Positions 1 through 64,000 of a DNA stretch of 64,000 nt are shown here, one piece after another. The position numbers and the translations under genes are program-made. The DNA comes from Tricharina praecox (taxonomy: Eukaryota). Positions within the stretch are counted from its first letter, which is position 1, and each line of letters opens with the position of its first letter. The notes under the pieces were generated by a model. That model was not told the origin of the DNA. It ran no database searches and saw only the letters and a list, made by a program, of their open reading frames with translations. The DNA is taken from contig NW_026250432.1 of NCBI RefSeq assembly GCF_024521635.1, forward strand, positions 62,001 through 126,000, given 5' to 3'.

Positions 1-2672
1 GCTACGAATATCATGTCCATCGACGAAGCGCATAAGGCTCGGGAGCAGGGGGCGAGCATGCGGAGGCTGTCCTGGGTAACAGTAGGTTCCGCCGGTGAAT
101 GTATTTCCGCAATGACGCTGACGGTTTTCAGTTTATATTTTTACCCCTCCTCTTCGTGGCGGTAAGTGGCCTTGAATGCGAAATTTTACCCATCCGCTAA
201 TAATCATGCTAGAGTTTATACGGTATGAATGTGGGTATTCCGATACACCCCCTCACCCCCTCCGAACAACATTGCTAACCTGTAGATTAGGTGGATGCTA
301 CCGAAAACAACCCAACATGGACGACCTTCTTCTACATCGCCGTACCAGTTTTTACCGTCGTTATGTTGAGTGTGTTGATACTTAAGTTCCGCAAGGGGCT
401 CCGGAGTTTCTTACCCAACCCAGCAATCCGCACGAAACGCAACCAGAATAACGGCGGCGACATAGAGAATCAGAAGGCCGAACTTCACAGCATGAGCATC
501 CCCTTGATCTCAGCGATCGAGCAAGATATGGTCGCCGTCGTCGAGCAGTATCTTGTCGAGCGGAGTGACATCGATAGAGACATTCCCGAACGCGGGAATG
601 CACTACAATGTGCGTTGATTGCGGGAAGTTTGGGTGTGACTACCCTTCTTCTGGAAAAGAAAGCGGATGTCAATGCAGCGCCAGGACCATACCGCGGCGG
701 AAGAACCGCCCTCCAAGCAGCATCGGAAGGACGCCACCTTGAAGTGGTGGATCGACTCTTGGAGAAGGGGGCCGATGTCAACGCAGATCCAGCACGTCAT
801 TCCGGAAGAACCGCCCTACAAGCAGCATCGGAAGGAGGCCACCTTGAAGTGGTGGATCGACTCTTGGAGAAGGGGGCTGATGTCAACGCAGATCCAGCAG
901 GTCATTCCGGAAGAACCGCCCTACAAGCAGCATCGCAAGGAGGCCACCTTGAAGTGGTGGATCGACTCTTGGAGAAGGGGGCCACTGTCAACGCAGCGCC
1001 AGCAAGATTTTCCGGAAGAACCGCCCTACAAGCAGCATCGGAAGGAGGCCACCTTGGAGTGGTGGATCGACTCTTGGAGAAGGGGGCCGATGTCAACGCA
1101 GATCCAGCACATGGTTCCGGAAGAACCGCCCTACAAGCAGCATCGGAAGGAGGCCACCTTGGAGTGGTGGATCGACTCTTGGAGAAGGGGGCCGATGTCA
1201 ACGCAGATCCAGCATTTGATTCCGGAAGAACCGCCCTACAAGCAGCATCGGAAGCAGGCCACCTTGGAGTGGTGGATCGACTCTTGGAGAAGGGGGCCAC
1301 TGTCAACGCAGATCCAGCATTTGATTCCGGAAGAACCGCCCTACAAGCAGCATCGGAAGGAGGCCACCTTGGAGTGGTGGATCGACTCTTGGAGAAGGGG
1401 GCCACTGTCAACGCAGATCCAGCATTTGATTCCGGAAGAACCGCCCTACAAGCAGCATCGGAAGCAGGCCACCTTGAAGTGGTGGATCGACTCTTGGAGG
1501 AGGGGGCCACTGTCAACGCAGATCCAGCAAGTCGTTCCGGAAGAACCGCCCTACAAGCAGCATCGGAAGGAGGCCACCTTGAAGTGGTGGATCGACTCTT
1601 GGAGAAGGGGGCCGATGTCAACGCAGATCCAGCAGGTCATCCCGGAAGAACCGCCCTACAAGCAGCATCGGAAGGAGGCCACCTTGAAGTGGTGGATCGA
1701 CTCTTGGAGAAGGGGGCCGATGTCAACGCAGCGCCATCAGATTGGCACGGAAGAACTGCCCTACAAGCAGCATCGGAAGGAGGCCACCTTGAAGTGGTGG
1801 ATCGACTCTTGGAGAAGGGGGCCACTGTCAACGCAGATCCAGCAGGTGATTCCGGAAGAACCGCCCTACAAGCAGCATCGGAAGGAGGCCACCTTGGAGT
1901 GGTGGATCGACTCTTGGAGAAGGGGGCCGATGTCAACGCAGATCCAGCATATGATTACGGAAGAACCGCCCTACAAGCAGCATCGGAAGGAGGCCACCTT
2001 GGAGTGGTGGATCGACTCTTGGAGGAGGGGGCCACTGTCAACGCAGATCCAGCAAGTCGTTCCGGAAGAACCGCCCTACAAGCAGCATCGGAAGGAGGCC
2101 ACCTTGAAGTGGTGGATCGACTCTTGGAGAAGGGGGCCGATGTCAACGCAGATCCAGCAGGTCATTCCGGAAGAACCGCCCTCCAAGCAGCATCGGAAGG
2201 AGGCCACCTTGGAGTGGTGGATCGACTCTTGGCGATGAGGGCCCGTGTCAACGCAGCACCGGCAGGATGTAGAGGAAGAACAGCCCTACAAGCAGCATCG
2301 GAAGGAGGCCACCTTGGAGTGGTGGATCGACTCTTGGAGAAGGGGGCCGATGTCAACGCAGATCCAGCAGGTGATTCCGGAAGAACCGCCCTACAAGCAG
2401 CATCGCAAGGAGGCCACCTTGAAGTGGTGGATCGACTCTTGGAGAAGGGGGCCGATGTCAACGCAGCGCCAGCATATTGGTACGGAAGAACCGCCCTACA
2501 AGCAGCATCGGAAGGAGGCCACCTTGGAGTGGTGGATCGACTCTTGGAGAAGGGGGCCGATGTCAACGCAGCGCCAGAATCTTATTCCGGAAGAACCGCC
2601 CTACAAACAGCATCGGAAGGAGGCCACCTTAGAGTTGGGGAACGGCTACGTGCAGCAGGCGCAACTGAATAA
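1..2672 (+). CDS. CorA-like TM + ankyrin-repeat protein, paralogue 1 (5' part lies outside the window)
   Basis: Manual splicing of exons 1-81, 132-161, 213-230 and 291-2672 gives ...SIDEAHKAREQGASMRRLSWVT-FIFLPLLFVA-SLYGMN-VDATENNPTWTTFFYIAVPVFTVVMLSVLIL, i.e. a CorA-like TM1-GMN-TM2 module. It is followed by 19 GRTALQAASEGGHLxVVDRLLEKGAxVNA ankyrin units with no internal stop. Confidence 0.88.
660..2669 (+). repeat. Coding tandem array of 19 near-identical 105-bp (35-aa) ankyrin repeats
   Basis: GGAAGAACCGCCCTACAAGCAGCATCGGAAGGAGGCCACCTTG... recurs with a 105-bp period. Loop variants in order: YRG, RHS, GHS, RFS, HGS, FDS, FDS, FDS, SRS, GHP, DWH, GDS, YDY, SRS, GHS, GCR, GDS, YWY, SYS. Confidence 0.97.
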
Positions 2673-3178
2673 GGTAGAAGCCATTCCTGGAATCCACTTT
2701 TTCCTGGTTATTAATACTTATTATGATTGACGACAGATTATGCATGTTTCAGATCGGTTTACGACCGGTTAGCGAGATAGAGCGGGTGTTGGTATTCAGG
2801 ATCATCGTGTCCCGTCGATGGATGACGTACGACGATACATTTGTTTTTTTTTTGTACATGCATGATGGATGTCGATATTTTGCCTGTTATCCTCGATCTA
2901 TTGGTTTCAATTTTCTCTTTCTCTCTAAATGCTTTACTATTGTTGGTAATTCGTTTTGTATCAGGTTGTACTGATACTCCCTCACTGCCGCACTACGTGA
3001 GGAATGGGGTTATTGGTGTCTGGATGTGATACTGTCGGAGATGGATAATGAGGTACTTTGACAAACATTGAGCAAGGCGACGAGTGCTTATTTTCTTCCT
3101 CCGGTGTACGTAGCCCACCTTCGCGGGTATCGTAGTGGCGACATGGTATCATACCTATACATGTTGGGGTTTATTCGT
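2673..3178 (+). repeat. 3' flank of paralogue 1, duplicated at 23054-23559
   Basis: About 500 bp matches the flank after paralogue 4 (offset 20,381). By eye only three substitutions were seen, near 3090, 3133 and 3164. Confidence 0.95.
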
Positions 3179-4603
3179 TCAATGCCCAACGTCTTTCAGC
3201 ATACCTATCCGTTTGGGCGTCGAGGTGGAACATCAATGCCAGAAACTGTGACTATAAAAGTTTGGTTGAGATGGTGGAGCTGGCTTGCCGCTGGACTATC
3301 CACGTGATAGAAGGTTCTCTCGAACAGTCTCCCCAACTTAACATCGCACCCTTGGGCCTTGGAGGGATCGCTTGTCTAGCGCCGCACCGCGGCTTTGGGA
3401 CGTCACAATGCGAGCCTATTGGCCTGGCATTTAGCGAGAGCCGGCAATTGACGTAGAGGACTGGGGTGGGTCGGCTACTGACTACTAGTAGCACGTAGTT
3501 CAGCCCGGACGCGACGTCGTCGTTCACCTTCTCGAGATCACGAGGAATATTTGCTATGTATGTAGATGGCAGCCCGTCCGCGTCAGGTTAATTCAAGATG
3601 CGAGGAAATCTTCAGCGAAAACTGGAGACTGGAGACTAGTGCTCATATCCACCTATCATGAGCACGAGAGAGTGAGAGTAAGAGTCGTGGATAATTCTCG
3701 TGCCCCTTCAAGCGACTCCGGCGGCCCGTCGTTCTAGTGTATTGACGTCGCGACACCCGTAGGTAATTATAGAAGGTACCTATCTCAAATACGGAGACCT
3801 AGCAATTCAAATCGAGACCATCCGTTCCGCCTTGGGCACAGGTAATCGGACCTATGGCAGTACCTACTTGAACAAGTACCCATGTATTTACTCACTGGTT
3901 GCCTTTCGTTCCGTCCGGTCGAGAAATACCTATTGGATGGAGCCGCCGTGAAACGTGCGCAGGGCGGTTGTCATAGTTACAAGGTGTGTATCGAGATTCT
4001 ATGCACTCACATCACGAACATAACTCCGCCCTGAAACCTGTGTACATGAGGATTCATGCGAGCTCAAGTTTGCACTGGTATGATACAATATCCCTACCAT
4101 GACCACCTGTTGTTCACCATGTGGTCCCCGCAGCGAATCCGAATACGAAAAAGAATGTCTCTCGGTGTCCTCTGCTCTCATGCAACTTGACTCCGGTTGT
4201 TATCGGTAGGCCAGCCGGCCCGCGTTCTGGCCACTCACCTGGTATGCATTTATGTCCCGTCCCATAGCATTTGTTTGTACGATACTCTACAGACTGTGGG
4301 TAACTGCTACATGACTACTGGTAGCTGGCGTGCATACATGTCTCACTTCTGCAGCGCGAACAAACTGTCAAAATCCCTAAAAGCACATTTTACCTAATGG
4401 ACCATGTACAGCGAACCACGCGTCTCTGTCATCTTTCCATCTCTCCATCTCTCCATATCTTCATCTCCCCGCCACATCGCCCAATAACTACCGGAAGCCC
4501 CCCCCTCCTCACGTATATACTCGACGAATTCGAAACCGGCTTGCACTGCTCTACAGCCCTTTAGCTCCGTATACTTTACCACCAGCGAACCGTGTCGATA
4601 CCT

Positions 4604-7600
4604 ATGAGCTATCCGGTTCCACCTACGCCGCTGCTCATGCAGGTTTGGATTGGCGATCGTCACTGGAAGATCCATACCAGAGAAGATCTGCAAGAGCTAC
4701 TTTGTGAGGTCGACGCGACGGTATGTAGGCTCATCAGGTGTTTGTCGCTGTATCTATGAGCCTGCTGTCCATCGCTGACAAGCATCGTTTGCAAGGACAA
4801 GCCAGGGCTCTTCAAGTTGGTGCCTCCTCCGACTCTACGGGGTACAAGGCCTGGATCTGTTTTCTAACTCCAATCAGCCTCACACCGGATATCGCAGACT
4901 GGCTATTGGACATGCTGTGCCAGCGGTTCGGGAAGCTGTTGAACCAGTCCAATATACCGACTATTCTGGGGGCAGCGAATGTGAGCCGCCCCGCCGGATC
5001 TTTGGGATCTTTGGGATCTCTGGGATTCTCGGCGGCTCAGGAGAGCTCCTTGTGTGACTGCAAAACATGTTTGGAGAATCGGGGGTCGCCTTGTGATATG
5101 TGCTGGATGACTCCCGGGTATTTCCCCTGTTGAACGTCACTGACGGCGAAGCTCGCGGTTCTTGGATACAAATCCCAGCCTACGAAGAGGTGTCAGTGCA
5201 CGAACAATTGGGCGTTTCGAAACAACCGCCCGAGGGAGGCCACTCCCTATTGGTGGATATCAAGTCTGACGACGAGAAGATGACCTTCTACCCTTCATAG
5301 CAAGCGCCCGACTTTGAAGGCCATCACGCAAAGCTGACGACCGGAAGCCGTACGTTTATTCGGCGAGAACGTTTCGTGTTCTACTGCCTGACCAACGGAG
5401 CTGGCAGACTGTTTTTCTTCAACACACGCTGGAAGAATACCGAAGCCAGCCGCCGACGTACGACTACGCCCGCAGCGCTTCTGGCCAGTTGTCTCAACGA
5501 TGTGTGCGATGACTGGGATAAGCTCATCAAATGCTATCGGCAATTGTTGTCCGACGCGGTGAGTCCTCCGTTGCGTGTTTCGGCGAGCACAATTCTCACG
5601 TCCACGGTAGAGCAAACGTATCCTGAGCGAGGGCGAACTGAACTCTCGACGCTTCATCCGCTCTTTGGTTATTGTTGCCGATAATGCCACCCGACTGGAA
5701 TCTGCACAACACGAGCAGATGCAGAGCATCGAGGCTTTGATGACGAACGGTGGTGGGACGCAGTGGTTTCGACCGCTGGTGAGCAACGTTTGGGGTGAGG
5801 GGAGAGAAGAGTACCTTGGCAATTTAGAAGGCGATGAAGCCAAATTGTGCCGTTCCGATCTCGCGAAAGCAACAGACCGGCTTGCAAAAGTTGGCGAAGC
5901 CATAGAAAGCGGATTGAGTAAGAGGATTGATTTATTGTTTCAGAGGGTATGCCAAACATCCGCACTTCCGCAGGCTTCGTCTAATCTTTCTGCGCGAAGG
6001 CTTCCAATATCGTTTCCATCGACGAGGCATCCAAAGCTGGAGAGCAGAATACTAGTATCAAGAGATTATCCTGGATTACTGTAAACCCATCCACCGCAAC
6101 ACTCTCTTGGACTGGCTAACCATATGAAATGTGGTCAGTTCATTTTCTTGCCGTTGCTTTTCGTATCTGTAGGTTACACTTCGTCCGGAAAAATTTGCGA
6201 ACTGCCATCTAATTGTACGATAGAGTTTATACGGAATGAACGTCGACTTGGTTGCAAACAACCTCAATGGACCACATCTTTCTACATTGCGGCACCAGTG
6301 TTTGCCGGCGTGATGCTGACGGTGATTTTCCTAAAGTACCTACGAGAGCCAAGGCAGAAATTCACCTCGAGGCTTATCCATGCCGTGTCCGAAATCACGA
6401 AACGGTTTCGGTTAGGAAAGTCCAAGAACGCCGACGAAGAAAACCAGGTCACCTCTACGGCCGTAGACCATCGGTATAAAGGATCCTTCTTTCTTGCGCT
6501 GCGCTCAGGACACCGGGTGACAGCCGGAAATCTGCTCGAGGTCGGGGTTGTCGACGGAACCTAGCATGACGGGAGAAAGACGGGTTTGCAATATGCCGCT
6601 GGCTAAGGCTACAGCGATATTGTGGAACGATTGTTGGCGATGGGTGCCGATGTCCACGCGAAGCCTTTTCCGGATGGCGGTAGGACCGCGCTGCAAGCTG
6701 CAGCGGAAGGCGGCCACCTTGCAATAGTGAAGCGACTCCTAGAGCATGCGGCTTACGTCAACACGGCACTGGCACAATGCGATGGACGGACAGCCCTACA
6801 GGCAGGCAGCATCGGAAGGAGGCCATATCGAAGTGGTAAACGAGCTCTTGGAAAATGGGGCCGATGTCAACGCAGCACCAGCGGATCGTGGAGGAAGAAC
6901 AGCCGTGCAGGCGGCATGTGGGAGAGGCCATCTCGCAGTGGTTCGAAGGCTCTTGGAAGAGGGAGCTGAGGTCGCCGCGGCCCCAGCAAGAAGGGGAGGA
7001 TGGACAGCCCTACAGGCTGCATCGGAAAGAGGCCACCTTGAAGTGGTGAATCAACTCTTCGAGAAGGGAACCGAGGTCAACGCACCGCCGGCACAACACG
7101 GCGGAAGAACAGCTCTCCAGGCAGCCTCGGAAGGAGGTCACCTTGAAGTTTTCGAACGGCTGCTGGGAGAGGACGCGGAGGTAGCCGCGGCAGCTGCGGG
7201 AAGGAGAGGGAGAACAGCCCTGCAGGCAGCATCGGGGAGAGGCCACCTTGCAGTGGTAAATCACCTCTTGGCTAACGGCACCGAGGTCAACACAGCCCCA
7301 GCAGAACACCACGGAAGAACAGCCCTACAAGCAGCATCCGAAGGAGGTCACCTTGCAGTAGTCGGGCGGCTCTTGACAAAAGAAGCCGATGTCAACGCAG
7401 CGCCAGCAAAACACGGAAGAACAGCTCTACAGGCAGCATCTGGAGGTGGACATCTTGTAGTAGTCGAGCGGTTGCTGAGGAATGGGGCCACTGTAAACGC
7501 AGATCCAGCGGCTTGCGAAGGAAGAACAGCCCTGCAGGCAGCATCCGGAGGTGGCCACCTTTCAGTAGCGGACCGTCTCTTGGAAAAGGGAGCCGATGTC

Positions 7601-9064
7601 AACGCAGCTCCAGCGGAAGAACTCGGACGGACAGCCCTACACGCCGCATCGGAAGGCGGCCATCTTGCCCTCGTCGAGCGACTCCTGGATAAGGGTGCCG
7701 ATGTCAATACAGAGCCAGCTGGGGATAATGGAAGAACTGCCCTGCAGGCAGCATCGGAAAGAGGGCATCTTGCAATAGTTGACCATCTGCTGGAGAATCG
7801 AGCTGAAGTTCAAGCGGCACCAGCAAGGACGAAAGGAAGAACGGCTCTGCAGGCAGCATCCGAAGGAGGTCATCTTTCGGTGGTGCAACAGCTCCTGGAC
7901 TCGGGGGCCAAAGTTAAAGAATTGCCGTCCAGCTCGGGCAGAACAGCCCTTCAAGCAGCATCGGAAGGAGGTCATCTGGCGGTAGTGAATCACCTCCTGG
8001 TGAACGATGCTGAGGTCAACGCACCGCCAGCGCAACCGGAAGGTCGAACAGCCTTACAAGCAGCTTCGGAAGGAGGCCACCTCGAGGTACTGAACCGACT
8101 CCTGGAGAAGGGGGCCGATGTCAATGCCGCACCCACAGCAGCACGCGGAAGAACAGCTCTACAAGCAGCCTCGGAAAGAGGTCACCTCGAAGTCGTCGGT
8201 CGACTATTGGAGGAGGCGGCCGAAGTCAACGCAACGCCAGCTGAACTTTACGGACGAACGGCTCTCCAGGCTGCGTCTGGAGGAGGCCATCATGCTGTCG
8301 TGGATAAACTCTTGGAGAAGCAGGCCGAAGTCAACGCAGCGCCAGCAAGATGGGGAGGAAGAACGGCTCTACAGGCGGCATCCGGAGGAGGCTATCTTGC
8401 AGTAGTTAATCAACTCTTGGAGAAGCAGGCTGATGTCAACGCAGTGCCGGCGGAATCCAAAAGAAGAACCGCCTGGCAAGCCGCATCGGAAGCAGGCCAT
8501 CTTCGAATAGTGGAGCGGCTCCTGAAGAAGGGGGCTAATGTTAATGCAGCCCCAGCAGGCGACGGCGGACGTACGGCTCTGCAAGCAGCATCGAAAGGAG
8601 GCCATCGCGCGGTAGTTGAGCGGCTTCTCAGAAAGGGAGCCAATGTCAACGCTGCCCCTGCAAACTCCGAAGGACGAACAGCTCTACAGGCAGCATCAGA
8701 AGGAGGCCATGTTACAGTAGTCGAGCGACTCTTGGAGAAGGGGGCCGATGTCGATGCCGCGCCAGCAGAATACGGACGAACTGCGCTACACGCAGCATGC
8801 AAAGGCGGGTATCTTGCCATTGTGGAGCTGCTCATCGTGCACGGGGCTAAAATCAACGCCGCACCCTCGAACGGGGGACGAACGGCGTTACAGGCAGCAT
8901 CGGAAGGAGGCCACCTGGGAGCAGTGAATCGATTGCTAGAGCACGGCGCCGATGCCACTGCTGCGGCAGCAATATATGGCGGGAAAACAGCCCTGCAAGC
9001 AGCGGCGGAAGGAGGCCATAAGGCAGTCGTCGAACGACTGACTGATCGGGGCGCAACCAAGTAA
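4604..9064 (+). pseudogene. CorA-like TM + ankyrin paralogue 2, disrupted
   Basis: ATG at 4604 (MSYPVPPTPLLMQVWIGD) is homologous to the starts of paralogues 3 and 4. FIFLPLLFVS/YGMNVDL module at ~6140-6260, then ~23 divergent ANK units. Lesions: in-frame TAG 6562 (Trp in paralogues), TAA 6604, 4-bp duplication frameshift near 6800-6807, and an apparent GT>AT donor loss at 5096. Confidence 0.82.
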
Positions 9065-10403
9065 TGTGCGTTCGGCTCTGGAATCCCTTCCTTCCCAGTC
9101 ACCGGTGTCCATACTAACTTCCGGTTCGGATTGTAGATCCCAGAAGCCGCCGACAGGGCCGACAACGAGGCTGTGCACCAGCTAGATGAGGTTATGGTGG
9201 TATGCGACGTCACTTTGTTCTGGCTCGCGATTAGATACGGATGACGGCCGACGAATGATGATTTTGGTAGCTTGTTTCGTTGTTCCGCGGGCGATGATAG
9301 AGGATGATGTTGGGTTCTTTTTCCGGATTTATCGGTTTAATTTTTATATTTTCCCTCTCGAAATGATAGGAAAGGGCTTTTCTGCACTGATATGGTACTA
9401 ATAATGCTGTTTATTCCTTTCGTATTTTTAGTCTGTCATGTATCTACATGGTGTTTATTGCTGAATCCCGACTCTGTCAAGGCTCGGGGAGATGTTTATC
9501 CCGATTATACTGGTTTAGAATAGGTAGCCTATCTGCGGGTTGCGGAAGTATATGGTCTTCCGAATCCAGAACATCACGATGCTTTTGTCGATGCGAGAAT
9601 GGTTACAAGAAAACGCTGGATGTGGGCGTCTGCGGGTATCACTGTCGTTTGCTACCACCATGAGAGGAGCACAGTATGCTAGGATAACGAGATTGGGGAT
9701 CTGATAAGATACCTAGGAGGATGTGAGGCTGTCAGCCGTACTAGCCGGATTGGTTGACACCGAACGTTTTAGGCGGCTGAGGAGAGCCAAAGTACTGGAG
9801 TAGATGGCCCTTCGAAGTTCAATACAACCTCAAGTTCTTCATCATCTTTCGTTTTCGCCGCCTACCTTCCAAGGCTACGTCAAGCATCCCTAACGCTCAC
9901 GATAGGCAGCTAAGTACCTGGGTACTTGCGCTGTGTCGAGTCATGGCGCAGTCGAAAACCCGCAACCACGGTACAAGGTAGAAGGAAATATATGTTCTCG
10001 AGGCGCTGGTGCGCCCAATCAAGTCCAAAGTTCAGATTCGGCACCCACCAGATTACTGTATGGGCTGAGTCAACTCCGCTCTGGCTGTGCGATAAGTCGA
10101 CAGCTGTGCCGCACATGTATCTACCATCTACATACATATAGGCAGTACTCTCTGAGCAGGGACCCGGGAACCTCGCGTCTATAGTATTGCCGTCTCCACC
10201 TCTCCGCGCAACACTAACTTTCCCGCATAGGTTCCGGTAGTGAAGTAATTATCGGCCGCTCTCGGATTTCACGCACTGCATATACTAATTCAAGCTCGAC
10301 TTCAAGGTCGCCCTGCCTGCGCCCAAGAGAAGAACCGTCAGTTGGGTAGATAGGTATCTTTCGACTGTTAGTCACGCCCTCTGGCTGCGACAGCATTCCG
10401 GAA

Positions 10404-13400
10404 ATGAGCCATTCGCCGAGCTCTGGTACGCCACCTGTTATGGAGGTGTGGCTGGATGAACGGCTCGTGGAGATTCGTACTAGGGAAGACATGGAAGCAG
10501 CGCTTTCTCAGGTTGATGATTCGGTATGTATAGTACGTGTAAATACGTGGCGACTTGCTACTATCTACTATGTAGTATCTACCGTATATCGCTGATACAC
10601 ATCCTTTATGTAGGAGTTGGACGATAAACTGGTTCTCTTCAAGTGGGTTCCTCGATAGTAAAAACTTATCTAGGTCTACATATGCTGATCAGAAACAGCT
10701 ACTCACAGGACGCTCCACACTGGTTGTTGGACATACTCTACAGACGCTTCGGGGCACTGTTGAACGGATCGCAAATACCGGCGATTTTAGGATCGGCATA
10801 TGTCAGCCGGCGTGGCGAGTCTTTGGGGTTTTCGGCAGGCAGTGGAAGTTCCTCATGTGTCTGTGAACAGTGTTCTGGAGATCCCAAGACCACCTGCGGT
10901 ATGTGCAGGATTGTTTCGGGCATTGGGATACCTACATCGCTCACGAAACAATCCGTGGTTCGTGGGCAAAAATTCCCCACAACTTCAGGTGGCAGTGCCC
11001 GGCGGCCGCGGAGGCAACAGAAGTGTCGCGAAGAAAGAGCGGGAGGCTCTGGGCGCCCGACTGGTAGACATATCGTCAGATGAGAAAACGATTACCTTCT
11101 ATCGTTCAAAGTGAGTTATACTACTATTCAGAAGTCATCCACGATCTGAGCTGACGACAGGTTGGAGACGCCGATTCAGTCGCCGGGAGTGTCTGGTCTT
11201 CTATAGCATTGCCGCCGGTGGTAGACCGTATCACTTCAATCCACGATGAAAGTACTCTGAAAGCCGGACCGGTGCACGTATGCCGCCTACACCTACCTCA
11301 CTTTTGACTTCTTGTCTGAGTGGTGTATGCGATAGTTGGGATACCCTCATCGACTGCTATAAGCAACTGTTGTCCGACGCAGTACGTTTTCCGTTCAAAC
11401 CCGAGTTATGTCGCGGTTTCCACGTTGGCCCCGCTTTGGTCAACGCCGGCGCCGCCAACTAATGATGATTACGATTGCTGAGGTCCAAATTCATATAGAG
11501 CAAACAGATCTTGAGCCAAAGCGAACTGGACTGTCAACTCTTCATTCGATCCTTGGTTACTGTTGCCGACATAGCAACCCGGCTCGAGATCGCGCAGCGG
11601 GAGCAAAGTGGGAGCATTGAGGCCATACTACTAGCCACGGACGGGAGTAGTATGACTCGGAAGTGGTATCCGCCTTCGATGACAAACGAGGGCGCAACGC
11701 AAGAAGTACGGAAGGAGGAGGACCCTAGTAGCGACCTGAACAGAGCACTGGAACAGCTGAAAAATAACGCCGCCGTTGTACAAACGAATTTGAGTGAGAG
11801 GGTTGATGTCTTGATTCAGAGGGTAGCATTGGACGCCCACTCTTCGCAGGGATTCTTCTAATAATCCTGTTCATACTTAGTCGTCCAACATCGTGTCAAT
11901 CGACGAGGCTTGCAAAGTCAGAGAGCAGAACGCCAGCATCAAGAGACTATCATGGATTACCGTAACTTCACCACTGCTCCAATATTCCATGCCTCACTAA
12001 TCATTTCTGTCTATTAGTTCGTCTTCCTGTCGTCTCGGTGGGCCCCTATCTTATACCGGTATATTCGGAAACTTTGAGAGTTGCTTTCTGATCACTGCAA
12101 TTGTATAACAGAGTTTGTACGGGATGAATGTCGACTTGCTTGCAGACAACCCGCAGTGGACCAGCTATTTCTACATCGCCGTACCAGTATTTCTAGCCGT
12201 GATTTTGACCGTGGGTTTCCTAAAGTATCTCCGAGGTCCACTGAGAGAATTCAGCGAGATGTTCTACAACGGTATACCTACGATTTCGCGAATTCAGGGG
12301 GGAAAGTCCAAGATTCCGGATGAGGAAAACCACATTTCTTCCGCAACCGCGGATCCGAGATATAAGGGGCCATTCATCCATGCAATCGGCTCGGGCCATA
12401 GTAGCATGGTTCACGATCTCCTAACCGCCGAAGCTGTGGACATTAATTGGAACGATGGGAAAATGGCGGCATTGCAATATGCAGCAGGCTTTGGAGACGG
12501 TGCAATGGTCGAGCAGCTTTTAGCGATGGGCGCCGATGTACATGCCAACCCACAGCCGAACGGTGGAAGAACGGCTCTTCAGGCAGCATCGGAAGGAGGG
12601 CATCTTGCAATCGTGAAACGGCTCTTGGAGAAGGGGGCCAATGTCAATGCAGCACCTGCAAAATCCGAAGGACGAACAGCCCTGCAGGCGGCATCGGAAG
12701 GAGGCCATATTGCAATAGTAGAGCGGCTCTTGGAGAGAACGGCGGATGTCAATGCGGCCCCTGCAAGATACGGAAGAACGGCCCTCCAAGCAGCAGCTGA
12801 TGGGGGGCACCTCATAGTAGTGGAACGGCTATTGGCGATGGGGGCCCGTGTCAACGCAGCACCGGCAGGATGTAGAGGAAGAACAGCCCTACAAGCAGCA
12901 TCGCAAGGAGGCAACCATGCCGTAGTGGAACTGCTCTTGGATAATGGAGCCAGTGTTAACGTGGCGCCAGCTGAAATCGAAGGACGAACAGCCCTACAAG
13001 CAGCTTCGGAAGGAGGCCATCTTGCGGTAGTGGAACAGCTCTTATTGAAGGGAGCTCATATCAATGCAGCACCAGCACGATCCGAAGGGCGAACAGCGTT
13101 ACAAGCAGCATCGGAAAGAGGCCACCTTTCAGTAATTAAGCGGCTCTTGGAGAATGGGGCCGATGTCAACGCAACACCAGCCGATCGAAAAGGAAGAACA
13201 GCACTACAAGCGGCCTCGCAAGGAAATCACCTCTTGGAGAAGGGGGCGCATGTCAACGCGGAGCCAGCAAAATCAGAAGGACGAACAGCCCTACAGGCTG
13301 CATCGGAAAAAGGCGATCTCGCCATAGTGGAGCGGCTGCTGGAGACAGGAGCGGATGTCAACGCAGCGGCGGCAGAATGGTCGGGAAGAACCGCCCTACA

Positions 13401-14395
13401 AGCAGCATCCGAAAGAGGCAACCTTTTCATTGTAAAGAGACTCTTGGAGAATGAGGGAGATTCCAACGCCGCACCAGTAAAACTCGGAGGACCTGCACTA
13501 CAAGCAGCATCGGAACGAGGCCATCTTGCTGTAGTGAAAAGACTCTCGGAGAAGGGGGCATATGTCAACGCAGCACCTGGAGAATGTAAAGAGGGAACAG
13601 CCCTACAGGCTGCGTCGGAAGGAGGCCACCATGCAGTAGTTGAACAGCTCCTGGAGAGTGGGGCCAATACGAATGCAGCGCCAATAGAATGGTCCGGAAG
13701 AACAGCTCTCCAAGCAGCATCGGGCAGAGGCCATCTTTCGGTGGTGGAGCGACTCTTGGAGAATGACGCCGATGTCAATGCGGCGCCAGCCAGATTCGAC
13801 GGAAGAGCAGCCCTACAAGCAGCGTCGGAAGGAGGTCACCTTGATGTAATGGAGCAACTCTTGGAGAAGGGGGCCGATGTCAATGCCGCACCAGCAGAGT
13901 ACGGGAGAAAAGCTCTATAAGCAGCATCAGAAGGAGGTCATCTTGCGGTAGTGGAGCGGCTTCTGGAGAGTGGAGCCAATATGAATTCAGCGCCGGCGGA
14001 ATGGTCCGGAAGAACCGCCCTCCAAGCAGCATCTGGCGGAGGCCATCTTGCAGTGGTTGACCGACTGTTGGAGAATAGAGTCGGTTTCAAGGCCCCGCCA
14101 GCAAGATTCAACGGAAGGACAGCCCTGCAAGCCGCATCGGCAGGTGGCCATCTTGCGGTGGTGGACCGACTCTTGGATAGGGGGGCGGATGTCAATGCAG
14201 GACCATCAGTCTGAAGAGGAACCGCCCTACAAGCAGCATCATCAGGCGGCCACCTTGTCATAGTGGAGCAGCTCTTGAAGAAGGGAGCCGATGTCAATGC
14301 CATCAGACTGGGGAAATACAGCCTTGCAAGCAGCATTGAAAGGAGACCATCTTGCGGTAGTGGAGCGGTTACGCAAAGCAGGTGCCACAACGTAA
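10404..14395 (+). pseudogene. CorA-like TM + ankyrin paralogue 3, disrupted
   Basis: Start MSHSPSSGTPPVMEVWLD; LYGMNVDLLADNPQWTSYFYIAVPVF module; ~18 divergent ANK units. Lesions: TGA 11247 (Trp in paralogues), shortened TM1 exon near 12020-12040, partial repeat deletion near 13230, TAA 13918 (CAA in other units), TGA 14212 and a frameshift near 14310. Confidence 0.82.
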
Positions 14396-15049
14396 GAAGG
14401 TGCGAACCATCTCCAGAAAGCCTTCTGTTTCCCAGCTTTGGATTCTGATATCATGCTCGCAGAGATTGAACTGACCGTCGACTGCTTTGACGACGATAGA
14501 ATGTGCGTGATCAAGTGGGTGTTGATGTACGGGATTTATCATTAATTGTCGGTGGGATATCGGAGGATAACTGACGATGGGATTATGGGTTTCTTTTGGT
14601 GAATATATGGATCATGGATGACTAGAATTTGCTCGCGTTACCTTACTCACTGAACTCCAACTTCGCTATCATCATGCATTATCACCCGATGGCATGCTTC
14701 GGATTGACTGTCGGAAAGTATGAATGAATACCTAGTGTATTGAGAGAGTCTGAAGGCCTCGGGAGAAAACATAAAAGTGGGGTGGTAGGTGGCCAGTGCT
14801 CCTACCGCCGTCATGATCACGCAATGAACGACCAAGTAACGGACGAGTAAGGAGCGAACGACTCGATATTACAACATTGACCTCAGCTATTCCTATCAAT
14901 TGGCGCAATTCACCTCCGTCGGGACTACAGTCGGGTCTTCCTACCATGAATGGATGCTGTTCGTCAATCCTTGCCTTGGTCTTGCTGGTGATCTCGCTGA
15001 CGACGACTTGCAAACGTAAATACCTTCGCGAAACAATGATTTCAGTTTA

Positions 15050-15463
15050 GGGACCGTTTGGATGGCCTCAGTTTTAGCGAAAACTGTCAGTTTTTCGAGA
15101 AACTGAGCAAATAGAACTGAGACCCCGTTTGGATGGCACAAAAACTTAAAAAAAGAAACCGAAACCGTGCGGCTCCAGCGACGAAACTGATACTGACCTC
15201 AAGAGGTCATTTCTTTGCCGCCACTTAGTATCGCATTTTAACTTCAACCATGAGAAAAAAGCGGGGCCACAATGTGTCCACTATTAGAGTTCTGGTGAAG
15301 CCTATTATTCAGACTTATGGCTGAGGAATCTGAGAACTGCCAAACACTCTGTTCACCTTACAGTTCTCCGGAAACTGAAACTGGACAGAATTCGGTGTCC
15401 CGTCGGGGAACTGAATTTCGCTCTAAAACTGGAACTGAAAACTGAGGCCATCCAAACGGGCCC
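15050..15463. mobile_element. PIF/Harbinger-type (Tourist-like) MITE, copy A
   Basis: 26-bp TIRs GGGACCGTTTGGATGGCCTCAGTTTT / AAAACTGAGGCCATCCAAACGGGCCC with one mismatch, flanked by TTA on both sides. No coding capacity; a related copy lies at 35919-36435. Confidence 0.88.
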
Positions 15464-18050
15464 TTAGATATCTACATCCATTGCACCCAAGGTTTATATT
15501 CACCAGCTCGTAAGATGTAACATGTTGGACATAAACCCGTATGCTAATCCCGCAAAAACGATAAGTTTATGGATTGGTTTGTGGGCGGGAATGCGGGCAG
15601 CAGCGGGTTAGTAACGATTTGATTGTACCAGCACAATGATTGTCGAGACGATTCGGACGAAAGGGTGGGAATATGGGCAACGGGGGGGCTTAGTAATTGA
15701 TTTCTCGTCTCCGTTTCGTTTCAGTTTTCTACCTGGGCCGAGACTGGGCCCCGGTACCGGCTGCTGCTCGCCCTGTAGATATATACCCTTGGTTCCGAAC
15801 TCTCTTTATGTACCAGTCTCTGGCTTCCTACCAATTCTTCTCAGATATATACCTAATCCTCTTTCGGTGAGCTAACAAGGCCGAGAGGGACATGCGTCGT
15901 CGTCGTCGTCGTCCGGACTCCGGACCGGTTGCCGTGGCAGCGATTCACAGCTTGTGCGTCCGGCTAGTCCAGCACACCAGGTCTCCAAGTCGATATCTGG
16001 TTCATTCGATCGGAGTTTATCCAGGTGCTGGCGGGCTTGTTGGGCGTGCATCGGGCCAGACCCGGAGCCTCGCTGCGCATTCTTCGCACACCTGGCTGCT
16101 TGGGTTTCGGTGAACATGGTGGCTCTTCCCCGCATTCGTCGTTTGACTGTCCCCCACCGCATGCCCTCGCGCTCGCTGCGTGTTGCGCCTCGGAGAGTGG
16201 GTTAGTCCTGCAAAACTCCCGCGCCCGCCGCCGTAGTCCGAGAACATGATTCCAATGGCTCGGTGGGAACAGGACTTTCCCCACGGCATGGAAGTCGATC
16301 TGACAGACCACTGTCAATCCCCCGATAAACGCAGTGGTGCCTCTCGTTGCGGTGGATGCACTAGGTAACTCGAGTCTTGATTTTCGACCGCGAAATAATC
16401 ACCAATAGGTAGTTACCTACTCCATCCTGTTGAAGGGCTTCGACTGGCTACTTCCTAGTAACTCGTGACGCGTTTCTGATGGAAATTGTTGCCCGTGAAT
16501 GTTCCGATCCTGTATGTATGTAACCATGGTGGTCGTGTGCTGGCGGGGGAAAAAGTAACGCTGCAGGCGGAGGGGAGCCCGCCTGCAGCGTTAAAGTAGC
16601 GCACAGGCGCAGGGTCATCCGCGGCAAAGTCGATGTAACCTCTTCTCCGCCCAAGTACTTTGCATCAATAAATCCAAACCCTTCTGCAGTAACCTCTCAT
16701 CACATACCGCAAATCTGATGATTGGAAGCCTATATCGTATGTGCGGCCAACAATCCAACCGGCTCCGTCCCAAGCGGATCTTAACCTCGACACGCTCTCG
16801 ACCTCGTCCCCTCGCAATTTAAAGCGGGAGAACCACTCCACCATGACGAACAACATGGTACCGGAGGTTTACGATGAGTCGATAGAACAGAGGGGCACGA
16901 AGGAGGGTTTGGGGCAGGAGGTCGCGATATTGAGCCGAAGTGAACAGCGGAGGAGAGCCCATTGCCTACACGATGCGACACCCCGTTCACTGATCGCCCA
17001 TGAGTACCTACCATATTCCGCCGCCCTCTCGCACAACAGCCACAGAGTGGAGGGGAAGGGCTTGCAGTGTGACTACACGTTTAGGGCCAGTCACAACATC
17101 TGCAGCTGACGGCCAAACCCGCAAATTCAGACAATCAACAAACAACCAAACGACAGGCACGGACTTCCGCCTCCAAATCGACCGAATGAAAATCGCCGAA
17201 GCGCAGACGAGAAGGAGTGGAAATCGAGCAGGCTTTAGTGATGTTCTGGTAAGTTCGCAAACGACGGGAGGATTCGGAAGGGAGAAGAATATAAAAAAGT
17301 GCGCCGCAGGTCTCGGTACGAGGGGGACAAAAAGTCTCACACATCGGCGCAATTGGGCTTTACGTATTGCGCGCAAGTTGGGAACAGCTGGGTGCTTCAC
17401 GCGTTGAGAACCAGGTATCTACGCCCTTATCATTGTGAGGATACGGTGAACGGCTCACGAGGTGAAGAAACTCGTGTTGTGTTCTCATCCTTGTCCTGCA
17501 TGCCGGCAACTCCGCATTTCCCTCCCTTCCTTCGGACTCCTTCCAATGCCAGAACAGCAAAGTGTTCACGAATTTACAGCCAACAATCAGTCCACCATGT
17601 TACGCTCAAAACTACCTCTTGTTTTATGCAAGAACTGCAGTCTCTCGCGTGCCGAGTGAAGGACTTCGGGAGGTCGTTGGTTGACTTCTGAAGTTCTGAG
17701 TCGGATACGCTGCGGCTGGGTGACACGTCGATAGCCCCACCGGCCAAAAACACCTCTGATAGGCCGGCTTCAGCACGCATGATTCACTTTCATGCTGTTC
17801 AGGTCCCAATCATGAACAAGCCACGGGCGGGCTTAGAAGCACATCCGTGCGTAGGATCTCTCGTCTTTTGCCGTCTCTCCATCTTTCCGTCACAACATTC
17901 ACTTCCCTCCTAATATCGGACGCCCTCGGATTTTGCCTACTCTGTGATCTTGAACTCGAACTTCACTACCTCGCTGCCAGAAGACCACCTATCTTTCGAC
18001 TGCTTGCTCTGTCACCTACAGTGTGCTCTCTCCGGCAAAGCCTTCCGGAA

Positions 18051-21000
18051 ATGAGCCATCCAAACTCGCGCACGCCACCTGTTATGGAGGTATGGCTAGG
18101 CGACCAGCTTTTAGAGATCCATACCCAGAAAGATCTAGAAGGGGCGCTTCGTGAGGTCGACAAGCCGGTATGTATAAGTGCTTGCATAAGTACTTATCGT
18201 CTTGCTGTTCATCGCTGATGCACTCTTTAGGGTTCGCAGGAAACCTTAGTTCTCTTTAAGTGAGTACCTCCTCAATTATGAGTACTAAATCCTGGATGTA
18301 TATACTTACCCAACATAGCTACACTCAGGACGGCCCTGACTGGTTGTTGCACGGACTATTCAGACGTTTCGGAACGGTGATGAGCGACTCCCGAATACCA
18401 GTGAATTTGGTATCGACGTTTGTGAGCCTACGTGACGAGTCTTCGGGGTTCGCGGCAGGGCATAGAAGCTCCTCATGTGCCTGTGAAAAATGTTCTGGCT
18501 ATTCTAAGACCCCTTGTGGTATATACTAGATTGGCTTGGGGTATTGCTCAGGACATCGCTAACTCAACAGTCCGTGGTTCTTGGACAAAATTTCCAGCTT
18601 ACGAAGAGGTGGATTACCCAGAAGAGGTGAGGCTGGACGACAAACATGTTTCCAAAAAACAGCGGAAGGCTCTTGACGCCCAACTGGTACATATCAGTCC
18701 CGATGAGAAGATAATAACATTTTATCATTCAAAGGCAAGCCCAGAAGGCTCTCGCGAAAAGCCGACGATTAAAATGCGCCAATTCATTCGCCGGGAGCAC
18801 CTAGTCTTCTATAGCCTTGCCGTTAGTGACGACCGAGAGTATCACTTCAACCCACGTTGGAAGTACACTGAAAACCGACCCGCGCCTACACCTACACCCA
18901 CAACTCTTCTGACTTCTTGTTTGAACGTTGTTTGCGATGATTGGGACAAGCTCCTCAACTGCTATAAGCAACTGTTGTCCGACGCAGTAAGTGCTCTGTT
19001 ACCTAAGAACTATCTGCAACGGATGAGTTTCTGATGTCCGCGTTAGAGCAAACAGATCTTGAGTCAAAGCGAATTGGATTGTCAACTCTTCATTCGGTCC
19101 TTGGTATCCGTTGCCGATATAGCCACCAGGCTAGAGGTCGCGCAACGGGAGCAATGGGGGAGCATTGAGGCCATGTGCAAAGACGGGAGTATGCCGAAGT
19201 GGCAACGGCGCCTACACAACGAGGACACAACGGCAGAAGTACGAGAAGGGAACTCGATCGAGCTGGGAAGCGACGACGCAACGCGGGTACGAAAAGCAGG
19301 CTCTACCGACTTGGAGAAAGCACATGGACGTCTTAAAGGTCTCGCTGAGATCATAGACACCAATTTAAGCAAGAGAGTTGATGTCTTAATTCAAAGGGTA
19401 TGAAAAGTTCAGCCTAACAAAAGGTTTCTTCCAATAACCTGTGCATAGTCATCCAATATCGTGTCCATCGACGAGGCGTACAAAGCTAGGGAACAGAATG
19501 CGAGCATCAAAAGACTATCATGGATTACAGTAAATTCACCAATCCAATGTCCCCGAGCCTGACTAACCATACGCACTGCCAGTTCATCTTCTTACCATTG
19601 CTATTCGTATCGGTAAGCAACATTACGTCCAGAAAAACTTGGGGAGTCGCTTTTCTGACCGACCAACAGAGCTTGTACGGGATGAACGTCGATTTGCTTG
19701 CAGACAACCCCCAATGGACTACATATTTCTACATTGCGGCACCGGTATTCGCGGGCGTAATGTTAGCGGTGGTTTTCCTAAAGAATGTTCGGAATTCAAA
19801 GCAACCATCCACATCGAGGTTCTTGAAGCCCATGTCGAAACTTATTACAACGGGATTGAGGTTAGGAAGAAAGACACAGATTCCTGACGAGGAAAACCAA
19901 ATACAACCTTCCTCAGCCGTGAACCACAGGTATAGAGTACCATTCGTTCACGCTATCAGCTCACGCCACAGCGGAATTGTTCGGGATCTCTTAAGTACTA
20001 ACGCTGTGGATGTGAACTGGAACGACGGCAAAATGACAGCATTGCAATATGCAGCGAGCTATGGCCACAGTGATAATGTGGAAAAACTTTTAGCAATGGG
20101 CGTTGATGTGAACGCAAGTCCACAAAAGGAGGGTGGAAGGACCACGCTTCAGGCAGCATCGCAAGGAGGCCACCTTGGAGTGGTGGATCGACTCTTGGAG
20201 GAGGGGGCCACTGTCAACGCAGATCCAGCAAGTCGTTCCGGAAGAACCGCCCTACAAGCAGCATCGGAAGGAGGCCACCTTGAAGTGGTGGATCGACTCT
20301 TGGAGAAGGGGGCCGATGTCAACGCAGATCCAGCAGGTCATTCCGGAAGAACCGCCCTCCAAGCAGCATCGGAAGGAGGCCACCTTGGAGTGGTGGATCG
20401 ACTCTTGGAGAAGGGGGCCACTGTCAACGCAGATCCAGCAGGTCATCCCGGAAGAACCGCCCTACAAGCAGCATCGGAAGGAGGCCACCTTGAAGTGGTG
20501 GATCGACTCTTGGAGAAGGGGGCCGATGTCAACGCAGCGCCATCAGATTGGCACGGAAGAACTGCCCTACAAGCAGCATCGGAAGGAGGCCACCTTGAAG
20601 TGGTGGATCGACTCTTGGAGAAGGGGGCCACTGTCAACGCAGATCCAGCAGGTGATTCCGGAAGAACCGCCCTACAAGCAGCATCGGAAGGAGGCCACCT
20701 TGGAGTGGTGGATCGACTCTTGGAGAAGGGGGCCGATGTCAACGCAGATCCAGCATATGATTACGGAAGAACCGCCCTACAAGCAGCATCGGAAGGAGGC
20801 CACCTTGAAGTGGTGGATCGACTCTTGGAGAAGGGGGCCGATGTCAACGCAGCGCCAGCATATTGGTACGGAAGAACCGCCCTACAAGCAGCATCGGAAG
20901 GAGGCCACCTTGAAGTGGTGGATCGACTCTTGGAGAAGGGGGCCACTGTCAACGCAGATCCAGCAGGTCATTCCGGAAGAACCGCCCTACAAGCAGCATC

Positions 21001-23053
21001 GGAAGCAGGCCACCTTGGAGTGGTGGATCGACTCTTGGAGAAGGGGGCCACTGTCAACGCAGCGCCAGTATCTTATTCCGGAAGAACCGCCCTCCAAGCA
21101 GCATCGGAAGGAGGCCACCTTGGAGTGGTGGATCGACTCTTGGAGAAGGGGGCCGATGTCAACGCAGATCCAGCACGTCATTCCGGAAGAACCGCCCTCC
21201 AAGCAGCATCGGAAGGAGGCCACCTTGGAGTGGTGGATCGACTCTTGGAGAAGGGGGCCACTGTCAACGCAGATCCAGCAGGTCATCCCGGAAGAACCGC
21301 CCTACAAGCAGCATCGGAAGGAGGCCACCTTGAAGTGGTGGATCGACTCTTGGAGAAGGGGGCCGATGTCAACGCAGCGCCATCAGATTGGCACGGAAGA
21401 ACTGCCCTACAAGCAGCATCGGAAGGAGGCCACCTTGAAGTGGTGGATCGACTCTTGGAGAAGGGGGCCACTGTCAACGCAGATCCAGCAGGTGATTCCG
21501 GAAGAACCGCCCTACAAGCAGCATCGGAAGGAGGCCACCTTGGAGTGGTGGATCGACTCTTGGAGAAGGGGGCCGATGTCAACGCAGATCCAGCATATGA
21601 TTACGGAAGAACCGCCCTACAAGCAGCATCGGAAGGAGGCCACCTTGAAGTGGTGGATCGACTCTTGGAGAAGGGGGCCGATGTCAACGCAGCGCCAGCA
21701 TATTGGTACGGAAGAACCGCCCTACAAGCAGCATCGGAAGGAGGCCACCTTGAAGTGGTGGATCGACTCTTGGAGAAGGGGGCCACTGTCAACGCAGATC
21801 CAGCAGGTCATTCCGGAAGAACCGCCCTACAAGCAGCATCGGAAGCAGGCCACCTTGGAGTGGTGGATCGACTCTTGGAGGAGGGGGCCACTGTCAACGC
21901 AGCGCCAGTATCTTATTCCGGAAGAACCGCCCTCCAAGCAGCATCGGAAGGAGGCCACCTTGAAGTGGTGGATCGACTCTTGGAGAAGGGGGCCACTGTC
22001 AACGCAGCGCCAGTATCTTATTCCGGAAGAACCGCCCTCCAAGCAGCATCGGAAGGAGGCCACCTTGGAGTGGTGGATCGACTCTTGGAGAAGGGGGCCG
22101 ATGTCAACGCAGATCCAGCAGGTCATTCCGGAAGAACCGCCCTCCAAGCAGCATCGGAAGGAGGCCACCTTGGAGTGGTGGATCGACTCTTGGAGAAGGG
22201 GGCCACTGTCAACGCAGATCCAGCATTTGATTCCGGAAGAACCGCCCTACAAGCAGCATCGGAAGGAGGCCACCTTGGAGTGGTGGATCGACTCTTGGAG
22301 AAGGGGGCCACTGTCAACGCAGATCCAGCATTTGATTCCGGAAGAACCGCCCTACAAGCAGCATCGGAAGGAGGCCACCTTGGAGTGGTGGATCGACTCT
22401 TGGAGAAGGGGGCCGATGTCAACGCAGCGCCAGCATTTTATTCCGGAAGAACCGCCCTACAAACAGCATCGGAAGGAGGCCACCTTGGAGTGGTGGATCG
22501 ACTCTTGGAGAAGGGGGCCACTGTCAACGCAGATCCAGCAGGTCATTCCGGAAGAACCGCCCTCCAAGCAGCATCGGAAGGAGGCCACCTTGGAGTGGTG
22601 GATCGACTCTTGGCGATGAGGGCCCGTGTCAACGCAGCACCGGCAGGATGTAGAGGAAGAACAGCCCTACAAGCAGCATCGGAAGGAGGCCACCTTGGAG
22701 TGGTGGATCGACTCTTGGAGAAGGGGGCCGATGTCAACGCAGATCCAGCAGGTGATTCCGGAAGAACCGCCCTACAAGCAGCATCGCAAGGAGGCCACCT
22801 TGAAGTGGTGGATCGACTCTTGGAGAAGGGGGCCGATGTCAACGCAGCGCCAGCATATTGGTCCGGAAGAACCGCCCTACAAGCAGCATCGGAAGGAGGC
22901 CACCTTGGAGTGGTGGATCGACTCTTGGAGAAGGGGGCCGATGTCAACGCAGATCCAGCAGGTCATTCCGGAAGAACCGCCCTCCAAGCAGCATCGGAAG
23001 GAGGCCACCTTAGAGTTGGGGAACGGCTACGTGCAGCAGGCGCAACTGAATAA
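18051..23053 (+). CDS. CorA-like TM + ankyrin-repeat protein, paralogue 4 (apparently intact, ~1535 aa)
   Basis: Manual exons 18051-18167, 18231-18259, 18319-18518, 18571-18986, 19047-19397, 19449-19529, 19583-19612 and 19670-23053 are all GT-AG and stay in frame. They encode IDEAYKAREQNASIKRLSWIT-FIFLPLLFVS-SLYGMNVDLLADNPQWTTYFYIAAPVFAGVMLAVVFL followed by 28 GRT(A/T)L ankyrin units. Confidence 0.85.
20130..23050 (+). repeat. Coding tandem array of 28 105-bp ankyrin repeats
   Basis: Same consensus as 660-2669. Loop order: KEG, SRS, GHS, GHP, DWH, GDS, YDY, YWY, GHS, SYS, RHS, GHP, DWH, GDS, YDY, YWY, GHS, SYS, SYS, GHS, FDS, FDS, FYS, GHS, GCR, GDS, YWS, GHS. Confidence 0.97.
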
Positions 23054-23559
23054 GGTAGAAGCCATTCCTGGAATCCACTTTTTCCTGGTTATTAATACTT
23101 ATTATGATTGACGACAGATTATGCATGTTTCAGATCGGTTTACGACCGGTTAGCGAGATAGAGCGGGTGTTGGTATTCAGGATCATCGTGTCCCGTCGAT
23201 GGATGACGTACGACGATACATTTGTTTTTTTTTTGTACATGCATGATGGATGTCGATATTTTGCCTGTTATCCTCGATCTATTGGTTTCAATTTTCTCTT
23301 TCTCTCTAAATGCTTTACTATTGTTGGTAATTCGTTTTGTATCAGGTTGTACTGATACTCCCTCACTGCCGCACTACGTGAGGAATGGGGTTATTGGTGT
23401 CTGGATGTGATACTGTCGGAGATGGATAATGAGGTACTTTGACAAACATTGAGCAAGGCGACGAGTGCTTGTTTTCTTCCTCCGGTGTACGTAGCCCACC
23501 TTCGCGGGTATCGCAGTGGCGACATGGTATCATACCTATACATGCTGGGGTTTATTCGT
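23054..23559 (+). repeat. 3' flank of paralogue 4, near-identical to 2673-3178
   Basis: Direct sequence match that ends at ...GGGTTTATTCGT. Confidence 0.95.
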
Positions 23560-24236
23560 CGTAACGGTAGATTTTACCTGCCGAGTTTCGCGACGACGGA
23601 AAGTGCAAGATCGAGTGGGTGTTCGTCCGTCAGATGCAGATTTCTTTGCGAATGGATATTGCCGAGTGACGGCGATGAAGGGTGATTTCCTTAGTGTTTA
23701 AGGATGATGAATGACTACATTTTATGCTCTCCCTCTCCGGAACCCTCTAAATGCGGGGTTTTGCACGGGGTTTTCGTACTACGGCTACTGTGTATGCACG
23801 CATCGTATTCAAAATTAGTGAAGGAAGAGGTTATTTGAGAATGCGGAGGCCGTATGTGAATCGATTTGGGTCGACGAACGTTGCAGATGGAGAACCTTGC
23901 GGTGTTTGGTGCAATAGGTTATCGTTTTATCTGTGTATGATATCTGTGAATGATATCCGATGGGAAAATGCTGAGAAAGGGTGACCGGAGCGTGGTTGGG
24001 AGTTTCATAGGTTTCTGTGAGCAGGACTCATTCATCGGTTCCTCAGCACCGGCAGGCTTCCTTTGAACTTTTTGCCGCCTGTGCTCAGGCCAGTCACACT
24101 TCACATCCCGAGTACAGCCAGTAACTATTCTCCTCTCGAACCAAAAAAAAGCACAACATTATGTATAACCCCAGTGCACACGCTCAAGTACAAGTACAAT
24201 CCTCCTATATCTATGCAACCCAATGTGACCAAGCAC

Positions 24237-26519
24237 CTACAAGCCTCTCCACGCCAGCTTCTGCAAATGATCCACCCTCTTCCTAGTCTGCTTCACAAAG
24301 CCGAGGAAATTCATTTCCGCAATGGATCGATAAAACAGTGCCCTATTGTGGTGTCAGTCAGCCATCAACGTCGTGGGGGGGGGGGGGGGCATACTGTGCA
24401 GCCCCTTCATCCACTCTATCTTCGACGTCGTCGTCATCCTCCTCCGCGTCTTCGCTCGTCACGACACTCTTGAAAGCGCTCCACAGATCGTACGTGTTGA
24501 TCAGCGCGCCGCCCTCAAGGTACAGCTGGTATGCGATGCTAGTGGCCGGGTGCGAGCGCATCACTGCGCCCTCGTCGTCCTGCAGCTCCTCGTCGGTGCG
24601 GTGGCAGCACTCGCAGCCCAGGTATTGCGCCGGCCTGGCGAGGGCGCGTTCCACTGCGCCGCGCGCGCGCGGCGCGAACACATCTCTGTGCGGCGAGGGT
24701 AGGTCGTAAAAGAATAGCTCGTGGAGGAAGATGTTGCTGATGGGCTCCAGCTTGGTGGAGAAGTACTGCGCGAAGACGTCGTAAACTTCTTGGATCAGCT
24801 GCGAGTATAGCGTGTCGTGCTTGCTGAGCGTCGATTTGTGCGCGCTGATCTGGATCTTTTTGGAGACTGCGGTGGAGCGCAGCGAGGAGGTGAGGGAGAC
24901 GTCGAATTCGCTGGTCAGATTGCCGCCGCCGTTGGAGGTGGATGATACGAGGGCGTCGATACGGGCTTTGAACGGGAATAGGTCGTTGGCGATGGCGGTG
25001 TTGGAGAGCATGGAGATCAGCGTGAGGAAGGATTTTGAGTTCATCTTTTTCACGGAGAGAAGGAGTTCGCGAACTAGGGGACTTTCTACGTGAAGGTCGC
25101 CGGACAGGACCCGGGGTAGGAGCTCGTAGCGAGGGATGCGCACGTTGGAGGCGGAGGAGAGACCGCTGCGGGCGAGCTCAAGAACTTCGATGGCTTCGCC
25201 GAGTTGCAAGGCGTAGGAATGGCAATCGGAAGCGGCTGTGGTGACGGCTGATCGGAGGTGAAAATCGTCCTCTAGGAGAGCGCGGATTTCTGTCGTCTCT
25301 CGGTCCTCGAGTTTTGTCTCTATAGACCTGGGACCATATTAGCCATCGAGAATACAGCAATGGAGTATTTCAACCCATACTTTCTGAACGACGGAAGGTT
25401 CCGAATGGCCTCAACATGCTCATCGGCCAGCACCTTCCCAAGCCCCTCCTGATCCCCCAAAAATCCGAGCACAATGCTCAGCGGATTCGCATAGAAATGC
25501 GACATATACGCGTACTTCAGCGCGGCCACGAAAGTCTGGATACTTTGTGTATGGTTCTTCTGGCGGTCCATTAGAAGATCGCACATTGTTGTGCCCAGCC
25601 TGAGCGTAGTCTCGCTCCCCAACACCGCATCGTTAAAGACCTGCGCCAGACACTCTTCCGCGCGCTCGACATCGAATTTGTCCCCTCGCATCATCCGTAT
25701 CGTTGCTTTGGGCAGCTTCTCGTGGAAGATCTCGAGCGACGTAGCGATTCCGAGCAACAGCACAAACGGGATGCGATCGAGATAGCTGCTGAAAAGCGAC
25801 ACCAGATCCCCCAGTATTGCCGCATCAAACGCCTCGGTATCCTGGATCGCAACCGTCACTTTCATGTCGGGATGCAGCGCACACCAATTCTGCAGTATCT
25901 GCAGGTCGTAATTCAACAGCTTCCTCCCCTTGCGCCCCATGATCGTATCGATATCCTCCGTCTCCTCCTCTTCCACGCCCTCATCCGCCATCGTTGCATC
26001 TTTGATGATCTTCCTCAGCGCCCCCTTAAGATTCACCGCATCCTTGGACGTCAACACAACCACGGGCCCAGTAGAGTCCTTATCCCTGATCCTTTCCGCG
26101 AACTGCGCGAACAGCGGCGCATGCGACGCGATATTCGGCCCGGTGAGGACAAGTGCAGTGGGGATCTTCCCGTCGAGGTCGTCGCTGCGGGCGGCAGACA
26201 CGAAGGTGGATACGTCGTCGAGGGTCTTCTGGTTGAATGAGTCGAGGACGTCGCGGATACGCGCCTCCTGCTGCGCCCACAGCCTGTGGTATATTTCCCA
26301 TCGCGTCTGGATCGCCAGCTCCGACTCTTTGCCCGCGAACAGTGGCGGGAACAGGCATTTCTGCGGCGCTTCTTCGCCGCCGTCCGGAGCTTTTCGCCGC
26401 CGTTTGCTGGGTCGCACAGGTTCGGCGCCGCCGCCAGGAGCGAAGATGTAGCTGCCTTGGTGCTCGAGGCGGTCGTAGGTGTCGTCGCCATCGGATTCGG
26501 GAGTGCGTTCGCGTGCCAT
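24237..26519 (-). CDS. ORC3: Origin recognition complex subunit 3 (multi-exon)
   Basis: Motifs IPTALVLTGPNIASH, LLNYDLQIL, IPFVLLLGIATS, LKYAYMSHFYANPLS, PRARGAVERALARPAQYL, LYLEGGALINTYDLWSAF; final exon FLGFVKQTRKRVDHLQKLAWRGL*. Confidence 0.92.
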
Positions 26520-26791
26520 TTTCGGATTGGGAAGCTGTTCGTGTTTGGGACGCGGCCAGGGAGAACGTGACTGAGCTAAGGACATGGGGCATATTTTTAC
26601 ATAAGCCACATCCGGCCGTGAATTGAGAACACCCTGGTCTCCCGAGTCCCAAACGCCGATCTTGCGAGCTAGGGCAACAAAAGATGCATGGACTTTCGAA
26701 TGCCCATGCTTGTTCACATAATCGCACCCGTCAAACAGTCAACTTCAACCCCCTCTATTCATGGTATCTACGTTATATACACAAATCGGAT

Positions 26792-29285
26792 CTACGCCAT
26801 GGCCGCCTTCATCATCGTATTTCCATTGATGATCGCTGTGGTGCCAATAACAATCTGTCGTCTCGCTATATATGATCACGGTGATTAGCCTTTCTCCCTA
26901 CTGGCGCTCCCGGGTGAAGATAACATACCTTCCTCTCTCCTCCCAATAAACCTCAGCGCCGAGATCTCTGTGAATGTGCAACCCCCTAGAAAGAACACAA
27001 CAGTAACCTTCTTATCGTTCTGTCCATTTAGGATAGTCCTAGCTCTGACCGCCTTCTCCTCTCCCCTCTGTGGCTCGTCAAAGGTCTTGCCCTGAACATT
27101 CTTGAGCACGTCTTCGAAGCCTCTCCATCCGACCGCACCGGCATTGACACCGGCGTTCGTTCCGTCCTCGCCCCGACGGCCCTTCGCCGCCGCGGTCATC
27201 AACTGCTTCTGCACAACGCATTGGACTAGCCGCACGCTCAGTGGCGCGTAGCCCGAGTAGACGTATGAGATGTCGTCGGGCTCGTGCTCGTTGACTTCGT
27301 CGACGATCAGCCGGAGCGGCTTGCGTAGGTTGGTGTATGAGGTCCTATTAATTCCTGATGCCGTAACGGCAGCCCGGGACTGGAAGATTCCCAGTTTCTC
27401 TAGAGCGTCGAGGGTGAGGACGTGTTGGTACCCATAGGCCTGCAATATCTCTCGTTTGAAGCTCTCGAAGTCCTTGGGCTTCAGGCCACCGGTCATCAAG
27501 GACTCTATACACAGTAACCGTAGTACAAATTCGAGGGGGGCATCCCGAGCGATCAGCTCTTCGATTACATCGTGTTGGCTCGGGGGGTCGACGCCTGCCA
27601 CGAGGTTCTGTTGCACTTCAAGCGCTTTATTGAACATCTCCGATCGTGTGTGCTTCATTATCTCCTCCGCCAGCCCCGTGTGCAATCTCAAGCTCTGGTG
27701 CTCCTGCTGTAGACCGCCAAGCTTGCTCACGAACTGTCGGATCTCAGTCACCGTTTTCGCCTGGTGCCTTCCTTCGTAGTCGTCGTTTAACCGTCGGGCA
27801 ACTTTATTCAGAAGACCTCCGACGATAGCGAAGTTCGTGTCTCGGAGGTTGTCGAACAGCTTATCCTCAGAAGATAACAGCACGGGCCGTTTCTTCTGCT
27901 GCGTCGTAGGAACAGGCGACTTTGAACTCGATGCCGATGAGTCGACATTACTGGACTGCTGCTGTTGCGGCGGGCCGACGAGGGCAGCATCGAGCTCGAT
28001 TTTGCCTGTCTGATCAGCACGCCCTTTCCACGGTCGAAACTGCACATGGTAACATACTGTTATGGATCCCGATCGTCTCATCGATAAGCCCCTCATAGGT
28101 CAACTGTGTCATCAACGGCGTGACAAAGTCAACATCTCTATCGATCACGATGAGTTCCCCCAGGACGCTGCTGGGCGTAAGCGCAAACGGGCTGCTGCCG
28201 TCGGCCACGTCCTCCTCGGTCCTCATCCGGATCAACTGATCCGCCAATCGTCGAGCACGATCACCTTTCCCGATGATGCGCGGAAACAACCCGTGCCGTC
28301 GTTGGATACTCATGAGCGCGCGAGCCGAGTAGAATATGGAGGTGTGATCTTTTCGCTTTGGTCGGGCATCTATCGGTAAGACAAATACACGCAGTATACG
28401 CATCTAGAGCTCAGATTGCCTACCAAGTACAGCTCCTCGAACGTGCTCTCGAGCTCCAGCGACAGCAGATCATGCTCCAGCGGTATAAAATAGAGCGGGA
28501 ACTCGCGGATCGTGATCTCGCCCAGGATCCCCTCATCTTCAAAGATCTTCTCGCACACTAGTGTCCGCCGCGGCGCCAGAAACACGTTGTATTCGAATTC
28601 TTGTCCGGGAATTTTGGAATTGTTCTTGATCTGGTCTACACCCACGAGTGTCAGCCTCATGATACCAAAAATCACGATCCCTTCCACGTCCAACGAAGTA
28701 CGAAGTGTGATTTCGGCCAGGCTGTGGAATTAGTTGATGTAGGGAGCATGACTGGCAGCAGCGAGTAGGAGCAAATGCTCGATGTTGCCTACTTGAGTCC
28801 CAGAAGTCGGACGAGACGAGACGAGAGTGTCGGGATCGGGATCGGGGGGTGGACTCGGTTCGCTTACTAGCTATGGCGTACGCATTCTTGACAGTACATC
28901 GCGCAAGGTACACGATATTCTTCTGTGGCTGCACGGGGACCGGTTCGTCGAGCCAAAAGATCTTCTCCACGCCGTAATCCTACGCCACTCAGCATGCCGG
29001 GCCCCCACCGGTGTGTAGCAGCTAGATACACGCGACTGACTTGTAGTATCGAGAACTTCGCAAAAAGGCCGATGGGACCGCTCAGAGTCCGGTCGAGAAA
29101 CAGTATCTTCTTTCCTCGGACCTAAACACGACCTCTAGTCAACACGATCCGAGCTCCCACCCCTCTCCCACACTGCCGCTAGCTGTGGGACGTCCGACGA
29201 AACGTACACCTTCGAGGAGATCCAGGAGATCTTTGAGCGCCGTGTCTTTAATGTGGGCTGTATCTATGCCCGTGGTAGGAGCCAT
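26792..29285 (-). CDS. VPS33: Vacuolar protein sorting Sec1/Munc18 protein Vps33 (multi-exon)
   Basis: Motifs PRRTLVCEKIFEDEG, FIPLEHDLLSLEL, IDRDVDFVTPLMTQLTYEGLIDE, DISYVYSGYAPLSVRLVQ, VVFFLGGCTFTEISALRF. Confidence 0.93.
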
Positions 29286-29755
29286 TGTGGGAACAGGACA
29301 CCGGCTATCGTCTTCGTCGTTGGTGTTGAGGAGGTGTCGTCGATAGCGGCATGGGGGTGACGTTGGTGTTGTGGCCGGAGGCTAGACGTGATCCCTGAAG
29401 CTTAAGCCATGCGCTAATGGCGCCAAAGCCCGGATCACACGTGTGCCGATGGAAACAATAATCCACTTCAGAGCCCATCAAATCGTCGTCGAACAAAACG
29501 TCCACAATCATTACCATCTATTATACTTAAATGTAGAAAAACAGCTTTTGAGAAGACATCCATCTTCGCTTTCATAAACGCAACTGGACAGCAAATTCGT
29601 CCATTGTGGGTGCCTCGGTGTTACCGCACCACAAACAATCCATTCGTCGCAAAAGAAAGAGAAAAAGAACCGGAATAAGAAAGAGCTCATGACAAAGGAA
29701 AACGCTATTCAGTCGGCCCCTCCAGTCATATCAAACGATCCCCCTCTCATATAAT

Positions 29756-30427
29756 TCAAACGGTGTGGTCATCGTAAACGAACTGGATATCTCTCACAGA
29801 TCTGCCCGCTCTCAGGACAAACTGATCGTCACCCTCCGGTCGCTCGTTCTTGGTGTTTCCGGTCAACATGCTCTGTATCGACATGCAAACCGACTCCACG
29901 CTCTGAACAGGCGACCATCCGTTGCCCGACGACAGGAGATCGAGACAGATCACGCCGTTGGAGTAGATATGCGGGTGCATTGGGATCTCGCGGTCGGGAG
30001 CCTGGACGAACATCACCTCTGGCGCCTGCTCACTCACAGTTAGCCATCCACGCACTGATCCAGCCAGCCAGCCACGCAGCACGCACTTCTATCGGGTAAT
30101 TCTGGGAGAACCGAAAGTTGAGCCGAAACGTCTTGCCACTGTACAGAGGATTATCGTCGAGCACCCTGATGTCCATCTGCCAACGCTGCAGGTCGTCGGC
30201 CTTCACAAGTGTGATTCCTGTTCGTTTTCGTTCAGAATCCAAGCTTGTGCGGATTGTAGTTAGAGCGATCACCCACCCGGCGCAAGACCATGCTGATGTA
30301 TCTATTGTGAGCGCGCGCCTTTGTTAGTACATGCTTACTCTATGTACCATCAACTTGGGAAGTGGCGGTGAGGGTTGGAATAGGTACTTGCCTTTGCTAA
30401 CTCCTTCTGCAATCGCTTGGCGAACAT
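29756..30427 (-). CDS. Ubiquitin-conjugating enzyme E2, UBE2W-like (multi-exon)
   Basis: Start MFAKRLQKE; FRFSQNYPIE; HPHIYSNGVICLDLL active-site motif; WSPVQSVESVCMSIQSML; C-terminal FVYDDHTV. Confidence 0.85.
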
Positions 30428-31142
30428 GGCGATATGGTGGGATGGTGGCGGGGTCTAGGAAGGATAGATGTGCGGAGGCGGGGGTGGTGGTGGTGGTTGG
30501 TGTTGATGGATGAGAAGGAAGTTGAGTTAGAGCTTCCGGAAGGATTTGGGGCGGGGTGGGGTTTCCTTTGCTTCCTTCGAAGTTTGTATGACAAGGGTCG
30601 GTTGGTGTCACCTTGCTGATCGGTGTCATTCAAAGCGAGCTGTCATCGCATAGGACGAGGAGGTGATAAAGAGAGTCATCTACAGAGCAAGACTTCATAT
30701 CACCATGCGCATGCAGACCACCGATAGTCGGTAAGGCGGACTGACATCGCATCGCTGCGGCTTGTTGTCTTTATCCTGGCTCTCGCCGTTGGCTTCAGCC
30801 CTAACCCGACGCATGCGGTATCACTCACTCGATCAAGTGTTGGGGAGGTTTTCTCGCTCCAGTTGAACGCGAATTCCGAACACCAGAGTTGAGTAGGAAT
30901 CAAGAAGTACATAATGTATCTATAAGACCGTCTGATAGCATTATATAGGTAGCTGAAAGCACCGTCAAACATGAGTGCGGATCCATGATTTACGCTTAAC
31001 TTTGTTCGCTCCAAGCGCCAAACGTCAGTGAACCAATGGACCATCTGCCCCGCAATCCCAACCCGCAGCCCAATCTCCGAATAGCTTAACGAAACCACCA
31101 ACTCCTCCACCACCACAAACTCAACAGCCACACACACACACG

Positions 31143-32449
31143 ATGGTGCTCCCGCCACCGCCCGACGAGCTCAAGCTCATACGGCCGTTCATCCAGCGCG
31201 GAAACCAGATGGACGGACGCGACGGCATAATCACGTACTATTGCTACTTCTGGGCGATCCGGCTGGCGCTGGAGAGGGGTCTGCATACGGCGTCGCCCGA
31301 GTGCACGGCGTATGTGTCAAAAACCATGGAAGATCTTGAAACGGTGTGTGCTATTGTCTACCGGTGGAGGTGTCTAGAGTAGGCGCTGACTGTTGGCGGG
31401 GGGTAGAGGAAGGAAGCATTGAAGGGCGATGATAGGCTCGAAGACGATATGGTAGCCCGCGCATATGTCGAGAACTTCGCGTTCCGGATCTTCGACACGG
31501 GGAGTAAAGCTGTTGAGGCTGGACGCGCAACTGAGTTTGTCGCCGCATTCCCTCTCTCCTGATCCCCATCTGATAGAGGCGTAGGAAAACTCCCGAGACC
31601 CTCCAAGCGGCCGCAGTGTTCCTGGAGATCACCAAGACCTTTGACGATGCTCCGACGGATGGCGAGATCGCAAAGAAGATTAAATATGCGAAGTTTCATG
31701 CGGCACGGATACTTAAGGCTATGAGGGAGGGCAATGATTTGAATCCGCCGCAGCAGGCCCCGCCGCCGCCAGCGCTGGATGATTCTACACGCCCACACCC
31801 GACAGTCGAGGAGGTTCCCGATGAGACGTTCGCCCCGCAGCCGGGTACAGTTAGTACTCCGGATATTATGATGAGTGGGCCTGCGCCGGTAGAGTTGCCG
31901 GCCACGGCGGCAGCGCAGGAGGGGTATTTCCCGCAGGTGCCGATGGGACATGAGTCGCCGGTGGTGGAGAAATCTACCTTCTCAGACATGGACTTCAGTC
32001 CGCCGTCGCCGCCATCGTTAGCCCCGCGGAGTGCTCCTCCTCCAACACCCCCGGTGCCTCAGTCACCACCACCACCGCCTCCTCCGCCGCAGGTATATCA
32101 ACCACTGCCACCACCCCCTCCGATATTCCATCCGCCGCCGCTGGCGCAGGTGTTTCACCAGCCACCACCGCCCCCCGTACAGCCGCCACCACCGCAACCT
32201 CAATACCAGCAAACCTACAATCCTCCCACACCCTACAACCAACCGACACCATCACCCTACCACCAACAACAACAACCATCACCACCACCACCACCCCAGG
32301 CTAGACAGCAAGTGAGCGAAGCGGACATAGCGAAAGCGCAAAAACTCGCCAAGTGGGCCATCTCGGCATTGGATTACGAAGACATCGACAATGCGGTACT
32401 GCAGCTCCGCAATGCGCTAGCCGCGCTTGGGGCTGGTCCTCAGGTTTAA
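31143..32449 (+). CDS. VTA1: ESCRT accessory factor Vta1
   Basis: N-terminal MIT region (IITYYCYFWAI, KKIKYAKFHAARILKA), Pro-rich linker, and C-terminal IAKAQKLAKWAISALDYEDIDNAVLQL. Confidence 0.92.
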
Positions 32450-33325
32450 GCAGTGCGTTTTGCATGCGGGCGAGGGGAGGGGATGATGGGGGGGTTTAAT
32501 TATGTCCTGTTTTGTCTGTAGGTATCATAGCAACTGCAAGAGCGAGTGAGTGTAAATGCAAGTTTGGAGTTGCGGGTATGCACACTTCGCTTTTTCTTTC
32601 ATGGATGCGGCAGTTGGGAATCCTCCATGTGAGGGGGATTCTTATGACTCGGGCTAGGCGCAAAGTCGACGGATTTGGGGGTGGGGGGAGAGGGGAAGGG
32701 AGAGGGGGAGGGAGAGGGAGAGGGAGAGGCTATTTGCTAATCGCATGATGTTTATCCCGTCCGATTGTCTCTGCTGTAGTTACATACCCCGAGCCTGGAA
32801 TGGCAATCTGCCACCACTAGGACAGAAGTGATATAAACTCTCTCTCTTTCTCTCTCATTGTGAAATCCGGGGAGAGGGGAGAGCGGGGATCCCTGCAACC
32901 GCAGATGGGAATCATACACAGAAGGGAAAGAAGGAAAAAAAAACGTGCTCAAAACCCGCGCACCTGCGTTCTTGCCAATTACTCGGTTGTTGCCCAATCA
33001 CCAAACACGCGCACATGTTCCTTCTCCTTCTTCGCTTAGTGCGATTTGCGCTGGTTTTCGCAATTGGGCTGGACGGGCTGTAGGTAGAGTAGTGCTTGAC
33101 GTTGGCTGGTCCATACCGTACCGGTGGAGGGGATGAGGGAGGTATGTACCTAAGGGCAAAAGTGAGAAGATTTCTTTGTGATCGTGGGGGCTGGCCTTCA
33201 GCAGGAGGACAATGGAATGGGGAGCGTGAGAGAAGGGCATAAGTACCCGCTCGCATCCGTGCCATTGAATCGGCCATCACACCCGATCTCCACCTATCAC
33301 TCGCCCCACCGCCTCTGCCGTCAAA

Positions 33326-34048
33326 ATGCAGTTCCTCACGACGCTCCTCAGCACGCTCACTTTTGCCTCAGTAGCAAGCGCACACTACGCGTTGACATAC
33401 CCGGCGTGGCGCGGCGACTCCTTCGCCACGCAATGGAACTACCCGTGCGGCGGCGTTAACACGACGTCGACGAGCAACCGCACGCTGTGGCCGCTCGACG
33501 GCGGCGCCGTCGCGTTCAAGCCCGGCCATCCGTGGGCTCAGACTTACATCAACCTCGGCCTGGGCAATAACGTCACCCGATTCAATATCACACTCGCTGC
33601 GCCGTTCAATCAGACCTCGAACGGAACGTTCTGCTTTCCAGATATGCGCCTGCCTGAGGGTGTCAATGTCCAGGAGGGCGATATTGGGAGTATCCAGGTC
33701 GTCCAGTTGACTACCAGCGGTGGCGCACTATATAATGTTTGTTCTTCTTTCTTCCTCCCACCACCCCCCTCCACCCCCCCTCGCGATGTGTGGCGGTGAC
33801 TGATGCCAAAACAGTGCGCGGACATCACCTTCTCGAAGAACGCCACCGACCCGAGCACGGACGTGTGCTTCAACTCCACGGGGGTGGGTGCATCAGTGCT
33901 GGATTATGATGGCGCGGCGGCCGCGGCTGCATCGGGTTCGGGAGCCGCGAACTCTACTTCCGCAGCGACGCAGGTGGTCGGTGTGGCGTATGGCGCGGGA
34001 AGTGTCGTCCTTGTTGCCGCCGCGGCGGTGGCGGTGTTGATGGTGTAA
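33326..34048 (+). CDS. Secreted GPI-anchored BIM1/X325-like copper-binding protein
   Basis: Signal peptide ending ASA followed directly by His (HYALTYPAWRG); PCGG, GHP, GTFC and ALYN-CADITF motifs (intron ~3737-33813 region); Ser/Ala-rich linker and hydrophobic GPI-type tail. Confidence 0.75.
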
Positions 34049-35369
34049 TCGGGATGTTAGTAGGAAGTAGTGGAGGATTATACTTGGGCTGGGATGTAGA
34101 TATTGTGAATGGGATGGAGGATGGGATGGTTGGGATGGTTGGATGGGTGCGTGTTTACTTGAGAAACCTACCTAGTAATTTGGAATGGATTGAATGAAGC
34201 TTGATGAACAGAGTGCTGTGGGTGCGTTTGAGACGAAATTCTGCTCGGAGGAGACAAGAGCCGGAGATGTGAATGGGCCGAACTTGGAGGTCTACTTTCT
34301 ATGCTTTAGCGGGCGGCCCAGAGTGAATGGTAGCTGCCAGAGGCATTGATCCTGTGTTTTCAGCCCTCGGCCCATAGCCCTTCACATTGGATCACTGGAA
34401 TATGTTTCGTGCATCAAGCCCTGCAAGAGCACATTCACTCAGCAATACCCGATGATCAAAAAAAAAAAAAAAAAAAAACATTCACTCTGCGGACCATACC
34501 CTTTCCAAGTCTTACTGCTACTCGGAGGTATTTCAGCTCTGCAGAAACGGGATTCTACAGGAGCTGGCCCGACACACGGCGGCCACGCATATGCTCACCG
34601 GCTCGCCTTGACACCGGCACAACCCACTACTGTCAATTATGTTGGGGATCATCCGAACACATGGGTGTTGGTGGTATGATGTGCTCCCCGCAATGATTGA
34701 GACCTGCAGCGGCACTACGGCACTACGGCAGAGTATGTACTCGATACTCGATGCATGAAGTCAAGGTACTTTACCAGTACCACGAAACCCCCTCAAAAAC
34801 CCCGGACAGTTTATGGCCGCTGCATCGCTTGTTTCCCGTTCCCGTTCCAGCATCCTCACCACGTCAACTTAGACACGAACAGCACTGCAAGCCCCATTCA
34901 ATCGGGGAGCGTGTCAGTGGGCGGTGGCTCTTAAATCCACAACCCCTAACAGCAGATGACAGCATTGAGATATGGCACGTACGTCAAGCCAACTGACTGG
35001 GTGGATTGGGGGGAATTAGGACGTCGATGTATCAGGCCCGGCTAACGTTGCGAGCTCGCGGGATTCTGCAGACTACTATATACCCAAGTACGTAAAGGCC
35101 TGCACAATGTACATACTTGTTATGCCGGGGTATGGGGTTGCGTAGGTAGATGGCTACATGGTATCTCACTCATGGGAAACGAAAAGTACCTGCTTCGATC
35201 CGCCTTTACTCCCGCCTCATCGGTGGCTTGCGAAGCGGTGAGCAATGTTCCCGTAGACTAGATTATATATCTCGCCCACATGTGCCGTTCAGGCTTCCAT
35301 CTCTCTATTCCCAAAGACCTAGACGGCTTCCATGTTGCGGATATCCACCAACGCTACCACATTCCGGTA

Positions 35370-35604
35370 TCCCCTTGTGTGGCATTCCAGGGTGGGGTAC
35401 TACGTGCGGTGCATTAGCGTGGATAGTTCAGGCCAGTAGCAGTATAGTTCGCTGCCAAAATACAGTATACTACTACGGGTCCTGAATTCAATACACTGTA
35501 CTACTCACTATGCTACTACTGGCCTGAATTGTCCACGCTGATGCATAGTACACACGCTAATGCACTGTATGTAGTACCCCACCCCGGAACACCACCCAAG
35601 GGGA
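35370..35604. mobile_element. Foldback/MITE-like element with long imperfect inverted repeats, flanked by TA
   Basis: TCCCCTTGTGTGGCATTCCAGGGTGGGGTACTACGTGCGGTGCATTAGCGTG pairs with CACGCTAATGCACTGTATGTAGTACCCCACCCCGGAACACCACCCAAGGGGA; inner arms TTCAGGCCAGTAG / CTACTGGCCTGAA. Confidence 0.65.
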
Positions 35605-35918
35605 TAAAGAAGTGCTGCGGTCAACTCTATCCAGGAGCGTTGTCCGCCCAGGAGATAGGGATTGTGCGAGCCGCGGCCAACTTATGGCCGAGTCCATATC
35701 TCCTGTGGTGAGGATGCACTACTAGCACTCTAACCTTCAATCCCTTGAAAAAGGTAAAAGGAAGCCATCATATGTACAAGCTAACGATCTTGTTGTGCCC
35801 AAGACTGGCTATGTAGATATATTGGGATGCGTGACCCAAAAACAACCAGCAACACCATTGCCGTTTCCATACTTGCACAACTGCATGACGAACACAACGT
35901 CTACAGTATGTCTTCTTA

Positions 35919-36435
35919 GGACCCATTTGGATGGCCCCAGTTTTAGCAAAAACTGTCAGTTTTTTCTCGAGAAACTGAGCAAAGAAAACTGGAACCCTGT
36001 TTGGATGGCACAAAAACTGAGAAGAAAAAAACTGAAACTGTGAGGCTCCGGCGATGAAACGGGCTGTCTACTCACACGGCCGGAAAGACTTATCTCCCCC
36101 CTGTTATATCTGTGGCTGAGGATGTTCAATTACTACGGTGAGCCAATCACCGCCACAGATTTGACAGCGGGATAAGTCTTTCCGGCCGTGTGAGTACAAT
36201 GTGTCTACATACTATTATATTTCTGGTGAAGCCTATTACCTAGGTAGGTATTCAGACTTATGGTTGCGTATGGTACTGACTCCTGAGAACTGCCAAACAC
36301 TCTGTTCACCTCAAGGTTTTCCGGAAACTGAAACTGAACAGTATATGTATACTAAGTACTCTATTCGGTGTCTAGGCGGGAACTGAATTTGGCTCTAAAA
36401 CTGGAACTGAAAAGTGAATGCATCCAAACGGGCCC
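35919..36435. mobile_element. PIF/Harbinger-type MITE, copy B (contains a nested insertion)
   Basis: TTA-GGACCCATTTGGATGG ... CATCCAAACGGGCCC-TTA; interior is clearly homologous to 15050-15463. Confidence 0.85.
36071..36194. mobile_element. 124-bp Tc1/mariner-type (TA TSD) MITE nested in Harbinger MITE copy B
   Basis: Perfect 24-bp TIRs CTCACACGGCCGGAAAGACTTATC / GATAAGTCTTTCCGGCCGTGTGAG with TA on both sides; absent from copy A. Confidence 0.82.
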
Positions 36436-37131
36436 TTAGGTCTGGTCGATATTTGTGAGAATAGCGAAACACTTTGGGTCCAGGACACATACTTTGGAAT
36501 TAGGTATCTCGTGATATCAGTTGGCTTGCTTGGTTAGGTGGAAGGAACGGCCTTGCATTTCAGAACATCACCCAATATGTACATTTTTATTCTTCACCAT
36601 CCCTATTCCCAACATCTCAGTTGTGTCGGTGCGAGTGATGCCACATGAAACGTTAAGCCGCTTCGATGGTTGGGGATCGTCGCGTTCGCACTGCCGGATT
36701 GGTTACTACTTGGCATAGTTCACAACTCTCAACTCTCAACATATTGCCACCTAATCCTCAAAAGTTCCACCGGGAATCTTATGGAATAGTCAAGCTGGCA
36801 CGCATATCCAAGAAATACAACACGTTTAGCTCACTACCTGATTTCTTTTCTGTTGTGAGAGTTTTCGTAGAACCTGGCGAAGTCATTCTGTCCTTCCCTG
36901 CCGCGATCTGCCTAGCGCTGGCAGTTATCTGGTCCGAGGACTACCTGCATGCTCCCTCTCTTTCCGGCTTCCTTTCCCTTTCTTCTTCTCTTCTTGCACA
37001 GCTCAGCTCATCTCCTCAACCACCACACTCATCTGACCACGCCTCCTCAAAGAAAGGGACCACAGTCATTGTCCGAGCAGACACCCCCTCCGCCGTTCTA
37101 ATTCCAACACCCCCCACAAGCAAGCTCTGTC

Positions 37132-38238
37132 ATGCGAATACATGTTCCCGCACAGCACATCCGGCTCTCACGACTAATCCCCACCGGCGGCGCCTTCCGC
37201 CGAGCAAACTCCACCTCCTCGGCAGTCACCAAATCTGCGGCCTGCAAATCCGCGTCACCAGCAACCCATCACTTCGTGCCCTCGTACTCCCTCTTCGCCA
37301 AGCGTCCACCACGCCCGTTTCCACCGCCGTTTCACTCCCCGCCCGCCAGTTCCTTCTCCGACCCCCTTACCACATCCACCCACAACCCCCGAATAGCCAT
37401 CGAGCGTCCGGAAGGCGCCGCATTCCTCAACGGCGTGACCAATGGCGACGACGCGGTGCTCACCAATGCCAACTACCTCGCGGTGGCCGACGGCGTAGGC
37501 GCCTGGAACACCAAGTCCCACGGCCACGCGGCGCTGTGGTCACGCCTCATGCTACACTACTGGAGCCGCGAGCTCGCAGCGGGGAAATATGGCTATCGCC
37601 GGCAGGATGCCGACGGCGGCGTCGACCCGGTGCTGTGTCTCCAGGAAGCATACCAGGAAACTTTACTCGCAACCACTAGTGCCGGTGCGCGTCGAGACCA
37701 GGTGTGGCAGGGCACCACCACCATGTGTGGCGCAGTGTTGAAGGGGAGCAAACTCCTCGTTCTCAACCTCGGGGACTCGGTCGGGTTCGTGTACCGCCCT
37801 GGCCGCCGCAAGTGGGCGCTCCGCACCAAGGAGCAATGGCATTGGTTCGATTGTCCGCGGCAGCTGGGGACAAACTCGCCCGATACCCCGGTGAATAATT
37901 GCGTTGTGCAGGAGCTGGAGGTGCAGGACGGAGATCTGGTGGTGTTGGCTACGGATGGTTTGGTGGATAATATGTGGGATGAGGAGATCCTGACGGTTAT
38001 TGGCGCTGTGCTCGAGGCCACGGACGAGGTCGTGGAGAGCGAAACGGGCGAGAAAGGGGATTGTGGACGGATGAAGCTCGTGGCGCAGCGGCTCGTCGAA
38101 GGGGCGAAGAAAACGGCGATTGATCCGTTCGCGGAGAGTCCGTACATGGAGAGGAGTATCGAGGAAGGCCTGGGAATCGAGGGTGGCAAGTGGGATGACA
38201 TATCCGTTGCGGCTGCGATATGCAGGCCCAACTCATAA
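37132..38238 (+). CDS. PTC7: PP2C-family protein phosphatase, PTC7-like (probably mitochondrial)
   Basis: Motifs NGDDA, AVADGVGAW, GTTT, NLGDS, QWHWFDCPRQLG, LATDGLVDN, GGKWDDISV. Confidence 0.85.
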   Translation: MRIHVPAQHIRLSRLIPTGGAFRRANSTSSAVTKSAACKSASPATHHFVPSYSLFAKRPPRPFPPPFHSPPASSFSDPLTTSTHNPRIAIERPEGAAFLNGVTNGDDAVLTNANYLAVADGVGAWNTKSHGHAALWSRLMLHYWSRELAAGKYGYRRQDADGGVDPVLCLQEAYQETLLATTSAGARRDQVWQGTTTMCGAVLKGSKLLVLNLGDSVGFVYRPGRRKWALRTKEQWHWFDCPRQLGTNSPDTPVNNCVVQELEVQDGDLVVLATDGLVDNMWDEEILTVIGAVLEATDEVVESETGEKGDCGRMKLVAQRLVEGAKKTAIDPFAESPYMERSIEEGLGIEGGKWDDISVAAAICRPNS

Positions 38239-38747
38239 CGGGGTTTAGCGGAACGACTCGATGGATGTATGATAGATACCAGGGAGCGGCTTCTTTGTTT
38301 TTTTGTTGCTTCTTTTCTTTTTGGATTCTTGTTTGATCATTGATGGAAGGGGGATTCCTTAACCACTGGCGGGGTGTGCTTTACAGGCGTTTTGGGAGCG
38401 TGATATATCATGACCTGTTTAGTGTAATGTTGCAGTGTATTTACTTTTACCAGACGATAATGATGGCGGCAATGGGAGAGGGACGTGTTTGTGAAGAATA
38501 GAGAACGGTTGGATACGTGTTTCGTGGGAGAAAGACCGTCATCGTATAAAACCAGAAGCCGGAGAAGCGCCTTATTTTACAACCCATCCCATGATGCCAG
38601 ACCAGACCAGACAAACAACAGCAACGAGAACAACCACAATAAAAACAATATCAAAGGGATAAACCGGAAAATCAGAGAAGTGAAGTCAGAACAAACGGCA
38701 GCGAACAGCACATAACAAAAGAACCTTGACCGGGACCTATCGTATCA

Positions 38748-39454
38748 TCATTGCTTCACCACCCTCCTCTTCCTGACCTTCTCTCCGACGCCATCCGAAT
38801 CATTGGCATTGTCGTCCGATGTAAACTCCTCCTCTTCACCCATCAACTCGCGGCTAGAGCGCTCCCGCTTCTCGTTCCACCACTTACGCTCCGCCTCGGC
38901 CTCGGTAGCGACCTTCTCTGCGCGTTCCTTAATGCGGTCGTGGTTCACCATCTCGTTCGCCGTTTGGAAGATCAGCTGGCCCCAGCCCTCCTTGTAGGCG
39001 TTGGCTTCCATGACAACATCTCTCAGCTCCTACACACGACAATAGTCAGCACTCTGCCGGTCACAAGGGAGAGTAGCGACTCGGACAAACGAACCTCCTC
39101 CATTTCACTCTCGGCCCTCGAAAACCTCGTCCACAGATCGTCACCGACGCAGCCCTTCTGTAGCAACCCCTGCAGCGAACCCTTGCTCGTGCGCAGGACC
39201 ATGAGACGGCGGATATCCTCCTTCGCGCGGAGCATCAACGCGGCCTTGAGGAGCGTATCGGGCACGCTGGACTCCTCGTCCTGGTGCAGCAGGGACAGGT
39301 ACACATCGCGTGCGGTGTGCGGCGGAAACCAGGGCTCGAGCGACGCGGCTTTGGCGTTCTTGCGTTTGCGGTAGAGCGAGGAGAAGGCGATCAGTGAGCC
39401 GAGGAGCACGGCAATGTAGCTTACGGGGGCGATTAGGGAGATTAGGTTGACCAT
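38748..39454 (-). CDS. SEC66: Sec62/63 complex subunit Sec66/Sec71 (one intron)
   Basis: N-terminal TM (YIAVLLGSLIAFSSLYRKRK), LEPWFPPHTARDVYLSL, LLKAALMLRA, VVMEANAYKEGWGQLIFQTANE. Confidence 0.88.
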
Positions 39455-40082
39455 TTTGAACAGGCGGCAGCAGCAGCGACGTGTTTTGTTTGTTTATGTA
39501 TGTGTTTTGGTTTTGTTTGGTGGTGGTGGTTGATTGTTGAGGTTGGTAAAAGAGCGTGGGGTCGTGGTCGTGAGGGTGGTGTTGGAGTTCAGTTGAAGAC
39601 AAATGTCCTCTACACCTTTACTCACCTCTCTCGGGACTCTAGCACTGTGTTCATTGCTCACCCCTGATCCGGCTGTGGCGTGTGGCGCTGAACCGAACTT
39701 TGAAGGTCACACAAGCTCCGCCATAACTAGAATAGAAGAGCCATCATCATCAGCCACAGCCAGTTACGTCAAAGCCGCCGTTTGCAGCGCTGCACGCACA
39801 GGCAGAGAAGAGATGCAAGCATCCACACGAACCCGAGAGTAACTCCTAGATACATCCATTACTCCTCCCGTACCCAACGTTTCCCACCGCCCCTCCATCC
39901 TAATCACAAATACCCCATCTCATTCTGCAGCTTCTCATCCGACCCACACCAGCAGAGAATACCGGTAGCTTCCTAGCAAACACACATCCCCGCGTCAACT
40001 CCTCACTGCTACCACCGTACGAACGACGTTTCTAGCCATCTCATCTTCAACGGCAACCCTAGCTACGTCCATCTCCAGCAAT

Positions 40083-42246
40083 ATGATTCTCCGCTTCCGC
40101 TCGCCAGACGGATCGTACCGTGTTGATGTGCAACCTGGAGACACCGTGACTTCCCTCAGAGCAAAGGTAGCACCAGCACCACATCGGACAGCTGAAAACA
40201 AGCTAAAACAGGATTCGATAGCTACTGGAGCAAGTGCCGAAAGACGCCGACCCGAAGAGTTTCATTCTCTCCGACAAGCCCGCGAACGGCCAGACCAGAC
40301 CACTTGCGGACATCTTGACCCACTCGATTCAGTCTTTGGGTTTGAAGTAAGAGCGGGCGGAACGAAACTACTTGCTTCTGAACTGGACTGACGGATGGGT
40401 GGCAATGATTATAGACACGGTGATCTGCTGTACCTCAGCTACACCCGTGGAACGGCAGCAGCAGCGCCGACGAAAGCTCCTACGTCCACAGCTACTAGTA
40501 TACGACTAAACGGTCAGCCCATCAAGCCCTCGGAAGATGTCTCGCATAAGTACACCACTACCACGGCCGGTCTCGCCGAACACGACATCGAGAGATCATC
40601 GGACCCGTGGGAGAGCGTGGTTCAGGACCCGATAGATGAGGAGCTGGAGAAACTGGAGGGCAAGATCCCGCGCACGCGCGATCAGAAGATGTGCAAGCAT
40701 GGACCGAAGGGAATGTGCGACTACTGCATGCCAATGGAGCCCTACGACGCGGCATACTTGGCCGAGAAGAAGATCAAGCACCTTAGTTTCCACGCATACC
40801 TCCGGAAGAGTAACATTGCTACCAACCGGCCCGAGCTGAAGAGTTCGTATATGCCTCCGCTTTCGGAGCCGAATTACACCATTCGCAAGAACTGTCCCTC
40901 CGGACATGCGCCCTGGCCCGAGGGAATTTGCTCGAAATGCCAGCCGTCCGCCATCACGCTGCAGCCACAGACTTTCAGAATGGTGGACCATGTGGAGTTC
41001 AGTGACCCCTCGCTGATCGATACCTTCATTAATTTCTGGCGCCGAAGTGGTTGTCAGCGGATCGGTTACCTGTATGGAAGATACGCGCCCTACCCCGAGA
41101 TTCCGCTAGGCATCAAGGCTATCATCGAGGCGATCTACGAGCCTCCGCAGATCAGTGAGCCCGATGGCGTGACGCTTTCGTCGCCATGGGAGGCCGAGGC
41201 GGAAGTGGACGCGGTTGCAGCGTTGTGTGGTCTCCGCAAGGTCGGTGTTATCTTCACCGACCTGCTGGACGACACTACGGGTAGTGGTACGGTCGTCTGC
41301 AAACGTCATATCGACTCCTACTATCTTTCGTCGCTCGAGATCGTCTTCGCTGCCCAGCTGCAGGCGCGGCACCCCAACCCGAGTAAGTGGTCGGAAACTG
41401 GCCGCTTCGGCTCGAAGTTCGTCACCTGCGTCGTGTCCGGAAATGAGGATGGTGGAATCGATGTAGCCGCTTATCAAGTGTCCAACTCCGCCGTCGAGAT
41501 GGTTCGCGCGGACATCATCGAGCCCTGTGCGGAGCCGGGCAAGATGTTGGTGCGTGAAGAGGACGGAAAGTCGCGATACGTACCGGAAGTGTTTTTCAGA
41601 CACAAGAACGAGTACGGCGTTAACGTGCAAGAAAACGCGAAGCCGGCGTTCCCAGTTGAATACCTGCTCGTCACCCTGACACACGGATTCCCGACCAGCG
41701 CAAACCCCATGTTTAAAGCGCCCAGCAAGTTCCCGGTCGAGAACAGGGAGGTCATCGGTGTCGCTCAAGACCACAGGGCGGTCGCTAAGCAACTAGGCGT
41801 TGACAATGGAAAGCCCGAGGGGGGCCTCGCTGCCTTGTCCGACTTTCATCTGCTCGCTTTCCTCAAGAACTGGGGCATTCTTGAAAAGGTGAGATCTCCA
41901 CGCCTCATCCTCTCCCCTCCAATTGTATTGTCATAATACTAACAATGCACGACTTGCTCTACTCAAGCGAGAGGAAGAGTTACTGGCGCAGGCTGCGACC
42001 ACGATCGATGTGCAGCTTGGTCACAAGTTGTCGCAGTCCCCTGGATGGCAGACACTAATGACCATCTTGAAGGAGAGCGGTGCGTCACCTTCCTCATCCT
42101 CATCCAATTCCTCCAAGCGGCCGGCGAGCGGTGGTAGCAACAGTGCCGCCGCCGAAGAGAGAGATGTCACCGGCAGTAGTGATGAGCGCCTAACTAAACG
42201 ATTACGCGGTGTTAGTTTGAAGGATAAGTTTAACATCGTTCGGTAA
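40083..42246 (+). CDS. NPL4: Nuclear protein localization protein 4 (Cdc48-Ufd1-Npl4 cofactor), multi-exon
   Basis: UBL start [10 protein letters not shown]; zinc fingers [12 protein letters not shown] and [48 protein letters not shown]. Confidence 0.95.
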
Positions 42247-42565
42247 CCGATCATTCGTTCGTTTCGAGTGCTCTTAATTTCGAGGGTGCGGGCTTGGAGG
42301 TGGAATTGCAATGCGTGCTTGGAAGGACTTCCCGGGGTCTGTCATCTTTGAGTTGTTTCGCATGCAGTCTCCGAACGAGAATGGAAACTTTTATTGCGAG
42401 TCGGCCTAAAGTCCCGAGTGATTTCAAGCGATACGTTACAATCGGTTACCCTCTGCTTCACTAAAATAATCTTTCACGTGCACGGCTTTAGCGACTGTAA
42501 CACCAATAAAATATCCCACCGTGAAGCCTGGACAATCTACAACCACTTCACCACACCGTCGCAAA

Positions 42566-43341
42566 ATGTCCACAACCACAACGACGACGACAATGGAGCA
42601 CTCGCCGCTGATAAAGCAGCTGGCGGCCAACGGTGCGCCTTCCCCGCGCTCCCCCTCTCCCTCACCCCACTAACCCACATAGACCGGCCCACCCGCGACA
42701 AAGCCGTCGACGCCCTCAAAACCTACCTCTCGAGTTCGACACGAGTATTCACGTACCACGAGATGCTACAGCTATGGCGGGGTCTCTTCTTCTGCTACTG
42801 GCACTCCGACCGCCCTTTGACTCAGCAAGCACTGGCCACAGTGCTATCATCGTTCCCCGCGTCCATGTCGGCACAGAACGCACCAACATTCCTCCGCGCA
42901 TTCTGGTCGACTATGGTAAAGCAGTACCCGCTGCTCGACGCCCTGCGCGCTGATAAGTTCCTGCTGCTGATGCGACGGTTTGTCGCCGCCGGGTTTCGCG
43001 TTGCGCTGGAGGACGCGGTCGCCGTGCTCGAGCGCACCGTGCTGGGCGTTAGTGGTGGCGTGCGTATGCAGGTTGCCGATGTGTGGTGGGATGAGGCGGA
43101 GAGGGTTTGGGGTAAGGAGGAGGTTGGGGAGGCGGAGGGGAGGATACAGACGTTGGTTGCCCCGTGGGAGAAAGCGTCGCGCGGAGGAACGGATAAGCGC
43201 TGGAGGAAGACGGCGAGGGAGCTGCTGGGCGATGAGAGAGCGGCACGGTGGGGGTATGATGGGGAGTGGGCGGCGAAGAAACCAGAGGAGAATGGAGAGG
43301 ATGGGCAGGAGGAGGAGGCGTGGGGTGGCATTGATGGGTAG
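42566..43341 (+). CDS. RRP1: Nucleolar rRNA-processing protein Rrp1/Nop52 (one intron)
   Basis: PLIKQLAAN|DRPTRDKAV, LWRGLFFCYWHSDRPLTQQAL, LDALRADKFLLLMRRFV. Confidence 0.85.
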
Positions 43342-43653
43342 CCATGGGGACGAGGAGGTGGTGTACGATAATCCGTGGGTTTGTTTTTCTCAAAAGTTCA
43401 GCGACCAATGGCGTCTTTACTTCCGTTGATACATACAATTTTCTTTTTTGCAAGAGTGGGGTGTGTGTGAATGCAAAGTACGTACATAAAAATATGTATA
43501 CGAAGGCAAAAGGGTCCGAATACATATTATGCCCAGAATGGAAACGCAGAAAGTTCACCAGAAGAAGAGCGAAAAACAATACAACCCAAACAAAGCAGAT
43601 GATATCCAAGGAAATGACCAGACAGACAGGAATGAAAACAACAGAACAATGCG

Positions 43654-45380
43654 CTACGAACGATGCACGAGCTGCGACAGTCTCCGTTTAAGCAAATCCT
43701 TGCCAGCCTGTTCCTTCCAGACCTCATGGTCAGCCCCGTTAACCACATCCCACGCGACCAACTTCCCACGCTCGCCCAAGGCCTTTTGCCCATTAAACCA
43801 CGACTTGCTCCTCTTCACCTTCTTCCCGCTGCTAACAACGACAACCCGCATATCATCGGGCATGATCGCATTCGCAGCACCAAGCTCATTAGCCGTGAAA
43901 GTAGTTGCCACCAAATTCTCTTGCAGCTCCGCCTTGATCTGTCCGCCGTTCTGCCATGCGTCACGGCCGTACACGCGGTCCGCACGGCTGTGTTGCAGCA
44001 GGATAGCGGAGACGAAGCGGTCTAGGCCCAGGGGGTAGATCCAACCTCGTACCCACAGCAGGAATCCGCGGGTCGGGGAGCCGATACGGCCCAGGTAGGT
44101 GTCCGGGGTGGTGTCGATCAGGAGCATGCCGTGTACTTCGGCGGTGTGGCGGGATGCAAAAACGCGGGAGTAGATTCCGCCCACGCCGTGGGAAACGAGG
44201 ATGTAAGGTCCCGTCTCGTCGGCCTTGCGGAGGGCTTCGGAGAGGGCATCGACGGCCATACCAGCGGAGAGGGGGGAAGGAGCATTCTCGCTCCACGCGT
44301 AACCGGGACGGTCCCAGTAGCAGTAGCGCTGGATGTCTCCGTCGGCCAGGGTCTCCGCCACCCAGGACTCGAGACGTCCCTCGACAGACTCCTCGCCGCC
44401 CTCAAGGAAGATGGTTGGGTGGCTGGCGTTTTTGTCACCGACGCAGTTCAAGTGGATGTGGTATCTACCGTCGTCAACGAGGATGAGTTTGCCGGGAGCG
44501 GGAAGGGTGGCGTCGCGGGCACGGATGGAAAGGTTAATGGTGAAGAGGATGCTGATGGCTAGGAAGATGGTCAACAGGACCGTGCCAGCAAAGACACTGC
44601 ACCATTCGCTGAGGGTGTAGCGGGTCTCCCTGCGGCCAGTCAAGCGGACTTCTTCCTCGCGTTTGCCGTACTCGACTACTCGGTCGCACATGATCTACCC
44701 AGCACATATCAGCTACCTTTCCTCTCGAACACAAACGGAGAAGGGCACATACAGCCCAAGCACTAATCACCAACGCCCAAACCACGGAAACTATTCCAAT
44801 CCAATTCTCATCATGGCGGATAGGGTAGGCAGCCAGAATGATGATTGTATCGACGAACAGGAAGAAGAACACCAGTCCGAGAACGATTCTCTCGGTCTTT
44901 GACGGCGTGGAGTAGAAGAGCAGGAGCACCAGCAGAATTCCGGTGGCAAGTGTCGAGTACGCAAAGGCGAACCAACCACCGCCTCGAGTGTCTATCCATC
45001 CCCCACGGTCAGCGCGTAATCCCCCTAAACCCAGCACCACGAGCAGACTGGAACGTACGCAATCCAGGCGGCGTAATAAACGTCGACACGAGAAGCACCA
45101 GCCACCAAACGAAGGCCACAATCAAGAGGAAGATCGAAGCCCATCTGAGAGACCTCACGGAGAGGAGGTTGTATGGCGAAACCGCTGGATCGTCGGGGTT
45201 GAGATGGCGATGCGGTGGAAGAAGCGATGTACGTTCGTCCGCCGGACCCAGTCGTCGCCCATGTGCATCTGGCGAGACGGAGCGAGGGCGGGAGTGGGAG
45301 CGTGAGCCGTTGCTGTTGCCGTTCTCCCGCTCGCGATGTTGTTCTTCCTCGCCAGGACTGGCTCCCCAGAGTTTACCCAT
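43654..45380 (-). CDS. Multi-TM membrane protein with C-terminal alpha/beta-hydrolase domain (conserved in fungi)
   Basis: LNPDDPAVSPYNL motif, several hydrophobic helices, GRRETRYTLSEW, YCYWDRPGYAWSENAPSP, LVSHGVGGIYSRVFA. Confidence 0.78.
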
Positions 45381-45865
45381 TCTTATTGGTAAGTAAAATA
45401 GGTCGAGTAAATTAGGAAGGTAGATGGGTGTAGGGTTTCGAAATTGAAAGAAAAGAAGATCTCTCTCTCGTAGAAGAGTCGGATTACTCTAAGTACTCAG
45501 TGTTCGGGCTATGAGAAGCCGTCATGGGCCAATTGAAAGCAGGACGGCGGGGAGGGCGAAATGGTGGTGACCAGTGAATGACATCACCATCTGCGCATCC
45601 GGTTTGTCTGATCCTGGTGCAGATCACCAGCCGCCAGCGGTTATCACTGGGAGTTTCTCCCGGGCGTGCATCACCACGAAACACCAGATATGTAGATTGG
45701 CCGGATTCGTCTGGCTAGGCGATTCTAGATTGCGATCTCACGGCTTGGCGCATGCTATCAAATACCCCAGAAAAGTAGTGATTTCTATTGAACTACAACA
45801 GACGCACACACGGACTCTCTAGCCAGAGTACAAACGCTCATTTTTCCACCTATAGATGTACCATC

Positions 45866-47130
45866 TTACATGGCGGCACCAGAGATGAAGAACCACTTGT
45901 CGACGGAGGGGTCGATGGGGGCGGGGGCCATATTCTCGTTGGCGGGGATCGGGGGGATCTGGGAGGGGTCCACACGGTGGGAGGAGTGGGAGACAGTAAG
46001 ATTAGAACTGCAGATTTGTCAGTTGGGATTCAGTTTGGATATAACGTCATTGAACTTACAGCGAGATGGTGTTGGGGTCGGTCTTGCCGGTGATCAACTT
46101 CTCCCAAGCCTCAGCACACTCACGGATGACATCCATGGCGTACCTACGGAATATTAGTATGCTATCCAGTCATTGAGAGCGATAAGAGGCATACTTCTTG
46201 TTCTTACATTCGCCGGAGAAGGCGAACTGGTTCTCGGGCTTTCCGTCGGGGATCTTGTAGATGCGGAACCACTCGTTGGTGGCACGCAGAAGACCCGGAA
46301 GGTGACGCTCGACGTCCTCGATGTCTAGCAATCCCCGTGTTAACCGGCAATCATGGTGAGTGAGCAACGATATGGGTTCACATACCATTGAGCTTGGGGG
46401 CAAGAGGGTCCTTCTCGTCGATAACGATGACCTTCCAGTCGGTCTCCTCCTCGTCAAGAAGAGCCATGATACCAAGGACCTTGACGCGCTTGATCTGGCC
46501 GGGGTAGCCAACGTGCTCACCAATCTCGCAGACGTCGAGAGGGTCGTTATCACCCTTGGCCTTTGTCTCGGGGTGAATGGTGTTGGGGTCCTCCCAAGTC
46601 TGTCCCAGCATATCAGCACCATCCAAACAGGCGGAATTGTAGTTAAGTATCGTACCTGAGGGAAAGCACCATAGTTCCAGAGGTAACCCTTGTGGGGGAA
46701 GCAGTTGCGGACGAAGCGGAGTTTGCCCTTCTTGATATCCTGCTTGATGGGATTTAGGAGCTCCTCCTTGGAGATCTATTTTGTTGCGCGAATTCGTTAG
46801 AGCCGCTGCTTGAAAAACGAAGCGGACGGGGAAATCACAAACCTCAAGCTTTCCATTGGTCCAGCGAGGAATCTCAACGACCATGTTCAAGAGAGTCTTC
46901 TGCTCGCTATTCACCCCCAGATGTCAGGCTCCTCATCATATCCATCAGAGACGGAACATACTTGGCGTAGAGCGGGATGTCGTGGAAGGGGGAGACAGGG
47001 ACGCCATCCTTCTCGATGTAGATGCGGTGCTCTGTTGTATACAGTGTTAGAAGTCGGTTTGATCGTCGCGAGAGATGGAATCCGTACCGAGAGTATTGGG
47101 CGCGCCAACCTTGCGGGCGGTGTAAGCCAT
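45866..47130 (-). CDS. IPP1: Inorganic pyrophosphatase (multi-exon; possible upstream mitochondrial exon reaching 47477)
   Basis: [86 protein letters not shown]. Confidence 0.95.
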
Positions 47131-50061
47131 GTCGAGTGAAGTCGATGAGAAATGCCGTGCTATCTGATGGAGTAGGGATGGTTAACAATTGCACTGTCTC
47201 CAGCCGCAAAGTCGATTGAAGATGGTGTTTGATGACGGTGATGAAGAATTGTCCCAAAGGTTGATGACAGAAGGCCGGGCGAGCGGGCAGGCGGGCGTGC
47301 GGTGGGGTAGAGGGGTAGGGGTGATGATGGGGGAGGGGTAAACGGGATGAAACCTACCAGAGCACTGCGTGCAGAGGGTGATGAAGAAAGAGTCGACAGT
47401 TTTGAAGGTCTGAGGAGAAAGAACAACGCGGTCGACGGTATTCTTACTCGGCAGAGGCGGGGCACCGAGCACACCATATGTACTTCTTATACTGCAATGG
47501 CCTTGTCACTGCTCGGCTTCGTGCAGCTCGCCAGGAAGGGTTTTAAAGGACTTGGCGCTTTCGGACTTCCACATAGTCGTTGATAGGTACTAGGGTATTT
47601 TTTAGGGTATCTGCACACAACGTGCAGTGAGGTTTACGCAGGGCAACATTCCGATTGCTTCAAATATGAGATATACCTACTAGGTAGCATTTACCTCACT
47701 TCCGCTGAACGTCACGAAATAACTATATCGGTGCATGGGGGGCTAATACTGTACGATCAACCTCAACTTAACCGAAAACTCAACCGATTGAGCGTGTTCA
47801 GGTGGATACAGGAATAGAGTATTTCTTGGACCTATGTCACTCGTGATACTTACAGGTACATGTACATAACATAACAGGAGTCCGGACGAGTGAAGTGTCT
47901 TGGAGACCACTAGGTATTGTGGTGTCTTGGCGCCCCGCCGAGAGACTCGCGAGTCGCCAGTCGCGATACCACCGCGATATCACGACACAGTGGATAGGAT
48001 AGGAAAAACTTGTAGAATTGTAGTCTACATGTCCAAGAATTACTACTAGCGAGTAAAGCCCCAGCTGTTACGATACAAAGTAACTACCGTTGTCGGCATA
48101 CCATCCACCCATTTGTATATGGGTCATGGCAACTCTTGCTACACCTGCTGTACAGCTCAAATACCTAATCTCCTCCTACCCATGGGGTTGTAAATTTGGA
48201 TCCTCATGATGTCCCCAGACCGTTGTTTCCATATGACCACAGACTCTCAATGGGGTTCATGTTTGGTGAGTGAGGCGCCCAAGCTAACCTAAGGATACCG
48301 CTCATCAGACGAAACATGCGTGAAGGCCGAAGTGTAGGTAGCTGGCTCCGTCCTTATTAGTATGAACATGAGATGGTAGACAGTGAGAAAATCAAAGCGC
48401 CGGGACGGTTGAGGGTACAGTGAGTCCAGGTTTAAAGTTGGAGTCTGAAGCTTGCAGATGGCACGGTTGACTGAGCGAAGATGGGCACCCAAGTAGGGAA
48501 ATTTAACGGTTCAACAGATTGACCCTTCGGCTCCACCACCGTGGAGAAATCTTTCCCAGTCCGTGATAATTCAGTTTCCCGGACAGCCGGACGACACACA
48601 CACTAGTGGATCGGCCACGCTAAAAATTTTCGAGCTCTACATATGGGGCACCCAGTCGGGTTCGGTACCTCCGGTGTGGACTGCCTTGACCCGGAAAACA
48701 CCTGCTCCAGGCGGCCCGACGCCGCCGGACCCCCGTCCGGACGTCCTATTCCTTGCCCTGTATATCCCCCGTCACGAACTCGATGGGGATGCGATAACTA
48801 CTACAATCGCCGCCACGATGGCCCGTTTAGCTTCGAGCTCATTCAAGCGCTTCGGTACAACCATCAATCCGACAACTACATATCGGTATAGGTATTGTGT
48901 CCTTCATAGTAGCTCGAAGTTAGCCTTGATATGTAGTTTGTAGCAGCGGCGAAACAAAACGGCCCAATTCACGAGGTTGGTTCCACTTGAATTTCCTCTA
49001 GATTCTGCATGGCCGTCGCGGCCGGGGACAATCCTCATCTTGAGGTCACCAATTATACCTAAAGCACGTCTCTCCGAAGTGAGAACGTGGCCCGAAAAAG
49101 GTAACCGATGGTAGCCGGTCCATCCGGGATCGATATAAAAGTATACTGAAGACCAGCTAGAGTAAAGCTGGAGGGGTTTTATAGCTGTCACCAGGCTGTT
49201 TAGAAGCGTGGACGAGAGGACGGTACGAAGAGTGGACGAGTGGATGCTGAAATACTTCCCTTTACCGCGCACCTGGTCCGACTTCACCGCCCATATTGCG
49301 ACCCTATTCGAGTAGAATCGTTTTGTCCCAATTGGGCCGGTGGCCTTGGCGCTAAGTATATTCTGCGCATCCGCAACGCCCTGTTCCACCCCATGTTTCT
49401 CAAGTTCACAAGAATCCAATCGAGCAGTGATGAGTGCCCAAGTGCGTAAGTCGTCCATACTTCCTATTCATGTGTATCTGTTGGTTGGTTGGCTGTCTCA
49501 ACGTGATGAGCTTTCTCTCCTGCCACAACCTCCGGACGAATTATGCTGTGTTTTAGCTTAGTCATGGGGTGATTCTACGGCTTGCGGGGGAATCCACTCA
49601 GCCACCTAGGCAACTGCAACCGTCGATTGCCGGTTCTAGTAAATAACCCATGCGTTCAGGGTCACAAGCCCAGCCGAATCCTTCCCGCCTGGTGAGTCGG
49701 ACCTTGGAGGTGGCGGGGTAATGGGCACTACCGTAGTCACATCCGAGTGCCACTTTGTGCAGCGGCTGGTGCCGGATTTTGTGGCCGCGGGCATTGGCGG
49801 TATCTGGGGTAAGTGGCCATGACGGATTCCCGCTGGACCTTCGGCTTACCTCGTCGAGCTCCACCCAGCTACCTATTTAATCACTACCCCCGCCGTACGT
49901 AACTATCTCTGCCCATCCTCGTTCGCCCACTTAGCTTGTGAACACTTGTCAATTCCCGCCCATCCCGCCCCCCACAGTTTTCCTTTGCATTGCATCGTCG
50001 CGGTCGTGAGCTGTCCGATTGGCCCTTGGTTGTCTTGCTTGTTATAAAGGGCACCTGAGCT

Positions 50062-52198
50062 ATGTTTACCTCCCACAAAGCTGTCTCTTGCTCCCTCCTC
50101 CGTCTCCCAGCTATCCTTCGCCCCGCCACTTCTCTCGCGAAACCTCATCAGTACCTCAGAATGTCGACTCCAACATACCCAAACTACTCTGCTACCCGCC
50201 CGCTCCATGCCACTTCTCACCGCCTCAACACGACTATCCCCTCCGCTTCGGCGGTGGCCTACCCCGTGACCCACGATAAGATCGTCAGCCCGGTGAACAC
50301 GCGCAACTTCATCGACAACGAAGCCGTCGAGTCCCAAGCGAGCGAATGGATTGACTTGCACGATCCCGCTACGAACAATCTGATCACTCGTGTTCCACAT
50401 TCTACCCAAGCCGAGCTCAAGGCGGCTGTAGATTCGGCCGCCAAGGCCTTCCCTGGATGGAAGAGCACCAGTCTGCTCACTAGGCAGCAGATCATGTTCA
50501 AGTTCGTGGCCTTGATCAGAGAGAACTGGGATAGACTGGCTGCGAGCATCACGTTGGAGCAGGGAAAGACCTTTGCCGATGCTAAGGGTGATGTTTTGAG
50601 AGGACTGCAGGTGGCGGAGGTTCGTGACGCCAACCCATTGACGGAGGGCAATCGCTAATTGTTTCCAGACTGCTTGCGGTATCACTACGCAGATGACTGG
50701 TGAGGTTCTCGAGGTGGCAAAGGATATGGAGACGAGAAGCTACAGGGAACCATTGGGTGTTGTGGCGGCTATCTGTCCGTTCAGTATGTTCTTCGATAAG
50801 ACCTCCCTCGTTGAGTGTTTGCTCATGCTACATAGACTTCCCTGCCATGATTCCCTTATGGTGCCTACCAATCGCTGCGGTTACCGGTAACTGCATGGTC
50901 ATGAAGCCTTCGGAGAGAGAGTCAGTCAATCTTCTACGAGGCAGGAACTATGGCTGACCGAAATAGCCCTGGTGCGGCCATGATCATTGCGGAATTGGCT
51001 AGAGAGGCCGGATTCCCGGACGGTGTCTTCAACATCGTCCACGGGGCCCACGACGCCGTCAACTTTATTCTAGACGAACCCAGAATCAAGGCTATCAGCT
51101 TCGTCGGCAGCGACAAGGCTGGAAACTACATCTACAGTCGCGCGTCTGCCAATGGCAAACGTGTGCAGGCAAACCTTGGAGCCAAGAACCATGCGGCGTA
51201 AGTTTTCAATCCCCCGGACTACTGTGCAACCGGTGCTGACGGCTTCAAGTGTTCTGCCAGATGCAAACAAGAATGCCACCATTAACGCAATCATCGGAGC
51301 TGCCTTCGGTGCCGCCGGTCAGAGATGTATGGCGCTGTCAACGTTGGTCCTGGTCGGAGAGGCCAAGTCCTGGTTGCCTGAAATTGTCGAGAAGGCGAAG
51401 CACCTAGTTGTCAACGCCGGGTTCGAGGAGGGTGCCGACCTTGGCCCTGTAATCTCGCCACAGTCCAAGGAGAGGATCGAGTCTTTGATCCAGAGCGGTG
51501 TCGACGAGGGTGCGACGCTTTTTCTTGACGGACGTGGCTACAAGCCGGAGAAGTACCCCAATGGCAACTTTGTAAGACTCTCGTAGGCACTCGGTCATTC
51601 ATACCGGTCTTTACTAATCGCATTCAGGTTGGCCCCACCATCCTCGCGGATGTTACCACCAGCATGAAGTGCTACACTGAGGAGATCTTCGGACCTGTCC
51701 TCGTCTGTCTCAACGTCGATACTCTTGAGGACGCCATCGACCTGATCAACTCCAACAAGTACGGTAACGGAGTTGCCGTCTTCACCAACAGCGGTGCCAC
51801 TGCAACCCGATTCCAGCGCGACATCGAGGCCGGACAAGTTGGAATCAATACTCCCATTCCTGGTAAGATTTGTGCTTTGCGCTGGATTATTCCCTTCGGT
51901 AGCTGACGTGGAGCAATAGTGCCCCTTCCCATGTTTTCCTTTACCGGAAACAAAGGATCAATCGCTGGCGGAAGTGGTCACTACTTCTATGGCAAGGCTG
52001 GATTGAACTTCTTCACACAACTCAAGACCGTTACTGCGTAAGAATCCTCGAACTCCCCGTCATGTCGAAGCTGCCAATTTTGGCGCCATAGTCCGTAATG
52101 TGCCGAATAGTTGCTGATGTGCTGGCTCGAACAGGCTGTGGAGAAGCGAAGATGCTGTAGCTACAAGAGCTACCACCGTGATGCCCACGCACTCATAG
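50062..52198 (+). CDS. Methylmalonate-semialdehyde dehydrogenase (ALDH6 family), mitochondrial, multi-exon
   Basis: [83 protein letters not shown]; basic N-terminal presequence. Confidence 0.93.
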
Positions 52199-53048
52199 GC
52201 CATCGCCGTCTGTGAAAGATTGGCAACCTAGAGATGTCTTGTTTTTGTTTTCGTCCGGTCCGGTATCTGTACATAACGAGTTTATGATATGCTGCTACTG
52301 CTACCATTCCTTTCGTCGTTGCCTTATCTGAAGCGCATCTGAAGCGTCACAGATCTAATCTTGCACGCTCACGGGACTTGCTGCAAGGTACCATTTCATT
52401 GGCGCATGCAACGAAACAGTCGTCTGACGATTCCACGTGAACCTTCACCAAGCTCCGAGAACCCGGCGGCGGGGGAAGAAGTGACATGTTAATATCAGTC
52501 ATGATAAATCTTCGTGTTTAGTTCCATTACATAGGCGAGAAGCCTACCTAGAACCTAGAAGCAAGTGAAGCGCCCGCCGCCGCAAGCTATTCGTTTATCG
52601 GAAGAGATAAGGGCCATGCGCAGACAGCTTGGCGAGGAATAAACCTTCACCTCGCCGTCTAACGCTGCGGGTAGGGATTGCAGAAGTATGTGGAGCCTGT
52701 GATGACTATCAGTGCTAACTAACCGAGAATGGCGGGGATGATGGCATTTTGCCTTTTTTATGGACCGAATAAGACGACGGTTGGATAGAGGAGGCCGGGG
52801 AGAACGGTTGCATATAGTACATAGAGCAACTGGGCTCCCGAGGAAGAGATCTGGTGTGATGTCTGTGATACCTTAAGCTTCCCCCTCTGCCCTGTGCCAT
52901 CCTATCCTGCTTCTTCCTTCCCTCAACCCACAACACCATCTCCACCACCTACAAACAGCTCTACAACTCGAACGCACACGCAATATATCACCTCACTTAG
53001 TACCTCGAATAGTACCCACAACCCCCCTACAGACAAACTACTACAACC

Positions 53049-53756
53049 ATGTCTACCGAGCCCGTCTACTCTCACGGCCGTGGAGGTACGTACCTACTCT
53101 ACATACATAACATCAAGCATCACCCCACTAGTTCTAAACACACTACCCAGAGCTTCACTCACCATGCCGGGCCTCCCTTGAACATGAATGAATGAATAAG
53201 CTGACGGCGCCGTCTACCTCCAGGCCAGGGCAACATCGGCCCCGACAACACGGAGTACGTTGACGGCGAGATCCGCCGCGAAGAGGACCCCACGGCTTCC
53301 GGGGGCGCGTACTCCACCGGCGTACGTCACAGCCACCACCTATACCTATTACACTTCCATTTACAATACCGCGGTTGCCCAGCTAGTTACTGACGGACGG
53401 ACGTGTGGATAGCGCGGCGGAGCAGCGAACATCGGGTCACCCAGGGTTACCCCGGTGAAGACGTCGAAGCACGACGACGACATTATTCCCGAGGCGGCGA
53501 TGGTCAAGCCCGACGATAAGTACCATGCCGGCCGCGGTGGAGAGGGGAATGCCTTCGTAGGCGGCGAGCGGGTCGAGGAGAAGAAGAATACACACAATGG
53601 ATTGGCCGATAAGCTCAAGAGTGAGTTTGAAGCTCCCCGGTGGTGGTTGTGGTGGTGGTGGTGGTGGTGGTGGTGGTTATGGTGGTGGGATGCATATGGC
53701 TGACACCGGATGTGCGCGCAGAGAGATTGTCCGCCATCATGGCGAAGTTCAAATAG
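53049..53756 (+). CDS. Small fungal GRGG-repeat protein (DUF3602-like), 4 exons
   Basis: MSTEPVYSHGRGG|QGNIG, YSTG|RGGAANIGSP, YHAGRGGEGN, GLADKLK; GT-AG introns. Confidence 0.7.
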
Positions 53757-54536
53757 TCACGGACTACATAACTGGACTCATGACATGACATGATATGACT
53801 TGACTTGACGGGTGGTTTGATTTGTCTTGACTGACTGGCTTTGCGGGGCGGGAGGTTTCACTTGTTTGCGCGTTTATTTAGGAACTGACGGCCGTCTTCG
53901 GTAATGTGGGGGAGTTAATAGGATCAAGAGGCTCTTTTGTTTTTGTTTTTTTCTCTGCTTTTCTTTCGGGGAGAGGGGGGGAGGAGGGGAGGATGTATGG
54001 CGGAGGCTGGATGCTCGATACCTTGGGGGAGCTTTGTGTTCTGTTCTAATGATTCTGCTTTCTTGTTCATGCTTTGGGAATGGGGATGGGCAATATACCG
54101 TTTGCGAACTGTACGATGGGGTGAACCAGTCAAGGCATGAGATTGAAGCAACGCCCCGGAAGGAAGACGAACCACATCACCATCCAACTCCAGTTCCGCA
54201 ATCATCGAGATCTCCGAGCGAAGGGAATCGTCGATTCGCCACATGTTCCAATCAATGAGAACCTTCGCTTAGAGATCTCAGCTGAACGTTGATATGTTTC
54301 GTTCCATTCCGAAGTTTCCTCCATTGGTGCTATGTGTTCGCACCGTAATAATGGCTGGTATACATGATATTCGTGCCATCCCCCCACGCGCCTACGGAGT
54401 AGTAGTACCACTCACAAATGTGGTATCGGTATCATGGCCTCGTCGGGCCAGCTTGTTCGCGCTCTCGGGCCTTTTATACAATGCCAATTTCTCCCCATCC
54501 TCGCTCCCGTCCTTATGCGCTCCGTCCGTTCTTTCA

Positions 54537-54990
54537 TTACTGCGACTTCTTGTCCTCGCCCTCGGCCGCATCCTCCGTCATGGCGACGATCACATACGCA
54601 ATCAGTACTACATTGGCCGCCACTGCCGCTAGCGCTCCTGCTACCGTAGATTGTCCTGCGCGCGCGCGTGTTAGCCGGGGAGGGGGAGGGGAGGTGATGG
54701 TAGGTGTGCGAGGGTGGGTCGTACCGACGAAGAGGGAGGTCACAGAGATGTAGTAGGTTCCGAGCGGCGCTGTGATCATGGCGAACGTGAAGAGGAGAAG
54801 TTTGGCGACTACGGAGCTGCAAGTACGGATTGTTTGTTAGTGACAGCTGTCGAGGCTGGTGGGACAGGTAGGTAGCTTACCCAGGCACATTGAGGGACGC
54901 GGGTTGCTTGGTCGCGATGAGCGCTTCGGGAGCTTTCTCGGAGGTGGAGGGCACAGGCTGCTCAGCCTTGACGTTTCTGCGGGTGGCCAT
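54537..54990 (-). CDS. VMA21: V-ATPase assembly factor Vma21
   Basis: VVAKLLLFTFAMITAPLGTYY, GALAAVAANVVLIAYVIVAM, C-terminal KKSQ ER-retrieval motif; two introns. Confidence 0.88.
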
Positions 54991-55654
54991 GGTGTTTGGG
55001 CGTGGGGTTTGTTGGCGTGATGGTCGTGAGAGTAGGTAGTGGGTGGTGATGCGAAGGGACACTTCGTTGTGTGCTGGGCAATTGCTAATTACATGTGTAC
55101 TGTATGTATGACCTGCGCGGCTCTTTGATTTCAGCCGCGCTAGTCCGCACCACTCAGCTAGTTATCTTTTGCGATGTATTTTGAGCCTTGAAGTACCACT
55201 CAACCTCGAGGTGCTCTGAGACGTTGGCTAGCTTTCAACTTTCGCCATAAAACCTTCGTTCCCACTCCACAACTTCCTTCCTCCTTCATACTCCACGACT
55301 TCATCCTTCGTTCACACTCCACAACTTCATCCTTCTTGTTGTTCTCTCCTAGGTGCTTCTCCTTCTCCTCTTTCTCTCTCACTCGTTCCGTCTTCCTCCC
55401 TTGATTGGTGCGTACCTTGTCTTGGCAGCGCACTTCCACTTGCCGCCCCACGTCTTTTTCCCAGCCTAACCCTGTCGCGACCAGTCACTACTTTCCGCGT
55501 TCTCCTCGAGACATCCTCCTCACCAAACTTCCTTCAACCACCCACTCACTACTCTCCACCACCACGCATCGCTACAACAATAACACCACGACCACCCATC
55601 GCTACTCCAACAACAGCATCACACTACACGCGCTTCTTTTCCAACACAACCGAC

Positions 55655-58600
55655 ATGGCTTCTACTGGTACAGTAAGGCCGTCGGCTTTCGAAGACGAAG
55701 ACACGTCGGCCAAGCGCAGAAAGATCGCGTACGATTCCGAGAACGATAGCGGCGATGAGCTCTTCGATGGATACATAGAAGAGGCGACACTACCCTTGAA
55801 CACGGCCACCCCTACACAGCTGCTCAATAGCTTGATTAGCCCCTCGAAACCTAACGGTGTATATTCGAGTGTTGCGACACAACCACTCACATCATCTCCT
55901 CCTCCACTGTCCTCCTTTACGACTCAGCCAACACAAGCTTTACCAACACCAACCAAGCCGACACAGCAAGCCCTCCTTCCTCCCCCTACTCCGACGCCCG
56001 CTGTCCAGGTGGAGGCTTCGTCGCCGATCACCAAATCGCCGCTCAAGCCATCCGTGGAACAGTCGCAGTCGAAGCCTGCTCTACCAGAAGATGGCAGCGT
56101 CAGGCCTTTTGAATTCTATGCGACAAAGTCTGCCAATCCCAATGCCGAAGCCGATGCCGGTGAGGCCCTTACGAAGCCTATCAAACTCGATGACGATGGT
56201 CCGATTTACATTGGCTCTTCTTCGGAAGATGAGGACAAGCACACGTTCAAGCCCGTGTTTGGTAGTAGCCCTGTCAGACGCCCAATTCCTTCCCTGAGCG
56301 CCATCCGTGGTCGCAAGGAGCACGCCCTGTCGCCTCCAGCTTCGGTTCCCGAGTCGCCGATGGGGAAGCCGTTGACCAGACTGCCTTATGAACCGACGAA
56401 GGCTAGCAAATTACCTTACGATCCGACGAAGAAGACGGGAAGGTTGGATTCATTGGCGAGACGGCCTCTTCCGGTTGGTGTTAGCGCATCCATGCAACGA
56501 CGTCCTGAACCAGCTACGAGCGCGGCGGATATCTCAGTTGAGAGCATTAGCAATGTCGAATATCGAGCAACGGTTGCGAGGATGAAGTCGGTGCTACCGC
56601 AGAAGAGGGTTAGTGTGCTTTTGAACGCTTTGATTCAGGCCGGAGGACATTACGATGACGCCATGGAGCAACTACTCAATTCTGTCGATTTGACCGGTGA
56701 AGACGGAGGTGCCACTGCTGCTGCGGCCATCAAGACGGCGAATCGTGGAACTGGAGCCGGTAAAGTGGCAATCAAGGATAAATGGTCGAAGACGCAAGTC
56801 AACAACCGCGACCTCGCGTCTTCCCCGCCAGCTACCACGGTTCCAAAGAAGAGGAAGTTGGTGAGAGGATCTAACAGGACTTCCCGCGAACGAAGCGAAT
56901 CGCCCGCCGCTGCAGTCATCGCTGATGACTCGGATTCCGACGCCGCCGGTGGTTCAGATTCGGAAGATGATCGCGAATTCGAGGTCAAGGTTCTCAGTTA
57001 CATCAACGTCTGTAGTGCCAAAGAGCTTGCCGACATCGCAGCTACTACAGATGAGATTGCGGAGATCATCATCGCCCAGCGACCATACAAATCGATAGAC
57101 GCGATCCGAGAGGTTGCGGTGCCGGCTCCCACCAACGGCAAGAAGAGAGGTGGCAGGAGTAAGCCCATTGGAGACAAGGTCATCGATGTTTGTCTAGAGA
57201 CCATGAAGGGTTACGAAGCGGTCGATTCATTGATCAACAAGGTCGAGGCATTGGGAAAGCCTATTGCGGAGAGCATTAGATCCTGGGGTGTGGATGTTCA
57301 GACCGGAACTACAGCAGGAGAATTGGATATGACTGATCTCCACGTTGGTTCGGATACTGGCTCCGCGAAGGATTCTGGCATTGGGACCCCTACCGATGAA
57401 GGAGACAACGATGTCACTGGAAAGAAGCGCACCAAGACTGTGACCTTCTACGATCAACCCAAGAATATGAAGGAAGGTATCCAGCTGAAGGATTACCAAG
57501 TTGCCGGACTCAACTGGCTCGCCCTACTGTACGAGAAGAAATTGAGTTGCATTCTCGCCGACGAAATGGGTATGTTTATCTTTTGCTTTTCTCTACGTTC
57601 GATACTAACGAATTTCTCTAGGTCTGGGAAAGACTTGCCAGGTCATCTCGTTCTTTGCGCATTTACTCACGAAGGGTATTACTGGTCCTCACCTTGTTGT
57701 CGTACCTTCCTCTACCTTGGAGAACTGGCTGCGAGAGTTCGCCAATTTCTGCCCTGAGTTGAAGGTTGAGCCCTACTACGGTAGTCAGAAAGAGAGACCG
57801 ATGATGAGGGAGATGCTGCGTAAGAACCGCTCGTGGAATGTTCTGGTCACCACATACCAGCTCGCTACTGGAGACAAGAACGACCGAGGCTTCCTGAAGA
57901 GTTTGAACTTCAACTGCTGTGTCTACGACGAGGGCCATCTGCTCAAGAATGGCAACTCCAGCCGCTACGAGGCTTTGGTCAAGCTCCCAGCCGAATTCAG
58001 ACTCTTGCTCACGGGCACTCCACTTCAGAACAACCTCCAGGAATTAGCTTCTCTGCTGGCGTTCATTCTGCCCAAAGTCTTCGACGAGAGGAAGGCCGAT
58101 CTGGCCAGTATTTTTAAGTACAAAGCGAAGACTACGGTCGACGAGGAAGCGAATGCCGCGCTGTTGTCGCAGCAGAGAATCAAGCGGGCAAGGGCGATGA
58201 TGACACCCTTCGTGTTGCGCAGAAAGAAGGCTCAAGTGTTGAAGCATCTTCCGACGAAGACTTCCAGAGTGCAGCTATGCGCTCTGAACAGCGCACAGAG
58301 CAAGATCTACCAGGAGCAGATCGCCAACGCTAGGGAATCCCTCGAAGCTCGTGCTGCCGGAAAGAAGGCCAACAAGTCCAGCAGCAACGTCATGATGCAG
58401 CTCCGGAAGGCGGCCATTCATCCACTCCTGTTCAGATCCAACTACCCCGACGATAAGTTGCGGAAGATGGTGAAGGACATCATGAAGGAGGAGGCGTACC
58501 GCAACAATAACGCGGACTACATCTACGAGGACATGGAGATCATGAACGACCTCGAGTTGACGAGGCTCTGCGAGAACTTCCCGAAGACGATGGGGAAGTA

Positions 58601-59264
58601 CGCCCTCAAGAAGCAGGAGTGGATGAATTCCGGCAAGGTCGACGAGCTGAAGAGCCTCTTGGTCGACATGAAGAAGAACGGGGACCGCGTGCTGGTTTTC
58701 AGCCAGTTCACGCAGGTCCTCGACGTCCTCGAGATGGTGCTCACCACTCTCGATATGGGATATCTTCGGATCGACGGGAGCACCGCGGTTGATGCCCGCC
58801 AGGACCTGATCGACCAGTACCACCAGGAGACCGACATCATGGTTTTCCTGTTGAGCACCAAGGCAGGTGGCTTCGGCATCAACCTGGCCTGTGCCAACAA
58901 GGTGGTGATCTTCGACAGCTCCTTCAACCCCCACGACGATGCTCAGGCGAGCGATCGTGCCCATCGTGTCGGTCAGACGAGACCCGTAGAGGTCATCAGG
59001 TTTGCTCACCCATTCCTTTCCTTTTCCTTCCTTTTTGCAGAACGCTAACATCAAATCAGACTGATCACGAAGGGCACGATCGAGGAGCAAATCCTCCAGC
59101 TTGCGAACACCAAGCTGGCTCTTGACCAGAGTATCAGCGAGGGGGACGAAAAGGCCATCGAGGGCAAAGGGGAGGAGCTGGTGGCGAAGATGTTGCTGCA
59201 GTCTACTGCAGCAACTTCCACCACCAGCCCTCTCGCGGCGAATGACGAGGAGAAGAAGGAGTAG
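55655..59264 (+). CDS. FUN30: SNF2-family chromatin remodeler Fun30/SMARCAD1
   Basis: LKDYQVAGLNWL, ILADEMG|LGKT, DEGHLLKN, LLTGTPLQNNLQEL, FLLSTKAGGFGINL, DRAHRVGQ; CUE-like region in the N-terminus. Confidence 0.9.
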
Positions 59265-60264
59265 ACGGGGGGCCGGGGGGGGGCATAAAAGGTTTTTCTG
59301 CGTGTTTTTTTGTTTTGTTCTGTCTACAATTTCAGGGTAGATTTCTTGACTAGAGTGGTGTGGATTCACGCCAGTTTTTTTCCTTCCTTTCACATTTTTT
59401 TTCCTCCTCTACGTAGGGGGCCGGGATACCTTCATTCGTTCGACACATTTCTTCTCTTGTTTTTCGTTAGGGTAACTCTTGTCTGCGTTCTTACTTTACT
59501 TTACTTTACTGTTGCATGTAAACATCTAGATGGGCGGGGCGGGGCTGCGTGTTGTTGTTTCTTGTCTGTTACTTTGGTTTTTTCCGCTGGCGTTGATAAT
59601 GGAGGTTTGTTGGATGTGTGAGTCGATGCTCAAGTGCAGAGGTTTTGTTGACGCTTGTATGTACGAGTCGGCTAAGGGGGAAGTTGTTTCTAGGCAGTGG
59701 GCGGAGGGGGACAATGGGGGTTACATATGTGGGGGGAGGGAATTGAAGCGGTTCTACATGCTTGAGTGTCCTTGAATATCCGTGAGCAGCGTGCGATACA
59801 TTCAACCACCCCACAACCTAATCGGTGAAGGCATACGATCACTGTGCGCAACTACAATGCCAGTGGACACAACTGCGAGAAGGAGTAACATTGCCGATAG
59901 TTATCGATGTCAGATTGAGGGTTTGGTTTCAGACTTCTAATTAGCCAGGGGTGCAATTGAGCATGCGCAACACACGCAGCTGGTGACCGACCTCAAACCT
60001 GTGACAGACCTGTAACAGAACAGTAATCCAGGACTTCCTTCTGGCGTCCAGGCACGCTTTCGAGCTGTCATCAGATCACGACATCTCACATCCCCAAATA
60101 TGTGCCGAGTGACACTTCGTGGGCCCTTTCGGCCCTTTCGGCTCGGCCATGCCGGGTGCGGAGGATACCTTGATGCCGCGGTGTCATAGATCACAACCCA
60201 GCTAGCTACTGTCCCGCCACCCCGCACCCCACCGCCCCGCACCACCCCCCACCAGACAACCAAC

Positions 60265-61058
60265 ATGTCCGCCGCCGCTCCGCTCCGCCGCCTGGCACGC
60301 CCCCGCACAATCGCGTGCATCGGCCGCAACTACGCCGACCACATAGCAGAGCTAGGGAACACGCGTCCACGGGAGCCGTTCTACTTCCTGAAGCCGGCGA
60401 CGTCTATGCTGCATCCATCGTCTGGCGCGGTATTGGCGCCTCGCGGCGCAAAGCTGCACTACGAGGTTGAGCTAGCGGCCATCATGGGAAGGGACGTCGA
60501 TGAGGCGCCGGATACAGACGAGGCTGTGGCGAAGTATGTTAAGGGCTGGGCGGTCGCGATTGATATGACTGCGCGGCAGTGTGAGTCTACACCCACTAGA
60601 GGGGATTGTGGGCATTGTTGGGATCGTGGGGATCGTGGCTGATGACAGCGGCGGCGACAGTCCAGAACGACGCGAAGAAGCGCGCGCTCCCGTGGACGCT
60701 GTGCAAAGGCTTCAAGACGTTTCTTCCAGTTTCGCACTTCATTCCGGCATCGAAGATCCGGGACCCGCACGACGTGCGGCTGTTCCTGCGGGTGAACGGC
60801 GAGACGCGCCAGGACGATTCCACCGCGCTGATGCTGTTCCGGATCCCGCGGCTGCTGCAGCACGTTACCAGTGTTGCCCCGCTGGAGGAGGATGACCTGC
60901 TACTGACTGGGACGCCGAAGGGCGTGGGCGAGGTCAGGGCGGGGGATGTTATTGAGGCGGGGATTGTCGTCGATGGAGTCGAGCTGGAGGAGGGGAGGAT
61001 CGAGGTTGTCGTCGAGCAGAGGGCCACTGGGTACAACTGTGAGGCTAGGGAGGCGTAG
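60265..61058 (+). CDS. Fumarylacetoacetate hydrolase domain protein (FAHD1/Fmp41-like)
   Basis: CIGRNYADHIAEL, FLKP, LHYEVELA, AIDMTAR, LPWTLCKGFKTF, LLLTGTPKGVG; one intron. Confidence 0.9.
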
Positions 61059-61286
61059 GTGGTTATAGGTACAAATGGATATCCAATTGGTTCGCAGCTT
61101 CGCTACAACTCAGTGGCTTGCTGTGTGAAGCGATCGTACGGTACAGGTAATTTTACGCCGACAAGTGAAGCCGTAGGCAGGCAGACATACGAAACAAGCG
61201 CATCACATCGACGCATGCATTACAGCAGCAGCAAAGAAACCCTTCATACAACCAACACCTACATCATTACCGCGTCGGCCAGATAG

Positions 61287-62867
61287 CTACGCAGGCTGCT
61301 CATCTAGCTGCTTCAGCATCTTCTCCCACGTCTCGACCATGCCCTTGTAGAACTTGACATTCGCGTCGGCCAGCCCGCCCAGCGTATCCTTCATCTCAAT
61401 GCATTTGATCCTCTCAAAATCCGCCACCTCACGCAACACCTCCTCGTCAAAGCTTTCCGTGATCTTCCTTGCCTCCTCCGCCTCCTTGTTGAGCATATCG
61501 ATCTTGTGTTCCAGCTTGCGGACCCTTTCGCGCCTCGACGCCTCGTGATCAACGCCCCTGACATCCTCGATCTTGCTCCTCAGGAACCCGGTTGGGCCGC
61601 CGAGTCCTGTCGAGCCCACCGGCGCAGACGCAATATGGTCCCTCTCCATGCTCGCGCGTTCACGATAATCCATGAGTCCTTCATAGTCCAGCTGCTTTTG
61701 CTCGCGGGATTTCAGGAGCTGTTTTACGGCGCCGATGTATGCCTCCATGTCCCTGAGCGAGCTCAGATAATCCTGATCGGTATGTTCCTTGAGCGCTCGC
61801 AAGCCTTCGCTGGTCTCCTTGACGCCTGTGGAGAACGCGCGAATAGTTTGATCCAGCTCTGGCTCTAGCTCGACGATCTTCAAGAACTCCTTCGAAAGAT
61901 CCGAGTAATCGCTCTCCATATCCGCTTCCCGGCGGACTACCCGTGCGATGAGCTTCTCCACGTGGGTCAGGTCCTCGTCGAGCTTGTCGGCGCGGTCGCG
62001 GACCACGATGAAGCGATCGTCGGGCTTGTGGACTTTTGAGAACGCATTCAAGAAAGTATCGGTAAGGCCGTCGAACACGCCTCCTCCGCTGTCCGGGGCT
62101 TGTCCGGTGTTGCCGCGCGTTGGGCGCAACCGCATATGTGCATTCCAGTCGGGAGATTCGAGGAAGACGGTCAGTATTGGGGTCCGTCGGAGCGACGGGT
62201 GGAGGGTTAATCGCTTCAGGAAACGGTGGAGGGAATGGGCCCGGCGCTGCGTAAAATCGGGTCCGAAACGGTCACCGCGGACGTACTCTACCCCAGAAAC
62301 GCATTAGGACACAAACACCCCCCTCACACACGCCCGAGATATGAAGACACACCCATCTTATGCTTCTCCGGTAATGGCGGCACCGCACAAGCCGGAAACT
62401 CTCGCGAAAGCGTCTTCCACAGGTATACAAAGTCGGTGAACCGTCGCCTTACATCAACATGCGGTTTTTGGAACGTCGGAAAATCGGTCTGCGTGGCCGC
62501 ACCATATGAGCTTCCCAAAATATGCGCACAACCATGAAACACCACACACGGGCAGATATACCTTGGTTGTGACACGATACGACACGTAGGCATCCTTAGT
62601 ACCTTCACCCTCGGTCTGAGGGTCGGAAACAAATGTCTCCAGGACTCCGCGGCCGACGCCGGCAAGATCGAGGGCATCTGCGTTCGGACCCGCCTGCAGT
62701 CCCGGCGAGAGTTGCTGATGGTGTTGGTGTTCTGTGGAGCTTGAACTACTGCCGCCGTTTGCTCCTCCAACCGGGCTCTTGACGGAAGATGAGGCGTGGT
62801 GTGCGAAATCATCTACCGAATCCTCGTCGTCGTCGCGCCACTGAACTGAATCGAAGTTGTCCTCCAT
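61287..62867 (-). CDS. SNX4: Sorting nexin-4 / Atg24 (PX-BAR)
   Basis: GTKDAYVSYRVTT, VRRRFTDFVYL, VPPLPEKHKM, LNAFSKVHKPDDRF, REQKQLDYEGL, DVRGVDHEASRRER. Confidence 0.92.
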
Positions 62868-63275
62868 TCTTAGCGCGGATGTCGTTCAGGAGCTATGGCG
62901 GGGTATGAGGAGTGCTGTAAGTTGACAGGACGGGCGGTGGAGTGATACAGGCTGCAAAGAGAAGCAATGGGAAGCTCGCCTGTAGCTCGATGAATCGGGA
63001 TGAGGTGATGCAAGTCGTGAATTTGCGATGAGCAATGTGGGGTTGGAGTTCCTGGATGTATGGGTCTGGGGAGGTGTGGGAGAGCAGCAAGGTGCAGATG
63101 ATGTAACTAAGTAGTTGACTTGGCATTGTGCGCATCTTCTCACTCGACTCTCGAGTCTCTCCTGGCTATCTATAGAATCGCATAAAACTTTCAAGCACTC
63201 ACGCTATCAATGATTAAACAAAACAAAAACCTTTCTATGGCACCGACTCTTGAGGTGACAATGCCAATTACACAC

Positions 63276-64000
63276 TCAGAGATTTCCCTTCTCGACCTGC
63301 GCCGCCACCTTATCTGGCTCCAGCTCGGGATCCGGCTTCTTCTTGACAATTTCCTTCATCTCTCCCTTCTTCTCCATCTCCCTCATAGCCTCTTCAAAGC
63401 CCAGCTCCTGATCGAATGGAAACTCCGGATCTCTCCCATACGCAACCCTAGCAACATCGACCAATATCCTCGCCGTCATGCCCCAAATCCTATGTCTTTT
63501 AAGAGTGCTCCCCTCCCACACCGGGGCGTTGAACTCATGGATCGTCCACGGCCGATGCACCCACATCGTCTTCCCGCCGCGATACCACGTCTCCTCCGCG
63601 GCGCCGCCGGGAATAGGATACGCGCGCTTCAGAAACGGCTCCAGCTTGACAGTAAACAGGCTCGCGACCTCGGTCTCCTGTAGCCGGGGGATTAGCGAGT
63701 CCTCCACATCGCCCTTCCCGCCGTCGAGGTAAGCCACACACGGCCTGACCGCCAGTCCCGTCCGCGCGAGGGAACACGGCAGCTCGCACAAATGCTCGAC
63801 ATCAAACGGCTTCGGCAGTCCGCCCTGCGAGTCCAGCGGCAGCCCGATCTCCTCCCACGCCTCGCGGCGCGCAGTCTGCGCTGCCGTCTCGGACAGGAAG
63901 TCGGCTTTTCCGCCCGGCAGCGCGACTTGGCCCGCGAACGTGCGTAGGTGCACCGACCGCACCGTCAGCACTACTCGCAGGTCGCCGCGCCGGTCAGAGA
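63276..64000 (-). CDS. PCD1: Nudix hydrolase, peroxisomal CoA diphosphatase Pcd1-like (5' end outside the window)
   Basis: LRTFAGQVALPGGKAD...TARREAWEEIGLP Nudix box and RIWGMTARILV. Confidence 0.85.
   Translation of the reverse strand, partial: SDRRGDLRVVLTVRSVHLRTFAGQVALPGGKADFLSETAAQTARREAWEEIGLPLDSQGGLPKPFDVEHLCELPCSLARTGLAVRPCVAYLDGGKGDVEDSLIPRLQETEVASLFTVKLEPFLKRAYPIPGGAAEETWYRGGKTMWVHRPWTIHEFNAPVWEGSTLKRHRIWGMTARILVDVARVAYGRDPEFPFDQELGFEEAMREMEKKGEMKEIVKKKPDPELEPDKVAAQVEKGNL

What the first reader, a model, noticed from the sequence alone, without database searches (positions are those of the whole stretch)
1..23053. Tandem family of CorA-like membrane proteins fused to hypervariable ankyrin arrays: candidate NOD-less fungal immune or allorecognition receptors
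Seen: four same-strand paralogues, each with a Cys-motif/helical N-terminus, then SIDEA..REQ.AS.(K/R)RLSW(I/V)T-FIFLPL.FV.SLYGMNV..NP.W..FYIA.PVF, then 18-28 ANK units. No P-loop (NACHT/NB-ARC) motif was seen in the reconstructed copy 4. Established: GMN between two TM helices is the signature of CorA/Mrs2/Alr1 pentameric channels. Internally homogenised repeat arrays with hypervariable surface residues are the hallmark of fungal NLR sensor domains (e.g. Podospora HET-E/HET-D WD40 arrays). CorA-family proteins serve as membrane effectors in some bacterial type III CRISPR systems. Inference: with CorA topology the ANK array is cytosolic, so ligand binding could gate or assemble a pore directly, giving a one-component sensor-executioner that evolves by birth and death.
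Basis: partly seen in the sequence, partly recalled or inferred. Interest (0 to 1): 0.9.

Follow-up and report, generated by a model that had tools for sequence, protein, structure and literature searches.

The report
CorA-like fungal genes with hypervariable ankyrins
A soil fungus carries a tandem cluster of genes that join a magnesium-channel-type membrane module to a long, fast-diversifying ankyrin-repeat tail, which looks like a receptor for variable ligands, though its function is untested.

Summary
Four + strand paralogues lie at 1-23053. Copy 4 (18051-23053) is an eight-exon gene. All seven of its introns are bridged, or in one case supported by a loose end, in contigs of one public run. 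The spliced product is 1535 aa. It has an N-terminal region of no known family, then a stalk-TM1-YGMN-TM2 module, a basic linker and 28 ANK units of 35 aa.

The TM module matches a CorA profile I built from 27 PF01544-positive bacterial proteins: 43-45 bits against at most 5.8 for shuffles, and hhalign probability 97-98%. Homology of the N-terminal domain to CorA is not shown. There is no P-loop.

Only copies 1 and 4 have homogenised arrays (91-92% nt). These two arrays form one pool and share identical units and a 3' flank. Variation sits at unit positions 30 and 32-35, in the inter-repeat loop, where dN/dS is about 4 against 0.5 elsewhere. Copies 2 and 3 are pseudogenes with ordinary, diverged arrays.

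Twenty-nine metagenome loci show the same gene family. In 2 of 5 between-sample pairs the arrays are hypervariable.

An immune or allorecognition role, and gating by the array, remain untested inference. I rate this a new variant of known kinds, with interest about 0.68.

The parts
1..2672 (+). Copy 1, with its 5' end cut by the window edge. Exons: 1-81 (..SIDEAHKAREQGASMRRLSWVT), 132-161 (FIFLPLLFVA), 213-230 (SLYGMN), 291-2672 (VDATENNPTWTT-TM2-linker-array-stop). Open throughout. Its linker is of a different subtype from copies 2-4.
   Evidence: The in-script splice gives 836 aa with 0 stops. The TM1-GMN part scores 26 bits against my CorA HMM.
699..2669 (+). Homogenised ANK array of copy 1: 18 full 105-nt units plus a 27-aa terminal cap.
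   Evidence: TRF gives 18.4 copies, 92% matches and 0 indels. Units are listed. Units are shared with copy 4.
2673..3178 (+). 3' flank shared by copy 1 and copy 4 (pairs with 23054-23559).
   Evidence: blastn of 2560-3178 against 22941-23559 gives 98.2% over 619 nt.
4604..9064 (+). Copy 2, a pseudogene of the copy-4 subtype. Lesions: a 1-nt frameshift at 6262 between SLYGMNVDLVANN and PQWTT, stops at 6562-6564 and 6604-6606, and a frame change near 6784-6790. The array ORF 6743-9064 is open but diverged.
   Evidence: TRF gives 66-73%.
10404..14395 (+). Copy 3, a pseudogene of the copy-4 subtype. Lesions: a stop at 11247-11249 (FNPR*KY), a TM1 exon degenerated to LLVRLPVVSVG (12011-12043), array stops at 13918-13920 and 14212-14214, and a frameshift before the cap ..KAGATT*.
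   Evidence: TRF gives 68-75%.
18051..23053 (+). Copy 4, an intact gene of 1535 aa. Exons: 18051-18167, 18231-18259, 18319-18518, 18571-18986, 19047-19397, 19449-19529, 19583-19612, 19670-23053.
   Evidence: The DNA was read. GT..AG joints in X2 contigs cover six introns, and a loose end supports 18987-19046. The spliced ORF has no stop.
18627..18734 (+). Optional in-frame intron inside exon 4 (108 nt, 36 aa). Both the spliced and the unspliced forms appear in X2 contigs.
   Evidence: joint 18624->18733 (cut +2), and contig 10 covers 18598-18762 unspliced.
18476..18517 (+). CxCxxCx7C motif of the N-terminal region. It is also present in copy 2 (5053-5094) and copy 3 (10856-10897).
19365..19810 (+). 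CorA-type module, aa 360-449 of the spliced protein: end of the stalk helix, TM1 (about aa 394-410), YGMN (aa 411-414), an acidic loop and TM2 (about aa 425-448). It is interrupted by introns 19398-19448, 19530-19582 and 19613-19669.
   Evidence: hmmsearch gives 43.2 bits, aa 360-443 against HMM 234-317 of 325. hhalign local gives aa 359-449. Hydropathy finds only two TM segments.
19811..20134 (+). Basic linker, modelled with low confidence, followed by diverged capping ANK repeats.
   Evidence: AF2 pLDDT is below 50 for residues 38-120 of exon 8, with helix pairs from residue 124. Pfam ANK hits start near residue 154 of the ORF piece.
20135..23050 (+). Homogenised ANK array of copy 4: 27 full 105-nt units plus a 27-aa cap. 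Units 3-9 (20345-21079) recur as units 11-17 (21185-21919) with 1 mismatch.
   Evidence: TRF gives 27.4 copies, 91% matches and 0 indels.
23054..23559 (+). 3' flank shared with copy 1.

Best explanation
This is a tandem cluster, evolving by birth and death, of a fungal gene family. Each protein has three parts.
1. A fast-evolving N-terminal cytosolic region of about 360 aa, with no known family and a CxCxxCx7C motif.
2. A strongly conserved CorA-superfamily membrane module: stalk end, TM1, YGMN, a short acidic outer loop and TM2.
3. A cytosolic C-terminal solenoid of 35-aa ankyrin repeats.

Two genes are alive (copy 1 and copy 4). Their arrays are kept nearly identical by concerted evolution within and between the two loci. 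Five loop positions per unit are diversified.

Shown: the anatomy; joined (spliced) contigs in run X2, whose RNA label is the tool's guess; homology of the TM module to CorA; the absence of a NOD; the pattern of variation; and the existence of the family, with array differences between samples, in other fungi.

Inferred: the protein assembles like CorA into an oligomeric cation pore. The ANK solenoid is a binding surface for variable ligands, either non-self or modified self. Ligand binding changes pore activity, so that recognition and membrane output lie in one polypeptide without a nucleotide-binding switch.
For: Gene model and joined contigs:
- Contigs of run X2 join across the predicted introns with GT..AG ends.
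- The spliced ORF is 1535 aa with no stop.

CorA module:
- It scores 43.2 bits (E 1e-15 at Z=1) over HMM positions 234-317 of 325. The HMM was built from 27 ORFs that pass the PF01544 cut-off.
- The best of 200 shuffles scores 4.9 bits, and the best of 500 zone-preserving shuffles 5.8 against 44.7 for the real segment.
- hhalign gives 96.6% for the single sequence and 97.8% for a 7-sequence family alignment.
- The module is the most conserved part among the 29 metagenome relatives. Exon 6 is 72-95% identical in 25 of the 26 loci where it is found (44% in L131), and exon 7 80-90%. Exon 5 is only 32-63%.
- YGMN is kept in 18 of the 29 loci. Six others end before that region.

Topology: the 25 aa after TM2 hold 6 K/R and no D/E. 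The loop holds 2 D and no K/R.

Arrays (45 full units):
- 20 of 35 positions are invariant. Entropy is concentrated at positions 30 and 32-35, plus dimorphic positions 15 and 26.
- Nei-Gojobori dN/dS is 4.1 at the five hypervariable codons and 0.48 at the other 28.
- In the AF2 model these positions fall in the inter-repeat loop just before G1-R2-T3.
- Mean unit distance within arrays (8.2-8.3 of 105) equals that between arrays (8.1). Identical units occur in both genes.
- The array and 506 nt of 3' flank are shared at 98.2%. The TM and linker parts are 75% over 78 nt or not alignable.

Relatives:
- They carry the same 35-aa unit, and positions 30-35 hold 55% of within-array entropy.
- In 2 of 5 pairs of near-identical loci from different samples the arrays differ 20-45 times more than the flanks: 73/669 against 20/8449, and 63/1104 against 24/8366. 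One of these pairs also differs by about 7 units in length.

Precedents:
- High-internal-conservation ANK repeats in fungal NLRs (PMC4986451).
- A CorA-like PF01544 gene is a candidate vegetative-incompatibility gene in Morchella importuna, with its allelic differences concentrated at the C-terminus (PMC8940278, section 15 read).
Against: - There is no functional datum of any kind.
- The N-terminal 359 aa show no significant similarity to the CorA cytoplasmic domain. hhalign gives E 0.2-0.26, and the score of 15.2 lies inside the column-shuffle range (mean 13.1, max 17.4, n=20).
- The AF2 model of exon 4 is poor (pLDDT 59) and finds nothing in the PDB.
- Pfam's own PF01544 model could only be run on unspliced fragments. 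It gave 10.8 bits (E 0.3), below the cut-off of 27.
- Canonical CorA proteins end a few residues after TM2 (recalled). This one carries about 1090 more, and whether a pentamer tolerates that is untested.
- In 3 of 5 between-sample pairs the arrays showed no excess variation.
- Arrays this repetitive are hard to assemble. The 735-nt near-perfect duplication in copy 4 and the metagenome array differences could be partly assembly artefacts.
- dN/dS among recombining repeat units is only a rough measure.
- Half the cluster is dead, so the family is not under uniform constraint.
Confidence: 0.45

Rival explanations
1. It is an ordinary divalent-cation (Mg2+/Zn2+-type) transporter. The ankyrin tail would be a regulatory or anchoring domain, for example a cytoskeletal tether like the long ANK arrays of some TRP channels. 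Repeat homogeneity would be a neutral by-product of unequal crossing-over.
For: YGMN and the TM module are conserved. Published genome papers annotate such genes as transporters. [quoted passage not shown] P0005, a relative of the copy-1 subtype, has the same TM2-ANK order with ordinary diverged repeats. In 3 of 5 between-sample pairs the arrays show no excess variation.
Against: Variation is not spread evenly, as neutral turnover would predict. Five of 35 codons carry 62% of the nonsynonymous differences (2110 of 3417), with dN/dS 4.1 against 0.48. The same positions vary in the relatives. Housekeeping transporters do not usually sit in clusters that are half pseudogenes and exchange arrays between diverged paralogues.
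Confidence: 0.25
2. It is a membrane-anchored ankyrin adaptor. The CorA-like helices would serve only as an oligomeric anchor that displays ANK solenoids at a membrane, with no ion conduction. Output would go through partners bound by the N-terminal region.
For: The N-terminal region is not detectably CorA-like. It evolves fast, with exon 5 only 32-63% identical among relatives. One paralogue in the relatives (L126/L129) has YGMD instead of YGMN.
Against: YGMN and the FLPL.F helix, which form the pore signature of CorA (established knowledge), are the best-conserved residues of the whole protein. A mere anchor would not need them. The YGMD locus L126 also carries a frameshift in its array, so it may be decaying.
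Confidence: 0.12
3. It is a decaying or artefactual repeat cluster. The homogenised arrays would be recent neutral expansions or assembly artefacts in genes on their way to pseudogenisation.
For: Two of the four copies are already pseudogenes. The 735-nt near-identical block in copy 4 is the kind of feature that assemblers can create. Short-read contigs of runs X1, X3 and X4 break at the start of the array.
Against: Copy 4 keeps a 4.6-kb spliced ORF without a stop. X2 contigs join across its introns. Copy 1 is open over all 836 aa that can be seen. Synonymous variation is nearly absent outside the hypervariable codons, which is not what decay would leave.
Confidence: 0.06

Closest known systems
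CorA / Mrs2 / Alr1 / ZntB superfamily (Pfam PF01544)
   Same: Both have two C-terminal TM helices with YGMN at the end of TM1, preceded by a long helix. There is a significant profile match over about 90 aa. The inferred topology is N-in/C-in.
   Different: The N-terminal domain is not detectably homologous. There is no MPEL-type loop motif (recalled feature of bacterial CorA). About 1090 aa of linker and ANK follow TM2, where canonical members have only a few residues (recalled). The gene family is clustered, rich in pseudogenes and fast-evolving.
[quoted passage not shown] 2014, PMC4986451)
   Same: Both have C-terminal repeat arrays more than 85% identical internally. Both have hypervariable positions in the beta-hairpin/loop region, show repeat exchange between paralogues, and show length and sequence differences between strains (seen here in relatives) (paper passages).
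   Different: There is no NACHT or NB-ARC domain and no known death or effector domain. A CorA-type membrane module stands in their place. The unit is 35 aa, against the 33-34 reported for NLR ANK repeats.
mimpvic32 of Morchella importuna (PMC8940278)
   Same: It is a fungal CorA-like (PF01544) protein with many introns (8). It is a candidate vegetative-incompatibility gene from bulk segregant analysis, and its allelic differences are concentrated in the C-terminal region (section 15 read).
   Different: It is 765-773 aa, and the text I read reports no ANK repeats. It is a candidate only, without functional proof. I could not compare sequences, because the record is not in the collections at hand.
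[quoted passage not shown]
   Same: It has the same domain combination, noted in passing by its authors (one passage read).
   Different: It is interpreted as a metal transporter. Nothing is said about repeat homogeneity or hypervariability.
Type III CRISPR-associated CorA effectors activated by SAM-AMP (PMC10600005; listing and start of abstract seen)
   Same: A CorA-family membrane protein is used as the output arm of an immune system.
   Different: The system is bacterial and has separate components. The sensor is a separate Cas10 complex, and the activating signal is a small molecule that binds the CorA effector. No ANK is involved.
Plant ANK-TM proteins ACD6 and Lr14a (PMC7878491) and animal TRP channels with long ANK arrays
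   Same: Ankyrin repeats are fused to a membrane, channel-like domain. Lr14a confers race-specific resistance, and its authors proposed that it may act as a Ca2+-permeable channel (passages read).
   Different: The ANK repeats are N-terminal to a multi-TM domain that is unrelated to CorA. Their repeats are not reported as internally homogenised. The TRP comparison is recalled and was not tested.

Membership tests
CorA superfamily (PF01544) | Two C-terminal TM helices with the (Y/F)GMN motif at the end of the first. | tested here: met
   The spliced copy 4 has hydrophobic segments only at aa 394-418 and 425-448, with YGMN at aa 411. The exons joining them are bridged by X2 contigs. The motif is also present in copies 1 and 2.
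CorA superfamily (PF01544) | A significant profile match to family members. | tested here: met
   My own HMM, built from 27 ORFs that pass the PF01544 cut-off, gives 43.2 bits over aa 360-443. Shuffles score at most 4.9 and 5.8 bits. hhalign gives 96.6-97.8%. Caveat: Pfam's own model could be run only on unspliced fragments, where it gave 10.8 bits, E 0.3.
CorA superfamily (PF01544) | An N-terminal cytoplasmic alpha/beta/alpha domain with a helical funnel. | tested here: inconclusive
   The N-part alone gives hhalign E 0.2-0.26, and its score lies within the shuffle range. HMMER and hhalign both pick the same collinear helix region, but without significance. AF2 of exon 4 has pLDDT 59, and Foldseek finds nothing.
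CorA superfamily (PF01544) | Homopentameric pore; divalent-cation transport. | not testable with these tools
   The fold and complex tools take only unspliced window translations, and the module is split over three exons.
Fungal NLR (STAND) receptors | A central NACHT or NB-ARC nucleotide-binding domain with a Walker A motif. | tested here: not met
   No [GA]xxxxGK[ST] motif occurs in the 1535-aa product. No such Pfam hit occurs on any exon ORF.
Fungal NLR (STAND) receptors | A C-terminal ANK, TPR or WD array with high internal conservation (at least 85% over at least 100 aa). | tested here: met
   Copies 1 and 4 show 91-92% nt matches over 1.9 and 2.9 kb, and 20 of 35 aa positions are invariant. 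The criterion is not met by copies 2 and 3.
Fungal NLR (STAND) receptors | Hypervariable positions on the binding surface under diversifying selection; concerted evolution between paralogues; repeat-number polymorphism. | tested here: met
   dN/dS is 4.1 against 0.48. The positions map to the inter-repeat loop. Copies 1 and 4 share units and a flank. Length and sequence differences between samples were seen only in relatives, in 2 of 5 pairs. This was not tested for the window's own arrays.
Ankyrin repeat (PF00023 / PF12796) | A match over Pfam's cut-off. | tested here: met
   Ank_2 scores 60-72 bits against a cut-off of 27.3 on three copies. AF2 models helix pairs with pLDDT 85-95.

The most novel reading that the evidence does not exclude
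This would be a one-polypeptide sensor-executioner of fungal non-self recognition. A CorA-type pentameric cation pore would have its opening controlled directly by five cytosolic, hypervariable ankyrin solenoids. The pore would replace both the NOD switch and the death domain of NLRs. The repertoire would be renewed by repeat shuffling between live paralogues and neighbouring pseudogene arrays. One odd unit shared by copies 1 and 4 is closest to a unit of pseudogene copy 3 (91 of 105 nt).
Probability: 0.25. Interest if true: 0.9.

Novelty: new variant of a known kind. Interest (0 to 1): 0.68.

Why it matters
Fungal innate-immunity and allorecognition genes known so far are mostly NLR-type proteins. 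In these, a nucleotide-binding switch couples a hypervariable repeat sensor to a separate effector domain.

Here the same kind of sensor is wired directly to a channel-type membrane module. It shows internally homogenised repeats, diversified loop residues and exchange between paralogues. If the array controls the pore, this is the simplest possible receptor-effector design. It would also be a eukaryotic counterpart of the bacterial use of CorA proteins as immune effectors.

There is a practical point as well. Expansions of 'CorA magnesium transporters' have been reported in fungal genome papers (for example PMC10694956 and PMC3897900; passages read). Some of these may be recognition genes rather than nutrient transporters. 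The Morchella incompatibility candidate (PMC8940278) makes this directly testable.

Tried and rejected
- **Homologue searches for full-length annotated relatives failed.** The search for homologous proteins with exon 4 plus flanks, lengths 'longer', found none. With exon 8 residues 1-115 it found one hit, P0005, an ORF that starts at the last exon. With exon 5, 'longer', it found none.
- **The exhaustive HMMER search with exon 4** gave 3 hits. One was real (P0006, an 87-aa exon-sized ORF). Two were spurious repeat proteins.
- **The ESM Atlas** gave no usable hit.
- **No whole genome is held** for this window.
- **The search of earlier findings** returned nothing in three look-ups.
- **No RNA holder was listed** by the look-up of sequencing runs. 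Run X2 is labelled RNA only as a guess. Its contigs skip the introns, which is what I report. Contig depth was not used as a measure of expression.
- **Pfam on single exons** gave ANK only. CorA reached E 0.3. Intergenic ORFs and exons 1 and 3 gave nothing.
- **AF2 of exon 4** with a 7-row alignment gave pLDDT 59. Foldseek against the PDB gave no match at E <= 0.001. This is not evidence either way.
- **The search for related loci in genome contigs** with E. coli CorA and ZntB returned only 92-100% identical enterobacterial corA genes. These loci were not used for the HMM. One of them, L077, gave the genome handle.
- **hhalign in forced global mode** covered all of CorA. I discarded that as an effect of the mode, and local mode was used instead.
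- **Technical failures.** A script timed out. A first ORF filter kept only 15 of 32 CorA loci and was redone to give 27. A first family filter kept only copy 4 and was redone. The megablast part printed nothing and was redone with blastn.
- **The genome search on the metagenome loci** was not possible, because the records are not held.
- **Read-through ORFs across the TM-module introns** were looked for in the relatives, so that Pfam could be run on unaltered sequence. None exists, because the acceptor TAG is an in-frame stop.
- **The apparent 1.9-kb array insertion in L141 against L140** is not array sequence.
- **The in-frame stops of copies 2 and 3 at the end of the segment matching the optional intron** (5298-5300; FYRSK*) were first counted as lesions. 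I dropped them, because they may lie in an intron.
- **Complex prediction was not used.** The TM module cannot be supplied unspliced.
- **RIP as the source of variation** was rejected. There are 23 transitions against 39 transversions.

Full report
**What the window is.** It comes from a fungus. Genes carry many 50-60-nt GT..AG introns. The part from 24 to 64 kb encodes housekeeping proteins: ORC3, Sec1, Vta1, PP2C, NPL4, Nop52, a SNF2 helicase, a PX/Vps5 protein and a NUDIX protein. The finding occupies the first 23 kb.

**The observation.** Four paralogues lie head to tail on the + strand.

I read the DNA of copy 4 and derived an eight-exon model that starts at ATG 18051. I then laid the contigs of four public runs on 17900-20200.
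- Run X2 is labelled RNA only as a guess. Its contigs join across 18168-18230, 18260-18318, 18519-18570, 19398-19448, 19530-19582 and 19613-19669, all with GT..AG ends.
- A 13-letter loose end of one contig equals the end of exon 4, which supports intron 18987-19046.
- An extra, optional in-frame intron (18627-18734) appears in both spliced and unspliced contigs.
- Three soil-metagenome DNA runs hold near-identical sequence.

Joined by coordinates inside a script, the product is 1535 aa with no internal stop.

**Anatomy of copy 4.**
- Residues 1-359 match no Pfam family when scanned exon by exon. They carry a CxCxxCx7C motif that copies 2 and 3 share.
- Hydropathy finds only two membrane segments, aa 394-418 and 425-448, with YGMN at aa 411.
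- There is no Walker A motif.
- After TM2 comes a basic stretch with six K/R and no acidic residue in 25 aa. The loop between the helices has two Asp and no K/R. By the positive-inside rule, both termini, and so the array, face the cytosol.
- AF2 models the next 80 aa or so with low confidence, then diverged capping repeats, then regular helix pairs with pLDDT 85-95.
- From aa 564 there are 27 full units of exactly 35 aa and a 27-aa cap.

**Is the membrane module CorA?** The tools take only unspliced window translations, and the module is split over three exons. Pfam's own model therefore saw fragments only, and PF01544 reached 10.8 bits, E 0.3. No annotated full-length homologue could be found to stand in.

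I therefore built a profile of my own.
- The genome search with PF01544 over 61 genomes of one bacterial phylum found matches in 44, of which 43 passed the cut-off.
- From 32 loci (30 of these plus E. coli corA and zntB) I extracted 27 ORFs and built an HMM.
- The spliced copy 4 scores 43.2 bits over aa 360-443 against HMM positions 234-317 of 325. That region is the stalk end, TM1, GMN and TM2.
- The best of 200 whole-sequence shuffles scores 4.9 bits.
- The best of 500 shuffles that keep the local composition of stalk, TM1 and TM2 scores 5.8 bits, against 44.7 for the real segment.
- hhalign in local mode gives probability 96.6% (E 6.5e-10) for aa 359-449.
- It gives 97.8% (E 8.5e-13) with a 7-sequence family alignment.

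The N-terminal part alone is not significant. Its E value is 0.2-0.26, and its score of 15.2 compares with a mean of 13.1 and a maximum of 17.4 for 20 column shuffles. HMMER and hhalign do pick the same collinear helix region. AF2 on exon 4 was poor, and Foldseek found nothing.

So the pore-forming module belongs to the CorA superfamily by sequence. The fold of the rest, and the pentamer, remain open.

**The arrays.** Tandem Repeats Finder gives a 105-nt period with 92% matches for copy 1 and 91% for copy 4, with no indels. Copies 2 and 3 give 66-75%.
- Among the 45 full units of copies 1 and 4, 20 of 35 residues never vary.
- Entropy is concentrated at positions 30 and 32-35. Positions 15 (G/E) and 26 (D/T) are dimorphic. 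Third codon positions hardly vary.
- Among the 32 distinct units, Nei-Gojobori dN/dS is 4.1 at the five hypervariable codons and 0.48 at the other 28. This is a rough figure, because the units recombine.
- Transversions outnumber transitions 39 to 23, so the pattern is not RIP-like.
- In the AF2 model the unit's helices are at positions 4-11 and 14-22. The hypervariable residues therefore sit in the inter-repeat loop just before the G-R-T start of the next unit. By established knowledge of ANK complexes, and in the Podospora NLR analysis (PMC4986451), that loop region is the usual binding surface.

**Concerted evolution between two diverged genes.**
- Mean unit distance is 8.2-8.3 of 105 within each array and 8.1 between them.
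- Units c1.10-12 equal c4.4-6, and c1.15-16 equal c4.24-25.
- Units 3-9 of copy 4 recur as units 11-17 with one mismatch.
- The arrays and 506 nt of 3' flank are shared (98.2% over 619 nt). Upstream, the two genes align only over 78 nt at 75%.
- Their linkers are about 37% identical in protein.

Copy 1 is thus a different subtype that shares its array with copy 4.

**Two of the four copies are dead.**
- Copy 2 has a 1-nt frameshift at 6262, right after the YGMN motif, two stops in the linker, and a further frame change.
- Copy 3 has a stop replacing the W of FNPRWKY, a degenerate TM1 exon, two stops in the array and a frameshift before its cap.
- Both also carry stops at the end of the segment that matches the optional intron. 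I do not count those stops as lesions.

**Relatives.** A scan of metagenome contigs used the conserved end of exon 4.
- It matched 119 stretches, of which 29 were confirmed, from four samples.
- The confirmed loci have the same exon order.
- 18 of the 29 have YGMN. Six end before that region, two read YGMD, and three are truncated copies.
- 20 of the 29 have the ANK motif downstream.
- Several contigs hold two members.
- The unit is again 35 aa (GRTALQAASEGGHL.VVDRLLEKGA.VNAEA....).
- Internal identity runs from 0.75 to 0.905.
- Positions 30-35 carry 55% of within-array entropy. Positions 1-6, 8 and 9 were fixed by my search pattern.
- The TM module is the most conserved part of the protein. 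Exon 6 is 72-95% identical in 25 of the 26 loci where it is found (44% in L131). Exon 5 is 32-63%.

I compared five pairs of near-identical loci from different samples, with flanks 99.1-99.8% identical.
- In two pairs the arrays differ far more than the flanks. L133/L134 shows 73/669 against 20/8449. L126/L129 shows 63/1104 against 24/8366, plus about seven units of length.
- In three pairs there is no excess: 4/2415, 0/735 and 3/735.
- Assembly error in repeats cannot be excluded.

**Literature.** Six searches for the combination found no paper that treats a CorA-ANK protein as a receptor.
- A CorA-like PF01544 gene, mimpvic32, is one of two candidate vegetative-incompatibility genes in Morchella importuna. 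Its allelic differences are concentrated at the C-terminus (PMC8940278, section 15).
[quoted passage not shown] That leaves a minority elsewhere, which the text I read does not describe (PMC4986451, section 13).
- CorA-family effectors of type III CRISPR systems are in print (PMC10600005, listing and start of abstract).

**Verdict.** The anatomy is solid. The reading as a NOD-less, membrane-resident recognition receptor fits all the sequence evidence and has one published hint in its favour. No step from ligand binding to output has been shown. I rate it a new variant of known kinds, namely the CorA superfamily and fungal hypervariable-repeat receptors. It is of clear interest to fungal immunity research and is directly testable.

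Noticed in passing
window 18627-18734: There is an optional in-frame 108-nt intron inside exon 4 of copy 4. Both spliced and unspliced contigs occur in run X2. In copies 2 and 3, and in many metagenome relatives, the matching segment ends in a stop. It may therefore be a constitutive intron in those genes.
   Followed up: partly
window 22550-22654 and 2169-2273, compared with 12772-12876: One odd unit (..LLAMRARVNAAPAGCR) is identical in copies 1 and 4. It differs from every other homogenised unit by at least 14 of 105 nt. It matches a unit of pseudogene copy 3 at 91 of 105, while other units reach at most 86. It may be an old positional homologue or a patch taken from a pseudogene array.
   Followed up: partly
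window 20345-21079 and 21185-21919: A seven-unit block is repeated within copy 4 with a single mismatch in 735 nt. It is either a very recent duplication or an assembly artefact. Short-read contigs cannot decide between the two.
   Followed up: no
window 18891-19223 and 19438-19477 (run X3 and X1 contigs): One soil-metagenome contig differs at 12 clustered places (18921-18957). Other contigs match only about 40 nt at the start of exon 6 and then run on unlike the window. This suggests further paralogues or divergent alleles outside the window.
   Followed up: no
window 24358-64000: The cluster abuts a block of conserved housekeeping genes: ORC3, Sec1, Vta1, PP2C, NPL4, Nop52, DUF2417, SNF2 helicase, PX/Vps5 and NUDIX. 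It is therefore not in an obviously gene-poor or transposon-rich region. No Pfam domain was found in the ORFs between the copies.
   Followed up: partly
L126 / L129 (about 7917-8027): One metagenome paralogue reads SLYGMDVNAL, that is GMD instead of GMN. L126 also carries a frameshift in its array. It may be a decaying copy or a non-conducting variant.
   Followed up: no
G003, G027, G031, G039, G035: Five bacterial genomes have open frames of 567-602 aa that match only positions 209-288 of PF01544, which is the TM module. These look like bacterial proteins that also join a CorA-type membrane module to some other large domain.
   Followed up: no
window arrays 699-2669 and 20135-23050: About 5 kb of repeats that are 91-95% identical persist within 20 kb. 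Their differences are mostly transversions. Repeat-induced point mutation therefore seems inactive on them.
   Followed up: partly

Follow-up and report, generated by a model that had tools for sequence, protein, structure and literature searches.

How do two tandem genes whose N-terminal parts have diverged strongly come to end in nearly identical repeat arrays, stop codons and 3' flanks? This question is raised by a gene cluster near the start of a 64,000-nt stretch of Tricharina praecox DNA (contig NW_026250432.1, positions 62,001 to 126,000; hereafter the window). The first-pass annotation had suggested that gene conversion or unequal crossover recently grafted one sensor array onto a different effector module, by analogy with fungal NLRs.

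A tandem cluster of CorA-like ankyrin genes

The window contains four tandem paralogs, all on the + strand, in each of which a CorA-like membrane module is followed by ankyrin units. The common layout runs from a first putative transmembrane helix (TM1) through the motif YGMN and a second helix (TM2) to the C-terminal ankyrin array with its units of 35 residues. Within the window, the reading frame is open in copies 1 and 4 alone, and the 5' part of copy 1 lies beyond the window edge. Judged by their reading frames, copies 2 and 3 are apparent pseudogenes.

4600..9064 (start approximate), + strand: copy 2, with a degenerate array, frameshifts and in-frame stops
10392..14395 (start approximate), + strand: copy 3, whose array is degenerate and whose frame is broken by in-frame stops and, in the TM1 exon, by a frameshift
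18051..23053, + strand: copy 4, an intact gene of 8 exons, splice sites from sequence
18051-18167, 18231-18259, 18319-18518 and 18571-18986, + strand: copy 4 exons 1-4, splice sites from sequence
19047-19397, 19449-19529, 19583-19612 and 19670-23053, + strand: copy 4 exons 5-8, splice sites from sequence
1..81, + strand: copy 1 exon truncated at the window edge, with the last 27 codons before TM1
132..161, + strand: copy 1 TM1 exon of 30 nt (FIFLPLLFVA) with GT..AG boundaries, equivalent to the copy 4 exon at 19583-19612
213..230, + strand: short copy 1 exon SLYGMN, holding the CorA signature GMN, from sequence and alignment
231..290, + strand: copy 1-specific intron directly 3' of GMN, where the unspliced frame hits a stop
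291..698, + strand: strongly diverged pre-array part of copy 1, with TM2, a linker and two degenerate ankyrin units

The GMN motif lies at the end of TM1 and is present as YGMN in copies 1, 2, 3 and 4. The hydrophobic stretches that flank it on both sides, putative TM helices, align with the same stretches of two homologs, one from Pyronema omphalodes (P0008, 956 aa) and one from Arachnomyces sp. PD_36 (P0009, 670 aa). Both share the architecture of the cluster and its 35-residue type of unit. Their identity to the copy 4 query region is 32-43%, and they are annotated only as 'ankyrin repeat-containing domain protein' and 'hypothetical protein'. Unspliced protein pieces, translated from single exons of the window, gave no match to the Pfam CorA family (PF01544) at E values up to 0.1. 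The two homologs reach 63.6 and 63.1 bits on this family (cut-off 27), and the spliced N-terminus of copy 4 aligns with the Arachnomyces protein at 36% identity (E 2e-71) over a range that spans the CorA-matching region of the latter. Pfam reports Ank_2 (PF12796, 72.5 bits) and Ank (PF00023, 41.1 bits) for 19490-20200, and an AlphaFold model of 20030-20869 (pLDDT 83.1, pTM 0.81) has two helices per 35 residues. Word-based protein searches returned nothing among longer proteins for the copy 4 exon 4 frame and no match for the pre-array part of copy 1. An exhaustive representative search with copy 4 exon 5 gave 7 matches, 3 of them short single-exon fragments of relatives; the other 4 we judged to be coiled-coil noise.

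Pfam found no NACHT, NB-ARC or NOD domain in the copy 4 exon translations or in the two full-length homologs, and the gene family is therefore not an NLR. Of the analogy drawn at the outset, the parallel with repeat shuffling stands and the NLR identity does not. Nor are two different effector modules involved, since both N-termini are CorA-like paralogs of the same layout. The terms 'sensor' and 'effector' for the array and the membrane module are provisional; we infer that the array may act as a surface for recognition and that a CorA-type channel may be coupled to it.

In copy 1, the exon at 1..81 is the counterpart of copy 4 exon 6, and its translation aligns with copy 4 and with the Arachnomyces protein. 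Removal of 231-290 restores the alignment of copy 1 with these two sequences; copies 3 and 4 have no intron at this place. The segment 291..698 gives a weak Ank_2 match, which lies under the curated cut-off.

Divergent N-terminal parts and shared arrays

From the stalk exon to the array start, the DNA of copies 1 and 4 is 48.6% identical (309/636 aligned positions) and that of copies 1 and 3 45%, as compared with 63-68% among copies 2, 3 and 4. At the protein level, copies 1 and 4 are 41% identical before the array, and only 28% after TM2. In a tree of the pre-array part, copy 4 groups with copy 3 (support 96/96), while copy 1 branches as deeply as the Pyronema and Arachnomyces homologs; an AU test rejects a clade of copies 1 and 4 (p 0.011), and copy 4 is closer to the Arachnomyces protein (51%) than to copy 1 (41%). 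The strong difference between copies 1 and 4 between TM2 and the array, as well as the likeness of the copy 4 N-terminal part to copies 2 and 3, had both been noted in the first-pass annotation and are borne out here. Congruence between the N-terminal and the array histories, which would have spoken against a graft, was not found. The repeat distances disagree with the pre-array tree, the sign by which Paoletti et al. 2007 (PMC1805685) recognise concerted evolution.

The arrays and flanks of copies 1 and 4 have the following parts.

699..2588, + strand: copy 1 array, 18 full ankyrin units of 105 nt (35 residues), from TRF, a unit table and a distance matrix
2589..2672, + strand: copy 1 C-terminal cap unit and stop codon, with 2 mismatches to the copy 4 cap
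2673..3178, + strand: copy 1 3' flank common with copy 4, a family-type 3'UTR (506 nt, 99.4%, 3 mismatches)
20135..22969, + strand: copy 4 array, 27 full units of 105 nt (TRF, 91% matches, 0 indels)
22970..23559, + strand: copy 4 cap, stop codon and copy of the 506-nt flank, with a 3'UTR motif at 23157-23171

Counting the cap, the arrays comprise 19 units in copy 1 (TRF period 105, 92% matches, 0 indels) and 28 units in copy 4. The latter includes an internal duplication of 8 units (20240-21079 versus 21080-21919), in which units 3-8 equal units 11-16 exactly, a perfect repeat of 630 nt. All elements of the array end and flank named in the first-pass annotation are present where it placed them, and at an offset of 20381 positions 2608-3178 and 22989-23559 differ at 3/571 positions; blastn aligns the array ends and flanks at 99.1% over 579 nt. 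The sharing is, however, not limited to the array end, as had been assumed: the arrays of copies 1 and 4 are one unit pool along their whole length. Mean unit DNA identity is 92.3% between the arrays (486 pairs) and 92.1% within each of them (153 pairs in copy 1, 351 in copy 4), and 7 of the 18 full copy 1 units recur in copy 4 without a single difference over their 105 nt. Chance cannot be the source of these shared units and of the flank. In register from the 3' end, units 15 and 16 show no mismatch, unit 17 shows 1, unit 18 shows 6 and the cap 2. Array identity is 92.5% between copies 1 and 4, 74% between copies 3 and 4, and 72-74% between the shared pool and copies 2 and 3, whose own arrays are internally conserved to only 66-71% (TRF).

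The two arrays differ in block order: FDS precedes SRS-to-YDY in copy 1 and follows it in copy 4. Therefore, a single transfer is not sufficient unless it was followed by rearrangement or accompanied by several exchanges. Unit 9 of copy 1 differs from units 2 and 3 of copy 4 by 1 and 4 mismatches, respectively, and we read it as a probable in-register hybrid. A short patch is also shared with a decayed copy.

12832..12903, + strand: patch in the copy 3 array that matches a portion of the odd 'GCR' unit at 71/72 nt, by sequence comparison

Its partners in the 'GCR' unit lie at 2229-2300 (copy 1) and 22610-22681 (copy 4), and the surroundings are about 75-80% identical. The patch, the hybrid unit and the 8-unit duplication suggest that exchange continues and includes decayed copy 3.

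According to the criterion of Dyrka et al. 2014, as given in the parts of PMC4986451 used here, highly internally conserved (HIC) repeats have a unit identity above 85% across at least 100 residues. Mean unit protein identity is 85.8% in copy 1 (153 pairs, 630 residues) and 86.4% in copy 4 (351 pairs, 945 residues), so that both arrays are of this class; copies 2 and 3 fall below it (66-71%). Among the 35 codons, 14 do not vary across the 45 units of copies 1 and 4, not even in their nucleotides, and variation resides mainly at 3-4 loop positions per unit. Columns 33, 34 and 35 hold 7, 8 and 5 different residues, and the variable columns 32-35 map to the long inter-helix loop of the AlphaFold model (pLDDT 83). 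In the Pyronema homolog, the most variable columns are likewise 30 and 33-35.

Junctions, mode and direction of the exchange

The similarity between copies 1 and 4 stops abruptly at 3178/3179 in copy 1 and at 23559 in copy 4. Within the flank, the differing positions are 3090, 3133 and 3164, all transitions with A or T as the copy 1 letter; RIP was considered as their origin, for which three sites are too few to judge. Three further features bear on the junctions.

20135..20162, + strand: left junction zone in copy 4 unit 1, with the first ~28 nt copy 3-like and the remainder shared consensus
23560..23640, + strand: truncated second 3'UTR directly 3' of the copy 4 breakpoint, with a motif at 23609-23623
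14509..14523, + strand: copy 3 3'UTR motif, 114 nt past the stop codon (14393-14395)

Unit 1 of copy 4 is a mosaic: 6 of its 11 differences from the consensus fall within the first 28 nt, and the stretch there is common to copy 3. On the right side, the 3'UTR of copy 4 is duplicated. The segment 23560..23640 matches the copy 3 3'UTR with 30/38 identical positions (E 1e-5) plus a collinear second match; it is 69% identical to this 3'UTR and 72% to the shared flank (0/300 shuffles reach the score in each case), and the alignment with the copy 3 3'UTR begins only at about +55 to +66. A scan with the 3'UTR motif, which was itself derived from these sequences, found 4 sites in the window as compared with 0.04 expected. 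The motif lies 104 nt past the stop codon in copies 1 (2776-2790) and 4, and the second copy 4 site 50 nt past the breakpoint. The shared flank is itself 71% identical to the copy 3 3'UTR (0/300 shuffles). Chance-level scores were obtained for the sequence past the copy 1 breakpoint against the copy 3 3'UTR (157/300 shuffles reach the score), for the shared flank when compared with the sequence 3' of copy 2 (141/300), and for the sequence past the copy 4 breakpoint against copy 2 (100/300).

The history of array and flank is thus different from, and much younger than, that of the N-terminal modules, and is best explained by a recent transfer between paralogs in one direction only. Probably, ectopic transfer from one paralog replaced almost the entire array of the other, together with its cap, its stop codon and the first part of its 3'UTR; old and strongly diverged gene copies would carry a near-identical tail because a stretch of a few kb was recently copied between them. 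Of the two mechanisms originally proposed, a plain reciprocal unequal crossover is ruled out, since it would not have left both parental 5' parts and copies 2-3 in place, and since the homology of both genes reaches no further than 506 nt past the stop codon. The non-reciprocal copying would correspond to ectopic gene conversion or synthesis-dependent repair. Its start may have been a pairing of homologous sequence within repeat unit 1, at about 20153-20163 in copy 4. From there it would have run to 506 nt past the stop codon, where the new end may have been joined, without homology, to the recipient's own 3'UTR at a point about 55-66 nt from the beginning of the latter. Later on, in-register unit duplication, deletion and hybrid formation would have rearranged both arrays to the present 19 versus 28 units, and short patches might also have been swapped with decayed copy 3. 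We read 23560..23640 as the likely remnant of copy 4's own 3'UTR. This second, copy 3-like 3'UTR past the breakpoint points to copy 4 as the recipient and copy 1 as the donor. If a transfer occurred, this direction is the most likely one, and we hold it with moderate confidence, as it is based on about 80 nt at roughly 70% similarity and on a motif from the same sequences.

Soil-metagenome contigs from four runs of one study (X1-X4) bear on whether the junctions might have arisen during assembly, with one array end and its flank misattached to a second gene. Array lengths of 2-3 kb, identical 105-nt units and a perfect repeat of 630 nt all make assembly difficult, and the window differs from an X1 contig by a one-letter length difference at 2878. 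However, the flank copies differ at 3 positions and run into different unique sequence, and both continuations are found in X2. One X2 contig covers 3084-3178, where it departs from the copy 1 reference at 3 letters, among them T>C at 3133, and then runs on for 198 letters that match the sequence after 23559; a second covers 3163-3462 without any difference. The hybrid unit 1 of copy 4 is, in addition, not something an assembler would invent. Misassembly is accordingly a quite improbable source of the pattern, and both 3' junctions are real; the assembly chimera named beforehand as a possible refutation is not what these contigs contain. Short-read contigs break inside the arrays, and the check covers the 3' junctions; unit order, unit number and the links between N-termini and arrays are taken as assembled, and given this breakage and the perfect repeat in copy 4, parts of the arrays could be misassembled. 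In X1 the flank is covered by a single contig (3040 nt, spanning 2590-3700) in the copy 1 form; since variants can be lost from contigs, the copy 4 form need not be absent there, although some strains might be without it. X1 may itself be the run from which the window derives. Contigs from X3 and X4 cover the flank in parts only, and in one X3 contig the unit next to the cap has a different tip, which may be only a hint of repeat-number polymorphism between strains. The tandem arrangement and common layout might also call to mind a recent duplication of the whole gene, followed by very fast divergence of its N-terminal half. We give this practically no weight, as the non-coding flank is so much better conserved than the coding and intron sequence before the array, the intron content of copies 1 and 4 differs, and both the AU test and the greater similarity of copy 4 to the Arachnomyces protein separate the two genes.

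Two further explanations keep the exchange and change its course. It might be hypothesized that no single graft took place and that units have been exchanged continuously since the origin of the paralogs, in long-term concerted evolution, with the flank carried along by one small event. This is clearly less probable than the recent transfer but still the most serious competitor. It would account for a between-array identity equal to that within the arrays, for the differing block order and for the 72-nt patch common to copy 3, and the relevant parts of PMC1805685 describe like behaviour for the Podospora NWD gene family. On the other hand, copies 2 and 3, the sisters of copy 4 in the cluster, have diverged arrays, and homogenisation is therefore not general in the cluster; moreover, the boundaries seen inside unit 1 of copy 4 on the left and in the 3'UTR on the right resemble the two edges of a block replaced as a single piece. 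Continuous exchange overlaps with the recent transfer and differs from it only in the number of events. Alternatively, array and flank could be native to copy 4, in a clade with copies 2 and 3, and have been copied into copy 1. Such 35-residue units and a similar cap also occur in copies 2 and 3 and in both homologs, and the flank is 71% identical to the copy 3 3'UTR, as compared with the 45% DNA identity of copies 1 and 3 before the array; being as close to that 3'UTR as the copy 4 remnant is, the flank could be native to the copy 2/3/4 clade. This direction nevertheless seems unlikely to us, as it requires two native family-type 3'UTR segments in copy 4, the second of them truncated and starting exactly at the breakpoint, and nothing comparable is seen 3' of the copy 1 breakpoint.

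Comparison with known systems

As in the CorA / Alr1 / Mrs2 Mg2+ channels (PF01544), the GMN motif is placed between two putative C-terminal TM helices. Canonical CorA proteins typically end shortly after TM2, whereas the proteins described here continue into a long, putatively cytosolic ankyrin array (19-28 units). A narrow full-text literature search found no paper describing CorA-ankyrin fusions. If the array is indeed a recognition surface, these genes would link recognition directly with an ion channel; as a receptor design, this would be simple and open to testing. It might be speculated, with considerable reserve, that CorA-ankyrin genes are fungal non-self or immune receptors without a NOD, in which a hypervariable, ligand-binding ankyrin array would directly gate a CorA-type cation channel; the repertoire might be renewed by whole-array copying between distant paralogs, with decayed tandem copies as donors in a manner similar to pseudogene-templated diversification.

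An ankyrin array combined with a membrane domain is also found in the plant immunity proteins Lr14a of wheat and ACD6 of Arabidopsis and in ankyrin-rich TRP channels. In these proteins, however, the membrane domain is unrelated and the ankyrin array N-terminal. According to PMC7878491, the membrane domain joined to the array may work as a cation channel when pathogen races are recognised specifically; no sequence variation is reported there for Lr14a, unlike the hypervariable array of the present genes.

The closest precedent is the concerted evolution of HIC repeats within and between loci in the nwd/hnwd WD40 genes of Podospora anserina and in fungal NLRs with ANK or TPR arrays. As far as the portions of PMC1805685 and PMC4986451 used here describe it, units there reach up to 100% identity between loci, unit numbers vary by gene, diversity is confined to few positions per unit and pseudogene members join the exchange. 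Similarly, 7/18 units are identical between loci in the T. praecox cluster, columns 33-35 are hypervariable and a patch is shared with decayed copy 3. In those portions of the two papers, neither of two features of the present exchange is noted, its reach over 506 nt of 3'UTR and its probable non-homologous right junction. The event is unusually readable, as both ends of the block can be placed within tens of bases and the leftover 3'UTR indicates the probable recipient. Unlike fungal NLR loci, the cluster combines a 35-residue unit with a CorA-like membrane partner, and no NACHT/NB-ARC was found in the copy 4 exon translations or the homologs. Inter-locus exchange of highly conserved repeats has been proposed as the diversification engine of fungal NLR receptors, and the locus would represent the same engine on another chassis, a CorA-like membrane protein without a nucleotide-binding domain.

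Gene copies and family assignment

The four paralogs and the housekeeping genes beside them are arranged as follows.

ends at 2672, plus strand: copy 1, its 5' part cut away by the window start
about 4600-9064, plus strand: copy 2
about 10392-14395, plus strand: copy 3
18051-23053, plus strand: copy 4, 8-exon model read from the sequence
24358-28099, 40392-41936 and 57609-59048: ORC3 (minus strand, convergent with copy 4), a Sec1-family gene, NPL4 and an SNF2-family helicase gene

The introns in the window are of the GT..AG type and about 50-63 nt long, which, together with these neighbours, indicates that the region derives from the chromosome of a filamentous fungus; among the larger ORFs, a Pfam scan gave no sign of transposon-rich surroundings. 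Judged by their frameshifts and in-frame stops, copies 2 and 3 look like pseudogenes, barring sequencing errors: in copy 2, 1 nt is deleted just past GMN, the frame is interrupted by two stops near 6562-6606 and it shifts near 6750-6800; in copy 3, the TM1 exon is frameshifted and the array is interrupted by stops.

All four copies have the YGMN signature, preceded by a short exon for TM1 and followed by a hydrophobic TM2. Proteins of Pyronema omphalodes (P0008) and Arachnomyces sp. PD_36 (P0009) match the Pfam CorA profile PF01544 with 63 bits (cut-off 27) and carry at the C-terminus ankyrin repeats of the 35-residue type seen in the window copies; the spliced N-terminus of copy 4 is 36% identical to the annotated Arachnomyces protein over residues 92-556 (E 2e-71). 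No single exon of the window gave a CorA profile match by itself, so that the assignment to CorA is based on the YGMN motif and on homology to these threshold-passing proteins. The first-pass annotation had regarded the N-termini of copies 1 and 4 as different effector modules; instead, both belong to one family. A further relative, P0010 (a Logan-derived fragment of 954 aa), begins at the GMN exon, and its long ankyrin tail is built of diverse repeats of the ordinary type, without the conserved 35-residue units. Thus, the CorA-like modules of the family pair with different kinds of ankyrin tail.

Arrays, flanks and conflicting histories

The array of copy 1 comprises 18 full 105-nt units and a cap, that of copy 4 comprises 27 and a cap, with TRF matches of 92% and 91%, respectively, and no indels; for copies 2 and 3, the array matches are 66-71%, with 2-5% indels. 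Across the 45 full units of copies 1 and 4, 14 of the 35 codons are invariant at the nucleotide level, columns 15, 26 and 30 mostly alternate between two residues each, and columns 33, 34 and 35 hold 7, 8 and 5 different residues. In P0008, columns 30 and 33-35 are again the most variable. An AlphaFold model of 20030-20869 (pLDDT 83.1, pTM 0.81) has two helices per 35 residues, and the hypervariable columns are predicted to lie in its long inter-repeat loop, a region that belongs to the face with which ankyrin proteins usually bind.

As described in the first-pass annotation, the array end and 3' flank of copies 1 and 4 are nearly identical at an offset of 20381 (3 differences in 571 positions, 2608-3178 against 22989-23559), and the similarity breaks off within one base at 3178/3179. 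No further match to the 506 nt past the stop codon was found elsewhere in the window. Counted in register from the 3' end, mismatches are 2 in the cap and then 6, 1, 0, 0, 4, 9 and so on per unit, which places the start of the collinear near-identical block at about 2169. The sharing is, however, not limited to the array end, as had been proposed, since the whole array is involved: 7 of the 18 copy 1 units recur unchanged in copy 4, the distances of the copy 1 units to the nearest copy 4 unit sum to 28 of 1890 nt, and mean unit identity is 92.3% between the two arrays and 92.1% within each. The order of unit blocks differs between the two arrays.

The strong difference upstream of the array was likewise borne out. 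Between the stalk exon and the start of the array, copies 1 and 4 are 48.6% identical, versus 63-68% among copies 2-4; their pre-array proteins share 41% identity (28% after TM2), and copy 1 has an intron at 231-290 that is absent from copies 3 and 4. A maximum-likelihood tree was computed from six pre-array protein sequences, those of copies 1 and 4, P0008, P0009 and P0010 and, for copy 3, exon 8; copy 2 was excluded because of its frameshifts. In this tree, copy 4 joined copy 3 with support 96/96, and copy 1 had no resolved position among homologs of other fungal classes. Constraining copies 1 and 4 together, a group chosen after the array data were known, cost 11.7 log-likelihood units (AU p 0.011). 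By array identity the copies group the opposite way: copy 1 and copy 4 agree at 92.5%, and either of them reaches 72-74% with copies 2 and 3. The two groupings are thus not congruent, indicating that the two parts of the gene have different histories.

Five metagenome runs from two studies contain part of 2673-4600, and four of these (X1-X4, one study) were compared over 2590-3700. In X1, which is a possible source of the window itself, one 3040-nt contig spans this whole stretch across 3178. In X2, one contig covers 3084-3178 with three other letters (the listed one being T>C at 3133) and continues for 198 letters, the first 30 of which are the sequence after 23559, while a second covers 3163-3462 with zero differences. 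Both continuations, and hence both 3' junctions, are therefore real in one sample, and at these junctions the copies are not assembly chimeras. The X1 contig lacks one letter at 2878, and in an X3 contig the cap (2608) follows a last unit whose hypervariable tip is different, which hints at variation between strains; the two discrepancies reflect either differences between strains or an error of length in the window sequence.

Mechanism and probable direction of transfer

Either gene conversion or unequal crossover had been suggested. A reciprocal unequal crossover would delete or duplicate copies 2-3 and leave many kb of identical downstream sequence, neither of which is seen; the event was therefore not a simple crossover but non-reciprocal copying. 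The underlying observation is real, and the gene-conversion reading largely right. At the left end, unit 1 of copy 4 departs from the shared consensus at 6 positions within its first ~28 nt, which have a stretch in common with the first unit of copy 3; the remainder follows the consensus. On the right, the shared flank aligns with the copy 3 3'UTR downstream of the stop codon, and the copy 2 3'UTR can be added to this alignment, though weakly.

A 15-nt 3'UTR motif, derived from these same window sequences, occurs at four sites (0.04 expected) in a motif scan:

2776: copy 1, 104 nt past the stop
14509: copy 3, 114 nt past the stop
23157: copy 4, 104 nt past the stop
23609: copy 4, 50 nt beyond the breakpoint

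Downstream of copy 2 it was not found with up to one mismatch allowed. The motif may be a regulatory or processing element. The 81 nt past the copy 4 breakpoint match the copy 3 3'UTR by BLAST (30/38, E 1e-5, and a second collinear match), and in semi-global alignment they are 69% identical to copy 3 and 72% identical to the shared flank, neither score being reached by any of 300 shuffles. Past the copy 1 breakpoint there is no comparable 3'UTR similarity (157 of 300 shuffles reach the score). Copy 4 thus has one complete 3'UTR of the family type within the shared block and a second, truncated one beginning at the breakpoint, and the simplest reading is that copy 4 would have received the block, its own 3'UTR taking up again from about +55 to +66. 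Both copies lose their similarity at one and the same base, which makes copy 1 itself a likelier donor than a third locus. The shared flank is as close to the copy 3 3'UTR (71%) as is the supposed copy 4 remnant, and the evidence spans less than 100 nt; a transfer from copy 1 to copy 4 is for this reason favoured with some reserve, and may be added to the gene-conversion reading as its probable direction.

Signs of continuing exchange, and known systems

Several features are signs that exchange continues, the X3 tip among them. A 72-nt patch of copy 3 (12832-12903) is identical at 71 of 72 positions to 2229-2300 in copy 1 and 22610-22681 in copy 4, within an odd unit common to both arrays (2169-2273 in copy 1) and in surroundings of ~75-80% identity; the decayed copy 3 may serve as a donor of variation. 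Copy 1 unit 9, with one mismatch to copy 4 unit 2 and four to unit 3, can be read from its sequence as an in-register hybrid of the two. Within copy 4, eight units are duplicated in tandem (20240-21079 and 21080-21919; 4 mismatches in 840 nt, 630 nt identical), either very recently or by assembly expansion.

A narrow full-text literature search returned no description of CorA-ankyrin fusions. We infer that the array would act as a sensor and the CorA-like part as a gated channel; for plant ankyrin-transmembrane resistance proteins such as Lr14a (PMC7878491), the analogy is one of function only. In the Podospora NWD family, Paoletti et al. 2007 (PMC1805685) showed WD40 units to be as much as 100% identical from one locus to another and to evolve in concert, also at pseudogene loci. 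Dyrka et al. 2014 (PMC4986451) described high internal conservation for ANK and TPR arrays as well, and by their criterion the arrays of copies 1 and 4 are highly internally conserved; in dikarya, they state, NLR-like proteins make up 60-70% of such repeats, so that there is room for carriers of other kinds. The likeness to fungal NLR shuffling drawn in the first-pass annotation stands in that repeat and non-repeat histories disagree at this locus too; unlike in those systems, no NACHT or NB-ARC match was found in the copy 4 exon translations or in P0008 and P0009, and the carrier is a CorA-like membrane protein.

What the first reader, a model, noticed from the sequence alone, without database searches (positions are those of the whole stretch)
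20130..23050. Variation is concentrated in three adjacent codons per repeat, with an NNT-NNT-NNC pattern
Seen: in copies 1 and 4 the unit is almost invariant, including synonymous sites, apart from a few two-state sites and the codons just before GRTAL: CGT CAT TCC, GGT CAT CCC, CAT GGT TCC, TTT GAT TCC, AGT CGT TCC, GAT TGG CAC, TAT GAT TAC, TAT TGG TAC, TCT TAT TCC, TTT TAT TCC. Codon positions 1-2 vary while position 3 is nearly fixed, and the residues are rich in aromatic and charged side chains (Y, W, F, H, R, D). Established: this beta-turn is part of the ankyrin binding face that is randomised in DARPins. Inference: strong diversifying selection on a natural DARPin-like library. The pattern also resembles adenine-directed DGR mutagenesis, but no template or reverse transcriptase is visible here.
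Basis: partly seen in the sequence, partly recalled or inferred. Interest (0 to 1): 0.78.

Follow-up and report, generated by a model that had tools for sequence, protein, structure and literature searches.

The report
Hypervariable ankyrin array on CorA-like protein
A fungal gene family joins a magnesium-channel-like membrane domain to near-identical ankyrin repeats whose binding loops diversify by ordinary selection and recombination, as in fungal immune receptors, and not by a retroelement.

Summary
In 45 core units of copies 1 and 4, three codons (9 of 105 nt) hold 47% of pairwise differences. NNT-NNT-NNC fits 10 of 15 distinct loops. The DGR-like reading fails: I found no template and no RT on the contig, TGG codons occur, and related arrays fix other third letters. 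Third positions are no more frozen than the framework's. The codons lie in the ankyrin beta-hairpin (DARPin positions 1-3). Loop non-synonymous change is about 7.5 times the unit's synonymous rate. This is the known regime of fungal NLR repeats: concerted evolution plus diversifying selection. What differs is the host protein. The spliced, transcribed 1535-aa gene has no NACHT; the array follows a CorA-like stalk/TM1-GMN/TM2 module. Copies 1 and 4 (N-termini 37% identical) share one repeat pool and 3' flank. One loop sits in a 62-bp tract identical to a broken paralog. The same TM-plus-array layout appears in 11 of 12 metagenome loci. A non-self sensor coupled to a pore is inferred, not shown.

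The parts
18051..23053 (+). Copy 4 gene, 8 exons (18051-18167, 18231-18259, 18319-18518, 18571-18986, 19047-19397, 19449-19529, 19583-19612, 19670-23053), 1535 aa, open throughout
   Evidence: Six introns seen as GT..AG joints in run X2, the seventh (18987-19046) from contig ends and a loose end; one stop only
18051..19529 (+). Soluble N-terminal domain and long stalk helix, CorA-like (stalk shown by homology; N-terminal fold not shown)
   Evidence: phmmer to the genome's own Pfam-CorA loci, E 4.5e-7 and 6.7e-7 over aa 324-421
19583..19789 (+). TM1, YGMN signature (within 19670-19687) and TM2 of the CorA-like module
   Evidence: Hydropathy peaks at aa 394-400 and 425-430 window starts; E 1e-7 to L034, best of 20 shuffles 0.097; Pfam CorA 252-290 only E 0.21 on the exon piece
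20108..23047 (+). Array of 28 ankyrin units of 105 bp / 35 aa with high internal conservation
   Evidence: AlphaFold model of 9 units pLDDT 82.5; DARPin and ankyrin matches
20231..20239 (+). Example of the hypervariable triplet (bases +18 to +26 of every unit; last one at 22961-22969), beta-hairpin just before G-R-T-A-L
20337..21880 (+). Recent 8-unit (840 bp) internal duplication; 704 bp exact (20337-21040 = 21177-21880)
   Evidence: not checked on long reads
22620..22681 (+). 62-bp tract with the GCR loop, identical to copy 3 (12842-12903) and to copy 1 (2239-2300): probable import by gene conversion
   Evidence: next longest exact match to copies 2 or 3 is 29 bp
23054..23560 (+). 3' flank shared with copy 1 (2673-3179), 503 of 507 identical
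1..2672 (+). Copy 1 (starts upstream of the window at C29:60495): predicted intact, 1205 aa, 19 units (672-2666) from the same repeat pool; N-terminus 37% identical to copy 4
   Evidence: intron model by homology, not by RNA
4604..9064 (+). Copy 2: paralog with a low-conservation array (67% matches) and in-frame stops at 6562 and 6604; probable pseudogene
10404..14395 (+). Copy 3: paralog with a low-conservation array and in-frame stops at 11247 and 13918; probable pseudogene and donor of the GCR tract

Best explanation
A fungal membrane protein of the CorA-like family carries a cytoplasmic C-terminal ankyrin array that evolves like the sensor domains of fungal NLRs. Unequal crossing-over and gene conversion, within the array and between paralogs, keep the framework nearly identical and reshuffle units. 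Selection keeps amino-acid-changing point mutations and occasional imported patches in the beta-hairpin of the binding face. Position 3 of the loop codons stays near its ancestral letter because synonymous changes are not favoured and are homogenised away. Shown: gene structure, transcription, CorA-like TM module, site pattern, recombination, exchange between paralogs. Inferred: the array binds variable non-self ligands, and binding gates or triggers an oligomeric CorA-type pore (ion flux, perhaps cell death). I put the evolutionary mechanism at about 0.85 and the non-self-sensor-plus-pore function at about 0.45.
For: Loop N per site 2.67 vs synonymous 0.36 per site (ratio 7.5, p=1.6e-7); framework ratio 0.64; the same excess in three other arrays of this genome (C17 9.5, C83 5.9, C39 4.3). 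Changes at codon positions 1/2/3 pooled over nine arrays: 67/46/33, p=0.003 against equal shares. 80 of 351 site pairs are incompatible with a single tree; 8 of 19 copy-1 units are identical to copy-4 units; 840-bp duplication. 62-bp tract identical to copy 3. Loops lie between helix 2 and the next helix 1 and align with variable DARPin positions. Spliced joints. CorA homology. 11 of 12 related metagenome loci have a 105-bp array after the TM match, and the twelfth contig ends first; codons 7-9 are the most variable stretch in the 6 arrays with enough units. Precedent: PMC4986451 section 17; PMC13449251 passages on repeat exchange between paralogs.
Against: The test inside the loop (N vs S) is not significant for copies 1+4 (p=0.29; 0.088 without the imported unit), and the position test for them alone gives p=0.096. 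The pooled arrays are related, so not independent. No recombination-aware site model was run. Three two-state non-synonymous framework sites (codons 4, 24, 35) make pairwise pN exceed pS outside the loop. Pfam CorA is far below its cut-off on exon pieces (11.3 vs 27 bits), and the N-terminal fold model failed (pLDDT 45.5). Only 1 of 15 loops could be traced to a donor. No ligand, oligomer or phenotype is known, and no strain-to-strain polymorphism was shown.
Confidence: 0.7

Rival explanations
1. Same evolution of the array, but the protein is a regulated metal transporter or a membrane-anchored scaffold whose ankyrins bind varied partners, with no role in non-self defence.
For: The GMN signature is kept in copies 1, 3, 4 and C17. 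CorA-type families are expanded in a lichen fungus and read there as Mg2+ transporters (PMC3897900 passages). High-conservation arrays in this genome also sit on other N-termini (C39, C83).
Against: Diversifying loops, tandem paralogs with pseudogenes and array swapping fit an arms race better than housekeeping transport; the genome has separate ordinary CorA genes.
Confidence: 0.2
2. The loop is only unconstrained or a local mutation/conversion hotspot; neutral variants are shuffled by concerted evolution.
For: Within-loop N vs S not significant in any of the 4 own-genome sets (p 0.13-0.94); loop pLDDT is lower than in helices; third positions in some arrays vary widely (C17, L047, L048).
Against: Mere loss of constraint caps at dN/dS of about 1, and the observed ratio to the unit's synonymous rate is 4-9. 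A hotspot should hit all three positions alike; the pooled count is 67/46/33, and no T/C synonymous variant occurs among the 15 loops.
Confidence: 0.1
3. DGR-like adenine-directed mutagenesis from an AAY-AAY-AAY template.
For: 10 of 15 loops fit NNT-NNT-NNC; several related arrays also hold near-constant third letters (C39 G/T/T in 7 of 7; L056 G in 16 of 16 at codon 7).
Against: No template: the pattern search gave 1 unrelated match at 2 mismatches; all 91 matches of the unit lie in six coding arrays; in the DiGReF-style scan the best candidates were array units explaining 8 of 45 targets with at most 2 changes. None of 140 RT matches is on contig C29. TGG in 7 of 45 units cannot come from AAT. 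Simulated templates fail at every retention level tested: loops too alike at 0.25 and 0.5 (P 0 and 0.0025 of 2000), too few A at 0.5 and 0.7 (P 0). Third letters differ between arrays (0 NNT-NNT-NNC loops in C17, C39 and six metagenome arrays). DGRs were not found in eukaryotes in PMC3521204 (passages).
Confidence: 0.02
4. The array, its duplication and the sharing between copies 1 and 4 are assembly artefacts.
For: Such arrays are unreliable in short-read assemblies (PMC12222747 passages); 704-bp exact duplication and a 99% identical flank; only contigs, no long reads, could be laid.
Against: Copies 1 and 4 differ in unit order and at 4 flank sites. Loop variants recur in independent runs: the YWY loop and the ESY part of copy 1's last loop in X6, the DWH loop in X2. 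Unit order could be wrong without affecting the loop repertoire.
Confidence: 0.04

Closest known systems
High-internal-conservation ANK sensor domains of fungal NLRs (Podospora Pa_3_8560, Pa_2_8180; PMC4986451 section 17; PMC13449251)
   Same: Near-identical repeats, selected sites in the beta-hairpin/loop and inner helix, concerted evolution, repeat exchange between paralogs, pseudogenes nearby.
   Different: No NACHT or NB-ARC; the array follows a CorA-like two-helix membrane module; 35-aa units with a two-residue longer hairpin; whole-array plus 3' flank sharing between paralogs only 37% identical.
CorA/Alr1/Mrs2 (GMN) family, including the SAM-AMP-activated CorA effector of Bacteroides fragilis type III CRISPR (10.1101/2024.04.08.588522, passages)
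   Same: Stalk helix, TM1, GMN, TM2; a CorA protein can serve as a ligand-activated membrane effector in immunity.
   Different: Highly diverged, below the Pfam cut-off on exon pieces; a long ankyrin array after TM2; eukaryotic; no known ligand.
Plant ankyrin-transmembrane immune proteins such as ACD6 (10.1101/2021.01.25.428077, abstract)
   Same: Intracellular ankyrins on a channel-like membrane protein, with variant-specific binding of partners.
   Different: Different membrane domain; ankyrins N-terminal and no near-identical hypervariable array (both recalled, not tested).
DARPins (engineered)
   Same: Consensus framework at about 40% identity; variation at positions matching DARPin 2, 3, 33 and weakly 13-14.
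   Different: Natural; position 5 invariant Arg; position 1 variable; two-residue insertion.
Diversity-generating retroelements (PMC3521204, passages)
   Same: Superficially, variation at codon positions 1-2.
   Different: No RT nearby, no template repeat, not adenine-restricted, stepwise loop network, eukaryotic host.

Membership tests
DGR | Template repeat differing from the variable repeat only at adenines | tested here: not met
   (genome searches score only best candidates, so they are lower bounds)
DGR | Associated reverse transcriptase | tested here: not met
   0 of 140 RVT_1 matches on contig C29
DGR | RT of the DGR clade (GxxxSQ motif) anywhere in the genome | not tested
   Four outlying hits were fetched; only L070 gave a readable RT ORF, with FGLRTSP instead; the other 139 were not classified
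DGR | Adenine-restricted, independent randomisation | tested here: not met
   TGG/AGA/GGA codons; simulations
Fungal NLR (STAND) | NACHT or NB-ARC domain | tested here: not met
   No such Pfam hit on the long ORF or on exons 4-6; exons 1-3 (116 aa) were not scanned, and no Walker A is visible in the spliced product
Fungal HiC repeat sensor domain | At least 85% internal identity over 100 aa or more | tested here: met
   91-92% DNA matches over 27 and 18 units
Fungal HiC repeat sensor domain | Diversifying selection at hairpin and inner-helix sites | tested here: met
   Counting tests and mapping; formal site models not run; within-loop test alone not significant
Fungal HiC repeat sensor domain | Repeat-number polymorphism between strains | not testable with these tools
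   Only contigs of public runs were available
CorA/GMN superfamily | Stalk helix plus two TM helices with GMN after TM1 | tested here: met
   E 1e-7 to 3.6e-5 against 4 of the genome's Pfam-CorA loci among 1038 ORF pieces; 20 shuffles best 0.097
CorA/GMN superfamily | Pfam PF01544 above cut-off | tested here: inconclusive
   11.3-11.7 bits vs 27 on intron-split pieces; not among the 11 genome matches; the spliced protein was not scanned
CorA/GMN superfamily | N-terminal alpha/beta/alpha domain | tested here: inconclusive
   Exon-4 model pLDDT 45.5; no Pfam or PDB hit
CorA/GMN superfamily | Pentameric assembly and divalent cation transport | not testable with these tools
   Needs structure or transport assay

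The most novel reading that the evidence does not exclude
A family of NLR-independent fungal immune receptors in which a hypervariable ankyrin sensor is fused directly to a CorA-type pore, with whole sensor arrays swapped between distant paralogs and broken paralogs acting as a reservoir of loop patches.
Probability: 0.35. Interest if true: 0.8.

Novelty: new variant of a known kind. Interest (0 to 1): 0.5.

Why it matters
The codon pattern itself is ordinary selection. The combination is not described in the papers I could search. If the array gates a CorA-type pore, fungi have a sensor-plus-pore receptor without the NOD switch, parallel to plant ankyrin-TM proteins and the CRISPR CorA effector. 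It would be testable by allele swaps, because specificity sits in three codons per repeat. It also suggests that the expanded fungal 'CorA-like transporter' families include defence genes.

Tried and rejected
Protein searches with exon 4: none at E<=0.001 among longer proteins; 3 hits among representatives, of which 1 is a true relative (P0003) and 2 are repeat-driven artefacts. Atlas: nothing informative for exon 4, ankyrins only for the TM piece. The first metagenome scan with exon 4 found 0 of 73 candidates. The PDB profile searches with A1 and A2 gave nothing significant. The exon-4 fold was too poor to search. The automatic splice search gave no model for copy 1, and the first manual model was wrong, corrected. 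No RNA holder is listed on record; X2 is only guessed to be RNA, although it shows spliced joints. Run X6 covers the repeats but not the N-terminal part (2 of 30 bins), which is not evidence of absence. No donor was found for 14 of 15 loops in copies 2, 3, C17, C83 or C39. RIP dinucleotide indices of the N-terminal regions are close to background. A column-shuffle control of the loop network was borderline (P=0.05). Earlier findings: none. The 'cora' hit in PMC12258605 was 'coral'.
Full report
Setting. The window is eukaryotic and fungal-like: ORC3, Sec1, Npl4, Nop52, Vta1, Vps5 and SNF2 genes follow the locus, and the assembly has 38 Mb in 104 contigs. The first 23 kb hold four tandem paralogs ending in 105-bp ankyrin arrays. 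Copies 1 and 4 have 91-92% matches between units; copies 2 and 3 have about 67-71%.

Observation. There are 47 units, 19 plus 28. For counting I dropped the first unit of each copy and masked the C-cap of the last, leaving 45 units, 29 distinct. Codons 7-9 of the unit take 7, 8 and 5 amino acids and 47% of all pairwise differences; pN/pS is 0.47/0.086 there and 0.049/0.035 elsewhere. The pattern NNT-NNT-NNC covers 10 of 15 distinct loops. Outside the loop, 18 sites segregate, three of them common two-state amino-acid changes at codons 4, 24 and 35.

Is position 3 special? No. Its heterozygosity in the loop (0.13, 0.25, 0.07) is above the framework third-position value (0.035), while positions 1-2 reach 0.50. 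Other arrays fix other letters. C39 has G/T/T in 7 of 7 loops, C17 varies freely at two of the three codons, and the metagenome arrays are mostly NNG-NNT-NNT. The pattern is what one expects when selection keeps amino-acid changes on a homogenised ancestral codon.

Selection. A per-codon minimum-change count, which does not need a tree, gives 19 non-synonymous changes in 7.1 loop sites against 10 synonymous changes in 28 sites of the whole unit (ratio 7.5, p=1.6e-7). The framework ratio is 0.64. C17, C83 and C39 give 9.5, 5.9 and 4.3. Against my reading: inside the loop alone the test is not significant (p=0.29, or 0.088 without the imported unit). Changes by codon position are 11/7/4 for copies 1+4 (p=0.096) and 67/46/33 pooled over nine arrays (p=0.003). 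C83 and the short arrays L046, L049, L052, L053 and L054 were left out of that pool, and several pooled arrays are relatives. A local hotspot is therefore unlikely but not excluded. No site model was run.

Position on the fold. An AlphaFold model of nine units (pLDDT 82.5) puts helices at residues 13-20 and 23-31 of each unit, so codons 7-9 lie in the connecting hairpin. The model matches DARPins and ankyrins. In the alignment to DARPin 5le2, codons 8-9 face the two residues before G that differ between its modules, codon 4 faces the residue after VNA, and codons 19-20 face the pair before GH; the residue after G, variable in the DARPin, is always Arg here. The DARPin position numbers are recalled. 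That DARPins bind through randomised concave-face positions is from PMC8229355 (passages). I could not compute surface exposure on the model.

DGR test. Defining features are from PMC3521204 (passages). No template was found: the AAY pattern gave one unrelated match at two mismatches, all 91 matches of the unit lie in six coding arrays, and a DiGReF-style scan of the four fetched regions found only array units. None of 140 RT matches is on the contig; most were not classified. TGG occurs in 7 of 45 units. Simulated adenine randomisation fails either on loop similarity or on adenine content at all three retention levels. The DGR reading is rejected.

The gene. Run X2 shows seven GT..AG joints in the stretch, six constitutive and one alternative, and contig ends support the intron at 18987-19046; DNA run X1 covers the stretch in exact pieces that run through introns. 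The spliced copy 4 is one open frame of 1535 aa with two hydrophobic segments around a YGMN motif. Residues 324-445 match four of the genome's Pfam-CorA loci at E 1e-7 to 3.6e-5 among 1038 pieces, while 20 shuffles reach at best 0.097. Pfam itself gives only E 0.16-0.21 on intron-split pieces, and the N-terminal fold could not be modelled. No NACHT or NB-ARC domain was found. With two membrane helices the array would be cytoplasmic (inference from CorA topology, recalled).

Recombination and exchange. 80 of 351 site pairs are incompatible with one tree, and copy 4 holds an 840-bp duplication with 704 bp exact. Copy 1 is predicted intact at 1205 aa, and its N-terminus is only 37% identical to copy 4's. 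Yet 8 of its 19 units are identical to copy-4 units and 503 of 507 bases of 3' flank agree: an array with its flank moved between old paralogs. A 62-bp tract with the GCR loop is identical in copies 1, 3 and 4, against at most 29 bp for any other match to copies 2 or 3. Its codon choices fit copy 3, so import from copy 3 is the likely direction (inference). Copies 2 and 3 carry in-frame stops. The other 14 loops have no traced donor.

Family. A fifth paralog on C17 has the same layout with an 11-unit array and the same variable codons. Twelve of 80 metagenome candidates encode the TM region; 11 have a 105-bp array downstream and one contig ends first. In the six with enough units, codons 7-9 are the most variable stretch. 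One public protein, P0002, has the TM region before an unrelated low-conservation array.

Comparison. Concerted evolution with positive selection in the hairpin and inner helices is described for fungal NLR ankyrin repeats (PMC4986451, passages and section 17). Repeat exchange between paralogs, and high conservation in 5.6% of repeat proteins without an ATPase, are in PMC13449251 (passages and section 12). Four searches for CorA with ankyrin in fungi gave no description of this fusion; I read passages of PMC3897900 and PMC12258605 and saw only listings of the others. Most subscription papers are not searched, and I did not open supplements, where domain tables could list the architecture. CorA as an immune membrane effector is from 10.1101/2024.04.08.588522 (passages), ACD6 from 10.1101/2021.01.25.428077 (abstract), and assembly caveats from PMC12222747 (passages).

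Verdict. The finding is real and its evolutionary explanation is known; the retroelement idea is wrong. The new part is a hypervariable sensor-type array on a CorA-like membrane module without a NOD domain, with array swapping and a pseudogene donor. It works like a fungal NLR sensor domain but is not an NLR. Function remains inferred. Interest 0.5.

Noticed in passing
window 18627-18734: In-frame alternative intron (108 nt, 36 aa) in exon 4 of copy 4; both the spliced and the retained form appear in run X2.
   Followed up: partly
L029 (C39:1066-1071 kb, minus strand): 42-unit high-conservation 105-bp ankyrin array with the same variable codons, behind what looks by eye like a Zn2Cys6 motif and not a CorA-like domain.
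   Followed up: partly
L027:7351-8190 (C83): 8-unit array, 86-88% like the copy-4 unit, with only two loop types, behind a different N-terminus with C2H2-like motifs (by eye): the repeat type is shared across unrelated domains.
   Followed up: partly
L058 (C19) and L057 (C10): Two further high-conservation ankyrin arrays with 99-bp units (25 and 23.5 copies, 92%); L058 follows a winged-helix domain (E 7e-4) of the kind recalled from NACHT proteins.
   Followed up: partly
window 15049-15075 and 15438-15464: 27-bp inverted repeat pair (96%) bounding about 415 bp: MITE-like element between copies 3 and 4.
   Followed up: no
G000 C19:684-692 kb and C34:235-243 kb: Ankyrin matches with identical scores and ORF lengths in mirrored order: segmental duplication or assembly redundancy.
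   Followed up: no
unit codons 24 and 35 in copies 1 and 4: Two common two-state changes (G/E and D/T) outside the hairpin at near-even frequency; unexplained.
   Followed up: no
L050:2578-3261: An RNase H-like retroelement fragment (by eye) lies upstream of the TM exon in one metagenome relative.
   Followed up: no
window 24358-64000: Ordinary housekeeping genes follow the cluster: ORC3, Sec1 family, Vta1, PP2C, Npl4, Nop52, DUF2417, SNF2 helicase, Vps5, NUDIX.
   Followed up: no
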